Source: Psammoneis japonica
Taxonomy: Eukaryota
Length of the DNA: 57,883 nt
Direction of reading: 5' to 3'
NCBI GenBank assembly: GCA_008632985.1
Contig: QPGO01000316.1
Span: 1 to 57,883, forward strand
Shown: piece by piece, positions 1 to 57,883 of the stretch
Layout of the letters: every line of letters starts with the position of its first letter
How positions within the stretch are numbered: the first letter of the stretch is position 1
The notes under the pieces: generated by a model
Databases searched by the model: none
The model's input: only the letters and a program-made list of their open reading frames with translations
Told to the model about the DNA's origin: nothing
Position numbers and translations under genes: made by a program

Positions 1-491
1 TGCTCTCCAGACGATGTCCATCCGACAGGAAAGTAAGAAGCACCAAACGGTATACCAACCATAAAATTCAGAACGGACGCAATGACAACCGCAGGAATCT
101 GGCTTGCAATCAACTTGAAAACAGAAACGCTTTTTTCTTCTTCTGCACGCTTTTCTGAATTACTGCTGCTGCTGCTGCCGTTCGTGTCTCTTGTATTTTC
201 GTGTACATCTACAATAGCCCCATAGGTGGTTTCCATCCTTGATGGTTTGTCTGGATTTCTCACATCCACAAGAGAATGCCGCCGTCGACCGCCCTCGCTA
301 GTCTGCAGTTCTAGCATTTCCTGCTCTCGAATCTGTTCTGCGGCTGCAAGAGCATGAACGCTGCTCTGACGACGCGACTGAACGTGACAACTTTTCATGG
401 TTGAAGGCATGACTGGTGGTGGAGCTTCTACGTCGCTCAACAGCAGCGCCGTCTCATCCTTGGCGGCCGTCATGGTTGATTTACTAGCCAT
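1..491 (-). CDS. 5' part of a probable SulP/SLC26-like anion transporter (runs off the window edge)
   Basis: Manual translation: open frame from ATG at 491 to position 3 (MASKSTMTAAKDETALLLSDVEA...KLIASQIPAVVIASVLNFMVGIPFGASYFPVGW). The hydrophobic QIPAVV..NFMVGIPFGASYFP segment resembles the first TM region of eukaryotic SulP-like proteins (recalled, not searched). Confidence 0.55.
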   Translation of the reverse strand, partial: MASKSTMTAAKDETALLLSDVEAPPPVMPSTMKSCHVQSRRQSSVHALAAAEQIREQEMLELQTSEGGRRRHSLVDVRNPDKPSRMETTYGAIVDVHENTRDTNGSSSSSNSEKRAEEEKSVSVFKLIASQIPAVVIASVLNFMVGIPFGASYFPVGWTSSGE

Positions 492-1036
492 TTTGCCAGG
501 TGGCTTTTTCTGAGATTTCTTCCGGATTTCTTCAGATTTCTTCTCCAGATTTCGATGCGTCTGAGTTGGAGGGTTCACGGAAGACGGACGGAATCCAAAA
601 TTTCAAAATTTTATGCCACATACCGGTACACAGGTAGGGCCCTACACATGCATGGCTGCAATTAAAGTTCACCCGATGCTACTACTAACACCAACACCCA
701 TCCCTCATCATGGTACAAGGGAAAAAAGGCGATGATATACGTCCCCCCAAAAAATGAGTCTGTAATTGGTTTCAGAAGACAACTCCGTCATCGATCCGAC
801 CTCTAGATAGCAGACGAGAGCTGCGTGGAGCCTCTGTGACGCTGTGGTATGAACAAAGTGCAGCCATGTGGCAATGATTCTAGAGCTCTACTAAAGACAG
901 CTTTCTGTTCTCAACCTTGCAGCATATTCGCCCCACTACGATCATCGCTGTACTTTCGAGACTATTCCATTTTTGATTTGAAGACCCAAATACCCCTGTT
1001 CATTCGTGCCGTTTTGATGGCGAATCGACCCTCATA

Positions 1037-3664
1037 CTACCCCAAAGAAGCGCAGCTCTTCTTGTGCTTCTTCCAGTCTTTACGCTGGCAATCGCGTCCG
1101 CAGTACACGGCAGACTTGCAGCGTCCACACCTGCTGAATTCGCCCCTTTTGCCTTCCATCTTACCGCAACCGTTGCATTTGCCCAGCTTGCCAGTCAACT
1201 TGTAACAAGAATTGCTGTACATTTTGTGCACCCTTCCGCCACCGGTGTCAGGCTCGTTCCGAGACGCTGCCGATCCCATCATTGAAACATGCGGGATTAT
1301 CTCTTGGATGTAATGGCGACACATTTCGTCTTCTGAGGTGACTTGGGCAGCATACGGCTTCCAAGAATCGTTGTTCAGAACAAATCTTGTAAGAGAATCC
1401 ATAAAGATCATGGTCTGTTGAGTTCGTTGGTTTGCTTGTGCGAACGAGTCAAGTCGAAAAATCATAGACCGAAGGATGTGGCACGGGTCGGGAAACATGT
1501 CCGCACTGATTGCCCTTCCCATGGACGCCATGAGATTGTGGAAAAACCCTGAAATCGGAAGGAATGCATCTGTATCTGGCATGTCAATGCAACATGCAAT
1601 CAAATGCAATGATTTGACTTCCAAGAGACGCCGCGGATCACGGGAATGATTTGATCCCGATAGGAGAAGCAAAGAACGGCGCAGCGTGTTGTTCGCTTCA
1701 TACCCCATCGACTCCACCTCGTACCACTTTGCATGACTCTTGATGTTCTCGGTCAATTCGGCAAGCTCCCAGTCAACACGTGCATCAGTAGTGGAGCCTC
1801 CTTCAAAGAATTTCTCTCTACACAATTCTCCCAGTCGAGCCTTGTCGCCTTTCTCTCTTTCTTCTTCCTCGATACGCAAGTCCTTGGCCTTGTCGCAAAG
1901 AAACCTCATGCTATGCGCATGCCAACGAGCTGCAACCTGCTCAATCGAAGGACCCTCAATTGCAAAGAGAGATTCGTGCCACTCTCTGTCCCAGAGCAAA
2001 TGGACAACCAAGAGCATCGCGTTCCCTGCTTTCTTGCCTTCCGTAGCCGACAGCATATCCTTGACCAAAGCGGCACTCCTGGGATGTTGGAACATCAACA
2101 TGCGACAGTCTTTGATTCGAGACATGTGAGCTAGCGCAATCACCGCTTCTCTCGAGATGTTGTCGTAGGGAGACTGAGCTAGATCCATCACGAGCGGTAC
2201 CACGCCTCTAGAGAGCATCTTTGAAGCTAGCCGACCCGGAGCGACATTTGTCACGTTGTTCGCTTCTTCGAGTACCATGCTCCTTTGGCAGAGACTCGCA
2301 AAGATACTGACGGCTTTAGCTGCGGCGAGAGGTGCCACAATGTTCTGGCGCTCAAGCTGGCGCCTGTTGAGGCCGGCGACTGGAGTCTCCGCGACAATAC
2401 AAGCTGTCTTGAGTAATTTCCATGTACCCTTGTCAGAAACAACACGTTTAGCAACGTTCGGATGAAGAACCCCAATGATGGAGGCAAAATCCATCGACGC
2501 ACAATACTTCTCCCAACTTCGCTTGGATGATATCGAAGATAATAAAGCGGGCTCGACATGTTTCTCAAAGAAGAGAACGGCTAGATCAGAATTGGGAGAG
2601 CGCGTTTTCTGTTGTGCCTTGGACTGAAATACCACTTTTGCAGCATGTGCAGTGTCCGTCAAAGCCTTGATGACATCGGCAAACAGTTTGGTTACGCTTG
2701 CGTACGCCGCAAGCCAGCATAAAGATGCCAAGGAAGGCCTCGTCATATCAGCTTCCGCCATGGCTGTATACTTGATAGCCTTCTCTCGAAGGGAAAAGAG
2801 AGTTTTCTTGTGATACACGAGGGCTTTTGCCACATCCACGTCAGCCAATGAAGCACACGAGAGCATGTCAAAAGCTGTTTGGTACAAGCTCCCGGTAATC
2901 TCCGTAGGTGCGGCAATCTTTCCGCCCAAGGCATTCAGGAAGATTCCAATGTATTTCTTTATTTCAGCGGCATGGCTTTGAGTCCCAGTGCTCCTCTTCG
3001 ACGTCTCAAACTGCCACGGCGGTCCAAGAGGGCATTTCTTCTCGTAGTATCGGTCTGCAAGCTCCTGTAGTAGTTCAAGAGTGCCCTGGTCGCTGATAGA
3101 GATTTCAACGCCGCGATACTTGGGTGGCATTCCCGCCACGTCCTTGTGCTTGGAGTTTGGAGAAATACCATGATAAAGAACTTCATGGTTGGCATATGCG
3201 TATAGACCTTGAACAAATCCGCCAGCAAATGCCTGAATCTGAGCCATGGTAAGGTTGCGCTCGTCTTGAAGACTGCTGACAGTAGGATCCTCTTGATCAG
3301 GATTTTCGACCACTTCATCCACAACATCAGCATAGTGAAAGTCGGATGGAATGCCTATTTTGTTGTTGTTCTCGATTGTCTTGAGGTATTCGCCATAGCG
3401 CAAAAGTCTCACCCGAGCCGCATGATCTTGCAAGGCCTGTTTCCCCCATGCCGCTCTTTCTTGTTCGTCTTCGTGTCCGAGAAAAAAATGCCACGTGTTG
3501 TAATCTGGATTAGTCACAAATCTGTCGGTAGACTTTGGAGTAACACCCAGCTTTTCCATAAGATCGATATATCCTCCCGCGATAGCAGGGTCGCCACCGC
3601 TTTGGAACCAGTCCCTCAAAGCCTGCTGAACCTCGTCGGACGCAGGGGGCAAAGTCGGATCCAA
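1037..3664 (-). CDS. MYND-type zinc-finger protein with helical (ARM-like) central region; probably further 5' exon(s)
   Basis: 875-aa ORF ending in CNGC..CGRC..YCGRDCQRKDWKKHKKSC (MYND). The ORF starts at TTG and the frame stays open to a probable acceptor near 3740, so the true start is likely upstream. Confidence 0.8.
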   Translation of the reverse strand: MDPTLPPASDEVQQALRDWFQSGGDPAIAGGYIDLMEKLGVTPKSTDRFVTNPDYNTWHFFLGHEDEQERAAWGKQALQDHAARVRLLRYGEYLKTIENNNKIGIPSDFHYADVVDEVVENPDQEDPTVSSLQDERNLTMAQIQAFAGGFVQGLYAYANHEVLYHGISPNSKHKDVAGMPPKYRGVEISISDQGTLELLQELADRYYEKKCPLGPPWQFETSKRSTGTQSHAAEIKKYIGIFLNALGGKIAAPTEITGSLYQTAFDMLSCASLADVDVAKALVYHKKTLFSLREKAIKYTAMAEADMTRPSLASLCWLAAYASVTKLFADVIKALTDTAHAAKVVFQSKAQQKTRSPNSDLAVLFFEKHVEPALLSSISSKRSWEKYCASMDFASIIGVLHPNVAKRVVSDKGTWKLLKTACIVAETPVAGLNRRQLERQNIVAPLAAAKAVSIFASLCQRSMVLEEANNVTNVAPGRLASKMLSRGVVPLVMDLAQSPYDNISREAVIALAHMSRIKDCRMLMFQHPRSAALVKDMLSATEGKKAGNAMLLVVHLLWDREWHESLFAIEGPSIEQVAARWHAHSMRFLCDKAKDLRIEEEEREKGDKARLGELCREKFFEGGSTTDARVDWELAELTENIKSHAKWYEVESMGYEANNTLRRSLLLLSGSNHSRDPRRLLEVKSLHLIACCIDMPDTDAFLPISGFFHNLMASMGRAISADMFPDPCHILRSMIFRLDSFAQANQRTQQTMIFMDSLTRFVLNNDSWKPYAAQVTSEDEMCRHYIQEIIPHVSMMGSAASRNEPDTGGGRVHKMYSNSCYKLTGKLGKCNGCGKMEGKRGEFSRCGRCKSAVYCGRDCQRKDWKKHKKSCASLG

Positions 3665-4655
3665 TTTCCGGCGATTGATTTCGTTTTGAATGACATCTGG
3701 AATGTCACTGAAAGAAGAAGCATCCTGTCCATGACGCTATGTAGAAAGAATAACAATTGCAATGCCGCTGTGTGAGTTGTTGTTCCCGAGTATGCGCGTA
3801 CTTCAGTAGTAAGTTGCTGTTCGTGCCGCGCGACCGAGAATCCGTCGTGGATCCTTTTGTCGCTTGCTCTTTTGCTTACGCTCTTCGCCACTCACCTCAT
3901 GATAGCTTTCTTGCCACATGATGCTGCCGTAACAAGTGCAGGACTCGGTAACCGATGCTCTCTTGATGCAGCAAGACTATGATCGTCGTAGATCTCGAAT
4001 CACTACGTCGCTCTGCGTTTTGTGATCATGCATGAGGCAATCAAAGTCGCCGCGAAAGTGTGCGTCCGCCGTGCGTCGAAAATCTTTTCACTCATGCGAT
4101 GTTTTCGCTCGCGCGCTCGATCGCGATCGCTCGTTTTCGCGCAACCGTCTGGCAGTCTGCACCTGCGCTCCTTGATCCGGGGAACCGCACCACCTCCTCC
4201 TCCTAGAGAGTAGAGAGGTACTCTCTCTAAAGTCGAGAGAGAGCCCCGATTGAGAGTCATTAGCAGAGTAGACTTGAGGTAAAACGCTGCTGCTAGCTTT
4301 GGCTTTCAAGTTTTTAAGTGGAGGAAAATTAAGTACAGATTTTGGTGTTGCTGAGGGCTCAGTACATAGGTCTAGTACAGTACCTTTTCCCTTCTCTATT
4401 ACGGCCTAAGCTATTGCGCCTAGCTATATCTATAGCTTTGAATAAAGATCCGACTGGTACCTCTACTAACTACTACACTCCTATTCGTTAGAAATATTTT
4501 TGTCGTTCAAGTTATGGTGGAAGCTAATTTTGGCTTTCGGGCAGCGGATAGTTTTGAAATGTCATGATTTGATGCAAGAATGCTACACGCTTTTGACGGT
4601 TGGGGAATGCACGATAGTGAAAGCGTACCAAAGATCGAAACTGCCAATCTCTAGC

Positions 4656-5339
4656 TCATAAATCAGGATCGTCCACGCCAAACGAAGGCGGCGCAAACTG
4701 AAACAAAGGCGTATGAGCCTTTTTCTCGCAATCAACATTCCATCCATCACAATCATCGTCATCACTATCGTTGCTTTGCAAAGCGTGAAACGAATTTTGT
4801 GGCTTGTATTCTTTCGCACGATCATTTTGTTGTTGTCGATGTTGTGCAGCCAACATATGCAAGGATCGCATCCTTATTGGTTGTACATTATTTTGTTGAG
4901 TGCCTCCTTCCTGCAGATTGGCTCCGTGTTGTACTTGTCGTGTTGTTTCTTCCACCAGTTGTTCCGTGCTCTTGTCCTTGTCGTAAATTTTTAGATTTGC
5001 TTCCGGCATGGTCCACGTAGACGGCTTTATCTTTTTCTTTTTTGCAGTCTTTTGATTTTGCCGTTCCTCCATGGACAGAAACTGCTTTTGAAAATCGTCG
5101 TGCTCATCATTGTTCTTCTTGACTACAGGCGTCTGATGCTTGACCAATTGTAGTCTGCTGCTCTTGCTTGATCCGATTTTCGTTTTGATCGTCGTCGTCG
5201 TTTTGTTGCCGAGCAGCAGCACTTGCTGTGACTCGGGTCTCTTTGATACTTTTCCTTTTGATACGGATATACCACCAAAGGACTTTCGAGCAGCCCGTGC
5301 TTGCTTTTGTTTGGAAGTCTTGGAACGCTTCTTTCCCAT
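4656..5339 (-). CDS. Hypothetical Lys/Gln-rich protein
   Basis: 227-aa ATG-initiated ORF with a basic N-terminus (MGKKRSKTSK), head-to-head with FTHFS. No recognisable domain. Confidence 0.6.
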   Translation of the reverse strand: MGKKRSKTSKQKQARAARKSFGGISVSKGKVSKRPESQQVLLLGNKTTTTIKTKIGSSKSSRLQLVKHQTPVVKKNNDEHDDFQKQFLSMEERQNQKTAKKKKIKPSTWTMPEANLKIYDKDKSTEQLVEETTRQVQHGANLQEGGTQQNNVQPIRMRSLHMLAAQHRQQQNDRAKEYKPQNSFHALQSNDSDDDDCDGWNVDCEKKAHTPLFQFAPPSFGVDDPDL

Positions 5340-5577
5340 GGTCGATGAGGATTGGTGGAAGTTGTTTTTGTTTCTGGCGAGACTTGATCATGAATTTGAA
5401 ATTGTTGGTTCGAGGCAGTTCCTGACTGTCCGTCTTCCGTTGGAATTGAATTTCTCGAGCTCTCGAGCTCGTACTAGGATGACGTGTTCCTGCGCTTGCG
5501 AGCATGCATCACTTTTGACACAAAAACGTCGATCACATCATTTCTCATTTTCTTCCCGCGGGAACACGAACACAACC

Positions 5578-7718
5578 ATGAGCGACACCAACGCCATGGG
5601 CCACCCCAAGCTCGTGCCCAAGACGCCTGTTCCGTAAGCCATACTGGTCATCTTGGATTAGTGTATGTACTGTAGTTTCTGGCTGAGGCATGGTTGACTG
5701 ACGCTGTTTGTACATTCCTTCCTTTCTTTCCTTTGACATTTGCAGGAGTGACATTGAAATCAGTCAAGATGTCGTCAAGAACATAGGCCTGCTCCCCATT
5801 ACGGACGTTGCAAAAGAGTGAGTCGTCGTTTTCGTGTGTAGCTTGTAGCATTTTATTTTATCCTTGCTCATCTTATTCTTCTCTCAGAGCTGGTATAAAG
5901 GAGGATGAAGTTCTCCCGTGGGGCATTGCAAAGGCCAAGGTATCCCTGAGTGTGCGTGATCGTCTCCAGAACGAACCCAACGGGAACTACATTGTCTGCA
6001 CTGGTATAAATCCAACACCTCTCGGAGAAGGCAAATCCACCACAACGATTGGTTTGGCGCAAGCACTCGGTGCCACCTTGGGCAAGCCGACGTTTGCGTG
6101 CATTCGGCAACCCTCCCAGGGACCCACCTTTGGAATCAAGGGCGGTGCCGCCGGTGGAGGATATGCTCAAGTGGTTCCCATGGAGGAATTCAATTTGCAT
6201 CTAACGGGAGATATTCATGCGGTAACGGCTGCCAACAATTTGTTGGCTGCAGCCATTGAAGCGAGAATGTTTCATGAAGAGTCTCAATCGGACGCGGCTC
6301 TCTGGAAGCGCTTGTGCGGTGGGCGGGAGGAGTTTTCTCCCGTCATGATTCGTCGTCTCGCCAAGTTGGGAATCGATGTTAGCAAAAAGCCATCTGAATT
6401 GACAGAGGAGGAAAAGAGTGCATTTTGCCGTTTGGACATTGATCCGTCCACCGTTACGTGGCAGCGCGTGTTGGATACGTGCGATCGTCACTTGCGCCGT
6501 GTCACGGTTGGACAGGGACCAAACGAAACCGTGAAGTCAAAGACAGAGGAAGGGGTGCGTGTACAGCATGATCGTGAGACTGGATTCGATATTACGGTAG
6601 CATCCGAAGTCATGGCGGTCTTGGCGTTGTCCACCGATTTGAGTGACTTGCGAGAAAAGCTGGGTGCCATGGTGATTGGATATTCCCGGAGCCGAGTTCC
6701 CATAACAGCGGATGATTTAGGTTGTGGTGGAGCTCTCACAGTTCTCATGAAGGATGCAATCATGCCCACACTCATGCAGACTGTCGAGCGGACACCCGTG
6801 TTTGTCCATGCCGGCCCGTTTGCCAACATTGCCACTGGCAACTCGTCGATTGTTGCCGATGAACTTGCGCTCAAGCTTGTGGGGAAGGATGGCTTTGTCG
6901 TTACCGAAGCTGGTTTTGGTGCTGATATTGGCATGGAGAAGTTTTTCAATATCAAATGTCGTGCCTCTGGATTGAAACCGAAATGCGCAGTCATTGTTGC
7001 CACGGTACGAGCACTCAAGATGCATGGCGGCGGACCGCCGGTAAAAGCCGGGCAACCTCTATCGGAAGTTTATTTGGAGGAAAACCTTGATTTGCTATCT
7101 AAAGGATGTGCCAACTTGGCCAAGCATGTGGAGAATGCTAAAAGGTTTGGTGTCAATGTCGTTGTGGCGGTAAACAAATTCAAGACGGATACCGACAAGG
7201 AAATCGAAACCGTCAAAAAGGCCGCAATGGATGCAGGAGCATTCGACGCTGTAATGTCCAACCACTGGGCTGAAGGAGGTGCGGGAGCTGCTAATTTGGC
7301 AAGGGCCGTTGTAGGAGCGTGTGAAGCAGCCAACGAGGAGAACTTCAAGTTTTTGTACGACGTCAACTTGAGTATCCGTGAAAAGATCGAGATCATCTGC
7401 AAAGACATCTATGGCGCGGACGGAGTCGACTATGAAGAATTGGCGGAAAAACAAATCGCTCAATATGAAGAGGCTGGTTTTGGAAAACTTCCTATTTGTA
7501 TTGCAAAGACGCAGTACTCGTTTAGTTGTGACCCGGCAGCAAAAGGCGTACCAACTGGATTTCGTGTGACTGTTCGGGAGATTCGGAGTTGTGCAGGAGC
7601 TGGATTTTTGTATCCAATAGCTGGTACAATCCAGACCATTCCTGGCCTTCCAACTCGTCCGGGATTTTATGACGTGGACATTGACCTGGAAACTGGTGAT
7701 GTGGTTGGTCTCTTTTAG
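5578..7718 (+). CDS. FTHFS: Formate--tetrahydrofolate ligase (formyltetrahydrofolate synthetase), 3 exons
   Basis: Signature motifs [70 protein letters not shown] at 5578; GT-AG introns at about 5634-5745 and 5819-5887. Confidence 0.95.
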
Positions 7719-7816
7719 TCGAGCCGGCTGGTTCAAATGTGGGAGAGTGGAGGTCATAAACAAGAGCGCTATTTCGTAAATATATAGCTGTTGATACTTG
7801 AAACATCGCTGGTTCA

Positions 7817-10800
7817 TCACGCCTCAAAAAGCCCGTCATCGTCTTCAAAAAATGGGCTTGATTCGTCCTGAAGAAACGACTGTAAGACATCGCTGACATC
7901 GTATGCATCTCTTGCAGGCTGCGTTTCGTCTTTCAACTCTTTTGTTGGCTTTCCATGCGAGCTGTTCAAGCGCTGTGACACTTCACCGTCCATGTGAAGT
8001 TGGCACGGGGTTGGTGCTCCCGACTTCGCTCTATCTTGGCTTTGAGGAATCGGTTGCCTCTTGCAACTGGATTTGGGAGACGTCAAAGTCTGACCGCGTC
8101 CTGAGAATGAATTCTGTTGGTTCAGCTGCCTCAGAGAAGGACGCGGTTGAGAATTTCGATTTCTTGATCCCTTCCATTGCAAACTTGACGGAAGATACTG
8201 ATTCGGCGCGTTATTTTCATTGGATGAGGGTCCTAGTAGAGACGACTGTTCGCTGTCGCTCGCTCCGGACTCGTGGGTCTTCACGCTTTCTTCGAACGAG
8301 CTTGACTCTGCGAGGCCATCCTTTTGTAGATACTGACTTGAAGCCCGAGACATCTCATCCGAATCACGCCGACTCTTGTGTGAACCAGATTTCTGTTTTT
8401 TCGAGCGCCGACCTTTCTTGCGCAAATTCGAGTTGCGTTGCCGTTCAAGCTGGTACTGCTCCTTCTTCATTTCGTCTTGGACTGTCTTGGGGAACTTAGA
8501 TATGGTCGTGTGCATAACATACTTGATGAGAAGCATGACATGCTCCCATCCGACTACAATGCAAAACAAGCCCAAGCTCCCAACTCTCTCCCCAATCTCT
8601 CGAAAGAGTGAGTTGGTAAATCCCATCAGAAAGCAGTTGGTAAGAACGGCAATGACTGTAACAATGTGCAGCACGTGTTCCCAAACACCGATACCGCCGG
8701 TCTTTTGAGCGAGAGGACGCCTCCGTCCACGGCAGAGCTTGTATGCATCAAACCGCATGCTCAGCAAATGATTGATCAAGCAAATCAGCGGAGCTATCGG
8801 AAGGACGACGCTGAAGCAAGCAACAAATGCAAACTGCACAACTGCCTGGATATATTCGGGAAAGCTGTCGTGCTCCCGGAGCAAAACCTCTTCCCAAATG
8901 CTGCTTTGTGCTTGTTCGAGCAAGATTCTCTTGTTGACGAGTTGAACGCGCTTTGCTTTTACATCCTCGCTTTCTTCATCCGCATCTGCTAACATGAACT
9001 CCTGCATCTCAACGTCTCGAAGCTTTTCGAGCAGGCTCATCCGATGATAGTACCGTCTCACATGAAATACGAGCACTGGAAAATAAACGGACAAGACAAT
9101 ACTCCACCAATGCGCGACCGTCATGTAAACGAAAACTCCAGTGCCTACCCTCAGAATCCCATTCTCAATGGATTGATCAGAACCAACCGAAAGGTAGGAA
9201 TAGTAATAAAGTGCTGAGAAATAGCACACGAAACGGAAAGAAAACACCTTGATAATAAGATGGGTGCGATATTCTGATTCTGTCCTGTAGTTCTCGAAAT
9301 CGGTCAGGATCACCGAGACTCTCATCAGTAGCAAGTTGAGCAACGGGAGAAATAAACCGAGGAGTGCAGGAAAGCCGCCAACAATAAACCAAAATGTCGG
9401 ATCAGTCAATATCTCTTTGTTGAGTTCAACCGCATTGATGGGGGCCCTCTGTCCTACCGCACTGGTTGTAAAGTCAAAGCTGAAGCTCGATTGTTCAGCT
9501 GAGGTTTTCTGGTCGTAGTATCTGGCCAACTGATAGTCTCTGTTAGCATGGACTAACAGAATAATCCACATTGTGAGAGCGGTGAAGGCCAGAGTCAAGG
9601 GAAAGCTGATGAGGTACTTGAGCCAACGTTTCCATGACGGATAATAAACTATCCACTCTCCAGTGATCTCATCTCTCTGATATTCACCCTTAAACTGAGG
9701 CCTCGTCGTTTCCTGCTGTTTCAAATTCATCGTGCCCCAACGGAAGGCAAGAAAGTTTGACCTCTTGCGCCAATTAGACATGACCACAAAGGACCAAATC
9801 ATTACGACACAGGAAAAGAATGGCCTCAAGGGATGATCCCATCGCCCCGATGATAGTTGACAAATAAAGACGATCAACCCGACAACCGAAAGGAACATCA
9901 AATGTATCGAGCAATGCTGAAGCCATACAAAATAGTATGCCACTTTTTCTCCAAAGTATTGTTCAACCGAGTCTAGTGGCTGATGAATACACCCTCGAAG
10001 AAGGCGGTAAAAGATTCCAGGCACCTCCGCATTATTAGGCGGCATTTGAGACTCTGCGTAGCTTAGGTCGTCGCTCGAGGCAAACCGGAGAGAATTAGAC
10101 GACGCGCCCTTTGGCATCATTTGAACCTTCTCCGAGCCATCGGTCATACTACGACCATCTCTTCCTATCCAATTGCTCCTTCTCCAGAAATACACCCAGG
10201 CGTTATTCAAAACATCAAGTCGCTCTCGCATGTGAAGGGGTACACGGCGATCCACCATCTTGCCGAGGCCTGTATTCTGACCAAGTTCGGCGCCTGAATC
10301 CCGAATACGTGAGCGAATGATGAAGTCGATTATTGTCTGGCGTTCAGACGATCGGAACAATGAAGCTCCGTCTTCGTAGGGCGACCAAGGTTCATCGCTT
10401 GGACGAAAGATGGCAAGATTATCTTCACGAAAGGGTGCAAACGATCCTGGAATGCAACACAAGAAATATCAGCAAGATACGTTATGAGGGTAATTATCAC
10501 ATGCACACCTCCTTACCGTCTCGGGCCTTCAATTTTATTCGCAGGACTTCCGCAACGTCCATCAGTCTATCAGAGGGACACTGAATCATAAGCATGACGC
10601 GCCTCGCATCTAACGCATAGATGCGTTGTGTGTCCAGACCAGCTTGGCGCAACCTACTCCAAATCTGCAACAGCGAAGTTATTTCAGTCAGAAGACATTT
10701 AATCAAAGAACACCAAAACCATTGGCGGTAAATACATACCTGTGTTCCAGGAGTCCGGAAACCCAAGAAATAATCGGAAGGAGGAGGTACAGCGCCTTCG

Positions 10801-13732
10801 ACAGCATGGCCCTTCATATAGGACATGTCAGTTTTTCGAATCTTGGCAACAGCGTACTCAAACCAACTGACAGTCGGGGGCTCATGAAAGCGTTCCTTGG
10901 GCAGCCTGCTTCCATCGGGGATTGAATCCTCGGCATCTTCTTCGATGGCCTTGGAGTGCTCGTCATGCTCTCGTCGACTGTAGTTGGAGCCAAATCCTGC
11001 AGCACGTTGTTGAGCGAACCGACCAGAAGCTGCGTCCCGGTGCAGGAGTAGAAAACCTCGAAAGATCAGCCAGTATTCGCCTTCTGTTGCTGCCTCAAAG
11101 TCAAAATAGCGAAATTGAGCTTCCGAGCCTTCTCCAGAGTGCCACTTCTCGCTAGCTACCTTGTTCGAGGAAGTGCCTTTGAACCAGCGATGCCCGGTGT
11201 TTGTGACAAGCGAAAAGGAGTGAGGCGTGTAATATTCTGATTTTGATCGACGGAGGGAAGCAGTGCCATATTCTGCTAGTTCCGACCTCGGATCTTCATG
11301 TCGAGCAGGATGAACGGCAATGAGATTCGTCATATTAAAACTGCCGCTGTTCGCTACCTGTGTAGCAATATCTGTCACCTTCCTCTTCAATCCGCCTTGC
11401 TGCTCCATTTGTCGCTGACGATATTGCTTTGCGGCGATAAAGTCTGGTATGGAGAATGCTTGCGTTTCATCGTCATCATTGGTTAAATCTTTGGAACTCC
11501 ATCTCCTGGACAAGGCAGGAGCAAAGGTAGGGCTTTCCAATTTGGCTACGTTACGATTGTATCGAACTCGTTGCTCGTTGAAACCAAGCATGGCCTCTTC
11601 GGAATCAACATGCTGGTACTGAATTGTGTCGCCTCCATCATTAGATATCAGTCGACAATACACTGCTTCGGTGTTCGGCCGATGACGACGGACAATAATC
11701 CCTCGTTTCAGTGCAGAAAGAAAGCGCTCCATACCATGCGTACGAGCTGCAATACCACGAGGTATGACTTGGGTTGGGATATCCTCTTCTCGTAGGCTGT
11801 TGGGGTTGCGCTTTTGTCGCTTCTTGCCGGAGGTAGTTTCTTGCTCGTTGTTGGAGGCAGATGGTTGAGGTGTTATATTTTTTGCCAGTCGCTTTCGAAC
11901 TGATGAAGTTTTCTTGATGGAACGAACAGGCGGGGACATTAGGTCGCCGCCCATTCCAGACATGGCACGGTTTCCCCAACGCCTGCGCGCTGACGACATG
12001 CTTGGGTTCTGCTTCTTTTGACTCCTGTTGGGAGTAGGCGATGGATCAAAATCAGATTCCTTTTTACCTCGAACGGAAGCACCCTTCCCGGTAGGACTAA
12101 AGGCGTCTAGTGCTCGATCAAACATGCTCATGCGTTTCTTCAATGTCGGTCGCCCCGATCCTCCGACACTTGACAAGCCCCTGGAGAAATTCGTTCTCGA
12201 TGAATGCTCTGGAGCCGTACGAGGAGCGCAAAGAGGCGTTGCTTGATCTTGAGGCGTCTCCATGGACATTCCAACTTGTTGGCTTGAACGATTGTGTCGA
12301 TTACGAATCCCCGTTGTTGGTGTAATTAATGGGCTGCCGGCAACGGGATCATGAGGTTCATGTAGCTCTGAACTTTCGACAATCGATTCAAACAGCGGCT
12401 TTGAATCACCATCTTCTCCCAAATACTCAATTCGAAAATCCAAATGCTCTGTCCAAAACGCGTACGCTTCTTGCATGGTCAAGACAAGAGCAAAGTCATA
12501 GTGCTCCTCATCATGAGCTTTCGAATACCGTCCATTTTCTCTCTGTGTTTTTGCTCCAGATACTTTAAATCATTCAAATTCTGAAAGACGGTGGACAGTC
12601 CAAAGGTCTGAATGGCGGTATTATAGATGGTATGGAATATGTGCCTCATTTCTTGGTTTGTCACATTGGAAACCCGATCAATCTGGCCATTGGCTCGTCT
12701 CATCCATACCCGCCAGGGTACACGCGACATTATCCGAGCAATCCGAGAACCCATCGATGATGACGATCGCTCCCATTGATGATTTTCCTCAGCCATGACG
12801 GAAAATGTTCGAGAGGAAGCCATATCCCAACCGTCACGGTTTGCTTCCAAATCAAAAGACACTCTCCTCTGATTCGAGCGTTGTGTATACACGTGAGATG
12901 CGTTTGTGTAGGCCGACTCTGGAGACTGTATTCCCAAGCCGTGTAGCTGAGATGCTCCCGTCTGCACAGAAAACGACGGTGAGGTAATATTGGACATGGT
13001 TTGATCAAGCTTCATGTGCTCACCAGGTGGAGATACGAAAATATAAGCTCCTCCTGGTTCGGACGGCGAAGGTTTGTCGAGTTGAGATAGGTCCGGAGCC
13101 GAAGGTTGTGGATGAAATACTGGTACAGAAGCCTGTAACGGAGCAGAAGCTTGCATTGTACGAGCAGACGCTTGCATAGCCGCATCAAAAATTTCCGTTA
13201 AAGGAGCAGATGGTTGAGTAGGCTGCTGAGGGAAGGCAGCTTGAGTCGTGCTCCTTACGGTAGAAGACAACTCTGGAGATGTAGGCTGAGCCGTGTCGAG
13301 CAAAGTCGACGGCTCATCTGTCATTTCGTCAAATAAGGCAACGTCAGGAGCAGATTGCTGATGCCTAGGAGGAGGAGGTCCATGGTTGCCATACATGTCT
13401 TCTACCAAGTCCTCCACAACAGGAGAAGGTACCGCATCCGCTGATGGCTCGCGTTCAAACGCATGTCGCTCCGTTGCAAAAGCCGCAGCCGCCATGGACC
13501 CTACCGAAATAGGCGTTCGCTCCACGTGCTGAGATCGACCTCTTTTCTTATTATCAAGGTCCTGACCGCTCGCATGAATGGAACTCTGACTAGCATATCT
13601 CATATTGTTCAGCGTGAAAAAGGGTCGCGGTGTCCATTCTTCTTTGTCATTATAATTCGCAGGCGTAAGCGGCTTTGACTCCTCGTTCTCGTCGATATTA
13701 CCAGGAGGGGATGTGTAGTAGGGGAGTGACAT
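7817..13732 (-). CDS. Anoctamin/TMEM16 family protein with long N-terminal extension (multi-exon)
   Basis: ORF 7817-10462 has anoctamin motifs (QPLDSVEQYFGEKVAYYFVWL, LTDFENYRTESEY, EYIQAVVQFAFVACFSVVLPIAPL, GIGVWEHVL). ORFs 10497-12482 and 12479-13732 lie upstream on the same strand with short introns. The junction near 12.5 kb is uncertain (indel or intron). Confidence 0.8.
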
Positions 13733-14103
13733 TGTTCATGCAACCACTCTGACGATAGAGACCGCCATTGGCTTTTGGGATCAGAAAAAAGGTGGCCGAA
13801 AAATGAGAGAAGGCGCGCCTCGAAATTCAAATTCGTCATCTAAATAGATATATACAAAAGTGATTACTGTTTGAAATATGAAGGCTATTATTTGATTCAT
13901 ATGTGTATATACTATATTACAGAATAGCCGTTGACACAAGTGTCAACTGCCCTTTGGCAACTTCGCGACTGTGCGCGTCGCGCGTAACCCCGCGCGAAAA
14001 AGTGCGCGAGCTTTCTCTTCCGACGGTTGAGCGGATTTCGCCGTTTCCCGCCAGCCCGCCGCAGTTCTCGCAGTGGCTCGTCAGAACGAACCGACCATGA
14101 CCT

Positions 14104-17100
14104 ATGAAAAGGCGGCGCTCACGCCTTGACGAATCTTCTTCTCTTTTACCTCTGTATGATAGCAGTAAGCGAAGGAGGCCTACTAGAATGTCGTCATCAT
14201 CTCCGGCAACGAAAAGGAGCTCCACTCGAAAAGTTCTTCAGGGAGTCGGAAGACCCCTTCGACGAGTGAGTCGCGGATTGTTTAGCAGCAACAAACGATC
14301 GCGATCCGTCGCTAGCCCACCTAGAAGTTATGGGAGCATATTAGAGCAAGACGGAAACAGCCCCATGATGACGGATGGAAACTGTAGCGGTGTCTTTTCG
14401 GAAGCAGACATGGGCGGATCTGTGCTTACAGTCACGCAGCGTCCGTCTGCTCGTGAACATGATCAAGATATGGTGGTTCGTGCGTTGGAATACGTCTTGC
14501 TGAGACTCTTGCTACTCATGGGCGCGTTCTGTTTGGGCGCTTCTTATCATGAATGGAAAAGCCTTGTACTGACAGGCATGGGTTATGTCTCAGTGGCCTG
14601 GGCTACTTGCCTGGTGATTATTCTGGCTCCCAGAATCAAAGAAATCTTTTCAGAGCAACCCGTTATGGACGAACGACAAGAGGAAGTTGTTCCGTTACTT
14701 GCTGAAGATTCCGTCTTGAATGAGCCTCGGCAGATAGTACCCCTTCAAGACGCTGTCGAAACGAGCAAACACAAGAAAGAAGCGTCGCAACAACACGCTG
14801 AGCTGGAGAATCTCTATGTGATGAATACAGCCACGGGAGATCGAGTGGTCCCCAATCGTCCGAGTCAACCCTGTCGCATCGAGAACGATTTGTTTGAAGG
14901 GCAAATGGTCCTCATGTTTCGAACGTCTGACGCAGAGGATCCCTCCAATCCAACTGGAACTCCTGAAAACACAGTCTGCGCCAATTACTTTTCGTCCAAG
15001 CAACGCCGTTTTGAATTTCAGTACCAGCTCAAACTCAAAAAGGTCCCGAAGGCAATGTCTTTTTTCATGCGAGGTTGAAGAGCCTGTAAACATGGGAATG
15101 ATTCAACGGGCCTTTGTTGGTGCCTCCATGTCGTTTGTTAAGAAAATGAACAATGGCTTCAACTACAATCTCAATGCGGACGGAAAAGGAGAAAAGCCGT
15201 ACATTGCCTTTACGATTGAAGCAAGCATGGATCGACTGGTTGTCACAAAGCCCGGTCAAGCCCCGCCCAAGCTAGGTCAAGAAGTAGCAGAGGCACCAGA
15301 GTCCATCAAGCAGAGAAAGAAGGGAAATTTCAAGGTGGATTGGAATACAGAGGACACTTACACGTTCTGTGTGTGGAGTGCGTACTGCGACTTTCTCGAG
15401 TACAAGGTGATGCTTCCAGGAGTGCGTCCCTTTTTCCTATCAAGTGTGACGGGTGACCAGCACATCAATTTCAAGCTCTACACCATTCCTTCCTCCAAGA
15501 AATCAGATAAGCACTCTCGAAGCGATATGCAGACCTATGTCGACGTTGAGTTTTCAAACACAAACTGTACCGTGATGGGACCCTGCGCTGCCGCATGGGT
15601 AAAGAACCAAAAGAAGCTTGCTAATCACGAAGCATCACTTGAAGGCATTCCCGAAGAACCTCTAACTCTCCAGAAGTCCTTCTCACAAGACGACGAAGAG
15701 GAGGATGAAGAAGAGGACTTTGTCGAGGAAGATTATCAGGATTGGGAAACTGCAGCGGAGCTGGGCGAGGGAATGTATCTTCGAAGTGGTGATAGCGTAG
15801 TTCTCAAAGAGTTTACAGGAGATGATGGTGGTTCTGGCTATCTCACCATGGCGGGTGGGTTTGCTGTGATTCAGCAGAATCAGGCGTCGTCAATCATTGT
15901 GATTGAAAAGGCGAGGCGTTCTCGTGCGAGGTCCAAGCTAATCAAGAGCGGTGATTCAGTCATGTTCAAGCTCGTTACTAAGGGAAGGAATGAAAATCAC
16001 ACCGAAACGAAGTACTTGACTGTTCATCGGGGTTGGTGGCTCAAATGGGTTGCGTTGGCCCCTACAAAGAACGGATACTTTACGATTTATACTCACGAGA
16101 ACGAGTACGACCCGCAGGGCGGAGCGCCCCAGCTGTCAACGGAAACTCAGACTTCTTATCTGACTTTGAATGGCACGTTCTGGCTACGCCACAGACGTTG
16201 GTCGAAGTATCAGGTCGGCATTAGCGCAGAGGAGTCTCCCACCTACGGTGGCCGAGTCCTTGGGCTTCTCCGCCAAGGCTCTTCCAGTGTTGACGAGCAA
16301 AACATGCCTAATCCCGAGGACGACGACGATTTGGACGCACAAGAAGATCACGTGGACGGAAAGGCAAAATCAAGTTGGTTGAAGCCTCTTTATTTGGTTT
16401 CGCAGGAAGCTACATCTGCAAACTTGAACGCTTCTTTGATCCCGAAGCCAACCATGTCGCCTCGCTTAAGTTCGGCCACCGTTGAAGCGCCCACCAAGAC
16501 AACCTTTATTGAAAGCATCGATGTTCCAGCTTGGGTAGAGGTAAGTCACACGTGATGCCTGTTATTTTGATTGTCGCTTTCTCTAAACACCGCATTTTCA
16601 ATTACCTCCATATCTTCCCGTGATAGATGATGCATCGAACAGATCGTCGGCCCAAGTAAGTTCTCCCGTGGTTGGTTCCTGCATATTCCGTGTTGTCTAT
16701 CCTTAGCTTATGATTTTCCTATCTTATCCCCTACTCTGTGCATTTTAGGCTCGGCTACGTGGTTCGTGTGGTTGAGGAGCGAAAGATGGAGAGCGATGAA
16801 GACGAAGGTGAATCAGCAGTTCGGTGCCATTTACGGACGGGAAGAAACATTGCGGATGTAATTCGCTTAGTTCAGTCGAAAGATGTTACTAAATCACAAA
16901 GCGCGAGCTGGACGATCCAAAGGAATCCCGAACTAATAATTACAATCGAAGGTAAGTGCGACGCTGTATGGTTAAGGCAGAGGTGTTTCTCACGGAGAAC
17001 TAAAATCGATCTGATCGTCTTGCCGTTTCAGTCGGTCGGGGTCGAGCGGCGATTTCGATGGGGTGATAGCGAGTGACGTGACAACGGGAAAAGACAAGGA

Positions 17101-20095
17101 TTCGAATAAGTTAGAGATGGGAAGGTATGAATAGAGTTCTTGAGATGATGGTTCCGATTCTTTGCTCACTCTGTGAACGTTTATGCATGGCTGACAGCAG
17201 CGAGAATGATTATGAAGAAGTTATGGCGAATCAATCCGAAAGCTCTATCCCTGGCGATTTCGAAGTTCCGTTATTGCCGGACCAGTCCGCTGAGTATTCG
17301 TTGGAGGGCCGGCACTCTCCGGACAGATCTGTCGTGAATAGAGACGGGACTTCTGATGTTGAAGATCCGGACGATCCACTTGACTTGGAGGGTGAGTCTG
17401 TCGGAAGCGGGGAATTGTTGACTGCGGACGAATTCGATGTTGACGAGGGACTCGATTCGACTGAGTACCAAGCTCTGGCAGCAGCGGGGTTTGAAGACGC
17501 AACAGATCACTCCAAGAAGAAGCGAAAGATAATGGGCAAGATTGCGAAGTCCATGAAGGTTGGCACGAGCGCAACCGGGAAACAGGTTGTCAAACAGAGC
17601 AAGAAAGTCGGCAAAGGCACCTTCACGGCAGGAAGAGTCATGATCTCGCCGATAAATCGAGGCGCTGTTCGGCACAAGAAGCCTCCTCGCGGAGAGCCAA
17701 AATCAAAGTCAACTAAGACTAATCGAAGGAGAAAAGCGAGAGAAAGTCACGTGGCAGTCCGAAAGGCGGTGAAATCGGCTGGTCGAAAGGGTAACCGCGA
17801 ATGGTTGGTACAGACACCAAGTGTGTAAGTCAAAACGGTATACGATGACTACCTTTGCTTCTTCGTTTCTCATCTATTTTTTTTTTTTGTCGTGATGTAG
17901 ATTGGCTGGGCAGCTCTGTGCACCGGACCAGTCGTGTAGAACCGCATCGCATGTACTATCGAGGATTACAAGCTTGACTCTGTCGTCTGATTCGACCGAC
18001 AAGTCTAGTAAGATACTGACAAAGCAGTTGACTGTGAAATCAGACCTGGACCGATGGTTTTTGCAGGGTGGGGCAATCGAAGTAAGTGTTTAACAGTATT
18101 ATCTTACCATGTGAAGAGTTGAGAACTATGTTTCTCAAAGTCGACACCTTCCTCTGCATTAAGTTGGGTGTTGTCCCGCCCAAGGACATGAATGATCTGG
18201 TCCATGAGTCCTTAGTCGCCAGGTGCCTCTGGGAGAGTCACTGGCGGGAGGAATGGTGTGGAATCTATTCGACCCGCATCATGTTTTTTGCGCCGTTGGC
18301 GAAAAAAGCAGCACGCGATCTGTGTAAGTACCGCCAACCCCCTTCTGTCTGGTTGTACATACATGAGAAGTCTGCCCTTACGTTTCGTTTTTCTGACACC
18401 CAGCTTTCATTGATGTGGAGTCTGTTCGTCGAATTGACCCTGTTGATGGACGAAGTCCTTTGCCGGGCTTTCCGATGCTGGCTATTGAAACGGCGTGGCG
18501 CTGTTATTATGTTGCCTTCTCGGGAGAAGAAACGCGAGATATCTTCTGGAAGAAGCTGACCGAAGCTATATTCATGCATTCTCATGGAGAGGGTATGTTC
18601 AGTATTCCGCGTTTGACCTTGCTGTAAATCGATTTGTGTGTTCCAACTAACCCATTTTTGGTCTCTCATCAATCGTCTTGAAGGGCAAGGCAGATCCAAG
18701 GGAGCTCCACAAGAGAAGGATCTCTGGAAAGCTCGCTTCTGGCAAGGCTTCCAGAGCTCTGTTGAATCATCTATGTCTGGTGGCATGGGGAAATGGGCAA
18801 AGATCAATTCCTCATCAAAGATGGTGAATCGGGTGATTCTAAATAGTCGTCGTATGGTATTTGACATTGAACCTTTGGCCAGCACTGGCAACACTGAAGG
18901 TTGTGACATGGAAACAATCGGAGCATTTTCTCAAGAACTCCTGGCCAAATCTCTCAAGTTCTCATTCGAGAGCATGGAGGAAGATCCCGACTCGTTTGTG
19001 CGATTTCTCGATTTCGCCTCCAAGCTTCGCTCGATGCCGTTGGACATTATTGACCACTCAAGCCGCGCAGGCTTCTGCATCTTTGCTAATATCTACCATT
19101 GTCTGTTACAGCACGCCCTTTTGCTCTCGGTAAATGGCCCTTGCACAAAAGTAAGTCCCTGCAACTTTGCATTTGTTCTTGTTCCGAGCCATCTGCCTCA
19201 TCGTTGTGCATTTTTCGTTTTGTCGTTAGCGGTCGGTCGGGCATTTCATGCGCACGTCTTGCTATGAGATTGGAGGCGACGTCTTTTCACTTGCAGAATT
19301 GCACTGCTGCGTACTTCGAGGTAAAATGTCTCGAGCAGTTTCGCCAAAGCCACCTTACGGTAAGTTCCCAAGTCATTTCTTGGACGGTTGAGTACTCGGT
19401 GTGGATTGTTACTCATGCAATTGCTATTGTGATAGTGGAAGCTCCCAGGAAATCGAATTCCTACCGGTTTTACGCCCTTGATTTCTCTGATCCCAGGATC
19501 AACTTTCTGCTGAAAACTCCGGATTGCTCGTGTCCAAAGGTATGTGCAGGTGTATCCGAGTCCTGCTGTTTCAAGCTCGATCGCCACTATTGCTTACGCT
19601 GGAGTTGTTCTTGGTCTCCTTTTCAGGAGGTACCCGTGTTGACACCTGAAAGTCTTGAAGAGGATATGAAGGCCTCGGCTTTCACCTATGTTCAAAGTCA
19701 AATGTCTATTGATGCGCAAAAGAAGCAAATTCTTTTGCCCAAAATTTGCGATGTTTACCGCCACGACTTTGGGAATGGGGAAGCCAAGCACTCTCTCTTG
19801 TATTGCCTGAAATACTTGACGGAAGGGGAACGTGAAGTGGCTATGAAAATGCTAGGGGACGACCACGTCTTGATGATCAAGGTAAGACGCGGAGACTCTA
19901 ATGTATGTACTCTTGATCTGTATCCTGGATTCACGATGCTCACGTGATTTTCCCCGTTGATTTCAGTTTCAACCATCGTGCGACAAATTTCACATGTTTC
20001 TTACCCGACGACAAAGTAGCGAAAAGGGCGATACTTCCGTTAGCATTTCAGACATAGAAAAGTCTACACACAAGTCAGAGACCGAGAAGGCTTGA
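14104..20095 (+). CDS. Large multi-exon protein: N-terminal TM segments, DUF1769-like domain, C-terminal DUF547-like domain
   Basis: ENDLFEGQMVLMFR...YFSSKQRRFEFQYQLKLKKVP (DUF1769-like); IFANIYHCLLQHALL...DPRINFLL...LPKICDVYRHDFG (DUF547-like). Many GT..AG introns (e.g. from 16541, 19151, 19882); last exon ends at TGA 20095. Domain names are from recalled motifs. Confidence 0.7.
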
Positions 20096-20190
20096 ATTCA
20101 TTTATTGAGAAGATGAACGAATTGGGTACTGCAGTTTTGGTAGTGTAGTCACCCCGACTTAACTTAGAACTTAGACTTGCTGATGCGGCA

Positions 20191-21003
20191 TTACTTCTTC
20201 TTACGCTTTCGCTCATCATCTTCCACTGACGGAGGATCCAGCTTGTCAATGTAGCGAATCAAATACAGGGACAGAGCGAGACTGCAGAAATGACTCAGCA
20301 GCGTGTTGGTGTTTGCCTGAACCACGAGAATATCCAGAGGCTGGAGTGTCTGTGTCGCCACACCACCAGTTCCTGGCCCACCCGCAATCACACCCTGCAT
20401 GGTTAAAACCTTGATGGCCAAGGTTCCAATAATTTGTTCCGCACCAAGAACGGTAAGTAACATTCCAATCAAATTGAGCGACACGGCAACCTTGACGGCT
20501 CGACGAAGCATGTTGGCTGCCGCAATTCGAGTCGTTTGACTCGTCGAGCGACCCAGCCTTCGCCCCAACCGAGCGCCTCCCCATGTCCATACAATGCTCA
20601 GAAAGGACGTCACTAAACCACATCCAGCCAAAAAGAATCCATCAAACTTGGTAATTTGTTCTGCCGACTTTTTCAAAACGCTCCGTGCAAACAAGAGCGT
20701 GACGGAACTGACCGTGGTCAGAATCACCTGAGACCACCACGATAACCAAGACGTGCGAAGTATCGTACGAGATGTATCTTGAACCAAGGAATCACCAGGA
20801 AAAAAGGGAGGAGTCTCATCGTCGTCTCTACTACTCGACACTACCAACACGGGACTTTTTCGAAAAACAGAAGGCGATGATTGAACCGACAACAATGGGC
20901 TGACAATTGGGGGCACTTGAAAAGCATTTATGCTGCTAATGTAAAGAAACAGGGCGAACAGCAGGGAGCATTTCAATCGACATGACCGCGAAAGTGACGA
21001 CAT
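20191..21003 (-). CDS. Plastid envelope Tic21/PIC1-like (DUF3611) protein
   Basis: Signal peptide with an INA-F cleavage motif (diatom ASAF-like), then WLSWWSQVILTTVSSVTLLF and QPLDILVVQANTNTLLSHF, typical of DUF3611/Tic21. Confidence 0.8.
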   Translation of the reverse strand: MSSLSRSCRLKCSLLFALFLYISSINAFQVPPIVSPLLSVQSSPSVFRKSPVLVVSSSRDDDETPPFFPGDSLVQDTSRTILRTSWLSWWSQVILTTVSSVTLLFARSVLKKSAEQITKFDGFFLAGCGLVTSFLSIVWTWGGARLGRRLGRSTSQTTRIAAANMLRRAVKVAVSLNLIGMLLTVLGAEQIIGTLAIKVLTMQGVIAGGPGTGGVATQTLQPLDILVVQANTNTLLSHFCSLALSLYLIRYIDKLDPPSVEDDERKRKKK

Positions 21004-21826
21004 GATATTGTTTACAAGTAAGTTGAGCTAACACAAACAGTTGACACGCCGCAACCTTTTTGCATGCTTTTCTCGATTATTCTCGGCGACGCTCGGCAAC
21101 CGACGACGTCGTGCATGGTTGATCTTTGTCGGTTCGGTATCTTTTCAACATTCATATCTTTCACGTAGAAATCTACAAGTATGACGTCATCATGTCTCAG
21201 ATGGCCGCGCCGCCCGCCCCGCACGCACGCACCAGGCGAGTAAAAAGTAAACCAGGCCTGCGGGGAGCATTGACCACTTGTCTTTCTTTGTGGGTGTGGG
21301 AGTGTGCATGCCGTTGCATGCTACATTGCCTGTACGTACGTACGGTAGGGCCCTACCGCCGGGGCCGGTATTGTATGTGGCGGCTGAGTGGCGTGGCCAC
21401 CGCACCAGTGACGCGGATGACCGTTATATCTGATGTCTCATGCCATTTTTGGGGCTGTAGCGAGGTGCACGGACACTCTTTTTTTTCCAATTTATCGCCA
21501 TAATAGCGCATCGCACAAACTCACTTATTGTTCGATATGTTTTCCCCAATATGACTTTTTCGTGTAGAATTCACGATAAATTATCTTTGTATATAACTGA
21601 ATACATTTTTGAACATGCCACGCCGGCAATCCCAATTTTTTCAGAACTTTCGAGCTCTCCTGAAAAACCGTGCCACGTGCCCGTCGTAGGGAATTTATCG
21701 ATTTTTTAGGATGTCCCCACGACCTCTCATGTCCTCAATGATCATTCTACGAATCCGAAGAGTTCATCTGTGCTAAACAACCCATGCCCTTTCAAAATCC
21801 GAGGGACACACTTTCAAATTCAGACG

Positions 21827-21879
21827 GACTGCCCGACTGCCCGACCCCCCGACCCCCAGACTGCCCGACTGCCGGACCG
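21827..21879 (+). repeat. Short 8-bp tandem repeat (GACTGCCC/GACCCCC units)
   Basis: gactgcccgactgcccgaccccccgacccccagactgcccgactgccggaccg. Confidence 0.75.
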
Positions 21880-22274
21880 ACACGAAACTGCAATCACCAA
21901 CCACTGAGTGGTCAATGAAAAGACGGACAAGCCATGTGCAGGGGTCATGAGTCCCGAAAAACAGGGTTTGGGCCGATTCCTGGTGCAAAACTCACGCAGA
22001 AAATTCGCGCAAAATGTCTTGTTTGTCGTGCTTTTCCCGTGCTTTGCAAAAAACAGGCCACGACCTCAATGAATCGGTTGACACTTTTCGCTCTTGCTTT
22101 TTTATGACAAACACGACGATGTCCACCATTCGGCAAAATTCCAACATTGGAAAATGTTTGCCATGGTGGGACCGCAGGGAAGCATTTGATCAAATTTCTG
22201 AAAATGGAATTTTGAAGTGTTTGCGCACAGAATCGTGCCACTCATGTAAAAGTCATCATGCAAAGTGTCAATGG

Positions 22275-22321
22275 TCTTAGTGGATCGTGTCATTCCTGCT
22301 TGGATGCAGGAATCTCCATCA
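22275..22321 (+). repeat. 5' LTR (47 bp)
   Basis: tcttagtggatcgtgtcattcctgcttggatgcaggaatctccatca; 41/47 identical to 30129-30175. Confidence 0.9.
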
Positions 22322-22331
22322 GGTCATGAGC
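22322..22331 (+). promoter_or_regulatory. Primer-binding site (copia-type GGTTATG.. motif, here GGTCATGAGC)
   Basis: Directly follows the LTR-terminal CA. It differs from the copia GGTTATG consensus by a TA->CA change. Confidence 0.7.
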
Positions 22332-22630
22332 AATGCTCACACAGACGTGCAAGCAAGGCTCCTCTGCCACTGCCGACAACACATTTTCCTCTCATTTCAT
22401 TGTTGACGAAACCGGCAGAAAGCGTTTCCATCGCAAACTTTGCCGCTCTGTTGACGACAACGACGTCTGCGCATCGGATGCTGATTCACGCCACTGCTGT
22501 TTGTTTTTGCGGCTGCTTGCGTGGGTGTCAGCACACCTTCTGCGCACACCGCGATCTCCCTGGGCACATGCCACCGAGAACCGATGCATGCTGCCCCTGC
22601 GTGGTGGAATGACACTGATTTTTATTTTCA

Positions 22631-25600
22631 TTGTCGCTCACCATGGCCCCTGCTGACAGCACCCGTTCGAAAACGGCACCCTCTTGGCGGGACACTCTGT
22701 CGTCACTCCAGGCCGCTGTGTCACCCATGTCAGCCGACGACTCTCCTGTCTCTCCTCCTCCGGCGGAGACTGACCACACTTCTGCTGTTGACGCAATGAC
22801 AGAGGATGCTTCAGTGCCTCACGATGCGCCCACGGTGGAGGACGCAATCAAGGCAGAAGCCACCATTGCGGCGAATGTCACTGCTCCGGAAGCTGATGCG
22901 AGCCCTGAACACATGGAAACTCCTGCCTCTCTCTCGGACCAGCTGCTGCTGCCAGTGCTCCCAACCCTGCCTCCACGCTTGCCACCCACCCTGCCTCCTG
23001 AGTGGCCTCACACGCCTCCAGGCAATCCCCCGCAGCCTGAGGAACCTCCCGATCCCCCACACTTTCCTCCGACATCGTCTCAGGCTCTTCTCCAAAGGTG
23101 TGAGAGCCATCTCAACTCGGCTGTTGCCCGCATCCACAAACGCAAATGGGCACTGGATGTCTCTTCGGAAGAAGTTTCCAGGCTCAAGCGGGAGCTGCGC
23201 GACATCCGTTCAGTCACGAACAATCACGCCTCGGCCATTGCGGACCTCAAACATGCTCGTGATTTCGACCTCCTCCGCACCGAGGTTCAGACCCAAATGA
23301 AAGCAACTGCGGATGAAGCCATCGCTTTGGCTGGTGACGCGGCCAACAAAGCTTTGGCGACACGCGATGCCCAATTCCTGGCAGCTCTCGACAAGAAGAT
23401 TGTTCCGGTTTGCGAAGCCGCGGAAGCAACGACACTCAAACGCCTCCGCACCACATCGACGAATGCACAAAACAACATGGCATCTTTTGTGGTGGACCAA
23501 ACCAGCCGGCTGGAGTCGGCTGCTTCGGAAGCCATCCGCGCTGTGGGTGACCACGTCGGTGCCACCCGCAAAATTTCCAGGCTCGGCTTGAGCACGACAT
23601 TAAACTCCAAACAGATGACCTGGATGTCACCCTCACCAGATTGGACTCCACCAAGAATGCTGCAGAGCAGATTGTCCAAAATGGCTTCACTGTGGCCAGT
23701 GCAATGGCAGCCCTTTTGGAAGACTGTGAAAACGCCACTGCACCCTCGTCTGCAGACACCTTGTCTTCTCCAGCTGTTGGCCTCCAACATGCCACGAAGG
23801 ACCACCTGGCGGACACACTGCGAGATGACTTGGACGGCCTCCAGGCTCAACTGACCCTCCAACAGGACACCGCTCAGGTGCACGCCGGCAAGATCAAACA
23901 CGCCAATGATGCATCTGAAGCTGCTCGGCGTGCGGCAGCTGGCGTTCAGAAGGAACTGGGCAAATGTCGATCGGAGTTCTCAAATCTGACCGTGAACTTG
24001 TCACCTGCCACCCCGGATCCTGGCCCCAAGTTTACGGAACGCATTGCTTCATCATTGGACAACATCGCCAATCATCTCGTGAATTTGCCTGATCCAGCAA
24101 TCTCTCCAGCACCCCCGGCCGTTGGCACCCATCATGCTGCTGCGGGTAAATCAGCCTCCTCTTCGGAATGACACTGTGACTCCAAAACCTTCCGTGAGAC
24201 CCCAGGCCCCTTTCTCCATTCCATGGAACCAAACGACATCGCTCTGTTTCTCAAAGCTGTGCACACACAGTGCACCCAGGCCAATGTTCCCATCCGGGAT
24301 CCGGACACTCTTGCTCGCACTCAGTCCGACTTCTGTAACCCGATGTCAGTGAGCACGTCCCATCGTCAACGGCATGCAATCGAGACATGTTCCAAATTGA
24401 TGCAGGATGATGCACTTCCGGATCACCGACTGTGTGACGGTTGGAAAAAGATGTGCACCGCATCGATGGACGGTTTTGCGATCCTCAATCACCTCGCAGC
24501 TCTTGGATTTCCACCCCTGACAAGCAAAGTGGTTGATGCCCCATCCTGGAAAGGCGACCTTTGTGAGCTTGTGGCAGAATTCACCATTTGCTTCACTGCC
24601 GCGGAAGCCTTACATGCCAAGACGGATCCCACTGCACCCCTGGCCTGCTCAGAACGCCAGAAGTCTCTAAAATTGCTGGAGGCCATGCCGGCTGGCATGT
24701 GTGAACCGGTGCTCCTTCTTAAACACCATCTGAATGAGATTGGGGACTCCGCTCCCCTGCCCCATGATCTCCACCTGGTCTCTCTTGTCACACAGATTGA
24801 CCCCAGGCTCACCGCGAATGCCGACCCGATGGGATCCTTGAGTGCATTCCGCGGCCGACCATCTCGCGGCCGCCAGTCCATTTCGCCAGATCGGCAGCAC
24901 ACCCCGTTCCAGCCCCGGAAGGATCTCATTTGTGATGCATGCGTCGCATGCGGCCACAGTCATTGCAGCTGCACTAACCTGGCCCGCACTGCTTTGCTGT
25001 TGGATTTCATTGAGGTGAATTCGGAGAAAGTTAAGTCCATTGTTTCTAAATGGCAATCTCACAACCAACGCCGCAAGGACTCACCACGCCCGACTGCCCA
25101 TCCGTTTACGGCCGATGTCTCTCATGACATTGCCGACTGTGTGATGGATGAAACGGCCTCGGACCTCCTTTTTGAATCGGGCGCACCTCCAGATTTTCTG
25201 CAAGCCGGCCGCATGCTCCACCATTGTTCGGTGAACGGCTTGCCAATGGCTGCGGGGCAGATGATCGGGACGATTTGTCGTCTCTGCCTTCCGCTGACTC
25301 TCCGATCCCTCCTTCAATCTGTTGCTCATTCGCCTCCAGCATCCCATGCTTTGACCAGCTGCCGGACTGGAGTCATTCAGGCCGCCCTCCCGATCTCGCT
25401 AGCATGGATTCAGATTCTACGACATCGCACTCGATGCCAGACGATGACTCACTTTCCCTGTCGGACGAGTCGTGGGCTGCGGCGGTCGAGGATTTTGCCA
25501 AAGATCCTCAGGCTGCTCTACACTGCTTTGCCACCAAATTTGAGTCAATGGAGTCCGTCGCTCCTCCCACCATTGCGCTTTCCACGGCTCTGGCACTGGA

Positions 25601-28600
25601 ACATGAAACCGACGCGTTCCAGCCCCAGGTGGGACTCCGTGTGACATTGGGCCCGTGGAATTCTACGTGCGAGCTACGCAGTGCGAGAATTTAATCAATG
25701 CACACATTTGTCTTCAACATCAAACAAACGGCCAAGTTTGTGGTGCAATTGTGCCTCTCGCCACTCGACTTTTTTGCAAATGCGCCTGCCCTGCGCGATT
25801 CTTAAGGCATTGTAGAATCGCGCTGTGACAAAAAATGTCAAAAGTTGTTGGACGGATCGCTCAATGAGTGCACCGTAAAATGACACAAAATGTCAAAAAA
25901 GTCACGTAAGAAATCTACGTGCGCGACACACGACGTGATTCAAAAAACTGTCGATGTCACAGTTCAGTGGCACGAGGTCCCACCTAGACCTGGAATGCGT
26001 CAACCGCGTCACTGCCCACCTTTCACTGTGCCAGCATTGGGAACCTCACTCCGGACTCTCCAGTGGAAGTGTCAGGGCAGACGGACACTGGCGCCAATTA
26101 CAGCACCACATCTCAACGACACCTGCTTGCCAACTGCCGCCGTTTTACGAATCCCAAACCTGTGAGCACAGCTTCTGCATCCGACACCACCCTCACGGCA
26201 CTGGGTGCAGGTGTGCATGCCATCCGTGATGTGGATGATCGTGAGCATGACACTCCGATGTTCTGCTGCCCTGGGCTGGGTGAAACCCTGATTTCGCCTG
26301 ATCATCTGCGCAGAGCGTCCAAAGAACAATGCAGCCAATGCCATGCTTCACACTTTCAGGATTCTGGTCACGGCACACTCACGGTGACTCATCGGGAACG
26401 CTCCCTTGTCCGGTCTTTTCCGATGGTGCACGCTAACGGCTTGTGGTTTACACCACGGCTCCGCCCCGATGTGCCTCTGACTGACGGATGCACGGAACTG
26501 GAGGGTGCAATGCGCACGTTGCAGATGCATCCACCGACATTGAGAGACCTCGGATGTGAGTTCGATGTGCCCGATCCTCCCGGCAAGTGCGAACAGCTCG
26601 ACTCGGATGCCCCATCATCCCCTGCACCCATGGACCCCATCCCCGAGCATCCCAGTGTCAGCGAGGACCCGTCCAACGTTCCCGCTCCTCACTTGTCCTC
26701 CCTTCAACGCACTGCCACCAGCAAACTGTGGCACCACCGCCTGGGTCACCCTGGCATGCACCAACTGTCACACCTCCGCTGTCATGCTGCCGGCATCCCA
26801 TCGTCCGCTGATGCCACACCTCATCCCCATCGATCATGCTCCGCATGCAATGACGCCTGGCACAGGCGTGCTCCCATGGGCACCCCACAGGATGATGCGG
26901 ACTTGGAGCCAGCGGCACGTTTCCAGATGGACTGCGGGTGTGTGCGTGCTTCAGGGCCGGACATGAAACCATGCTCGAAGAAACAACGCGAAAAGGACGG
27001 CATTGAGTGCATTGTCCAATCACGGGACGGGTGCAATTTGCACCCACTGGTTGTGGATGCTAAAACTCGGCATGCGTGGGTGTTCCTCACCCCGAGTGAG
27101 GACCCACCGATTGAACTGGTGGACGCTTTCCCAGCTTGGCACAAGTGCACTGCTGGCACATGCACGGTCAGGGCAGATCAAGGTGGGGAACTGGCCCACT
27201 CTGAGGAATTCCGGAAGGTTTGTTTGAAACACGACTGTGTCGTGGAGCCTGCCGGTGTGGATGCCCCGTGGCAGAATGGCAGGGTCGAGATTTTGAATCG
27301 CACTTTCGGCATCATGGTGCGAGCTCTGCTGTGCTCATCGGGTCTCCCGGCCACCTGCTGGGCTGATGCCCTCACTCATGCGGTGTATCTCAAGAACCAG
27401 CTGTGGCACTCGGCCATCGATGTGACTCCACACCAGGCATGGACGGGTGAAGTTCCGGACTTGTCACATCTCCGGGCATTTGGATCTCGCATGTGCGCTC
27501 GGCGTCCTGGGAAACCGGCTGCCAAATTGGACAAACATGCCTTCCACGGTGTCTTTGTTGGACACTCGGCTACGGACGGTGACGTGCGACATGTGGACAC
27601 CACATCCGGATGCGAGAAGTCTACTCCACACGCCACGCATGATGAGGCACACTTCACTCAACCCATTGGACCTCCTGGTCCTCAACTCTTGTTTGATCTT
27701 GGCATCCAACAGGTTGCGCCTCCATCCCCGACTCCCCACAAGCCAGCGGCCCCAGCACCACACCCCCCCTTGTGCTCAACAAAGGCTTGTCTCCACCCCC
27801 CCCGATGAGCCCACTTCAGGGTTTGCCGCTTGGAGAAACTGCGCTGTTCTCCGATGACAACTGTCACACGATGGCTGCTGCTTTTGCATCCAAGGACCCC
27901 GTCACCCCCGATTCTGTTGCTGCTGTTGCGATGTCCTTCGATCCATGCGATGACTCATTTGATGTGATGTTGCCTGGCCGTGGGTCTCGCAAACCTAGAC
28001 TGGGTTTTGAGTTTAACTGTGATCCCCAATGCCATCGCCTGCAACTCCGTCACTGTCGCCCTGGATCACAGGCAGCGCGGATCCCACGATGGCGATCCGA
28101 ACTCCGACGCTCGTGCCTCATCGCAGTCAACACCCAGCCTGTCCACGATTTTACTGACCTCGACCGCGTTTTAGCCACCATCAATCCGGCTGCTCAGGAT
28201 GTTGTGCTCCGCTTTGCCCACGACTGCCGGTCACCGACATTGGATTCTGCGGGATTGCCACAACCATTTTTGGACCAGATCAACCATGTCTGCCATCAGC
28301 TCGACTCCATCCATGACCCTGCTCTTCCTTCATTGTACAAGCTCACACGCCGGAAACTCCAGACGCAGGAAGATTGGCCCGACTGGGAATCGGGTGAATT
28401 CAAACAGCTCGACATGTGCAACAGCCAAGGCATGTTTGGGGATCCCATTCCTGCCCCTCAGGGAGCTGCGGTCTTCCCATGGGTGTGGTCACACTTGGTT
28501 AAGAACGATGCGGCCTGCACCAAGAAGGCCCGTGGAGTCTGCGATGGCAGCCCTAGAGCTGGCTTTGTCCAAACACTGGCCCAGACATGTGCCGCATCTG

Positions 28601-30009
28601 TTGAGCAACCTGGCACTCACCTGTTCTTCACTTTGGCCGCCCTTAAAAACAAACGGGTGTGCGGCACAGATGTCAGCAATGCCTTCACTGAAGCTCCTCC
28701 TCCTGAGCAACGGTTCTACATGAGAGTGGATGAAGTTTTCCAAAACTGGTGGACCAAACACCTGGGTCGCCCTCCCATCCCCGAGGGCTGTGCACTGCCT
28801 GTGCTGAGCGCTCTCCAGGGTCACCCCGAATCTCCCCATTTGTGGAGCATGCATGTGGACAAGATCATCCGTGAACACCTCCATCTTGTCCCAACCACCC
28901 ACGAACCATGCATCTACAGCGGTGCAGTGAACGGCGAAGAGGCGCCATTTCTGCGTCAAGTCGATGATTTCGCCATTGCAACGGACTCGGATGCCACACA
29001 TCAACACATGTGCGACATTGTGGATGAACATCTCACCGGTGGTAAGATTGAACATCAGGGCTTGCTCACCCTGTTTCTTGGTTGTGATGTGGAACAGACA
29101 AAAGACTGCATCCGGCCACACAGCACCTCCTGCATCAAACGGATCTTGGCCAACTGTGCTTTCCTGACCGACGACAACCTCGGCCCGCCTCCCGCCATCC
29201 CGATGCCCGGCGATGCCTCCTGCTCCAAATCCCTTGATGAGGCTCCCACTCCAACTGACTCCAAGGCATCCAAGACCCTCCAACAACAACAGGGTTTCTC
29301 TTGCCGGAAGGCCGTCGGCGAATTGACATGGGCCATGGTCACCACCCGCGTGGATCTCAGCTGCTCGATCACCAAGCTGAGTCAGTTCGGCTCTAATCCT
29401 GGACAACTGCACTGTGAAGGTGTGAAGCATTCTCTCCAGCACCTCAAGCATCACCCCGATTTCGCACTCACATGCTGGCGTCAACAACCTGACACGACGC
29501 TCCCCTGTGCTCCTCCTCCACCTCCGATGACTGTGCCCCATGACCGAGTGCCACTGCCCCCTCAGGCTTCATCTCCTGCCGAGCTTGGCTGCCGACATCC
29601 AACACCGCCGCTCGATTGCGGCATTGCGTTTCTCCCAGCCGGAGCTGCAATCGCATGGAAGACCAGAGTGCAGCCGACTGTGTCAACCTCTTCATCGGAA
29701 GCTGAGTTTGTTGCTGCATCGGACGCCGGAAAAATGGCACTTTGTCTCCGGTCTATCATGGATGAACTGTCGGTCCCCCAGATGCAAGCTACATCAGCAC
29801 ACGAAGACAATGATGCATCCCACAAGATGGCCACCGCAAGCCAACCCACACGCCGCACCCGCCACATTGACATCCGCCATTTCGCTCTTCAAGACTGGGT
29901 CGAACGCGACTCAGTTCGACTGGATCGCATTGACACATCAGCAAATTGCAGTGACATGCTCACCAAGAATGTGGCACGCATCTTGTTTTTCTGCCATTTG
30001 GTGCGTTGA
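22631..30009 (+). pseudogene. Frameshifted, hypermutated gag-pol of the copia element
   Basis: Gag zinc-knuckle-like CDACVACGHSHCSC (~24930); protease DTGAN (~26085); integrase WHHRLGHPG..CSAC, RADQGGE, PWQNGRVE; RT LQGHPES, LRQVDDF; RNase H EAEFVAA, HEDN, RHIDIRHF, DMLTK. Several frameshifts, a MITE insertion and an apparent deletion of the first RNase H Asp motif. Confidence 0.9.
25611..26001. mobile_element. 391-bp MITE, copy 1 (inside the copia; partly hypermutated)
   Basis: TIRs GACGCGTTCCAGCCCCAGGTGGG / CCCACCTAGACCTGGAATGCGTC and 4-bp TSD AACC. Inverted homolog of 50762-51152. Confidence 0.95.
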
Positions 30010-30128
30010 GTGGACGCAACCGTCCCCTTTGTGTGCGGGATGGCAGCAACGACACACCACTGCACTGTTCACTGGAAGAACAGTGCACCCAGACTCACAG
30101 GGGTCACGATTCTCCTGGTGTGGGGGGG

Positions 30129-30175
30129 TCTCAGTGGATCGTGTCATTCCTACTTAGATACAGGGATCTCTATCA
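30129..30175 (+). repeat. 3' LTR (47 bp)
   Basis: tctcagtggatcgtgtcattcctacttagatacagggatctctatca, preceded by GGGGGGG (30122-30128) and followed by the TSD AATGG. Confidence 0.9.
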
Positions 30176-30483
30176 AATGGTTTCAGGGGAAAACGATTCC
30201 TTGAGGCGTCGGTGGAGCAGAGAAGCACGGTAGAAGCACGAGAAAAAAATCGGCCCAAACCCTAATTTTTATAATTTTTTCTACGTAAAATTTCTACGTG
30301 ATTTTTGTACCAGTGCACATGGCTTCTTTGCGTCTGTACGACGTGCGACACACCTTGAGCCTATGGTTCGTCGTCGTTCGTGAACAAAAGTTCGAGTGAG
30401 ACACCATGAGATTCTTCATCTGAGGGGGGGAGAATAGCACCTAGGAACTGACACGACGATGCAACACATTACCGGTAACCACG

Positions 30484-31600
30484 ATGACCAGAGATGATGT
30501 CCCCAGAGATGAGACGCTCAAGGCCGAAGAAGTATCAGCCAGCTCGGCGGTGTCTGATGCGCTGCGCAAAACGCGTTTTCTGTGTATGTTCACGCTTGGC
30601 GACGCGCAGCATACGGTAGAGACAAGAATGAAGAATGTGAATTTTGAGTCATGTTGGATATGCAAAGGCAGAGTACCACCTCCAATTTGTCTTTGGAACA
30701 AAGTTTGATGACGGGATGCTTTCGTGTGAAATCAAGCTCATCGATTGGAGACTCCAGTAGTTTCGCACGCTGATCTTACAGTTGGATGAAACGAACATTG
30801 ATTCTCTATTATCTTGATTTTGAGGGTAGAGTTTCATTTGAAGAATTTACAAGAGGGTCTCTTGCTCCCTTCCAATCTATTACAATGTTCTTTGTCGCTC
30901 AAATGACAAACATCCCGAGCAACCACTTGCGCGTCCTTGATAGAACTGTGATTGAGTGTAAGCCGATTCAGGTTGAACGATGGCCAATCGTCTTTGCTGC
31001 ATATATGCAAAATCGCAAAACAAGAAGCCATGGATTTTTGGATTTTAATTTGAGGACTGGGTCGAAGCTACTTGACGGCTCAATGTCTTTGTATCGTGAC
31101 GACGTGTCTGGGTGGCAGTTGGCTCGGCCATCAAGCGAGTAAATGTGTATCCATTCGACTTGTTCGAGGACGAGGATACAATTTGCCAGAAATCCAGAGA
31201 AAAAAGGAAGAAGCGCACTCCAATGTTATCTTTATTTCATCACTTGTCTGGCTTAGAAATATTAAGGTTGGAATCTCAACCCGAGCCCTCTCGAGTCCTT
31301 TTGGAAACTGTCGATCCCTTCCTTTACGGAGAATATTACGAGAAAATGGCACAAAACAAAGCACGGATCAAGCACATTACCAGTATATGCGCGTGTGTCT
31401 GGTCATTTCTCTGCGCCAATCCAACGAGTTTCACAGCAGCTTTCATCACGAATTGGCGAAGAGATACTCCAAATTGAGACAAAAGAAGACGCTCTCGACA
31501 TCTCACGTAACTGTATGCACATTGGATACGTCTGCATATATGATTTGCCCAATCATCGAAAGATGCGGCACAAGATTGAAGGAAAGGGGAGTTTCCAAGT
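30484..31600 (+). pseudogene. Fragmented unknown gene, part of the duplicated LRR unit
   Basis: Successive ORFs 30484-30708, 30786-31142 and 31112-31477 in shifting frames. A homologous copy at ~50240-52700 is interrupted by two transposons. Confidence 0.45.
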
Positions 31601-32190
31601 AAGTAGCTCTCTGCTTTGCTAAAGGTATCTGTCATATGTAAGAAGGCGCATAGATACAATCTGAATCGCGTCCAAAAAGAACTAAAAGGATAGTAACGTG
31701 CATCTGAGGTACTATCGCTGTGCATTTACACAACTTACGCACTAGTGATTCTGCGGCTATGTTGCTCTGAAATAGATCATTTTCGTGTCGTGAAACGTCG
31801 CTGCGGTGATACATGCTCGTCGGGAAACGCAACGTGGCTTTCGGGACGACGAGACAATGAGAGGAAGGTGCGATAGACCTGTAACAAGCATTTCTACTAT
31901 TGTGCCCTACTAGGGCTTCTGTTGGATGGCGATACCATACGACAACTGCTTCCACAGAGAATCCAGCTGCAGATTCTTGAATCGTCGCGATTGTCTTTTA
32001 CGAGGAAAGCTGGTGTTTCATTGAGTAAGACATTGGTTGAATAGAAAGGGCACAGCTACAATCTGAATGGCATCAATTGGATAGTCATTGGGTCTAGAGC
32101 AAGCGCGTTCATAGAAAGCTACATTGTGCTATTCCACAAGTAGTCGAATTGAGACCGCTGTGTGTTTAAAAGAAATCAACATAGAACAAA

Positions 32191-33360
32191 CTATTCCTCG
32201 CAAGCTCTCTTGGTTCCTCTTATTTCGACTCGTTTCTTTACAAAGTTCGGGTTGTGCTTCAAGAACCAAAATATAAAGTTCTCGTCGCTTCGGCGACCCG
32301 CCAAGACGTGCGGCCAGAGAGCATCAGGAACTCCACTTTCTCGACGCAGCAGGTGTCGTCCGGCCTTGTTCATTTCACAGTAGCAGTCCATTTCACCTTG
32401 AGACTCATTGGTGGGCATTTGAACACTTTCAACCGAATACGAAGCCTCGCCGATTTCTTTGGGCGAAACAGTGAGCGCAAAACAACGCCACAAGCTTAGA
32501 CTTTTGAGACACGGCAGCACTAGAACTTCTTTGCTAACTTGAGTCAATTGCTTACAGCCCTTCAAACTCAGCCCCTCTAGGTTTCGAAGTGATCCCAATG
32601 CAGGAGGCAGCTCTTCAAGACCACGACAACCGCACAAATCCAAGTTTGTCAGATTCAAGAAACTGCTTGTGCCAATGTTTTGAAAGAATTCTTGTAGTGT
32701 GCAATGCAACAAGCCATACAAAGAGAGAGTTTTCAGCTTCGACAGCTGACCAATCTCAACAGGAATTTCAGTGAGACATTTGCAATGACAAAGGTCGAGG
32801 TCTTCCAATTGATGCAACTGTCCAATTCCCGGGGGCAGCCGAGTGAGAGATCTGCAACAGGACAAAAACCTTTTCAAACTTCTTAAACGGAAAATGTCAC
32901 TTGGCAACCCCACGAGACTTCCACATTCTGACAAGTTCAACACCTCAAGACGGAAGAGCCGATGCAAACTACGAGGCAGTCGTTCAAGCTTGTCGCAACA
33001 AGACAATGACAATTCCTTCAAGCTTGTCAATCGTCCAATTTCATCAGGCAACTCGGTCAGTCTACTGCAACATGAAAGGTTCAACACTTCGAGTTTTGTC
33101 AATCGCCCAATTTCTGGAGGCAGTCGCTGGAGATTTACACAATACCTCAAGTTCAACTCCACCAGTCGGTGCAACATGCCGATCTCGGCTGGCAATTCAA
33201 CCAACCGAAGGCAATGCTGCGCACGAATTTCTCTGGCATTGGCGAATCCTTCGTGTTCTGGTTCATTTTCGAAACGAACCCACAATGAAAAACATTTCTC
33301 TGACAGATCTGTAGCTCGTACCATTGCACTCCGGATTCTAGCAGATGCATCGTCGTCCAT
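32191..33360 (-). CDS. Leucine-rich repeat protein (24-aa plant-NLR-like LRRs, diatom-type C-terminal motif), copy A
   Basis: About 10 repeats of LxxLxxLxLxxCxxLxxLPxxIG and C-terminus YCEMNKAGRHLLRR..LWPHVL..IFWFLKHNP. ATG MDDDASAR at 33360 matches the start of copy C. Confidence 0.85.
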   Translation of the reverse strand: MDDDASARIRSAMVRATDLSEKCFSLWVRFENEPEHEGFANAREIRAQHCLRLVELPAEIGMLHRLVELNLRYCVNLQRLPPEIGRLTKLEVLNLSCCSRLTELPDEIGRLTSLKELSLSCCDKLERLPRSLHRLFRLEVLNLSECGSLVGLPSDIFRLRSLKRFLSCCRSLTRLPPGIGQLHQLEDLDLCHCKCLTEIPVEIGQLSKLKTLSLYGLLHCTLQEFFQNIGTSSFLNLTNLDLCGCRGLEELPPALGSLRNLEGLSLKGCKQLTQVSKEVLVLPCLKSLSLWRCFALTVSPKEIGEASYSVESVQMPTNESQGEMDCYCEMNKAGRHLLRRESGVPDALWPHVLAGRRSDENFIFWFLKHNPNFVKKRVEIRGTKRACEE

Positions 33361-33689
33361 TGTGAAGCAATGTCGAACTGGATGCGCACCGTCTTTCACA
33401 AAAAAATAAAGATCTCACGAGTCAGACGATGAACGCAAACATTTGATGGTGACTGTTATCGACAGTGACGGCGTGTTATGACAGCGAACGTACAGTGCGC
33501 TGCCTTGTGAGTCGCTCAATGTCAAATGGTTTGTTTCATGTTTTCTGTGTTGTCGATTTTATTTTGTCGATTGAACAACAGAGCATTTTGCACGGAGGAA
33601 GGCCAGACGAATTGACATGCGAACTGGCGTACCGTATGGCGAGCGGGCTGACTGCATGTTAGTTGGAGCTTTGCGCATGCGGCTTCCCG

Positions 33690-36600
33690 ACTGGTTTGCG
33701 CCCAGTCTCACCGAACTCAACTCACTGCATGGATTACAAACACATGTCTTTTGTCATTTTTACTGCTCTTGCCGTGTTCACTGGGTGTGGAAGCTAAAAA
33801 GTGGGAACAAGCCTCATGAGAGCAACACAAAGAACGCAGGTTCACCGCACCATTGTTTGTTCTCAGCACGTCGCACACTTCAACACTGTCTGTCTGTTCT
33901 TCTTTGACTGCCTCTCACCCTGACATTCCAACACACTCCTTCACATGAGCCATCCATTGATTGGCCTCATGTGTGTCTGTCCTGGGTGGATGACAGTTGG
34001 AAATCATGCCACCCAACACCATGTTGGCTGCTGCTCCGCCGACATTCTCGTGTCCCAAGTCATCTGATGCAGCTGACGAATCATCGCCAGCCATCACCTT
34101 CTTTGAGCAAAGGGCAGTTCTTCTTAGCATGCCCCATCTTGCCACCTTTTCCAGCACATCAGCTGCTTCTTCTTGCCTTCTGCAAAACTTGCATCCCAGG
34201 GTTTCTTGTTGGCACAACACGTGTTCAACACCTGCAGCAGTGCCTCCCAACTGTTGTCAACCCCAAATGTGAGCTGCCTGTGCAGGTCTTCCAAAACAAA
34301 GCAATGTCCCTTGGTGCCTTCCATCAGCAGAGCCACCAATGACTTGTTCCTTTCCTTGTTCTGGGTGTCATCAGAGAGGCGAGAAAGGGCACATGAGTCA
34401 CAGGGCATCATTTGGCACTTTGGCCCAGTGAGTGCGCTCTCAGATTTGTTGCATCAGCCTGTCTCTGATTGAAACACATGATGCTTGATTGTTGGCAGTT
34501 GACCTTTTTTGTTTGTTCTCCACATTTTCATTCAGCAAGCACGTGACTGTTGCCCCATGACCAAATCATTTCATTTTTTGTCACATCTTGGCTCATGTGA
34601 CAACAGTCGCCGCGTGACTGTCCGGCGTCATTTTGCTCAAATCTGCAAAGTTGCATTTGATTGTTGCTGTGGACATTTCCACTTGGCAGTTTCTTGAAAA
34701 TGTCAAATGAAATTTGTGCACTCACCAAAGTTTTTCACATTGCACATTGACATGCTTGGTTGTCAGGGCAACATCCAGAGCAAGGCGACAGCGAATCCGG
34801 CACTCGTCCATTGTGTGAAGCAACCAACACTGCAGTGCGTTTGTCTTTTCTGCAACACTTCTATGTGATTTCTCTTGTTGTCAACTTTTTCTTGCTTTGT
34901 GAAGTTCAACAAATGCAATGTCAACACAGTGATTTCCCTCAAAAACCCACTTGGTCTCCTCTTTGTGTGAAATGACTTCCGCGGCAATTTTTTGTCCTTT
35001 CCATGAGAGTTCTGCACAAAATTCACCCTGTCAACTGTTGCATTCTTTGTTTTCACCACATCAATGGGGTGAGATTTGCATGCCCAATGGTGGCGTGTGG
35101 AGAAATCTGCTGAGCACCATGGTGACTCCCGTTTGACTCAGTTCAAGAATGGTGGCACAGAGGAACAAGCATCAGGCCCCCTCTTCCAGTGATTCTGAAG
35201 ACTCAGCTGGTGATGAAAAAGAGGGAGGTCATTTCTTCTGACCAACCACAGTGCAGCACAGGGAACACAGAATTGCCTCTGGTGGTGACTCTCTTTGTGA
35301 ATGATTCCCGGACTGTGTCATTCATGCACACAGTCACAAATGTTCAAAATGTTTTTGAAACTCAGGGGTGCAATTTTAAATCCATTCTGCTTTTTCAAGT
35401 CAAGAGAAAACACAAAAAGGGAAAGCCAGCTTGCAACAGTGTGCAAAGCAGTGCTGGCCACCACAGCAAGTGCAGGCAAACATGCACAACACAAAAGGCA
35501 ATGATCAAACATTGCAGCTGTGGCTCAGAGACAGACACCAGCCTGAGCAAGTGGACAGCCAATGATGAAAAGGTTGGCAGAGACATCATCAAGATGAGAG
35601 ATCATGTCCAAAGAAAAAGCGTTTGTGAGCATCACACTCATGTTTGGTGCAAAGCAATTGAGTTGGACAAAACAGGCATGCTGCATGGCAAAAACAAGAT
35701 CAGCTGCAAGTGTTGCTGGGTGTTGATGTTGAGCAAGATTTAAACTGATGCAAGCAGCACAGCATTGTGCCATTTCCAATGACACAAGGGCATGACAAGA
35801 TGAAGGAGCAACTCTCAGCTCTGACAGAAGTTGTGAATGAGCTTGAGAGCATTGCTGACAAGGGGCTCACAGAAAGGAGATTGTTGCAGAAAAGAGAAAG
35901 TGTGCACCAAGCAGCTTGAGCCCAGCAAAGGAAGGCACAGGGAGATGATGCAAGATGCCAAGGAAAAGCAAGGGACATGGCCGCCAAGAGCCAACAAGTT
36001 CTTTGAAGAGCCGGTCAAGGAGATCAAATGAGACATGATCACAAGTGAGTGATTTGGTTGATGGGGAGATTTGTGTTGAACAACAGCAGCCAGCCATGGA
36101 AAGCAGGGAGGTGAAGGACTTGAGAACTTGGGTGCTGAGGGAGACCACATGGCCAGCTGCACCAAGATCTACAAACTGGAGTTGATGGTGGTTTGACAGA
36201 TAAAAACCTGTGAGTGGCATTGTTTTCATTTTTCAATGTGAGATTCCATGGCAACACTCAATTGCAGAAGCTGCACCTTAGATGGCAACTGTCCAATTGA
36301 GCATTTTGTGTGGGCATCAACTTGCTGATTTGTGCCAAACTTGTTGGTTTGACCTCTTCTTGGTTGGAAAACTTGGGGACATTTGTTGGAAAGCAAAGGA
36401 CATTTGCTCACTTCAAATCACACCAATTTGTCATGAACAGGTGTGGTTTGTGATGAATTGGATCACAAATGAGTTCATGTGCTTGCACTCACAAACTTTT
36501 TCTCTGACCATTGTCTGCTTGTCAGCCAGCTGCCAGGAGGATTCATAAATTCAGGCCCCCAATGGATGTCAGCATCCAACCTGCACCCTTTTTCTTTCTT

Positions 36601-37736
36601 GGTGATTTCCTTGGGGACAACTCTGCAACATGACCCTTCCACCATCTCTGCAGTGCTTGCAAACCAGCTGTGGTGGTCTCAAAGCACTTCTCCATGCTGT
36701 CAAATGAGCAACAGTCATTTCCACACCTTGAGGACCACCTGGACATGCGGGCACACTCTCTCATTTGGCTGCATCAAACAGGATCAAATTGATCGTGTCC
36801 TCCAATGGTGTGCCATCACACTGCACTCCTTTGTGACCTTTGCAAACTCTGTCACTCCAAGCTTGTGATGGACAGCTTTTGCACACTGTCCCACAATCAC
36901 ATTGAATGCCTTCACCTTCTGCATCTCATGGATTGCACCCTGCTTCATGCAGTGGCCACGCTGTTTCCCCCAGATTGCCCTGTCATTCTCTGATGCAGTC
37001 ATGCCCAGTGGATGTTCTGGTTCCTCTGGCCTGTTCTCTTGCCTCAGAGATGCCAACACCTGCATCTCTGGCCTGAGCACTCTTCCCACACACTCACTTG
37101 TCTTTCTTGCATTTCCATGCAACTGCCCACCTGTCTGCCCAACTCAGCAATGGCATCGTGTGTCCACTCCTTTTGATCTTTTGTGCTTCCATGCTCAGCT
37201 GTTGTGTCCTCAACCAGCACTCCAGTCCAACACATCCTTGCTGCACCCCACCTTGGCAGACCCTCCAGCTGCCCTGCAGCAAGGCCCTCCAGAGATTGCT
37301 GGTTGTCACTTGGTCTCACTGACCTCAACTCACCACATGGATTGCACACACACACACACACACACANNNNNNNNNNNNNNNNNNNNNNNNNNNNNNNNNN
37401 NNNNNNNNNNNNNNNNNNNNNNNNNNNNNNNNNNNNNNNNNNNNNNNNNNNNNNNNNNNNNNNNNNNNNNNNNNNNNNNNNNNNNNNNNNNNNNNNNNNN
37501 NNNNNNNNNNNNNNNNNNNNNNNNNNNNNNNNNNNNNNNNNNCACACACACACACACACACACACATCTTTTGCCTTTTTTGCCACTGTGGCCATGTCAA
37601 CCAGGTGCAGAAGCTAAAAAATGGGAACAAGCCCTGCGATTTGTCAAGAGCAACAAACAGAAAATTCACCAAGTCAGTGTTTGTTGTCAGCACATCACAC
37701 ACTCCCAAAGCTGCCTCTTGCCCTGATGTTCCAACA
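33690..37736 (-). mobile_element. Old degenerate CoDi-like LTR element (LTRs ~33690-33933 and ~37297-37736)
   Basis: Diverged direct repeats (ctcaactcac..ggatt..gaagctaaaaa.tgggaacaagcc..ttccaaca), both starting TGTTGGAA on the minus strand. PPT-like GAAGGAGTG before the 3' LTR. Gag-like KAFNVIVGQCAKAV in ORF 36784-37122. Confidence 0.75.
37345..37566. repeat. (CA)n microsatellite spanning an assembly gap (N 37367-37542)
   Basis: CA runs on both sides of the N block. It lies inside the 5' LTR of the 33690-37736 element. Confidence 0.95.
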
Positions 37737-39805
37737 CAAACATGCTGCATGCTCATTGTGCACAAGATTCAAGTTCCAAACACTGGTCATTTGTCAGGTT
37801 GGTCCGCTCATTGAGTTTTGTAACACCCCTTCCTTTCTGCACATTTTCTGCATGGACTCAGTGCCACACAAGTCATTTCCTGTCACCCATGTGTGGCAGC
37901 GCCAGTCAACTGACACCCTTTCCTGATCCAGCATGTCCAAACCAGAGACAGCACAGATCACAGACAGAACAAAAAGGAAAGCAGGAAAGTCAGAGCTGAC
38001 CAGTGAAAAACACATTGCAGGCTGGATGACCAAAGAACAAATGGACAACAAAACAAATGCACAAGGTGCTGTTCAGCAGCAGGAGGTGCCAAATGCCAAA
38101 CAAATGGAGACATTGTGTCTCAATGGAAGTGTCCCATGAGGCAACAAGCATGGCACCAGGCACCCAGCATCAACCCAAGAGCCTTGGCAAGATCATCACT
38201 TGCACTGACATGGCCAGGAATGATGTGTCTTGTGGCAGAGTGCCGACCATCTTCCTTCCAACCCCGAATTGTGGCCAACATCTGTTGAGCATCAGTGTGG
38301 TGCTGCAAGTGCTCAGCAGGAACATGGTTGCTGATGATCTTGATGACAGGCAGCTCATCATCAACAAACAGTGGAGTGGGGTCAGGCTGGGAAAAAAGAG
38401 CTCTTGAAGAACTGAACATGAATGCAGGACATGCTTGGTGGTGGCGTGTCAGCGGCACAAAACTCAGCCTCAGCAGAGTCACCCACAGCAACTGGCTGCA
38501 TCTTGCAATGGCAGGAGATTGCAGTGCCTGCCAAAGTGCATCCATGCCCTGCAGAGGACTGGTGGTTCTGAAGGTCATTGCCGCAAACAGCATCCAAGAA
38601 AGCCATGAGCTGCGTGAGCAACTTTGCAGAAGGGAAAGCAGGCAAAGATGGGTCAACCTCAAGCTGCTCAAACAGACAGGCAGGTGGCAAAAGATCCTCC
38701 CAAGATTTCTTGCAGCTGACACCCCAACACTTGGTGCAACAAAGACACTTTGCAATGTCTGCCAAAGCAGCAAACTGAGTGGGAGCAGGTGACAAGGCAA
38801 ACTTGGAGAGTGTTGCAATTGTGTGCCCCCAGTGCCAAGGCAACAAATGACATGTGCACACAACAATGGCCCAAGAAGATGCTCTGGACAGCACATGATT
38901 GAGAAGTCTTCAACTTGCCACTGGAGGAGAGTGCACTTGCCCTCATGGGTGGATGCACAGACACACCTGTCATGGGTGGTGTTGGAGAACAAGAGCTTTG
39001 CACTCAGTCAAAATTCCAGACTCCTCAGGGTGACCTGGATGTGCACACAAGACAGGCAACTCTCCACATTCCAATCAAGGTCAACTCCAAAACAGGTTTT
39101 GTGCCATGTGGCAAAGGCTTCGTCAACCTTGCTGACATGAAATTGAGTGCACACATGGTGGTGAGGCCAAGAGCATCATCACAATCTGAGCACTCCAATG
39201 TGGGGATGGTTCCAAAAAGGGCCCAACAGTTTCCTCTGCCCTCCCCTGCTCTTGATCCCTCCCTGGGCTGACATGTGGCATGCAGTGGCACAAAAGTGTC
39301 ATCAGGTGCTGACACATTGATGTTGAAAGTTGTCAACAAAGTTGCAGGAGTGGTGGATGCAGAAGTGTCAACTGGAGAAAGAGGTTTTGCACTGGTTGGT
39401 TTTGGAGCTGGCAACCACTCTTTGGTGCCCCCCAGCTGTCATTGTGGTGTCTGAGTGAAGAGAGAGTGGGCAGCATTGCAGGTGCTCACAACTGGCTGCA
39501 ACAGCCTGGTTGAAAATCCAACAATGATTTTTCAGATTTCATGAGTGTTTGCCCATTCTGTCCAGCAGGCGCAAATTTCTTGGGCTGCCAACAAATGCAG
39601 GTGCACATTTTGCAGCCTCTCATTTCAAGACCTGACAAAAGTGGATGTGGAAGCCCTTGATGTGTGGGTTGTTCTTGAGAGCAGGGCAGCTGTCAAACAG
39701 ATGGTCCCCTGCGCAGACCAAATGCAGTCACTTTGTGGCCTTGTTTGGTGCTGCCTTGATCTTGAACACAGGTGCCATGCAGGTGTGGTGGAGAAGGTGG
39801 TCATT

Positions 39806-40720
39806 GACTTGTTCCAGACTTAGGTGCACTCACGCGCGAAAAAATGACCCTTTTTGCATGAAACGCGCGGTCCACACTTGCGGTACCATTTTCGATAGTA
39901 AAAACATAACAATTTACAAATGTGTTGTTATGGGTACATACAGAATTGTCTTGTGCGTGTACCCATGTATTCGAAACTGTTGATGGACTCAGTCATTAGT
40001 CGCTAAATTGTACCGTAAGTTGAGAGCTCGAATTTTCCGATGAGCGATTTATATATGCCTAAATGTAACAAGAAACATATAAAATATTATTCATATATAT
40101 AAATTAAGTCTTTAACATAGCATAATTAATATTTTGTTTTTATACGCGAATATGAGTTACACTCAACGGATCGAATAAAGCATTCGTTGATTAATAAGTT
40201 TAGGACGACGTGAGAAGAAGTGTAGCTCAGCCCACGCAATGGCGTCGACTTCGGACCATTTTTCACGGTTTAAAAGGCATAAACGATTGATACACTTGAA
40301 TCAGTCGAATATATTGAGGAAATATACATGGTAATAGAAAAGAAATGGTCCTTAGAGGCAAATTGTGAGTGAATAGAGGCTCAATTGTTGTTGCTGACAG
40401 ATTTAGCATTATTGTGCCGCGCTGCAGCCTTCAACAAGCATTTTCACTATTGTTGTTGATGACACAGACTATATCAAATACGGAGATCGTGGTCATGACA
40501 TTCAATTTTCCATAAGGCTGAAAAAAAGTGGGCCGTCATGGTCACTGAAAGCCATGGCCGGTTTGGCTGTTTGTTTGTTCGAGTTTATTCTGTTTATTTT
40601 ACTTACAAGCCATTGATATGATCAATTTTATTAAATATGTACGGTGTTCGATAAAGCATTAAAAAATTATTTTTTCTGCGAAAAGGGGCATGTGCGCGCC
40701 ACCTAAGTCTGGAACAAGTC
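39806..40720. mobile_element. 915-bp non-autonomous DNA transposon, AT-rich and essentially unmutated
   Basis: Perfect 21-bp TIR GACTTGTTCCAGACTTAGGTG and 4-bp TSD CATT (39802-39805 and 40721-40724). No coding capacity seen. Confidence 0.95.
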
Positions 40721-41275
40721 CATTGTCCATGGACGGGAAATTGAAGATGGGTGAGCTCATCACAAAAGCTGCTGAAGGTGTTGTCCATGGGTGGGTGTGA
40801 TGGCATCTTTTGGAAGTGCTTCATCTGGAGAAGAGTCCTGAGGTGGCTCATCATGCCCCCCCGCCCCAGCAAAGTCCAGAGCATTGACGCTGAGGTTGCA
40901 TCAGCACATGCCATCATTGCAGTGATTTCTGGGACAGTGGGAGTTCTGGGCCCATTGGGAAAAAGTGCCACAATCTGACATGTGCCAGAACTGTGATGAT
41001 GACTTGTCACTGGTCAAAACAAAAGTCAGTGGAGGAAGATCCAAGGAGATCCTGTCAGTCTGCCTGTTGCATGATGGACAGACTGTGTGTGGATGATGGC
41101 CAGACCTCTTGGATGGGCCAGCAGATCTCTCTGAGATCTGCCTCTTGTTCTCTTCTGCTGGCACTCATGTTGTCACAGTCCCAGTGCTTGGGGAGTCTTT
41201 CATGTTGTTGTCATCATCAACCTTTGGCATTCTGCCAGATCCTCCACACAGTCTGGGTGCCCTGATTTCTGTCCA

Positions 41276-41297
41276 GTGTGTGTGTGTGTGTGTGTGT
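41276..41297. repeat. (GT)n microsatellite within the putative 5' LTR remnant
   Basis: About 11 GT units. Confidence 0.9.
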
Positions 41298-41799
41298 CGA
41301 CACACCACTGGAGTGTGTTTTGCTGACACACATGACTCACTTGAGTCATGACCCAGTTGGCTGTCACCCTCATGCAGTGCAAGAGATGAGCTCCAAATGC
41401 CAGTTTGTGATGTTGGTCTGTTGTCTGTTCGTTGACTTTGCAATGTCCCTTCCTTTCTGCAAATTTTCTGCACAAAATTGGAGCCACAATTTCCCACCTC
41501 AGGAGAAATCACCTCACTGAATGAAAAATGATGAGTGGTGCCCAAGAATCCCATTTGACTGGAAAAGGCTCTTCTGGAACTTTGCTTCGAAACATGCAGC
41601 TTTGACAAATGTGCTTTGCAGCTTTGTGGTGTCTGATTGTCACTTGCCGTTGCCTTTTCAGATTTCCTGTCCACTGTCATTTTCATGCAAAATGGTGAGC
41701 AATTGCCACACCAACCACATCAGCAAGGCATGTGTGATTCTCATGTTGGAGCATCTGAGAGTGCGGCTGCCACAATGACACAAATGACAAGCTGTGCAC

Positions 41800-42425
41800 A
41801 ATCTGCAAGAAAAAAAGTGATTGACCATGTTGATGCTTTTGAACAACAAGTGCCATTCACAAATCATTTTATGTTGCAAGCATCACACCCGGTGGTGCCA
41901 CACTCACAATGGCAAGCAACCAAAGGCCAACTGCAACAACTCCACTCATCTTGCAGAAATGGTGCATTTCAGTGCTGTGATGCACCTCTGTGAGGAATGG
42001 CTTTTCTCAGAAAACAAAACTTCCATCTCACAGTCAGGCCACCCAGAAACAAAAAGAGTTTGCCACTTTTTGGCCAGCCAAGTGCACACACCTCATCAAA
42101 CACTGCATGCTTTCAATGAATGAAAGCCAGTTGTGTCATGGACATGGACCAACCACAAGAGCTTCTTGGCTCCAAAGAAAAAAAAACGAAGCAGCAACAA
42201 TGCAGAGAGACAAGGAGAAGTTGATTGAAACAATCAAAAAGATGAAAGAACAGTGAAGGAGAGTGTCAGCAAAAAAATTAGATTTTGCACAAGAGGAAAG
42301 AACACACAGAAAAAACAAAAGGCAAGACAAGACTGGGGTTCACATGGGAGAAAACTTGAGGCGATGGGCAGGTGAACACAAACAAGACTGGCATCACAGA
42401 GTGTTCAACAAATTCAAGGCATGGG
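41800..42425 (+). pseudogene. Hypermutated copy of the gene at 54860-55516
   Basis: For example gccagttgtgtcatggacatggaccaaccacaagagc (~42126) versus attagttgcgtcgtggacgtggaccgactacaagagc (55081); also gttgattgaaacaatc and ttagattttg..caagaggaa. Contains stops and indels. Confidence 0.85.
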
Positions 42426-43627
42426 CAAAGGTTTGTGAGAATGTTTTTGCATGTTTGAGCAAGGGCTCTCAATTTTGCAGCAGCAAGCCCAAGGAAAGAC
42501 ATGAAAACACAGCAAAGGGGACAAGAAAAGCATGTGCAAGAAGAGAGCAACTGCCTGCTGCACATTGGTGGGCAGGAGCACTTTGGAGCAATGCCAGCAG
42601 CAAACTCCAGTGTCAATGAGCTGTTGTTGTTGCAGCCTCTTGTTGTTTCAATGCCAGCGGCACTTTGCCAGAGCTGAGATGGCCCAGCTTCTGCCCCACC
42701 CACTCTTTTGCTTCCAGCGGCCCAGTTCTGGGCTCAGCCACAGCTTTGGGAAGCTCAGCACAGCACTGGGACTCAGGTGGGTGCCCCCAAGCTGTTGGTT
42801 TTAAACTCCCGCCACAAAGTCAGTTGCACCAGCTGCAGCAACAGCAGTTGCAGGGAAGCTTGGGCTCAGTGGACCAACTGTGTGTGATGCCAAAGATTGA
42901 CTTTGGAATCTGGGCTCCACACCAAATGTTCCAATGGAAGCTGACCCAGCACCTCAGCAGCCATTTCCAGCTGGCTCCAAATGTTGTGTCTTCAAACCCA
43001 CATTTCATTTCAAAGCAAACTTCAAAATCTTCTTGACATGGCCACCATGTTCCACATGGAACAACATGATGTGTTTTTTGCAAGTTGTGTGGTGGTGGTG
43101 TGTGGTTGTTTTTGACAACTTCTTTCCACCCAGGGCTGGAAGGCATCTCATTTTTTCCCAGTTGCCCTGCCACCACACCCAAAGGCCCAGATGCAAGGGT
43201 GTGGATTGCAGGTTGTTCTGAAGCCAAAGCAGACAACTGAATGTTTTTATGGAGTGCCACTCCATTTACAAAGACACAGTTCTGAGTCCTTGTTCCAAAG
43301 GCTACAATAGAAAGCCCTAAACCCGAAACGCAACGTTTGCGAGTTTTATTGTTGAGAAAGGCCATTTGTGTTGCTGTGATGGCAGTGTTGAATTCACAGG
43401 TTTAGGTTTACAAGTACTTATCACTGAAAAACAGTTTTTGGTCTCAGCTTCAACTGTATCGATTCAGCCACATTTCCTAATGTGCATCCATAGAACACCA
43501 CCATCCAATCATCTGAGGAAGCTCATTAGCAGTGGCAACCTTTGTTGTCAGTGATAATACAGGCGTGTGTCTAGAGTAGAAAGCTTTATGAATGACATGG
43601 TGGTGTGTGTCTAGAGGAAAGCCTCAG

Positions 43628-45226
43628 CTAGTCCGAGTCACACAAGTCGATCACAATGGCGGGTGCATTGGACTTTGGCGTTACCTTCTTCTCTTCCTTC
43701 TTATGGAGAAACGTTTTGGCAATTTCAATCGCTTCCTCTGGCCGTCCTTCTTCCAGAGCTTTCACTGCATCTTGATTTGCCGAAGCGGGAATGTAGTCTG
43801 CAGATGATGTAGAAGAGACAGGAGGAAGCCTGCATGGCAGACGACACTGCCACTCTCTGCGAGTCGACGCACATGCTGTGGCCAATACGACTCCAATCTC
43901 TACATTCCTGGGCATTTCCCCGCGTATGCCCCACGCCGCCACACTAAAGTTGTGAGAACCAACGTAGACAATACTGACACCTTGATTGCAGGGAGAAAAC
44001 AAAACCTTGGCATGGGAAATGGCATGACAACCCAAATGGGATAAGCCATACTCGGGTGGGTTGGGAGGTGAGTCGAAGAAAATTTGGCGTTTGGCCGCTT
44101 CGGGGATTGTATTCCAGTGTGACTGTGGTATCGCGCGAGTGCGACTTATGAGAGAAATCAAATTCATGGTAAGGGCCGTCTCATGGCTAGGCCACATGCA
44201 ACGAACGCTCTTCAAGACGCTCTCCCACGGCGTGCTCCTTGGTGCTGGTGTATCCTCCCCTTGAAAGGCTCGATGCATCTGCAGAAGAAAGTCGGGTCGG
44301 ATATTCCCAAACGATCCCGCCATGGCATACACGAGCTTTCCGCCCTCTTCCTCTTTCTCAATACTAGCAGCAGTATGAGGACCATCACCATCGCTCTCAC
44401 AGTCAGAGCTCTCATAGTCAGAATGGACACCCAATTCGCAAAGAAAACTGCTGACGACGGATGCCAGTTGACTATAACCACCGCGATCATTAGCATGGCC
44501 AGCATAACCAGCGGAACGAGGAAAGGACATGACCAATCTCGCAGCAGCAGTTGTCATGTCTATACCTGCCAGCAGTGCATCTAGTCTTGACTGAATGATT
44601 CGGTTGTCGGATACGCTTCCGCAGGAGGTTAGATCGTCCAAGAAGGTCGGTAGCGTTTTTCCAAAGCACGATGCTTCCGAACTAAGATTGTCTCGATTTA
44701 AATGAAAGTCTTGTACCCACAAGCAGTCTCGATCGACTTCCCACTGCCCCTGGAAGAGATTACTTCCACATACGACAACACGGAGTCCCAAGTTGCATCG
44801 AAAGAGCAGTAGCTTGCTGTGTAGACAGCCACCCGTATGAGGTTTGCACAGCAGATAGTACCACCGTGAAGATGAAAGGCTTTGTTGTTGTCTCGGAATT
44901 CCCACGAGTTGGGCATCTCCAATCATTCGTGCCTCGGAGTCGGGCCGTCCATCATGGACTACCACTGCGAGTTCCGGAATGTCACCAAAGATTTGTTCGA
45001 GCCAGTCTTTTTCCGGAGCGACAAATGTCGTACAAAGTGCCGAGCTGCAGGCGGGAGGTAGGAGATTCTGTATCGCAACGTGACCGTCCTTGAACTCTTC
45101 TCCCGGATTAAGGCGATTTCGATAGATTGTATTTCCTCGAAAGGTTCCAAAGGCAAGTCCGTGATCGACAGTTTCAGCAGAGTTATAGTCTTCTAGTCGA
45201 CGGCGTTTCGAAACATCAGAAGACAT
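43628..45226 (-). CDS. TDP1: Tyrosyl-DNA phosphodiesterase 1-like protein
   Basis: Two HxK motifs with the TDP1 context: LHSKLLL..RVVVCGSNL and SHAKV..YVGSHNFSVAAWG..NVEIGV. First ATG at 45226. Confidence 0.8.
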   Translation of the reverse strand: MSSDVSKRRRLEDYNSAETVDHGLAFGTFRGNTIYRNRLNPGEEFKDGHVAIQNLLPPACSSALCTTFVAPEKDWLEQIFGDIPELAVVVHDGRPDSEARMIGDAQLVGIPRQQQSLSSSRWYYLLCKPHTGGCLHSKLLLFRCNLGLRVVVCGSNLFQGQWEVDRDCLWVQDFHLNRDNLSSEASCFGKTLPTFLDDLTSCGSVSDNRIIQSRLDALLAGIDMTTAAARLVMSFPRSAGYAGHANDRGGYSQLASVVSSFLCELGVHSDYESSDCESDGDGPHTAASIEKEEEGGKLVYAMAGSFGNIRPDFLLQMHRAFQGEDTPAPRSTPWESVLKSVRCMWPSHETALTMNLISLISRTRAIPQSHWNTIPEAAKRQIFFDSPPNPPEYGLSHLGCHAISHAKVLFSPCNQGVSIVYVGSHNFSVAAWGIRGEMPRNVEIGVVLATACASTRREWQCRLPCRLPPVSSTSSADYIPASANQDAVKALEEGRPEEAIEIAKTFLHKKEEKKVTPKSNAPAIVIDLCDSD

Positions 45227-46321
45227 GATTTTGAGAAAGTTACACCTCGGAGGTGAATGAGGCTGGTATCGTCGTAGTGTCGTTGACAATCCAATATTGA
45301 GCCCCCCTGTTTATTTTTCTATCCTATCCCACCGGCGTGAAATTCTATCCAATAAATGCAAACAGCATGTGCATTACTTCCACGTGCTTCACATTCAGTC
45401 TACTGTAATGGAGAGCGCCATCGTATCTCCATTTTCGTTTCTATCTCGAGCGTTCAGACGTGTCTGTCCTTCTATCCAAGAATCTGTATGTACTTCTACA
45501 GCATTTTAAATATCTTCATTCAGTACTCACGACTCACTCACGACCACCGCAAATCCATCACTTGGACGTGAAAGGTAAGGGATTTGTGATAGACTAGGTC
45601 AATAAAAGCGTGTCAAATGCGACGGTATGGTGAACTGCTTGGTTTCTATGGGATATTGAGTTCTTTTTTGTGGCTTTTTCTCCGAGCTTGTTGCACCATC
45701 GTGAAAAATGGTTACAGCAATCCACCCCTGACGTCTTGGCAAGAAGATTGATTCGCCTCGGAACCGGTAGAGTTCACTACAGAGCAAACAAAGGAAGTCA
45801 CAAAGCATGTCAGGGAACAGCTTCGGGATAAAAGTTCTGCGGACAGCCATAATCTTAGAGAACGCGAGACTATAGTCCCCATTTTGCATTTCCGCGTCGT
45901 GTTGAATTCGTTCATCACGTAAAAACAACAGCATAAGTCATTCAACTAGTCGAGTGCATGAAGCAGGAAGCGGAGATGGTTAACTTCTTGTGTCACAGTC
46001 TGCAACAGACGGCGCCGCCGCTGTCTGCATCTTCAGAAGGCCTCGTGGACAGTGGACTAGGAATGCATGCAAAAAATGTCGCCTTTGAAGTCGACAGCAC
46101 TTCCAGCGCAACAATCACCTTGTACTGTATTATAAATTATGTATTTTAACTCAGAATAATTTTTTTGTTGAGTCTAGCAGCAGCCGCTGTATTTGCCTAT
46201 TCTCCGTGCTGTTTCTGTTGCTCGTTAGATGGAGCCACTTTCCGAGGCCCGATGCTTTTCTGCACTCTGCATGTGTGTAGTGGCGGCTGCATTCGCTCTT
46301 TCTCGGCACTGTGTCTGTCTA

Positions 46322-47443
46322 TTAAATCAACAAAGCCCCCGGGGCTTTCTGTGCTGTGCCACTGGGGTAGTCAAAACTGACTTCTTTCGCCACGTCCTCC
46401 ACGCTGTCCATGGCCTCTTCCATGGTTACCGGCTTTCGTAAGACCATTTGCTGGAAAAAGTACGACATAAGTTCACCGGTGGCTTCCAGCTGGCCCGTCT
46501 TGGTACGAAGCAGATAGAGGATCTGGATAATAATGAATTCGATAAAGCCAAGAAGCGCGAGAGCCACGAAGCCAATGAGATTTCCCAGCTGCATGTCAAA
46601 GAGAACAATCTTGTCTTGGAAACCAGTGTGTAGACCGCGAGCTACCTTGGCATACAATGCCGAGTCACGAGCGTTGCCATTGGAGAGTGCGGCAATCTCT
46701 TGCACTTTTGATGCTCTTGCGATAAGGTCCCATCCACCCGCCATGAGGAGTGCATCTGGAACCGTCCTGTCTTGGAGGGCAACGGAGGGTTTGAACTCGT
46801 CCACACCAGCGACTGGTGCCATTGCGAAAAGGTGCCGAATGTTTGAAAATTCAGCGGCTACGGTGAAACACAGCCCCCCGCCCATGCTGTGCCCAGCGAC
46901 TGCCATGGGGACATTCCTATCGAAGTAAGGCTTGAAGCACTCGTCCCCATCCAACGCCATGCGAATGCATTGAACGGTATCTTGCGAGACGGCACGTTGG
47001 AGGGAATACTGTTTGGCATTCTCCGAGCCTTTTGTGCCAGCCTTATCACGAGCAATCCTGTCGGTTAGTCCCGTCTCCACGGCCACAACAGCTATATCCG
47101 CCGCGTCCGAAACGATCTTGAGCGTCTTGCGGTAGGCTTCGGGATATTGGCTGAAGCCATGCATGAAGAAGACGACACCCTTGGCCTTTTTGCCTTCGGG
47201 GACAAGGAGATCCACGCCCATCTTGTCGTATGACTGGAAGCCTTTGTAGTTCCACTCTCTTTCAATTTCGACCTTCTTGAGAACGATATCATCGTCTTTG
47301 AATGTCAAATCAGGGCAAGTGTTGAACTTGGCGGGTAAAGGCGACACCGCGAGACGGTAGGCTCCTCCCCGGGTGCTGGGCACCACAAAGCCCGAAGCGT
47401 CTTTTACTAGCAGGAGGAAAGCGGCAGTTAGAAGGTGAAACAT
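46322..47443 (-). CDS. Alpha/beta hydrolase (chlorophyllase-like) with signal peptide
   Basis: FFMHGF, GHSMGGG nucleophile elbow, GGWD and GLHTGF. N-terminal MFHLLTAAFLLLVKDASGF. Confidence 0.8.
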   Translation of the reverse strand: MFHLLTAAFLLLVKDASGFVVPSTRGGAYRLAVSPLPAKFNTCPDLTFKDDDIVLKKVEIEREWNYKGFQSYDKMGVDLLVPEGKKAKGVVFFMHGFSQYPEAYRKTLKIVSDAADIAVVAVETGLTDRIARDKAGTKGSENAKQYSLQRAVSQDTVQCIRMALDGDECFKPYFDRNVPMAVAGHSMGGGLCFTVAAEFSNIRHLFAMAPVAGVDEFKPSVALQDRTVPDALLMAGGWDLIARASKVQEIAALSNGNARDSALYAKVARGLHTGFQDKIVLFDMQLGNLIGFVALALLGFIEFIIIQILYLLRTKTGQLEATGELMSYFFQQMVLRKPVTMEEAMDSVEDVAKEVSFDYPSGTAQKAPGALLI

Positions 47444-47689
47444 TCTCTCTCGGATACTCTCTGGTTTTGTTTTGTGTTCGGTTTCTTGGTTCTTACGGCT
47501 TGCGGTGTGCAAGATTTGTGAGTGATCACGTGATCACGCATGCAACATCATGATGTCAATCTGGAAATCTTGTGCGAAGTGCGCTGAAGTCCCGCTTTGA
47601 AAAGCGCTCAGCTGTTTTTTCGCGCGAAGTTTGCTGTCGTCGGTCACGAGTTCCAGTCCCGAGCGTTGCTAGTGTGACGTCATGACTTC

Positions 47690-48500
47690 AACGCGCAGAT
47701 CGTCTGTTCGACTGAGAAGTTTGAGACTTGGCAGCAACAGTGCCTCTTTGCTGATTTGCGTCAATTGTGCACAGTGCTCCGCATCCACACGACCTCCAGG
47801 TTTTTAAGTGATCGCACTGCAGGAGGTAGCTCTTTGGGACCACAACAAAAGCCCAGCAAGCTCTCAGGCGCAAGCAGAAACGTGCTTTGCAAGAAATCTC
47901 GTGTGCAGCGCGACACTCCACACAAGCAGAGAGTTTTCAGCTTGGACAGCACACCAATCTCAACATGAATTTTAGTGAGACCATTGCAGTGTGAAAGGCA
48001 AAGGACTTCCAACTGATGCAAAATCTGCCCCCCCCCACCAGCTCCAGACGGTGACCAAGCGACGAGGCAGGAGATGTGTGCAGCTCCACACTCTGCAAGA
48101 TCAGACACTTCAAACTTCTCAAAAGGAAGACAATCATTTGGCAGCCCCTTGAGACTTTTGCATGAGATGTCAAGCCCAACACTTTGAGACACAAGAGCTG
48201 GTGCAAACACTGTGAGGCAACCACTCAAGACGACTGCTGACATGGCCATCCAGCCCAAAAATGCCCTCAAGCTCGCCACTCGTCCAATCTCACCAGGCAA
48301 CAACTTGGTTGGCCCACAACAATCTGTGAGATTTTGCACTTTGAGTCTTGTCAATCATCTGTTTGCTGGAGGCAATTGCTGGAGATTTGCACAATTCTTC
48401 AAGCTCAACTCTGCCAGCTGGCACAATGTGCCAATCTTGGCTGGCAACTCTTCCCCTTCATGCTCTGGTTCAATTTTAGAGTGAAACCGTGGTGTCTCCT
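47690..48500 (-). pseudogene. Hypermutated LRR gene copy B
   Basis: Degenerate LRRs (LLPGEIGRVASL, LHQLEVLCLSHCNGLTKIHVEIGVLSKLKTLCL, KELPPAVRSLKNLE) homologous to copies A and C. Tyr-free and frameshifted. Confidence 0.85.
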
Positions 48501-50750
48501 CTGACAGCTCTGCAGCTGTGAGGCCCAATGCTTTGCTTCAGCATGTGATCACAACCCCCCCCATGTTTTGCCAAAACACATTTCCAGCCAACCGGTGTCA
48601 TGCCAACGCAAGAAATTCTCAACAACGTTTTGGGGTGACATGCAGAGAGCTGCATTGGTCACAGAGCCACTGAAATTTGCCCCTCGTGCTTTCCCATGTG
48701 TGATGAGAGCACTTCTTGAAAAGTCTCAGCTCTGTTCTCAAACATGCAACACCACAAACAATGCATGCTTGTGGTTCTGCAATCTCACAAGACATTGATT
48801 TGAGGTGTTGGAGACCAACAATGCCTGCATCTTGGGCATTTGTGTTGTGTCTCTAGCGGGGGGTCAAAATCCAGCCAAATCTTCCAAAAATTTTGAGTCA
48901 AATGGGTTAAGTGGGATTCAAGACTCGTGACCAGTGGTGTGATGAAAATGTTTGTTTTTTGTTTTTGACCCTTTCTCAATGCCAACAAGACATTGGATCA
49001 TGATGACATCAACACAACCCATTTCATGGCTGTGCTCTGCTTTCCATTCCATGGCTGGCCTCCTGACAACTGTGGTTGACTTGTGCCGCACAAAGGCAAA
49101 GCAACCCACAAAAACTTGTTGCAAGCAACTCACTCATTTTTCTTTTCAGATTTGACATTTGTGTCTTTGAGGTCAGCAATCCAGAGCACTGGACAAAAGC
49201 AAGGTGTGGAAGCTCAACTCATTTGGTTTTGTCATCCCACAGGATGTTGGCATCTTGGCATCAATGCAATGCTGTCAACATTGTTTGAGTGTTTTTTCTT
49301 TGATCACACACCAAGAATCTTGTGAGCAAACTTCATCCTGTGTGTTTTTTCTTTCCAGCCAGACTCTTGCCAAATCAACAAAATCAAAGTGACTTGAGCC
49401 ATCAGAGTTGCTTCACTGCAGCCTCAAAAATTTCTGGGATCCAAGTTGTTGCTCTGCACACAGGAAAATCTGGGGCCAACATCCTTTGCTTTCTTGAAGA
49501 TCACACCGCCACAGCAGCTCCCTCTCCATCTCACTGGCAGCTCTGACACAAAACCAACCTGATGTGCTCCAGCCACACGTGGACCAAATTGTGCACAAAA
49601 ACGACATTTGCATGACATTCACGCGGTCTCTGACTTGCGATCGAGCTTTCTCCACCAAAAGATGAGGAGCAACGTGTCTCACACCACCACAAATCAGTCA
49701 CCCATTGACCCTTTCTTGCATTTCCACCAGCTTTGACTCAGCAGGTGCCCAAAATCTGGCAAATGGTGAGTTGACACATTGTCTGCATGCAACGTGGTGA
49801 CACCACGAACAGCTGGAGCGGCACATTTGCACACTTCTTGGCTCGCTGCCACTTTGCTGATGGCCCCTTCGCACCCCCACACATGAGGCAGTGCAACAAG
49901 CCTGCTGTTGCAATGGGACTCGAAATGGTGATGTTCATCAGGAAACAGTTGCGCGATGAAGTCCACTGTCGTCATCGGCAACTTCCGTTCAATTTCCATT
50001 TGGCTGCTGGCAATGCATGGCATGGAATGGAGTTGCGCAGTCATTCACCGTGGTGATGGTCTGTGCGCTTGTCCGGAGCGCACTGCGAACCGTCTCAGGC
50101 AAAAAAGAAAAACGCAGCAGTGCGATCAGACATGGGCCATGGGCAGTCAGAACGATGAACGCAAACATTGTTTGATGGTGAACCTGTTGTCGACAGTGAC
50201 GACATGTCATGACAGCGAACGCACTGTGAGGTCATCGTTCAAATGAAACCACGGCACCCCAAAACGAAGACGGGATCGAAGACATCAACACGCTCAGAAG
50301 CCGAAGCAAGGATCATCAGCTCGATGCGCTCTGCGCAAACGTTTTCGCTGTGTTCTCGCTTGGCTTGCGACGATGACGCGCAGCACAGAGACAAGAATGA
50401 AGAGTGTGCATTTGAGCAATGTTCGAACCAATGGCAGAGCACCACTTCCAACCAATGTGCATTTGGCACAAGTTTGATGACGGGATGCTTTCGTGTGAAA
50501 CAAGCTCATCAAAAATGGAAACTCGAATGGTGTCACACAACTGGTCGCACTGTCCTCAACGTTGGATGAAATGAGTTTTCAACAGCTGGAGCAGTTTGGT
50601 TTGGATGGCAAATTTTCGTTTGAAGAATTTGACGGAGGCCGTTTTGCTTCCTTCCAATCCTGAACATTTTTCTTTGTCGCTCAAATGACAAACATCCCAA
50701 ACAACCGCTTGCGCTTCCTGTGGTTGACTCTGAGCCGACTCAGGCTGACC
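47700..50750. other. Hypermutated domain 3 (TpA depleted; CpG also lost in the core ~48100-49600)
   Basis: Few TA. The duplicated upstream motif tgttatcgacagtaacg (54528) reads tgttgtcgacagtgacg here (~50185), and ggcagagtacc (~30667) reads ggcagagcacc (~50433). Confidence 0.85.
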
Positions 50751-50761
50751 TACAGTCAGTC

Positions 50762-51152
50762 GACGCGTTCCAGGTCTAGGTGGGGACCTCGCACTACTGA
50801 ACTGTGACATCGATAGTTTTTTGAATCTCGTCGTATGTCGCGCACGTAGAATTCTACGTGATTTTTTGATATTTTGTGTCATTTTACGGTACACTTATTG
50901 AGCGATCCGTCCAAAAACTTTTGACATTTTTTGTTACAGCGCGATTCTATAATGTCTTAAAAAATCGCGTAGGGCAGGTGCATTTGCAAAAACGTCGAGT
51001 GGCAAGAGGCATAATTGTACCACAAACTTGGCCGTTTATTTGATGTTGAAGATAAATATATCCATTAATTAAATTCTCGCACTGCGGAGCTCGCACGTAG
51101 AATTCTACGGGCCAAATGTCACACGGAGTCCCACCTAGGGCTGGAACGCGTC
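50762..51152. mobile_element. 391-bp MITE, copy 2 (essentially unmutated)
   Basis: TIRs GACGCGTTCCAGGTCTAGGTGGG / CCCACCTAGGGCTGGAACGCGTC and 4-bp TSD AGTC. Absent from the paralogous site near 30985. Confidence 0.95.
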
Positions 51153-51233
51153 AGTCGTCTTTGCTGTGTGATGACCAAGCAAAATCGCAAAACAAGAAGT
51201 CATGGACTGTTGGATTTTAATTTGAGGACTGGG

Positions 51234-52076
51234 GAGGAAAGACAAATGAGTGTACTCAAGTGTAATTGAAGTGTACCTTTTCCAATGTACCAGATGACCA
51301 TGTAGAATTCTACGTGCGGCGTTCAGTCGTAAGTGTACTTTTCAGTCGTAAGTGTGCTTTTTGGGCAACCAAGTGTACTTTGTGTTCCGTTCGACAAGTT
51401 CAGCATAGCCATCAATTTCAACCCGGTTTTTTCTCCTAAAGCTCTGTCATATAATTTACCATTTTCCGCAAAAGTGTTGGTGGTCAATTGGTCTACAGGT
51501 ATTTTGGCACTATTTCGATCGTATCCAGATCATCGAAAAAGTGCAGAATAAGGAGCTTAGTACATTTCTACACATTTCTACTTAAGTCGTGCCTTGGTCG
51601 CGAATGGACAATTAAGTGTACTTTGCTTTACGATCGATAAGGCCAGCCGATACATCAATTTCAACCCAGTTTTTTCTCCCAAAAATCCATCATGTATTTT
51701 GGAATGTGATGTGCAAGTTTTTGCGGTGAATTGCTTTTGTCTTTTGGCACTGTTTTGATTGCAACCAATGCAACCAAAAAGCAAAGTTGGAGGTTCTTGG
51801 TACATGTCCTACACATTTCTACGAAGGTGGCGATTACACCACGCTAGTTCTCCCGAAAAGTCCTCACACATAAGTAATTCTCTCAAAAGTCATTGTGGTG
51901 TCATTGTCAAATCTTCAATCTATATTCATGAATGAAGCATTGAGCAGTACATGGCTACGTAGACTAACGACATTACTTTAGTACGTACAATTCTACCTGA
52001 GAGTCATAAGTGTACTCGAGAGTGCACTTGAAGTAGTAGTGCACTTCACGGGTGGTACACTTTTTTGACTTTTCCC
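51234..52076. mobile_element. 843-bp non-autonomous Mutator-like (MULE) element
   Basis: 10-bp TSD GAGGACTGGG (51224-51233 and 52077-52086), single copy at the empty paralogous site 31052. Imperfect 22-bp TIRs (17/22), many AGTGTAC/AGTGCAC subterminal motifs and an internal ~245-bp direct duplication. Confidence 0.85.
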
Positions 52077-53203
52077 GAGGACTGGGTCGAAGCTACTTGA
52101 GATGGCTCAATGTGCAGTATCGTGACGACGTGTCTGGAGTGGCCGGCTGGCTCGGCCATCAAGTGAGTAAATGTGTATCCATTGGCATTGTTGGAGGTCG
52201 AGGATGCAATGTCGACCGAAATACAGAGAAAAAAAGGCAGTATCACACTCCAATGAGCTCTTGAAGTCATCATGAGCTCCGTGTTTGACTTGGAATTATG
52301 AAAGATGGAATCGACACACGAGCCCACTCAAAAGTCCTTTTGGAAACTGATAATCCGTTCCTTTACGGAGAATATTACAATGACAGGGCAAAAGACAAAC
52401 CTTGAATCAAGCATATTACCAGTATATACATGTGTGGCTGGTCAGTTCTCTGCGCCAATCAAACGAGTTTAACAGCGGCGCTTTCATCACGAATTGAGAC
52501 AAAAATACGCTCGACAACTCACATACCGTATGCACGCTTGGATACGTCTGCATATATGATCTGCCCAATCGTCGGAAGATGCGGCACAAGGTAGAAGGAA
52601 AAGGAAGTTTTCAAGTAAGTAGCTGTCTGCTTTGCTAAGGTATCTGTTATTATTTAAAAGAAGGCGCATAGCTACAACCTGAATCACGTCCATAAGAAAC
52701 GAAAAGGATAGTAACGTGCATCTACGGTACTATCGCTGTGCATTTACACAACTTACGCGGTAGAGATTTTGCGGCTGTAGTGCTCTTAACTGGATCATTT
52801 CCGAGCCATTCTTACCGTGAAACAACGTCCCTGCGGTGACACATGCTCGTCGTGAAACGCAACGTGGCTTTCGGGCCGACGAGACAATGAGAGGTCCTTA
52901 TGTAAAGACATGTAACAAGCGTTTCAACTAGCGTATGGCTTCTTTTGAATGGCAATACCATACGACAACTGTTTCACTGAGAATCCACATGCAGATTCTT
53001 GAATTGTCGCCACTCTCTTTCGCGTGTAAAGCTGGTTGCATTAAGATATTGGTCTACCGTAATACAAAGGGTATGGCTACATTCTAATGGCATCAATGAG
53101 ATAGTCATTGGGTCTAGCAAGCGCGTTCATAGAAAGCTACATTGCATTAGTCTACAGTACACAGCATCTACCGTCATCGAATTGAGACCGCTCCACAACA
53201 TGT

Positions 53204-54394
53204 TTACAAAACGTCCACACAAAACTCACTATTCCTCGCGAGCTCTCTTGGTTCCTCTTTTTTGACTCGTTTCTTTACAAAGTTCGGGTTGTGCTTCAAG
53301 ATCCAAAATATAAAGTTCTCGTCGCTTCGACGACCCGCCAAGACGTGCGGCCAGAGAGCATCAGGAACTCCATTTTCTCGACGCAGCAGGTGTCGTCCGG
53401 CCTTGTTCATATCGCAGTAGCAGTCCATTTCATCTTGGGATGCAGAGTGGGGCATCTGCACACTTTCAAGAGAATACGAAGCCTTGCCGATTTCTTCGGG
53501 AGAAACAGTGAGAGCAGCACAACCCCACAAACTGAGATGTTTGAGTCTCGGCAGCGACAGAACCTCTTTGCCAATTTGAGTCAAATTCCTACAGCTCCAG
53601 ACATTCAGCTGTTCTAGCTTCTGAAATGATCCCACTGCGGGAGGTAGCTCTTCGAGATCAAGACAACTGCTCAAACCCAACTTTGTCAAATTCGACAGAC
53701 TGCTTGTGCCAATGTTTTGTAAGAATTCTCGTGGGCCATGCGACAAGTCACGCAAGGAGAGAGTTTTCAGGTTCGACAGCTGACCAATCTCAACAGGAAT
53801 CTCAGTGAGGCTTTCGCAACCGGAAAGGTCGAGGTCTTCCAATTGATGCAACTGTCCAATTCCCGGGGGAAGCCGAGTGAGAGATTCGCAATTCCACATG
53901 GACAATTTTTTCAATTTTGTCAAATGGAAAATGTCACTTGGCAACCCCACGAGACTTTTACACGAACTTAAGTCCAACACCTCAAGACGTGAGAGCCGAT
54001 TCAAACTAAGAGGCAGTCGTTCGAGCTTGACACAACCATCCAATCGCAACTCTCTCAAGTTTGTCAATCGTCCAATCTCATCTGGCAAGGTGACGAGATT
54101 GCGACATTCAAAAAGATGCAGCACTTCGAGGTTCGTCAATCGCCCAATCTCTGGAGGCAGTCGCTGGAGATTTTGGCAATACCCCAAGTCTAACTCCACC
54201 AGTCGGTGCAACATGCCGATCTCGGCTGGCAATTCAACTAAATCCTTCGAGCGCACGAGAATTTTTCTGGCATTGACGTATCCTTCACACCCTGGTTCAA
54301 TTTCGACATGTCGCCTTGATGACAACACCTCCTCTGACTCTCCTGCAGCTCGTGCCATTGTACCGAGGATTCTAGCAGATGCATCGTCTTCCAT
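53204..54394 (-). CDS. Leucine-rich repeat protein, copy C
   Basis: 396-aa ORF paralogous to 32191-33360, with the same LRR architecture and C-terminal motif. Confidence 0.88.
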   Translation of the reverse strand: MEDDASARILGTMARAAGESEEVLSSRRHVEIEPGCEGYVNARKILVRSKDLVELPAEIGMLHRLVELDLGYCQNLQRLPPEIGRLTNLEVLHLFECRNLVTLPDEIGRLTNLRELRLDGCVKLERLPLSLNRLSRLEVLDLSSCKSLVGLPSDIFHLTKLKKLSMWNCESLTRLPPGIGQLHQLEDLDLSGCESLTEIPVEIGQLSNLKTLSLRDLSHGPREFLQNIGTSSLSNLTKLGLSSCLDLEELPPAVGSFQKLEQLNVWSCRNLTQIGKEVLSLPRLKHLSLWGCAALTVSPEEIGKASYSLESVQMPHSASQDEMDCYCDMNKAGRHLLRRENGVPDALWPHVLAGRRSDENFIFWILKHNPNFVKKRVKKEEPRELARNSEFCVDVL

Positions 54395-54859
54395 TCTGCA
54401 GCAATGTCAAACTGGATTCGCGGCTGCACTCAAAAATCGACTCTTGTCTCGGCGAATTCAGCACAGTATTTCACAAACACTGTGATCTCACGAGTCCAGA
54501 CTGTGAACGCAAACAGTTGACAGTTACTGTTATCGACAGTAACGCGATATATTATGACGACGAAGTAACGCGTATTATACCGTGAATGAGGTCGCTGGGG
54601 TGGAGCGAGCGAGAAGCGAGTGATGAGAGGCGACGAGAGGTCGACGGTGCGTGGCGTGGTGCGTGGCGGATGATGGGCGAACGGAGAATAGTGGTTGCGC
54701 GCAGCGCGCAGGCCGCCAGACCCCAATCGCAAATCACTCATCACTCTCACACTCTATCTCTGCCAAAAAAATAATAAAGCAGCAAGAAACATGACGATAC
54801 TTATCTCAAGTGCCGTCCGCAAATCGTTTGTTGTATGAATTGCCCGCCACCTTTATAAA

Positions 54860-55516
54860 ATGTCATGCCACCAAAGGTCCATGGCGACTCGATTTTTCGT
54901 CTTGCAGAACTGTTTTCAATGTCGTAATGTACCGCTGCGAATGGCGTTTCTCCGAAATTTCCATCTCACAGTTGACCAGAAACGAAAAGAGTCTGCCATT
55001 TTTGGCCAGCCTCTGCCCAATCCAAAATCAAAGAATGAGGACGGGCCTCATCGAATGCCACGCACTTTGAACGAATGGAAATTAGTTGCGTCGTGGACGT
55101 GGACCGACTACAAGAGCACGTGGGAAGGTTTTTTGGTTCCAAAGGAAAAGGAACAAGAAGGAACAATACAAAAAGACGAGGAAGAGTTGATTGAAACAAT
55201 CGAGCAGAAAAAGAAATCAGTCAAGGAGAATGTCAGTAAAAACTTAGATTTTGTTCAAGAGGAAGGAACGTATTGGAAGAACAAGGTGCAAGACGAGACT
55301 GGAATTCACTCGGGAGAAGACTTGAAACGGTGGGCGGGAGAACAAATGAAGCTAGCGACGGAATGTCTGTCCGAATTCATGGCGGGATACCGCACCGGGC
55401 GTGACAAGGAGATTGACAGAATGCTGCACGAATACTTTCAAGAGAACGAACAACAAGAAGAAAAGCCGAAACGAAAACGACGCAAACCAAAACGGAGAGA
55501 ATTGAAACGAAGATAA
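54860..55516 (+). CDS. Hypothetical protein (possible organellar presequence, coiled-coil, basic C-terminus)
   Basis: Intact 218-aa ORF with normal TA/CG content. A decayed copy lies at 41800-42425. Confidence 0.7.
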   Translation: MSCHQRSMATRFFVLQNCFQCRNVPLRMAFLRNFHLTVDQKRKESAIFGQPLPNPKSKNEDGPHRMPRTLNEWKLVASWTWTDYKSTWEGFLVPKEKEQEGTIQKDEEELIETIEQKKKSVKENVSKNLDFVQEEGTYWKNKVQDETGIHSGEDLKRWAGEQMKLATECLSEFMAGYRTGRDKEIDRMLHEYFQENEQQEEKPKRKRRKPKRRELKRR

Positions 55517-55606
55517 GTTGCAAATACAGTTACAATACTGCATCACTAAAGTACCCTCTTTAAAGATAGAGGGTACAAATAAAAGAATACCTGATTCTTG
55601 CGCATT

Positions 55607-57131
55607 TCACTTTGCCTCATTGGAAGCCTCTTTCAATTCAATTTCAATAACTTGTTTGCTAGGCACATATTGTCGCGTCGTGACATTGGCCATTTGCAAC
55701 ATGACCCGGCTGGCCCTGGAGCAATCCACGTCATGGTATTGATCACTCAGATAGACAATCTCTTTGATTCCCGATTGGATAATGAACTTGGCGCATTCGT
55801 TGCAGGGAAAGAGTGCGACATAGAGCGTGGAACCCTCCACGTCTGTGGTGCACTTGTTGAGAATAGCATTCACTTCGGCATGGCATACGTACATGTACTT
55901 TGTCAACAAGCTGCCTTCGGGAGAGGACCGTGACCAAGGCAAGACATCATCGGAACAACCTCGGGGGAAACCATTGTAGCCGACGCCAATAATGCGTTTC
56001 TTCGAATCCACAATACAGGCGCCGACTTGAGTGTTTGGATCCTTGCTTCGTTGGGCAGTCAAGAATGCCATGGCCATGAAATAGTCGTCCCACGACATGT
56101 AGTCTTGTCGTTTTATCAAGGGTGCCTTGGACATGTCATAGGAATCGCCCACTTCCGTGGCCAAGAGATGTTTGCAAAACTGCATGCGCTCGCAGTCTTG
56201 ATTATCCGTTGCTTGATTATTGGAGGGAATCATCATCATCGTCTCGTGTCCACTTGTCGGTGCCATGCTTTGAACAAAGTCAAGCACGACACTAGAAAGA
56301 GTGGGTGTGTATTGGCGAGTCTTGATCCCAGCCATGGCAAACATGATGCGACTCGCCATGTACTCCTCTTTTTCGTGTTGAGTATCCGTCATATACACAA
56401 CTTCTCGAATTCCAGCTTGAAGAATGACCTTGGCACACTCGTTGTCTGTAGATTTGAACGGGATAAGGTTGTGTAGCATAAGATTGAAATGAGACGAGCC
56501 CTTACAGTATGAATATAAGAATATTTCAGACGAAACGGCACAACTTACGTGGATAATGCTGGACATACAGTTTCGTGCCCTTTACGTTGGCACTGCACTT
56601 GTTGAGAATCGCATTGATTTCAGCGTGGCAAACATATGCGTCTCGGGTCTGCAGCCAAGGAGTCTTGTCTGTATTTTTCTCCGTATGATTTGAATCATGC
56701 CAAGGCAAGACATTGTCGGAACAATCCCGAGGAAATCCGTTGTAACCGATACCCACGATAAGGTTATCGCTATTGACAATACAGGCTCCGGTCGGTGGTG
56801 GGATCCTTACTACGCTGAGCACTCAACAAAACGACCGACATGAAGTAATCGTCCCACGTTAGATAATCCGTACGTTTCTTGGTACTCGATAAGGTCGTTT
56901 TGTGTTTGGTTTCTCGTTGAAACAATTCCTGGGCTTTCTCCTGAGACAGCGGAGTTGGAAATGTTTCTGAAGGCTTGTTTTCGCTATTTTCCGTAGAGAT
57001 GCTGCGTGGCGTGACGAATGATTTTGAGTCATTCAATTTGATTCGCTTGACGGAGGGAGTCTCACCACCATTTAGGTGCTCTGTAAGGCTGACGAATCCA
57101 GAGAAGTTGTCATGTCTTCTTTCGTCTTCAT
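55607..57131 (-). CDS. DCTD: dCMP deaminase with two tandem deaminase domains
   Basis: The block WDDYFM..AQRSKDP..GACIV..G.GYNGFP..YVCHAE.NAILN..NECAK occurs twice. One intron at ~56446-56548. Apparent single-base frameshift near 56800; start uncertain. Confidence 0.85.
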
Positions 57132-57883
57132 GATGGCTTCAAAATTTCGATCTGGGTCGAGACGACAAAGACAGTGGAACGGTAGAGGAAAAGCGGTGAA
57201 AGAGACTACTAACCACAGACGCTTCATGCAAAGAATCAGCGAAGAATGCAGAAATGATGGTTCCTGAAGAAGTCGACCCTCATTCGTTTAACAGCACAGT
57301 ACCATTAAGAATGAGATAACAGTGTAGCCGTGAGCGCCGTCTGAAACCTCACGCTGTCCGCCATCATGTTGGATGTTGGATGTCGCGCCATCTTTTGGCT
57401 TTTTGGCCGCGCTAAAGATCATCGATTGCCATTAGTTGATTGTGCTTAACATGCTGAGAATGTTGGTTGACGTCCGTCCGTCCTCCGGTAAGTCCCACCC
57501 ACCGCCGCCGCACTTCCACTTCGGTTGTCGCGCAGCGTGTTTGTGGTGCGCGAAATGAGAACGTTAACTGTGTTGCGGTTGGCCGTTGGCCGCGATGGCC
57601 AATCATGTCAAGACTCTTCGTCGCGTTCAGCAACTCGTAAAGGCACATCTAAAGCAATCGCGGATCTTCACATAAGGCGCCACCTCAGGCTCACAAATTC
57701 CAAACGTTATCAAGGCAACAAATCCAGTCATGGCAAGACTTCCGTCGCGTCTTTGACGCATAACGCGTGGCGGTGGAAATCTGCGACTGTTCGCGGATGG
57801 TGCAACTACTGTTCGCGGATGGTCATAAATTCGAATGCTTTCCATACTACACAGCTGGGGCTACCCTCTTGAAATTCTGAAGA

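Follow-up and report, generated by a model that had tools for sequence, protein, structure and literature searches.

Hypermutation of TpA steps has very recently been described in the chlorarachniophyte alga Bigelowiella natans, where it was measured in mutation-accumulation lines (Mettrop et al., 2026, bioRxiv 10.64898/2026.01.13.699255). Of 231 de novo mutations in two regions of integrated viral DNA, 230 were A-to-G or T-to-C, and these A-to-G and T-to-C mutations are said to lie on TpA without exception. The preprint further describes 124 clusters in which TpA is depleted and CpA and TpG are enriched, finds RT and DDE domains enriched in TpA-depleted coding sequences, and proposes an ADAT2-like adenine deaminase as the enzyme. 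Its Discussion adds that RNA adenosine deaminases favour a 5' U. In dinoflagellates, which belong to the third SAR branch, 5-hydroxymethyluracil (5hmU) made by TET/JBP is reported to be enriched on repeats and to silence transposons, and the paper cites older studies in which thymine replacement favoured the dinucleotides TA and TC (PMC11572971).

The process that we describe here for a diatom resembles fungal RIP in that it hypermutates DNA in place and disables mobile DNA, consists of transitions only, shows a dinucleotide preference and may leak into flanks. RIP, however, is a C-to-T process that creates TpA and stop codons, requires duplicated sequence and mutates both copies; the diatom process changes A:T to G:C, destroys TpA along with TAA and TAG stops, and is independent of copy number. 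With APOBEC3 and ADAR editing of retroelements and viruses in animals it shares clustered transitions and, on our preferred reading, a deaminase that restricts mobile or viral nucleic acid. APOBEC changes C to T (G to A), ADAR acts on double-stranded RNA and reaches the genome only via reverse transcription, and both are strand-biased on retroelements, whereas in the diatom DNA transposons and cellular DNA are affected, on both strands.

The window (the whole 57,883-nucleotide stretch analysed, contig QPGO01000316.1 of Psammoneis japonica) contains three domains nearly devoid of TA, with edges set from TA counts in 250-bp windows and from the positions of individual TA steps (o/e, observed/expected):

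21775 to 30150, unstranded: TA-free domain 1; o/e of TA 0.12, CG 0.78, TG 1.66, CA 1.37; GC 0.53-0.59
about 33800 to 43247, unstranded: TA-free and CpG-free domain 2; o/e of TA 0.02, CG 0.12, TG 1.87, CA 1.86
33800 to 39805, unstranded: left part of domain 2, TA-free and CpG-free, including an N gap at 37367-37542
40721 to 43247, unstranded: right part of domain 2, TA-free and CpG-free, with 3 TA in 2,491 bp
47495 to 50750, unstranded: TA-free domain 3, with 7 TA in 3,191 bp and CpG low in the core only

Inside these domains we counted 69 TA in 20,004 bp (3.45/kb), against 1,445 in 37,703 bp outside (38.3/kb). The Poisson probability of at most 69 where 767 are expected is 7e-233, which bears out the suggestion of an earlier note, based on the letters of this DNA, that three sharply bounded TA-poor domains lie between flanks of normal TA content. 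Per kilobase, TA o/e is 0.00-0.27 at 22-30 kb, 0.00-0.18 at 34-43 kb except 40-41 kb, and 0.00-0.24 at 48-51 kb, and it is 0.34-0.79 in the remaining kilobases of the window. Within the domains TG and CA are raised to o/e values of 1.4-2.5, AT, AA and TT steps are not depleted, and TC o/e is 0.98-1.06. The left edge of domain 1 falls between TA steps at 21774 and 22103 and the right edge between those at 29790 and 30151; 49 TA remain inside it, including 8 within a MITE.

CpG is nearly absent (o/e 0.07-0.4) in domain 2 and at 47.9-49.5 kb, the overlay regions (CG o/e 0.12-0.38), and is kept at o/e 0.8 in domain 1 and at 49.5-50.75 kb. The earlier note mentions neither this CpG loss nor the island of normal TA and CG at 39806-40720. 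Within domain 3 its depletion is confined to the core, about 47920-49500, and the outer segments 47495-47920 and 49500-50750 are TA-free with normal CpG. The first of these, TA-free and CpG-rich, is immediately upstream of a hydrolase ORF that looks intact (46322-47533, minus strand). CpG decay (CG to TG or CA) is a second process that overlies domain 2 and the core of domain 3. Deamination of 5mC at CpG is like the TA loss in affecting a palindromic pyrimidine-purine dinucleotide on both strands with TG and CA as products, but it is unable to remove TA. Because the TA-free state exists without CpG loss (domain 1, 49.5-50.75 kb), TA loss is separable from CpG decay and independent of it.

The direction of change can be read from sequences present both inside and outside the domains:

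22273 to 22324, plus strand: left copy of a 52-bp direct repeat, inside domain 1, with TG or CA at 4 sites that are TA in the right copy
30127 to 30178, plus strand: right copy of the repeat, just outside domain 1, TA steps retained
30514 to 33497, unstranded: unmutated reference copy A of a duplicated block, with LRR gene A, a 182-aa ORF and normal TA and CG
52077 to 55516, unstranded: unmutated reference copy B of the block, with LRR gene B and a 225-aa ORF
41909 to 42379, plus strand: pseudogene copy, in domain 2, of the 225-aa ORF (54839-55516), protein identity 35%
47785 to 48522, minus strand: pseudogene copy of the LRR genes (32194-33414 and 53207-54406), protein identity 40%
50290 to 50748, plus strand: TA-free, low-copy, non-transposon DNA, paralogous to 30514-30976

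When five inside/outside pairs are pooled, 60 TA sites of the outside copies correspond inside to 20 TG, 25 CA, 8 TA and 7 other dinucleotides. Duplicates had been said to carry TA outside and TG or CA inside, and they do so at 45 of 60 sites, compared with 13 of 76 in an outside-outside control pair (50 TA, 7 TG, 6 CA and 13 other). The two reference copies (52077-54421 against 31052-33387) are 80% identical with symmetric substitutions. Facing the 14 TA of 30514-30976, the TA-free paralog has 0 TA, 6 CA and 3 TG, and it keeps 12 of 23 CG. The domain 2 pseudogene carries 4 CA, 2 TG and 1 TA at 7 outside TA sites and 14 CA, 4 TG, 2 CT and 1 CG at 21 outside CG sites; the LRR pseudogene likewise has CA or TG at outside TA and TG or CA at outside CG. 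A read contig joins 22269 straight to 30176, which shows that the host repeat also occurs in copies without the intervening 7.9 kb.

Three non-autonomous DNA transposons give a finer view:

25611 to 26001, plus strand: MITE with TIRs of about 25 bp and the 4-bp target duplication AACC, inserted in a Copia element
50762 to 51152, minus strand: unmutated copy of the same MITE, with 25 TA and the target duplication AGTC
39806 to 40720, plus strand: 915-bp island in domain 2 with a MITE-type terminal repeat and the 4-bp target duplication CATT

The two MITE copies, the youngest pair, are 90.5% identical, or 97.3% when transitions are ignored. Eighteen of the 25 TA of the outside copy (72%) have become TG (11) or CA (7) in the domain 1 copy. 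Transitions are found at 18 of 52 TpA bases (0.35 per base), whereas A/T bases in other contexts show 6 in 171 (0.035) and G/C bases 3 in 172 (Fisher p = 1.4e-8). A-to-G change is thus not found in all contexts, the pattern that the earlier note had equated with plain GC-biased conversion. The family is multi-copy, with a summed contig depth of 34,000-70,000 against about 55 for single-copy DNA. The outside copy starts 11 bp past the last TA-free base of domain 3, so its insertion site is the right edge of that domain. The island, also multi-copy in the reads, holds 74 TA and has normal TA and CG at a GC content of 0.33-0.39. Since TA and CG return precisely at its ends, its insertion postdates the end of mutagenesis in domain 2. 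Insertions therefore differ in how long they were exposed, from the MITE with 72% conversion to the untouched island.

Copia elements make up part of the domains:

24172 to 25641, plus strand: probable Gag part of a Copia element, a look-alike found by language-model search
26006 to 30000, plus strand: Ty1/copia polyprotein (diatom CoDi-like) in two frames, covering residues 44-1376 of homologs of about 1400 aa
38451 to 38998, minus strand: degraded remains of a second Copia polyprotein, matching the C-terminal region of homologs at 27-29% identity

The Gag identity is a probable one and a lead only: the search returned zf-CCHC and Copia-gag clusters, the best from diatoms with a score of 0.92, and this part has no Pfam match. 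Across domain 2 (33602-43398), none of the 49 ORFs tested matched Pfam. Tyr makes up 0.3-0.4% of the domain 1 polyprotein and 3.6% of its homologs. Compared with 40 Copia homologs, 2 of 24 conserved Tyr columns are kept and 8 read Cys, 7 His and 4 Phe, while for other residue types the conserved residue is retained in 47-91% of columns. Crippling of transposons through conserved Tyr codons, as had been proposed, is therefore visible at the 15 of 24 columns that have become Cys or His. A supposed hit on the primer-binding site was not confirmed: the search gave a single match with 1 mismatch, at 49540-49551 (minus strand), where 1.38 are expected by chance. Relatives of the element are not TA-poor to begin with; in 80 of 80 metagenomic Copia relatives, whole-locus TA o/e is at least 0.59 (median 0.76). 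The signature was found in 0 of these 80 loci, and 0 of 240 homologous proteins, among the matches listed, were Tyr-poor, in two samples that both favour intact copies.

Both strands are used about equally within single elements (11 TG and 7 CA in the MITE, 8 Cys and 7 His in the Copia polyprotein) and across domain 1 (738 TG and 794 CA). The change thus runs from A:T to G:C, at TpA, on both strands and in bounded domains, in agreement with the core of the earlier proposal. The process acts on DNA, and on DNA that has no RNA intermediate, since the mutated sequences include a MITE with TIRs and a target duplication, a pair of pseudogenes and flanking DNA of low copy number. Whether a sequence loses TA depends on its position and not on its copy number.

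From our comparison of sequences from one assembly we conclude that three blocks of diatom DNA underwent localised TpA hypermutation, probably by an adenine-deaminating genome defence targeted to silent or foreign DNA. On either strand the A of 5'-TA-3' was changed to G, giving TG or CA until the TA step was nearly extinct. The blocks comprise retrotransposons of the Copia type, a MITE, gene duplicates in decay and some low-copy DNA next to them. The targeting signal may be a mark of silent chromatin or of foreign DNA; it would spread about 0.4-1.3 kb into neighbouring DNA and end within tens of bases. Targeting to silenced chromatin is plausible, although the TA-free, CpG-rich segment beside the hydrolase ORF does not fit easily with a target that is simply silent heterochromatin. 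Enzymatic deamination would convert adenine to hypoxanthine in DNA, which is read as G. As a defence, this would destroy every TA-containing signal as well as codons for Tyr, Ile, Leu and Val. Long false ORFs would arise as TAA and TAG stops are removed.

Thymine chemistry offers an alternative within the same domain-targeted process. A TET/JBP-type dioxygenase would oxidise the T of TpA, to 5hmU or beyond, in silenced transposons, and the modified base would sometimes pair with G, giving T-to-C on either strand. TpA is palindromic, so T-to-C on one strand is indistinguishable from A-to-G on the other, and all TA counts reported here fit thymine modification as well as adenine deamination. Oxidised forms of 5hmU mispair with G; 5hmU opposite A, on the other hand, is only weakly mutagenic. 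We know of no such enzyme or base in diatoms, and a literature search for diatoms with TET/JBP or 5hmU found no link. Dinoflagellate 5hmU likewise marks repeats, in protists that also belong to SAR, and has a reported preference that includes TA (PMC11572971), but it is a base modification serving as an epigenetic mark and is not known to be mutagenic, and its preference covers TC, which is not depleted in our domains. We consider thymine oxidation unlikely, though a serious rival, and, by analogy, would guess at an adenine deaminase as the favoured candidate.

The earlier note had called the process reverse-RIP-like, and a system that senses homology between duplicates and mutates both copies could explain why the domains are repeat-rich and why some members have paralogs in the window. 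However, in each inside/outside pair one copy has been mutated and the other has not (50290-50748 is TA-free and 30514-30976 intact), the MITE copy at 50762-51152 is intact in spite of its multi-copy family, the multi-copy 915-bp transposon is intact inside domain 2, an old 2.4-kb duplicate pair, 80% identical, is intact in both copies, and low-copy flanking DNA is mutated. The repeat-induced reading was abandoned on these grounds as highly improbable.

Slightly less credible still is an artefact in which a modified base was misread in sequencing or assembly and the real DNA is still TA. Modified bases do cause systematic miscalls, and the runs containing the sequence come from one sample, possibly the source of the assembly, so that depth support is not independent. 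Strand-dependent misreading should leave a CA/TG mix at each site and hence short contigs of half depth; instead, contigs of a public run over domain 2 are 469-842 bp long with a depth of 52-59, compared with 54-61 in unique flanks, and other letters amount to 1-2%. These same-sample reads agree with the TG and CA bases. Together with the TA content of the Copia relatives and the restriction of change to TpA, this puts all three checks set out in the earlier note on its side. Each site has one fixed product, normal composition resumes exactly where inserted transposons end, and the N gap indicates that the scaffold is not a raw long-read consensus.

RNA editing, with an ADAR- or ADAT-like enzyme acting on retroelement transcripts and the edits fixed via reverse transcription and reintegration, would suit the Copia elements among the targets and the liking of known RNA adenosine deaminases for a 5' U. 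We find it barely credible, given that in-place mutation has affected a MITE, low-copy DNA between genes and two pseudogenes derived from cellular genes, that strand use is about equal within one element, and that mutation extends about 550 bp to the left beyond the Copia block. Just as hard to credit is the view that the segments came from a foreign source already poor in TA, or that they were shaped by GC-biased gene conversion or by an AT-to-GC bias of a general kind. Domain 1 does have a higher GC content than the flanks (about 0.48), but the excess of change is at TpA only, AT, AA and TT steps persist, Copia relatives have normal TA, and paralogs in the same window record in-place change.

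TpA hypermutation by a DNA-editing defence, our preferred reading, can be set beside the B. natans system (bioRxiv 10.64898/2026.01.13.699255), which makes the earlier note's statement that no such system had been described outdated. In both organisms, the changes are almost exclusively A-to-G and T-to-C, occur at TpA only, yield TpG and CpA and lie in bounded regions of foreign or mobile origin, with long-term TpA depletion, a gain of CpA and TpG, and episodic activity; in neither is homology required, because the target may be single-copy. The hosts differ, a diatom (Stramenopila) here and a chlorarachniophyte (Rhizaria) there, as do the targets, which are inserts of giant viruses or virophages in B. 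natans and, in the diatom, Copia elements, pseudogenes, a MITE and flanking DNA. TpA loss is close to saturation in the diatom (TA o/e 0.02-0.12), while the B. natans NCLDV region stands at 0.45. CpG decay over part of the domains is a diatom feature, and neighbour-base effects are visible in the diatom, whereas the main text of the preprint does not use the words 'context' or 'trinucleotide'. Our evidence is comparative, while mutations were measured de novo in B. natans.

The diatom process thus appears to be of the same kind as B. natans TpA hypermutation, here saturated, on transposons and in a stramenopile. As the preprint reports the same TpA hypermutation, P. japonica would add a new lineage and new targets to a very recently described process. 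The domains would carry the TA to TG/CA footprint of a DNA-editing genome defence, for which there is a single earlier report, from an unrelated alga.

The window is eukaryotic and gene-dense, with few introns; a formate-tetrahydrofolate ligase gene in it (5787-7718) is 75-85% identical to proteins of Nitzschia, Odontella, Chaetoceros, Pseudo-nitzschia, Cyclotella and other diatoms, and the source was accordingly taken to be a diatom. We measured TA depletion from per-kb dinucleotide ratios, counts in 250-bp windows and the positions of single TA dinucleotides. Three blocks that the earlier note had described as nearly free of TA hold 69 TA in 20,004 bp, against 1,445 in 37,703 bp outside them (Poisson P = 7e-233). 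Single TA positions place their edges, resolved to 11 to ~360 bp, as follows.

21775 to between 29790 and 30151: domain 1
~33800 to 43247: domain 2
47495 to 50750: domain 3

Per kilobase, the observed/expected (o/e) ratio of TA is 0.00-0.27 at 22-30 kb, 0.00-0.18 at 34-43 kb (40-41 kb excepted) and 0.00-0.24 at 48-51 kb, and 0.34-0.79 in the rest of the window; in the TA-free blocks, the ratios of TG and CA reach 1.4-2.5. Domains 1 and 2 have ratios of 0.02-0.12 for TA, 1.66-1.87 for TG and 1.37-1.86 for CA, compared with 0.55, 1.16 and 1.15 outside the domains. Low TpA together with high CpA+TpG, the long-term footprint known from Bigelowiella natans, is thus present here. Two features were overlooked in the earlier note: an island of 915 bp in domain 2 (39806-40720) with normal TA and CG, and the near-absence of CpG in domain 2 and at 47.9-49.5 kb.

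Several local features accompany the domains. Domain 1 carries an 8-bp tandem array (GACTGCCC, 6.4 copies, 21827-21877) ~50 bp inside its left edge. The right edge of domain 2 and the end of a tyrosyl-DNA phosphodiesterase (Tdp1-family) gene on the minus strand (43628-45310) are ~380 bp apart, probably by coincidence. At 47495-47920 the sequence is TA-free, has the highest CpG density of its surroundings and lies directly upstream of the following ORF, so that the promoter region of this gene may sit inside the hypermutated zone.

46322-47533, minus strand: alpha/beta-hydrolase ORF, apparently intact

The TG and CA bases have support from reads. The runs listed for the stretch are three, none of them RNA, and all come from one sample, which is perhaps the source of the assembly, so this support is not independent. 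Contigs of 469-842 bp from one coded run (X1) cover domain 2 at a depth of 52-59, compared with 54-61 in the unique flanks, and this coverage supports the bases as genuine, against strand-dependent misreading of a modified base. These contigs differ from the window in 1-2% of letters; among 40 differences listed (with 694 further), TA is exchanged for TG/CA or the reverse in 8, and CG likewise in 14, in a set that mixes paralogs and alleles. A run of 176 N lies inside domain 2 (37367-37542), and reads seem to be cut on either side of it (37336-37366 and 37543-37575), indicating that the assembly was scaffolded there.

The domains are bounded regions of mobile DNA that contain Copia elements, a MITE and pseudogenes. 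The Copia element of domain 1 has the Pfam domains gag_pre-integrs, SH3_retrovirus and a weak RVT_2, in Copia order, and by tblastn it matches residues 44-1376 of homologs ~1400 aa long; the named relatives are from diatoms. A look-alike search places a probable Gag ORF at 24172-25641. LTRs were not found, even with transition-tolerant alignment, and solely a 52-bp repeat scored above shuffled controls. The mutated primer-binding site proposed in the earlier note was not confirmed, with one 1-mismatch match where 1.38 are expected, which is chance level; a search for tRNA genes found none.

This Copia element is interrupted by a 391-bp element (25611-26001, plus strand), a second copy of which lies outside the domains (50762-51152, minus strand). 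Its ends carry terminal inverted repeats of ~25 bp and a 4-bp target duplication (AACC at the inside copy, AGTC at the outside copy), which identify it as a MITE-type DNA transposon, and its summed contig depth of 34,000-70,000, compared with ~55 for single-copy DNA, indicates a multi-copy family. The island in domain 2, a non-autonomous DNA transposon, has a terminal repeat of the MITE type, a 4-bp duplication (CATT) and a depth of ~3,000, and is also multi-copy. Both MITE copies and the island have a terminal inverted repeat core of GTTCCAG, 2-3 variable bases and TAGGTG. Summed read depth suggests that the 391-bp form numbers hundreds to ~1,000 copies and the 915-bp form tens. The further contents are listed here.

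22273-22324 and 30127-30178: 52-bp direct repeat flanking a 7.9-kb Copia block
38451-38998: decayed second Copia fragment, domain 2
41909-42379: pseudogene of a 225-aa ORF (54839-55516), domain 2
47785-48522, minus strand: pseudogene of LRR genes, domain 3
50290-50748: low-copy DNA, domain 3, with an intact paralog at 30514-30976
30514-33497, 50145-54564, 47711-48522 and 41909-42379: copies and fragments of a block made up of a 182-aa ORF, an LRR gene and the 225-aa ORF

The last of these exists in two intact copies ~21 kb apart that are 80% identical, and together with older fragments buried in the TA-free domains they indicate that the region has been duplicated repeatedly. Pfam searches of ORFs of at least 80 aa (67 from domains 2 and 3 and 9 picked from the 49 of domain 1) returned one weak LRR_4 match, to the pseudogene at 47764-48354, and recognised no viral genes in the domains. 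Domain 1 (21700-30200) has its 49 such ORFs distributed over both strands, some of more than 350 aa and antisense to Copia. Because TAA and TAG stops are lost in TA-free DNA, many long, overlapping and spurious ORFs arise on both strands; gene callers would over-predict in such DNA, where Pfam mostly fails.

Comparison of the window with itself yielded five independent pairs of duplicates with one member inside and one outside the domains, and one control pair with both members outside. As the earlier note had proposed, the inside copies have TG or CA where the outside copies have TA: 60 outside TA sites correspond to 20 TG, 25 CA, 8 TA and 7 other dinucleotides, while the 76 TA sites of the control pair correspond to 50 TA, 7 TG, 6 CA and 13 other. 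The two MITE copies are 90.5% identical (97.3% with transitions ignored), and A>G and T>C changes account for 24 of the 34 differences between them. Transitions affect 18 of 52 TpA bases, compared with 6 of 171 other A/T and 3 of 172 G/C bases (p = 1.4e-8). Three of the six changes away from TpA are TG or CA outside and CG inside, and could equally be explained by CpG decay in the outside copy. GC-biased gene conversion is rejected, given the ten-fold excess of change at TpA over other A/T bases, which answers the question of whether A-to-G change occurs in all contexts, and given that AT, AA and TT steps are undepleted.

Since a comparison of two copies has no direction, we used Copia homologs as an outgroup, aligning the polyprotein at 26006-30000 with 40 of them (report handles P0122-P0161) and considering columns in which at least 70% of homologs agree. 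Tyrosine is encoded by TAY, for which the change predicts precisely two products, Cys (TGY) and His (CAY). The destruction of conserved Tyr codons was confirmed: Tyr is retained in 2 of 24 columns of this alignment (8 Cys, 7 His, 4 Phe), compared with 47-91% of columns for the other residue types, and it makes up 0.3-0.4% of the window's Copia protein versus 3.6% of the homologs. The near balance of 8 Cys and 7 His shows that both strands were used.

The relatives of this element were not already poor in TA. In all of the 80 metagenomic Copia loci compared (the best of 202 confirmed), whole-locus TA o/e is at least 0.59 (median 0.76). No 1-kb window with a TA o/e below 0.15 was found in these best 80 of 202 loci (minimum 0.33), nor was a Tyr content below 1.5% found in 120 long and 120 near-length Copia homologs among those listed; both the locus and the protein samples favour intact copies, so absence of the signature elsewhere is not implied.

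Loss of TA is separable from CpG decay. CG o/e is 0.07-0.4 in domain 2 and at 47.9-49.5 kb, and the signature of 5mC-driven CpG decay, with a CG o/e of 0.12-0.38, is confined to these two regions. There, CpG decay accounts for the loss of CpG alone, and it is rejected as the cause of TA loss. CpG is retained in domain 1, at 47.5-47.9 kb and at 49.5-50.75 kb; domain 1 and 49.5-50.75 kb have thus lost TA and kept CpG. In a first pair of duplicates, 23 outside CG correspond inside to 10 TG and 6 CA, and in a second pair 21 correspond to 14 CA and 4 TG. In the MITE pair, 18 of 25 TA differ, versus 3 of 29 CG.

The TA dinucleotides that survive inside the domains are not a random sample. Relative to outside, survival by palindromic context rises from 0 for ATAT through 0.016 (GTAC) and 0.195 (CTAG) to 0.49 for TTAA (chi-square p = 5e-13), and the pattern also differs from that expected for new TA arising out of CA/TG (p = 3e-7). 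This suggests that TAT/ATA may be the most sensitive and TAA/TTA the least. The edited fractions at paired sites, compared to see whether the base 3' of TA sets the strand that is edited, are 0.52 for TAT, 0.42 for TAC, 0.37 for TAG and 0.43 for TAA; these sites are too few and too saturated to confirm the preference from the product chosen, so the neighbour effect is read solely from which TA survive. Protection of TA by an adjacent CpG (TACG/CGTA) was not significant (10 of 49 in domain 1 versus 163 of 1,351 outside, p = 0.12).

These observations support the core of the earlier note, a mutator acting on DNA at TpA, on both strands, confined to domains and crippling transposons. Action on DNA follows from conversion in place, which has affected low-copy flanks and pseudogenes of cellular genes as well as a DNA transposon. 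ADAR/ADAT editing of RNA, fixed by retrotransposition, is rejected since the MITE, pseudogenes and flanking DNA are mutated, and on both strands.

The analogy to RIP fails on triggering. Fungal RIP changes C to T (G to A) and creates TpA, whereas here TpA is destroyed; RIP is triggered by duplication and mutates both copies, whereas here the low-copy DNA of domain 3 is mutated and its paralog is intact. Both copies of a 2.4-kb duplicate, 80% identical, are unmutated, and the outside copy of the multi-copy MITE is intact 11 bp beyond domain 3. Multi-copy elements are intact when they lie outside the domains or were inserted late into one. As judged from these sequence comparisons, duplication is not required and the process is not homology-triggered.

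The boundaries differ in how closely they follow mobile DNA. On the left of domain 1, TA loss takes in a further ~550 bp of a multi-copy host repeat beyond the 7.9-kb Copia block, and on the right it ends within ~25 bp. Of the flanking 52-bp repeat, the left copy has 4 TA sites converted and the right copy has none; this repeat is far too long to be a Copia target duplication. One contig of the reads, at a depth of 1,406, passes straight from 22269 to 30176, indicating that other copies of the surrounding multi-copy repeat exist without the Copia block. The right edge of domain 3 (50750-50762) lies at most 11 bp from the insertion site of the intact MITE; the DNA to the left of this MITE is TA-free and that to the right is normal, although in the paralog (30976/30985) the corresponding sequences adjoin each other. 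The MITE at this edge may be a barrier or may lie there by coincidence.

Insertions into the domains also give relative timing. The MITE inside domain 1 is 72% converted, so activity in domain 1 went on after its insertion. The island is unconverted, with normal composition starting and stopping at its terminal repeats, so activity in domain 2 was over before it inserted. Such differing exposure fits the episodic activity described in the text of the Bigelowiella natans report.

That report is the one description of TpA-specific DNA hypermutation that we found in the full-text literature (Mettrop et al., bioRxiv 10.64898/2026.01.13.699255), and the statement of the earlier note that no description was known is overtaken by it, since the process has meanwhile been described in another lineage. 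According to the text of this preprint, an integrated giant-virus region and a virophage region together accounted for 231 of 302 nuclear point mutations in mutation-accumulation lines, and 230 of the 231 were A-to-G or T-to-C, all on TpA. As described there, rates were ~1000-fold over background, in some lines only, 124 genomic clusters showed depletion of TpA along with enrichment in CpA+TpG, and RT and DDE domains were enriched in TpA-depleted CDS; the authors proposed an ADAT2-like adenine deaminase. On this description, B. natans and the domains have in common near-exclusive A-to-G/T-to-C change, restriction to TpA, bounded mobile or foreign DNA and no need for duplication. New here are the host lineage and the targets, the finding that the process depends neither on repeats nor on CpG decay, and the boundaries, relative timing and neighbour-base effects. 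The main text of the preprint makes no mention of diatoms or of neighbour-base context, and we found no report of the signature in diatoms in the full-text literature.

As to chemistry, the simplest route would be for adenine in DNA to be deaminated to hypoxanthine, and it is the one we favour. TpA is palindromic, and T-to-C on one strand is A-to-G on the other; modification of thymine at TpA, leading to T-to-C, therefore fits equally well. A precedent is described for dinoflagellates, in which a TET/JBP enzyme places 5hmU on repeat DNA, silencing transposons, and earlier work cited in the same text found thymine replaced preferentially in the dinucleotides TA and TC (PMC11572971). No paper linking diatoms with TET/JBP or 5hmU was found in the literature. 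Against the thymine route, TC is undepleted in the domains, and 5hmU opposite A is barely mutagenic.

The deaminase genes in the window are not candidates for the enzyme.

55607-57138, minus strand: a tandem pair of dCMP deaminase genes

The first gene is intact, with human DCTD as its best solved relative (2w4l, E = 2e-69), and the second is in two frames (56526-56822 and 56770-57138), owing to either an intron or a frameshift. Given this best relative, the pair is rejected as the culprit: these are ordinary dCMP deaminases of nucleotide metabolism, not nucleic-acid editors.

More broadly, we tentatively suggest, at somewhat less than an even chance, that conversion of TpA to TpG/CpA, rather than being peculiar to one chlorarachniophyte, is a widespread, possibly ancestral SAR defence of the genome, in which an enzyme acting on dsDNA is sent to newly silenced mobile or foreign DNA. 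The enzyme would either deaminate adenine, as a natural adenine deaminase, or modify thymine. Its action would be independent of CpG methylation and quicker than CpG decay, and would spread a few hundred bases into neighbours and halt at defined boundaries. Its neighbour preference (TAT/ATA most sensitive, TTAA most resistant) could identify it.

The saturated footprint in a diatom extends the process to a second lineage, one that is ecologically dominant, with transposons among its targets beyond integrated viruses, and shows that it depends neither on repeat number nor on CpG decay. It also adds testable details, namely neighbour-base effects, boundaries at the scale of base pairs and insertions of differing exposure time. 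If the reading is true, diatoms, which are genetically tractable, would be a system for finding a natural A:T-to-G:C DNA editor, and should the chemistry be deamination of adenine in chromosomal DNA, this editor would be a natural counterpart of the engineered adenine base editors.

Follow-up and report, generated by a model that had tools for sequence, protein, structure and literature searches.

In all likelihood, a miniature inverted-repeat element (MITE) and the Ty1/copia-type retroelement around it have lost their TpA dinucleotides through a hypermutation that acts at the DNA level and turns TpA into TpG or CpA, with adenine deamination as the likeliest chemistry. The window, which is the whole stretch of 57,883 nt that was analysed, holds two full-length copies of this MITE and none beyond them, at the positions given in the preliminary description. 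Copy 1 (25611-26001, forward strand, 391 bp) is nested in the copia element and has 9 TA, with an observed/expected ratio of 0.35, and copy 2 (50762-51152, reverse strand, 391 bp) has 26 TA and a ratio of 0.84. Copy 1 is an older insertion that has lost TpA along with its host, by transitions that are A->G on the top strand where TpG resulted and A->G on the bottom strand where CpA resulted.

Both 391-bp copies are non-autonomous DNA transposons of the terminal-inverted-repeat (TIR) type. The TIR GACGCGTTCCAG is present at both ends of both copies, with the exception of one T at the 3' end of copy 1, and continues imperfectly to about 24 nt. Copy 1 is flanked by the 4-bp target-site duplication AACC (25607-25610 and 26002-26005, read from the sequence) and copy 2 by AGTC (50758-50761 and 51153-51156, also 4 bp). 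For copy 2 alone an 8-bp duplication, GTCAGTCG, is an alternative, the contig joint across its empty site having 8 letters that fit either side; the duplication is probably 4 bp. The element is non-coding and, as read from its sequence, too short for a transposase. With TIRs, target-site duplication and empty site all found, the earlier assignment to DNA transposons holds, and the element is also short and present in many copies. Its family has very many members and is polymorphic. In sequencing run X1, 2438 contig pieces map onto the MITE, and the summed word depth on it, which is not equal to copy number, is 1e5-4e5, while the left flank has about 50-100 and the right flank, which is repetitive, at most about 900. 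The variant places of the family in X1 comprise 34 A>G and 33 T>C as against 21 C>T and 13 G>A. Runs X1 to X3 come from one sample, perhaps the assembly's own source, and are thus not independent of the assembly. Searches for further copies gave four loci among viral contigs with a 19-nt core, all of them chance matches of 19-21 nt, one chance match among metagenome contigs with an 18-nt TIR-proximal word, and none among viral contigs with the TIR pattern.

The two copies share 357 of 393 alignment columns (90.8% identity) and differ by 32 substitutions and 4 indel columns. The central count of the preliminary description was reproduced by alignment: 18 of the 26 TA of copy 2 differ in copy 1 (11 TG and 7 CA) and 8 are kept, and the sequences quoted as examples are present. 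CpG is nearly untouched, as had been claimed, with 26 of 28 copy-2 CG kept in copy 1, one changed to TG and one to CT. The remaining differences, put at roughly a dozen, are somewhat more numerous (14 substitutions outside TpA in addition to the indels). Bases within TpA changed in 18 of 52 cases and all other bases in 14 of 339 (odds ratio 12.3, Fisher p=1.2e-9). Of the substitutions, 23 of 32 have A/T in copy 2 and G/C in copy 1, while two transitions run in the opposite direction; 18 of these 23 lie within TpA, where 23.5% would be expected (binomial p=4.7e-8). The other five lie beyond TpA, as do many such changes in the oldest paralog, so that the TpA specificity is strong but not absolute. 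The TG and CA sites are not clustered along the element (10 runs, 9.6 expected).

The pair had been presented as direct, polarised proof of the change. That TA is ancestral and was converted to TG and CA on both strands of DNA, with CpG spared, is supported; the pair by itself, however, lacks polarity, and the support for direction comes mostly from outside it. One such record is protein-coding. Conserved tyrosines in the copia element were scored against 60 diatom homologues of the reverse transcriptase/RNase H ORF (11 columns) and 35 long homologues of the integrase ORF (8 columns). At these 19 columns the element has Tyr in 2, Cys in 7, His in 8 and another residue in 2, while it keeps 292 of the 374 remaining conserved columns (Fisher p=2.4e-9). 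Tyr makes up 0.39% of the reverse transcriptase ORF and at least 2.5% in all 120 homologues. Symmetric sites within the MITE agree. The claimed CTAGG in three of four TIRs was confirmed, the 5' TIR of copy 1 reading CCAGG; this accords with an ancestral TA, but it is a single site and not the proof of polarity that had been seen in TIR symmetry. The same site is CTGGG in a TIR remnant elsewhere in the window and CTTAGG in both TIRs of a 915-bp element described below. In a second symmetric site, the palindrome GTAGAATTCTAC, seven of the eight half-sites are GTAGAA by manual reading and the eighth, in copy 1, is GTGGAA. Columns 372-373 of the alignment read CA in copy 1, TG in copy 2 and TA in the contigs of the low-depth run X3. 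These contigs carry TA at at least 14 of the 16 converted sites that they cover, and differ from copy 2 at 10 places only, at most two of which may fall on those 16 sites.

Two readings of the pair bear on this direction. In the first, TG and CA would be ancestral and copy 2 would have gained TA by RIP-like C->T changes at CpA and TpG. The direction is indeed not readable from the pair alone, and the preliminary description had named a family consensus of TG or CA as the finding that would point this way. Among the 40 of 135 variant rows listed, four of the 18 sites have TG as the depth-weighted family majority in X1, namely 50814 (81%), 51012 (73%), 51018 (60%) and 51053 (67%). On their own these four fit the condition named, which is thereby triggered in part. 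For the remaining 14 sites the state of the family was read indirectly through X3, with the high TA count given above. RIP predicts AT-rich, TpA-enriched repeats, but those of the window are free of TA, rich in TG and CA, and GC-richer, which is the opposite polarity. Conserved Tyr columns are now Cys or His, TA stands at the symmetric sites and in the X3 contigs, and a TIR site at which one copy has CA and another has TG would require two changes from an ancestor of either kind. The reversed direction is thus largely refuted and has a very small probability.

In the second reading the process is real but the pair is not a before-and-after record, the two copies stemming from two source lineages of the MITE, one of them already converted. 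The size and polymorphism of the family favour it, as do the four sites with an X1 majority of TG among the rows listed, from which it follows that some of the 18 changes may stem from an already converted source copy instead of having arisen after insertion. At 50792 and 51080, moreover, TG stands in copy 2 itself where X3 contigs have TA. However, the 5' TIR of copy 1 was itself struck (CCAGG), which would hamper later transposition, and the host is more converted than the MITE (Tyr kept at 2 of 19 columns, TA at 8 of 26), as expected if the MITE joined the retroelement for the later part of its exposure. Three of the four X1-majority sites lie moreover in the hottest context (TAT, with the bottom strand disfavoured), so that a majority of TG can come from independent hits in many copies. 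Inheritance from a converted lineage is therefore judged improbable, and conversion in place is preferred.

The changes fell on both strands and on DNA of several kinds. Strand balance is seen in the MITE (11 TG, 7 CA) and in the TA-free domain around it, called D1 (706 TG, 756 CA), and TG and CA are about equal in all four TA-free domains of the window. Paralogs with one copy inside and one outside such a domain show the same loss, with none of 16 TA kept in the first pair and one of 7 in the second, while control paralogs that both lie outside keep 50 of 83 TA, symmetrically. Where three paralogs could be compared, the TA common to the two outside copies was lost from the in-domain copy in 4 of 4 cases. 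GC-biased gene conversion was rejected as a cause, the changes being bound to a sequence context, and so was a native avoidance of TA by the elements, since the same sequences also occur in TA-rich form.

The preliminary description had excluded RNA editing on the ground that a DNA transposon has no RNA stage. The exclusion stands, by virtue of the hits on both strands and the converted DNA that is not retroelement; the argument itself does not, as copy 1 lies within a retrotransposon. The copia element with its MITE could have been transcribed, edited from A to I (or deaminated as cDNA) and reinserted, and ADAR is reported to prefer a U 5' of the edited A (bioRxiv 10.64898/2026.01.13.699255). 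If a single RNA or cDNA strand had been edited, either TG or CA alone would be expected, but both are seen in the MITE, in D1 and in the replaced tyrosines (7 Cys, 8 His), and duplicated DNA that is not retroelement is likewise converted. Passage through RNA is accordingly regarded as highly unlikely.

The conversion extends well beyond the MITE. Domain D1 (21774-30151), which carries the copia element and copy 1, has per-kb TA observed/expected ratios of 0.02-0.27, CpG ratios of 0.67-1.03 and a GC content of 53-59%, with the depletion lowest in the MITE bin. The copia element has four stop-free ORFs (22619-30009, forward strand) with gag-pre-integrase, SH3_retrovirus and RVT_2 domains, in which Tyr is almost absent and Cys and His are in excess. 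A search for its LTR boundaries found only a 49-nt direct repeat (22273-22321 and 30127-30175); five of the six differences between these repeats are TA versus TG or CA, by manual reading. Domain D2 (33795-39805, including an N run at 37367-37542) is TA-free and CpG-poor and is continued by D3 (40721-43248), of which the part at 41946-42378 is the converted paralog of 54897-55344. None of the 15 ORFs of D2 and D3 matched Pfam. D3 also contains the solitary TIR remnant mentioned above (43124-43147, reverse strand), with CTGGG for CTAGG and GATG for GACG. The remnant is identical at 20 of 24 positions and does not align past its 24 nt; a third MITE copy in D3 was not found, the local alignment score of 37 lying below the shuffle maximum of 43. 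In domain D4 (47973-50751) lie the left flank of copy 2, which is converted, and a degenerate LRR paralog; the CpG observed/expected ratio of 0.23-0.36 rises toward the end of the domain. The unconverted paralog of D4 positions 50290-50748 lies at 30514-30976 and has 16 TA against 0 in the D4 copy.

Erasure in these domains is near saturation, with TA observed/expected ratios of 0.0-0.1 across kilobases. Of the 57 1-kb bins of the window, 15 pass the cut-offs of a recent preprint discussed below for TpA depletion and CpA+TpG enrichment, the CpA+TpG index being assumed to be the mean of two ratios; these bins span the copia element, the repeats and the pseudogene. One and the same process has all but emptied four kb-scale stretches of TpA, which contain the retroelement, unrecognisable repeats, and the duplicated LRR pseudogene with its flank.

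Position alone is insufficient to explain which sequences were converted. Copy 1 and copy 2 had been contrasted as an in-domain and an outside copy, which is misleading, as copy 2 adjoins, at 11 bp, a TA-free run of 1.8 kb and on the other side the flanking DNA seems converted as well. Copy 2 probably inserted recently into the edge of another TA-free domain. Contigs of runs X1 and X2 join 50754 directly to 51150 and omit 395 bases, and the paralogous empty site lies near 30976-30985. At several places in 50300-51250 with TG or CA in the window, the contig lacking the MITE reads TA; should the two be alleles, conversion would have gone on after their separation. A second case is the 915-bp element at 39806-40720, with TIR GACTTGTTCCAGACTTAGGTG and the target-site duplication CATT/CATT. 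Its TA and CpG are normal and its ends are the exact borders of D2 and D3; it looks like a young insertion with a TIR of the same type as that of the MITE. Both elements were inserted in or at TA-free stretches and kept their TpA, and are read as younger. A TA-normal element within a TA-free domain implies that conversion follows the history of exposure and not position, and the degree of conversion is a record of exposure time or of targeting.

The same stretches speak to the possibility that modified bases in silenced DNA were misread in sequencing or assembly, for example a modified A as G. Some long-read base callers do make systematic miscalls at modified bases, and the sequencing platforms of the assembly and of runs X1 to X3 are not on record. 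Such an artefact is nevertheless very improbable. The k-mer contigs of two runs carry the TA-free flank of copy 2, a 152-nt contig being identical to 50569-50720 with 0 differences; other contigs restore TA at 6 places within 50300-50750, among the places listed, and the unconverted paralog has its 16 TA. In the chlorarachniophyte Bigelowiella natans, moreover, the signature was seen to arise de novo in Illumina reads (bioRxiv 10.64898/2026.01.13.699255).

The preferred sequence context is 5'-TAY-3', equivalent to RTA on the other strand. Among the TA that survive in the domains, those with T 3' of the A are depleted (ratio 0.22, chi-square p=2e-14), and conversion in the MITE by the 3' neighbour of the A amounts to 9 of 14 for T, 3 of 12 for C, 3 of 11 for G and 3 of 13 for A. 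By a hand tally, which is not relied on, the context rule names the struck strand at 7 of 11 informative MITE sites. The preference for 3' T or C does not fit ADAR, which prefers a 3' G, nor does it fit the 3' neighbours of A34 in tRNA anticodons.

The target would be chromosomal double-stranded DNA, struck on both strands after integration. The likeliest chemistry is conversion of adenine to hypoxanthine, which is read as G, by a putative adenine deaminase that works on DNA and is directed to silenced or repeated sequences, and the outcome would be an inactivation of mobile DNA similar to RIP with its compositional effect reversed, TA being destroyed and GC raised. A deaminase gene within the window (55610-56581) was considered as the enzyme and rejected, as its product is dCMP-deaminase-like (ComEB, dCMP_cyt_deam_1) with a weak TadA hit only; the deaminase genes found in the window thus consist of this ordinary dCMP deaminase. 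Since TA is self-complementary, T->C in RTA is indistinguishable from A->G in TAY, and a thymine lesion of TpA, such as enzymatic oxidation to a 5-hydroxymethyluracil-like base that mispairs with G, or an error-prone repair of TpA, would leave the same trace. Dinoflagellate DNA carries a thymine modification with a preference for TpA, which counts in favour of such a lesion. Adenine deamination is a direct and efficient route from A to G and is the hypothesis of the sole experimental study (bioRxiv 10.64898/2026.01.13.699255), so that the thymine route is thought rather unlikely and deamination of adenine is retained.

The closest known system is that of B. natans, in whose mutation-accumulation lines Mettrop et al. 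(bioRxiv 10.64898/2026.01.13.699255) describe de novo TpA->TpG/CpA changes in integrated viral DNA. They propose an ADAT2-type deaminase as candidate enzyme and report an enrichment of reverse transcriptase and DDE domains in genes that are depleted of TpA. Both systems have near-exclusive A->G/T->C changes at TpA that yield TpG or CpA according to strand, kb-scale clusters in foreign or mobile DNA and, as a lasting trace, a depletion of TpA together with an enrichment of CpA+TpG. They differ in that B. natans belongs to the Rhizaria while the present host is a diatom (Stramenopila), and that the record here is a fossil one and there consists of de novo mutations. Observed/expected TA is 0.0-0.1 here and 0.45 in the insert of a giant virus (NCLDV) there, and the targets are the copia element, the MITE, unrecognisable repeats and a duplicated pseudogene here but viral inserts there. 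A term search of the available preprint text found no mention of diatoms (bioRxiv 10.64898/2026.01.13.699255), and a literature search for the TpA signature in diatoms found no report. A preference for 3' T or C was seen in the present diatom.

RIP of ascomycetes changes C to T at CpA, thereby creating TpA and AT-rich isochores. The conversion described here resembles it as a DNA-level, dinucleotide-specific set of transitions on both strands of repeated or mobile DNA that destroys coding capacity and leaves hypermutated and clean copies of one family side by side; unlike in RIP, the change is A->G at TpA, with TpA destroyed and GC raised. Decay of methylated cytosine is a further source of TpG and CpA, and diatom transposable elements have CpG methylation. 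Such decay appears as a separate overlay in D2-D4, where CpG observed/expected is 0.07-0.36 and where 1 CG is kept of 22 in the comparison of inside and outside paralogs. It leaves the TpA loss unexplained, and a dominance of CpG->TpG/CpA was not found in the MITE, where CpG->TpG occurred once in 28; D1 likewise retains CpG at 0.67-1.03 although its TpA is gone. Finally, A-to-I hyperediting by ADAR and C-to-U editing by APOBEC can be fixed by retrotransposition (PMC4866542). These footprints are similar in being clustered transitions in mobile elements that are read as host defence, those of ADAR being A-to-G with a preference for a 5' U. They differ in affecting one RNA or cDNA strand, asymmetrically, while here both strands are struck and DNA transposons and pseudogenes are included.

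In the literature found, the 2026 preprint on a rhizarian alga is the one earlier description of a GC-raising hypermutation of mobile DNA that is specific to TpA, and none was found for diatoms. That the same signature occurs near saturation in a diatom suggests a process common to, or at least recurring among, major marine phototrophs, and offers a second lineage for a comparative search for a common enzyme. For base editing, too, an adenine deaminase that acts on DNA in a defined context would be of interest. For annotation, the erasure of TAA and TAG makes the hypermutated copia ORFs long and apparently open, with poor profile scores, so that TA-free regions carry a risk of false genes and overlooked transposable elements. 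A tentative and rather doubtful extension is that diatoms and chlorarachniophytes share an old defence, perhaps dating back to the SAR group, in which a TAY-specific DNA adenine deaminase acts on both strands of silenced, repeated or newly arrived DNA until the susceptible TpA are gone, to saturation and recently so in this diatom. If so, it would abolish Tyr codons, TAA and TAG stops, TATA-like promoters and TIR recognition sites, and would be the mirror image of fungal RIP. The high-copy MITE family is a natural site-by-site read-out of the process and, being very large and still mobile, would then act as its built-in clock and reporter.

The source organism, judged from its sequences, is a diatom: the best matches of the formate-tetrahydrofolate ligase open reading frame (ORF) are diatoms only, at up to 85% identity, and the relatives of the retroelement are diatom copia elements. 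Dinucleotide ratios per kb identify four nearly TpA-free stretches with TG+CA observed/expected of 1.3-2.0, whose limits were taken from the TA-free runs: D1 (21774-30151), D2 (33795-39805), D3 (40721-43248) and D4 (47973-50751). CpG is mostly retained in D1 (observed/expected 0.67-1.03) and is lost too in D2-D4 (0.07-0.36), a loss that would be a separate overlay of methyl-cytosine decay; diatom transposable elements are known to be methylated. At the left edge of D1, GACTGCCC occurs in tandem, in 6.4 copies (21827-21877), and D2 includes an assembly gap of 176 N (37367-37542).

ORFs of a Ty1/copia-type element (gag-pre-integrase, SH3_retrovirus and RVT_2) lie on both sides of copy 1 of the MITE. 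This hypermutated element has four stop-free ORFs of 411-770 amino acids at 22619-30009, because the erasure of TAA and TAG leaves TGA as the sole possible stop; it matches Pfam profiles only weakly (RVT_2, E=1e-4). Nothing of its LTRs was delimited beyond a 49-nt repeat. Inverted matches surround it, with the left arm (21957-22044, AAAAACAGGGTTTGGGCCGATT) inside D1 and the right one (30222-30269, AAAATTAGGGTTTGGGCCGATT) outside, and the element may be nested in another inverted-repeat element.

The window contains only two full copies of the 391-bp MITE, copy 1 at 25611-26001 on the forward strand and copy 2 at 50762-51152 on the reverse strand, identical at 357 of 393 alignment columns, with 32 substitutions and 4 columns of indels between them. 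The counts of the preliminary description were reproduced exactly: 18 of the 26 TpA in copy 2 are changed in copy 1 (11 to TG, 7 to CA) and 8 are kept. CpG is, as it stated, almost untouched (26 of 28 kept, one TG and one CT), and CpG decay, with CpG to TpG at 1/28, is rejected as the cause; its "roughly a dozen" other differences were slightly low, 14 substitutions and 4 indels lying outside TpA. Substitutions pair A/T in copy 2 with G/C in copy 1 in 23 of 32 cases, with only 2 transitions in the reverse direction. The TpA bias far exceeds chance, both per base (18/52 in TpA versus 14/339 elsewhere, Fisher p=1.2e-9) and as a share of A/T to G/C changes (18/23 versus 23.5% expected, p=4.7e-8). 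Copy 1 has a TA observed/expected ratio of 0.35, copy 2 one of 0.84.

The direction of change is not derivable from this pair alone, which had been offered as direct polarised proof. Symmetry of the terminal inverted repeats (TIRs) stands as described, with CTAGG in three of four and CCAGG in the 5' TIR of copy 1; a solitary TIR remnant in D3 has CTGGG, so that one site is seen as TA, CA and TG. Four lines of evidence, from symmetry within the MITE (these TIRs and an internal palindrome), host tyrosines, sequencing contigs and paralogs, give the direction and support TA as ancestral and a change of TA to TG/CA. Read by eye, 7 of the 8 half-sites of the internal palindrome GTAGAATTCTAC are GTAGAA and the remaining one, in copy 1, is GTGGAA. 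The tyrosine codon TAY contains TpA, and the copia element, aligned with 60 and 35 diatom homologues (11 + 8 conserved-Tyr columns), has Tyr at 2 of 19 columns, Cys (TGY) at 7, His (CAY) at 8 and another residue at 2, while it retains 292 of the 374 other conserved columns (p=2.4e-9); its RT ORF contains 0.39% Tyr, against at least 2.5% in all 120 homologues. X3, a very small sibling of run X1, yields contigs only where exact words are commonest, and these contigs show only 10 differences from copy 2, at most 2 of them on the 16 converted sites covered; position 50792 is TA in X3, TG in copy 2 and CA in copy 1. Finally, TA is lost from the in-domain member of paralog pairs, 16 to 0 kept in 30514-30976 versus 50290-50748 and 7 to 1 kept in 54897-55344 versus 41946-42378, while a control pair outside the domains keeps 50 of 83 with symmetric changes. 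With two outside paralogs as outgroup, the in-domain LRR copy lost 4/4 TA and 15/16 CG.

The preliminary description had named a family bearing TG/CA at these sites as the contrary case. In X1, for which 40 of 135 variant places were listed, copy 1's state is that of the depth-weighted majority at no fewer than 4 of the 18 sites, 50814 (81%), 51012 (73%), 51018 (60%) and 51053 (67%), and part of copy 1's conversions may therefore be inherited rather than made in place. We do not think that this reverses the polarity, since X3 retains TA at all four and three of them have the hottest context, in which independent hits in most copies could build a majority. X1-X3 all derive from a single sample, which may itself have been the source of the assembly.

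Both copies end in GACGCGTTCCAG and CTGGAA(C/T)GCGTC and have 4-bp direct repeats on either side (AACC at copy 1, AGTC at copy 2, where an 8-bp reading is also possible). A 4-bp target-site duplication is supported by the perfect CATT duplication of a related 915-bp element (39806-40720; TIRs GACTTGTTCCAGACTTAGGTG). Of the two members of a segmental duplication (30514-33497 / 50290-54564), the second is interrupted by copy 2 and the first shows the empty site. Contigs of X1 and X2 include a MITE-less form joining 50754 to 51150, so an allele, or else a very close paralog, lacks the insertion; copy 2 is probably young. The family is very large, with 2438 X1 contig pieces placed on the MITE and a summed word depth, which is not copy number, of 1e5-4e5; the left flank has about 50-100 and the repetitive right flank up to about 900.

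The two segments and 47711-48450 are three LRR paralogs. Intact unconverted LRR ORFs, about 80-83% alike, lie on the minus strand at 32191-33414 and 53204-54406; the third paralog, in D4, is degenerate. An 844-bp stretch (51233-52077), found only in the 50290-54564 member, shares the palindromic motif GTAGAATTCTACGTG with the MITE, once near each end (51299-51316, 51982-51999). It also contains a 19-bp tandem repeat at 51322-51361 and is duplicated internally (51362-51581 / 51605-51822); its other genomic copies differ mostly by TA to TG/CA. The motif GTAGA(A/T)TTCTACGTG also occurs at 21162-21179, directly left of D1 and outside recognised elements.

Copy 2 is hardly the outside copy that it had been called: 11 bp separate it from a 1.8-kb TA-free run, and its opposite flank looks converted too. 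Elsewhere in the genome, copies of the neighbouring repeat likewise vary mainly between TA and TG/CA, at 11 of 13 listed places right of copy 2 and 6 of 15 left of it. The 915-bp element has normal TA and CpG content in surroundings otherwise free of both, and the TA-free runs end precisely at its two ends, parting D2 from D3. Location is thus not the cause, and conversion marks exposure history or targeting. Within 50300-51250 the MITE-less form has TA at several TG/CA places of the window and CG at one CA. If this form is the other haplotype, as it may be, the process was recently active.

Both strands are hit: TG and CA changes (11 and 7) are unclustered in the MITE, TG approximates CA in each domain, and the copia element has 7 Cys and 8 His. 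RNA- or cDNA-stage editing, which would give strand asymmetry, is rejected, a conclusion shared with the preliminary description; DNA that never passed through RNA (paralog pairs, LRR copy) is converted too. Among TA surviving in the domains, few have a T directly 3' of the A, a strong depletion (ratio 0.22, p=2e-14; ATAT 0 versus 118 in background, ATAC 1 versus 227, GTAC 1 versus 116), and TTAA and CTAA are enriched. The MITE obeys the same 3'-neighbour rule, with A converted at 9/14 chances before T and 3/11 to 3/13 before other bases. We infer that chromosomal DNA was attacked after integration, most likely by adenine deamination; a thymine-centred chemistry is also possible, TA being its own complement, so that the two would look alike. 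The converted LRR paralog has many A to G/T to C changes outside TpA (AT to GC/AC/GT, GT to GC, TT to CT, AA to AG), which may reflect a context specificity that long exposure relaxes, or a second bias from AT to GC. A dCMP-deaminase-like gene (55610-56581, minus strand; dCMP_cyt_deam_1, E=3e-32, ComEB-like) was considered as a polynucleotide deaminase and looks housekeeping from its sequence; its ORF bears a partial duplicate of its own C-terminal part, and DNA repeats lie nearby (55934-56094, 56700-56858).

Fungal RIP is rejected for its opposite direction and opposite compositional outcome. The same TpA to TpG/CpA signature is described in a preprint as de novo hypermutation of integrated viral DNA in mutation-accumulation lines of Bigelowiella natans, with an ADAT2-type deaminase as the proposed candidate (10.64898/2026.01.13.699255); 15 of 57 1-kb bins of the window pass the cut-offs given there. 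Diatoms are not mentioned in that preprint (10.64898/2026.01.13.699255), and our literature search found no diatom report of the signature. The original observation is confirmed, and its conclusions are supported on repaired reasoning, with the caveat on in-place versus inherited changes. Hypermutated copia-like regions can mislead gene finders, and the window extends a just-described kind of process to a further lineage and a further class of targets.

Follow-up and report, generated by a model that had tools for sequence, protein, structure and literature searches.

The closest described system is that of Bigelowiella natans, in which integrated NCLDV and virophage DNA is subject to TpA hypermutation (Mettrop et al., bioRxiv 10.64898/2026.01.13.699255). 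According to the main text of this preprint, the rate per generation is raised about 1000-fold, in only some lines, TE-related Pfams are enriched in TpA-poor CDS, and an adenine deaminase (ADAT2/3) is proposed as the agent. RIP makes TpA from CpA/TpG (PMC2621366), and DNMT5 maintains CG methylation on the TEs of Phaeodactylum, as reported in a study whose main text does not mention deamination (PMC9998398). In our literature search, which covered a minority of the subscription papers, a natural eukaryotic A-to-G DNA hypermutator appeared in one preprint only, and neither TpA erasure in diatoms nor an order of TA and CG loss was described. The window analysed here is a stretch of 57,883 nucleotides from the diatom Psammoneis japonica (contig QPGO01000316.1), in which a fast conversion of TpA and a slower decay of CpG, both ending in CA/TG, probably act on domains that appear to be silenced and methylated. 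The features are listed in Table 1, where + and - denote dinucleotides retained and depleted, respectively.

Table 1. Features of the window and their TA and CG content.
Feature	Position	Strand	Observation
Host repeat of the copia, left part (halo)	21930..22274		TA lost, CG kept; TA 2, CG 16
Ty1/copia LTR retrotransposon, dead (domain 1)	22275..30175	+	TSD, LTR pair, domains; TA o/e 0.13, CG o/e 0.75, middle state
Copia 5' LTR, 47 bp	22275..22321	+	Compared with 3' LTR
MITE1, small TIR element within the copia	25611..26001		4-bp TSD; TA mostly converted, CG intact
Copia 3' LTR, 47 bp	30129..30175	+	More TA kept; at domain edge
Host repeat of the copia, right part	30176..30330		TA 8 (o/e 0.60), CG 8 (o/e 1.22), both kept
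Domain 2a, old repeat debris, TA-/CG-	33800..39805		10 TA (212 expected), 47 CG (344 expected)
MITE2, young 915-bp TIR element, starting state	39806..40720		4-bp TSD; TA and CG intact
Domain 2b, TA-/CG-	40722..43240		3 TA (94 expected), 14 CG (145 expected)
Domain 3 core with dead LRR-gene paralog, TA-/CG-	47976..49570		TA o/e 0.03, CG o/e 0.17
Domain 3 right halo, TA-/CG+	49571..50761		1 TA, 63 CG
Young MITE1 copy, nearly unconverted	50762..51152		Changed: TA 4/31, CG 0/28

Genes, which show a TA o/e of 0.53-0.55 and a CG o/e of 0.99, served as the reference, and the expected TA counts were derived from a genic TA o/e of 0.55. With regard to the copia, the TA loss claimed in an earlier note on this DNA is evident, as positions 22276-30170 contain 50 TA against 206 expected, together with 472 CG against 630 expected (Poisson p < 1e-10). 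The same note described the element as full of CG, which is overstated: its CG o/e is lower than that of genes, and of 207 sites with a CG in one or more of five copies, the window copy has kept 140 (some of these sites may be gains). It also called the element structurally intact, which holds for the ends, with their LTRs and a 5-bp TSD (22270-22274 and 30176-30180), but not for the coding region, which is split over five ORFs and carries a 391-bp insertion. Domain matches comprise gag_pre-integrs, SH3_retrovirus and, weakly, RVT_2. Although full-length, the copia is dead, and as many as a third of the CGs it once had are already lost. Tyrosine represents 0-0.4% of its coding region, versus 2.0-3.7% in three host genes. 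As TAA and TAG are lost, the long frames without stops in dead elements are artefactual.

Besides the window copy, five other near-full copia copies with their own TSDs were found. Among the copies compared, 58 sites are CA in some and TG in others, and the LTR pair exhibits six differences, five of which oppose TA to CA or TG, the sole CG being kept in both LTRs. These discordant sites and the LTR pair indicate that the TA change is post-insertion. Between the MITE1 within the copia and the young copy, TA is converted at 18 of 25 sites and CG at 2 of 29 (Fisher p 7e-7), 9 of 269 other sites differ, and CA/TG is kept at 44 of 49. The repeat that hosts the copia must be older than the copia. 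Its parts (21930-22274 and 30189-30325) align contiguously to a homolog, L065, in which both TA and CG are gone. Nevertheless, the right part keeps both, though older than the copia. In a 620-bp element at 21300-21925, an internal gradient was sought and none was observed (changed TA 2/23, CG 1/43).

Domain 2 (TA o/e 0.02-0.03, CG o/e 0.10-0.14) and the domain 3 core are deprived of both dinucleotides, in agreement with the earlier note, with p < 1e-10 (Poisson) for every deficit of domains 2a and 2b, and CA and TG, on which the two losses were expected to converge, make up 23% of the steps. The CG o/e of domain 2a is 0.36 in its left 1.35 kb and 0.07 in its core. The interval 33800-43240, which the note treated as one, is mostly TA-/CG- but not uniform, as it includes MITE2, with 74 TA and 41 CG. 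Few MITE2 sites are changed (TA 2/77, CG 1/40), and the matching haplotype on C41 lacks the element and shows its empty site. Domains 2 and 3, which the earlier note described as old fragmented elements, contain host-gene fragments in addition to repeats. The segment 34900-36700 has 67 genome matches, the nearest non-allelic ones at 66-79% identity. The segment 41908-42378 is a dead copy of the gene-like region 54859-55344, in which 6 of the 7 TA and 19 of the 23 CG present in the live copy are CA or TG, and the LRR part of domain 3 (47711-48450) has CA or TG at 3 of 4 shared TA and 12 of 16 shared CG. When domains 2 and 3 and L032, a younger relative, were compared with Pfam in six frames, with stop codons treated as X, the 30 frames gave 0 useful matches. 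An assembly artefact is made less likely by the contigs of run X1, possibly the source sample: each of the 30 bins of 21600-41500 is represented among them, and over 469-842 bases they differ from domain 2 at 5-10 positions.

Genome-wide, 300 blind 1-kb tiles comprised 159 TA+/CG+, 35 TA-/CG+, 76 TA-/CG- and 30 intermediate tiles, and none that was TA+/CG-. Thus, the CG-depleted, TA-intact repeats that the earlier note considered fatal to its proposal are absent from these tiles; the TA+/CG- state was found in 1 of 599 tiles at 500 bp and in 0 of 1040 repeat-enriched tiles. A TA o/e below 0.1 was observed in 101 of the 300 blind tiles, and about four kilobases in ten of the genome are affected. 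The TA-poor domains are sharp and lie over repeats, genes being at background. In a third family, for which 8 of about 40 genome places were compared, copies with 0-4 of 22-23 TA lost have lost 0-2 CG, and further copies have lost 11/22 TA with 2/43 CG, 16/23 with 4/42, and 19/23 with 22/43.

The rates were estimated on 85 MITE1 copies, a non-random sample from top-40 similarity lists, with 9 of 94 copies (one small subfamily and one outlier) and 4 of 31 TA sites (variable among young copies) left out. At the median site, TA>CA/TG is about 18-36 times faster than CG>CA/TG, as a fitted dose ratio in four bins with dose > 0.3, and the claim that TA conversion is the faster process therefore stands. 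Mean CG loss is 0.5%, 0.4%, 9.5% and 22% at TA losses of 2%, 21%, 68% and 83%, respectively. We also asked whether CG loss lags behind TA loss; the dose ratio proved roughly constant, so that parallel processes with different rates suffice. The hit fraction depends on the context (TAC 0.41, TAT 0.44, TAA 0.15, TAG 0.17), and products occur on both strands (473 TG and 621 CA in 93 copies). Even where conversion is strongest, A>G changes outside TA reach no more than 1.1% per site, and TA conversion is at least several hundred times faster than transversions.

CG content drops with neutral divergence, so the absence of any relation to age, also considered fatal by the earlier note, was not found. 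With loci shorter than 300 bp or without a partner left out (15 of 21 copia loci kept), CG o/e against the transversion distance to the nearest relative gave rho -0.47 (n 28) and -0.90 (n 15) in two families; the domain 2 family gave rho -0.35 (p 0.06) once the allele pair was included, and a close relative exists for two CG-poor copies. Among MITE1 copies with less and more than 50% TA loss, singleton transversions were found at 5/12021 and 14/10157 sites (p 0.019), respectively, and non-CpG C>T changes at 6/4827 and 19/4083 (p 0.004). Correlations with MITE1 transversions are weak (TA rho 0.26, CG rho 0.32), the former falling to 0.10 (p 0.34) when non-singleton changes are included, and CG and neutral changes are related with rho 0.24 (p 0.13) among the 39 copies that are converted. 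The clocks saturate, TA at about 0.1-0.3% neutral transversions and CG at about 3-5% pairwise. No long LTR pairs were found in the self-comparison of the retrieved loci.

TA loss overshoots the CG-poor cores by 0.25-1.2 kb, into old host sequence. The right halo of domain 3 (1.2 kb) is in part old host sequence 3' of a live LRR gene; between 50290-50762 and its paralog at 30514-30990, TA is kept at 0/14 sites and CG at 13/25, with 12% transversions. Across 24 edges, CG o/e is 0.60 in the outer 250 bp of TA-poor domains versus 0.21-0.34 deeper. Old host sequence at domain edges therefore carries the "young" TA-/CG+ state. This, the host repeat of the copia and saturation contradict a simple reading of TA/CG state as repeat age. 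As TA loss overruns the CG-poor cores and both clocks saturate, the state coarsely ranks exposure within a silenced domain, not insertion age.

The TA deficit could be a side effect of CpG decay on composition, or the elements could have been poor in TA to begin with. CpG and TpA deficits covary arithmetically in vertebrate DNA, and some changes are inherited, as three TA sites of MITE1 are variable even in young copies. Nevertheless, after a simulated 90% CpG decay TA o/e is still 0.44 (0.53 at the start) rather than 0.03, so CpG decay alone cannot yield the loss; TA-/CG+ DNA is common; and the LTR pair and the discordant CA/TG sites show post-insertion change. The direct pair comparisons refute this explanation, which is hardly tenable, and the independence of TA conversion from CG decay, also proposed in the earlier note, is upheld. 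Alternatively, the TA mutator could cover the whole silent domain and CpG methylation only a narrower core or some families, TA-/CG+ DNA then being unmethylated rather than young. The CG gradient at the 24 edges, the TA-free, CG-rich halo of domain 3 and the overdispersed CG loss among MITE1 copies of like TA state (chi2 147, 35 df) agree with such nesting, which explains the halos and forms one component of the favoured account. It does not account for the whole pattern and is unlikely to stand in its place, because CG content drops with divergence within one family, MITE1 copies 700 bp apart have lost 14/29 and 1/29 CG, and MITE1 CG loss is independent of flank CG (rho 0.07). Somewhat less doubtful is an episodic switch, by which a copy would stay untouched until silenced and then lose TA in bursts, the TA state being a flag more than a clock. 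MITE1 neutral markers vary 3-4x against about 100x for TA dose, and in B. natans hypermutation was reported in only 11 of 15 lines (bioRxiv 10.64898/2026.01.13.699255). In contrast, partly converted copies form a continuum, no excess of strand clustering of TA changes was found in MITE1 copies (chi2 53, 58 df), and a steady clock could be hidden by background noise from errors and inherited variants.

With regard to the enzymes, CG loss might itself be driven by a DNMT4/RID-type protein through RIP-like C>T changes at CpG, as haplotypes differ at 44/74 CG-bearing sites in domain 2 versus 4/240 in the flanking genes at equal transversion rates (0.33%), and the genome holds at least three candidate DNMT1/DNMT4-type paralogs. 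CG turnover reaches 40-330 times the transversion rate (arithmetic across copia, MITE1 and domain 2 haplotypes), which is at or above the passive decay of about 60x per CpG in human; however, the copia and MITE1 rates (about 40-130x) overlap this passive decay, and an enzyme-driven loss is quite improbable. Diatom DNMT4 may group with RID (PMC9998398). As for the TA step, the self-complementarity of TpA makes an A>G change that follows T look the same in sequence as a T>C change that precedes A. A thymine lesion (T oxidised or aminated and then read as C) could be at work, as could TpA-directed error-prone repair synthesis. Only one clear TadA-like gene was found; it carries an N-terminal leader and may encode an organellar tRNA enzyme, which leaves room for such a lesion. 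In all, the genome contains five PF14437 matches, two of them a dCMP deaminase and its allele. The TAY preference, in contrast, resembles that of TadA/ADAT substrates. Mettrop et al. also favour adenine deamination (bioRxiv 10.64898/2026.01.13.699255), and we regard a thymine lesion as improbable. Our guess, with nearly even chances, is that a TadA/ADAT-type enzyme deaminates adenine in DNA to hypoxanthine. The deaminase gene at 55607-56581 of the window was rejected as the mutator on the basis of its motifs, by which we take it to be a dCMP deaminase.

The two-process account may be summarised as follows. The data show the spectrum, the order, the rate ratio, the independence of TA conversion from CpG decay, the trend with age and the halos, and silencing and methylation are deduced from them. 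Both processes probably act on silenced chromatin domains: one a post-insertion, TpA-specific A:T>G:C change on both strands, preferring TA followed by C or T, the other a CpG>TpG/CpA decay, some 20-30 times slower per site. The latter would most simply be deamination of 5-methylcytosine set by a DNMT5-type enzyme, and a DNMT5-like exon is present in the genome (E 3e-13 to PDB 7r76). An insertion passes from TA+/CG+ through TA-/CG+ to TA-/CG-, and never through TA+/CG-. As the TA process extends further out than CG decay, the state would reflect both how long and how deep a sequence has been inside a silenced domain, tracking insertion age within families but not at domain edges or in late-silenced sequence.

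More tentatively, diatoms might, like a chlorarachniophyte, deaminate adenine at TpA across silenced chromatin, as a SAR-wide A:T counterpart of RIP that outpaces CpG decay 20-30x. Such a defence would act beyond the methylated core, so that it may precede 5mC or not need it, and paired TA/CG states would map silencing times and domain spread. The rate ratio to CpG decay, the context rule and the sharp halos provide handles for the enzyme and its methylation dependence. In such genomes, LTR pairs or copy divergence give badly inflated ages if TA, CG, CA and TG sites are left unmasked.

Compared with the known systems, the process resembles that of B. natans in its TpA>TpG/CpA changes on both strands, limited to foreign or repeated DNA: here too, A:T>G:C changes are mainly confined to TpA and local on repeats, which are presumably silent. 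The B. natans process was measured in mutation-accumulation lines on two viral inserts in which TpA is partly depleted (rho 0.45), whereas here it is read from sequence, near-complete, and on transposons and dead gene copies. As neither "CpG" nor "diatom" occurs in the main text of that preprint, a rate ratio or order relative to CpG decay is absent from it. Fungal RIP in ascomycetes likewise consists of dinucleotide-specific transitions of repeats on both strands that spill into neighbouring sequence, but its polarity is opposite: RIP, a C:G>T:A change mainly of CpA>TpA, creates TpA, whereas the process here destroys TpA and makes CpA/TpG, CA/TG being kept as products. With regard to RIP being homology-triggered, premeiotic and RID-dependent, young high-copy elements remain unconverted here, and candidate DNMT1/DNMT4-type genes are present. 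Finally, the CpG decay of methylated TEs, used as an age marker, is matched by CG>TG/CA changes that rise with age in repeats, by CG content that falls with divergence, and by a DNMT5-like gene; at these loci, which are probably methylated, it is the slower of two processes.

The assembly that contains the window (contig C317) is eukaryotic (91 Mb). The window carries ordinary host genes (FTHFS, anoctamin, TDP1 and LRR genes), and for two proteins the named relatives are diatom sequences, hence the genome is regarded as diatom-like. The genic baseline exhibits observed/expected (o/e) ratios of 0.53 for TA and 0.99 for CG, and three sharply bounded blocks have lost TA. The contrast between the copia element of domain 1 and domain 2 is genuine and not an artefact. 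Copia contains 50 TA and 472 CG (206 and 630 expected at the genic rate), whereas the first and second parts of domain 2 contain 10 and 3 TA (expected 212 and 94) and 47 and 14 CG (expected 344 and 145). The earlier note described copia as structurally intact and full of CG. Both of its ends are indeed complete, but the element is dead, with five ORF pieces, a 391-bp insertion and tyrosine nearly absent; its RVT_2 domain is detected at just E 1e-4. Nor is it full of CG, with an o/e of 0.75: of the 207 sites at which one or more of five copies read CG (gains possibly accounting for some), it retains 140, and TA conversion by itself brings CG o/e down to about 0.88. Six copies of the family were seen, all TA-erased, with no intact copy among the matches scored; the LTRs of this family, only 47 bp long, start with TCT instead of TG. 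The bulk of domain 2 has lost both dinucleotides, as had been stated, but MITE2 represents a third state, with both nearly unchanged; it is missing on the matching haplotype (contig C41), where the empty site is visible.

Features of the window, and two loci on other contigs (C301, C79) of the assembly
Feature	Coordinates	Remarks
TA-losing block, domain 1	~21800-30170	
TA-losing block, domain 2	33800-43240	
TA-losing block, domain 3	47500-50760	
copia	22275-30175	5-bp TSD, 47-bp LTRs
MITE2, young TIR element, 915 bp	39806-40720	TA changed 2/77, CG changed 1/40
Three abundant young non-coding elements	21300-21925, 39806-40720, 50762-51152	last two: related terminal repeats starting GAC, 4-bp TSDs, mostly situated within TA-erased flanks
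Three LRR-gene paralogs	31052-33488, 47711-48450, 52077-54564	two live, one erased: clean before/after set
CA microsatellite in domain 2	37345-37566	176-base assembly gap
dCMP deaminase gene	55607-56900	domain tandemly duplicated internally (repeats D13, D17)
C5 DNA methyltransferase gene copy (L220)	C301:34800-37200	within TA-erased DNA (TA o/e 0.09, CG 0.73); 0 tyrosine in 365 residues
Deaminase zinc motif (L223)	C79:87600-89600	adjoins DIOX_N dioxygenase domain in one open frame; possibly a fusion, possibly two genes

TA is converted to CA or TG after insertion. The 5' and 3' LTRs of copia show six differences, five of which are TA versus CA/TG, and their sole CG is retained. Compared with its young twin at 50762, the small TIR element MITE1 within copia is changed at 18/25 TA (11 TG, 7 CA), 2/29 CG and 9/269 other sites. 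Across five copia copies inserted at different target sites, 58 positions have CA in one or more copies and TG in one or more others, as predicted by independent conversion. In a simulation on genic DNA, removal of 90% of the CpG left a TA o/e of 0.44, so TA loss is not a by-product of CpG decay, in agreement with the earlier note. In MITE1, the frequency of hits at TA is 2.5 times higher when the next base is C/T than when it is A/G, and YTAR is enriched among surviving TA (7/13 in domain 2 and 21/50 in copia, against 109/736 in genes). MITE1 copies also exhibit a weaker non-TpA A>G signal that rises with conversion, chiefly in the contexts AAT (20) and CAC (9); the CA>CG changes would supply new CpG to decay, the floor of which may be set in this way.

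The order of the losses was assessed on 30 stretches of 10 kb, taken at round coordinates without inspection and divided into 300 tiles of 1 kb. Both dinucleotides are kept in 159 tiles and lost in 76, while 35 have lost TA (<0.25) and kept CG (≥0.6), 30 are intermediate, and none has kept TA (≥0.35) and lost CG (<0.4). This last state occurs in 1/599 tiles of 500 bp from the same sample and in 0/1040 tiles from repeat-rich loci. The first outcome named as refuting in the earlier note, many CG-depleted repeats with TA intact, is absent. For MITE1, the best 40 of 1150-1550 candidates by similarity, in each of three lists, gave 94 distinct full-length copies, of which 85, from two main subfamilies, were analysed at 27 TA and 28 CG sites. 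Mean TA losses of 2, 21, 68 and 83% correspond to CG losses of 0.5, 0.4, 9.5 and 22%. When TA rates are allowed to differ between sites, the fitted dose in these 85 copies is 18-36 times larger for TA than for CG, with no clear lag of CG loss behind TA loss; TpA conversion is thus the faster process, as proposed. CG loss exceeds TA loss in only 2/93 copies, both with 0-2 changes, and a third family (eight copies) follows the same path.

The proposal that the TA/CG state ranks repeat age held in part: a trend with neutral age is present, but it is loose. The further a copy lies from its closest relative in transversions, the lower its CG o/e: for the domain-2 family rho is -0.47 once the allele pair is removed (n=28) and -0.35 (p 0.06) if the pair is included, and for the copia RT family, whose copies are not independent, it is -0.90 (n=15). 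The four elements of the window obey the predicted rank (MITE2, MITE1 in copia, copia, domain 2), with nearest-relative transversions of 1.2% for copia and 4.5-12% for domain 2 (non-allelic). Converted MITE1 copies carry more singleton transversions (14/10157 vs 5/12021, p 0.019) and non-CpG C>T singletons (19/4083 vs 6/4827, p 0.004). Nevertheless, neutral markers in MITE1 vary 3-4-fold while the TA dose varies about 100-fold, CG loss is overdispersed among copies of equal TA conversion, and the samples favour close copies.

The ranking also fails at domain edges. The first 250 bp inside 24 approximately placed edges exhibit TA 0.11 and CG 0.60, with CG at 0.21-0.34 in deeper bins. The segment 49571-50761 contains one TA and 63 CG; it includes old sequence flanking a live LRR gene, and this flanking sequence differs from its paralog by 12% transversions and has kept 0/14 TA and 13/25 CG. 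The repeat hosting the copia insertion keeps TA and CG on its right side and has lost only TA on its left. These states indicate that the TA/CG state reflects exposure inside a domain. Moreover, both clocks saturate. Comparison of the two haplotypes, which may be recent duplicates, gives 0.33% transversions for domain 2 and 0.30-0.36% for the genes that flank it, whereas CG-bearing sites differ at 44/74 and 4/240, respectively; at equal transversions, domain-2 CG is therefore still turning over at its floor. The second haplotype or recent duplicate, on C41, matches 30957-45275. In its genic parts, TA versus CA/TG differences affect 9/169 TA sites, with other transitions at about 0.1%, a hint that TA conversion may spill weakly into unique DNA.

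Arithmetic from the copia, MITE1 and haplotype data places CG decay at about 40-330 times the transversion rate; human germline CpG decay is about 60 per CpG in the same comparison. The simplest reading of the sequence data is that CG loss would be passive 5mC decay, since a DNMT5-like exon is found in the genome and, in Phaeodactylum, TEs are kept CG-methylated by DNMT5 (PMC9998398). A share of the CG loss may instead be enzymatic, as the genome has 27 PF00145 matches, including at least three DNMT1/DNMT4-type paralogs. This family seems expanded and partly struck by TA erasure, and C5 DNA methyltransferase copies on contigs C297 and C10 contain stops. For the TA step, the leading guess is that adenine would be deaminated in DNA; a thymine lesion is the alternative, and sequence alone does not separate the two. 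Five PF14437 deaminase matches are found in the genome, none linked to the TA process. If transversions make up 1/3-1/2 of the Phaeodactylum mutation rate given in PMC6604790 (4.77e-10), converted MITE1 copies would undergo, as a rough estimate, ~4e-7 changes per TpA per generation.

With regard to known systems, fungal RIP has the opposite polarity and is a different process from the TA erasure seen here. The same signature is reported in a preprint on Bigelowiella natans (bioRxiv 10.64898/2026.01.13.699255), in which 211 changes, 6169 TpA and 3132 generations work out to ~1e-5 per TpA per generation; its main text mentions neither CpG nor diatoms. Our literature search returned no report of TpA erasure in diatoms or of the TA/CG ordering. 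TpA erasure has its known precedent in that one preprint, and the first reading is partly supported; the new measurements comprise the empty class of CG-depleted, TA-intact tiles, the 18-36 ratio, and the age trend with its limits.
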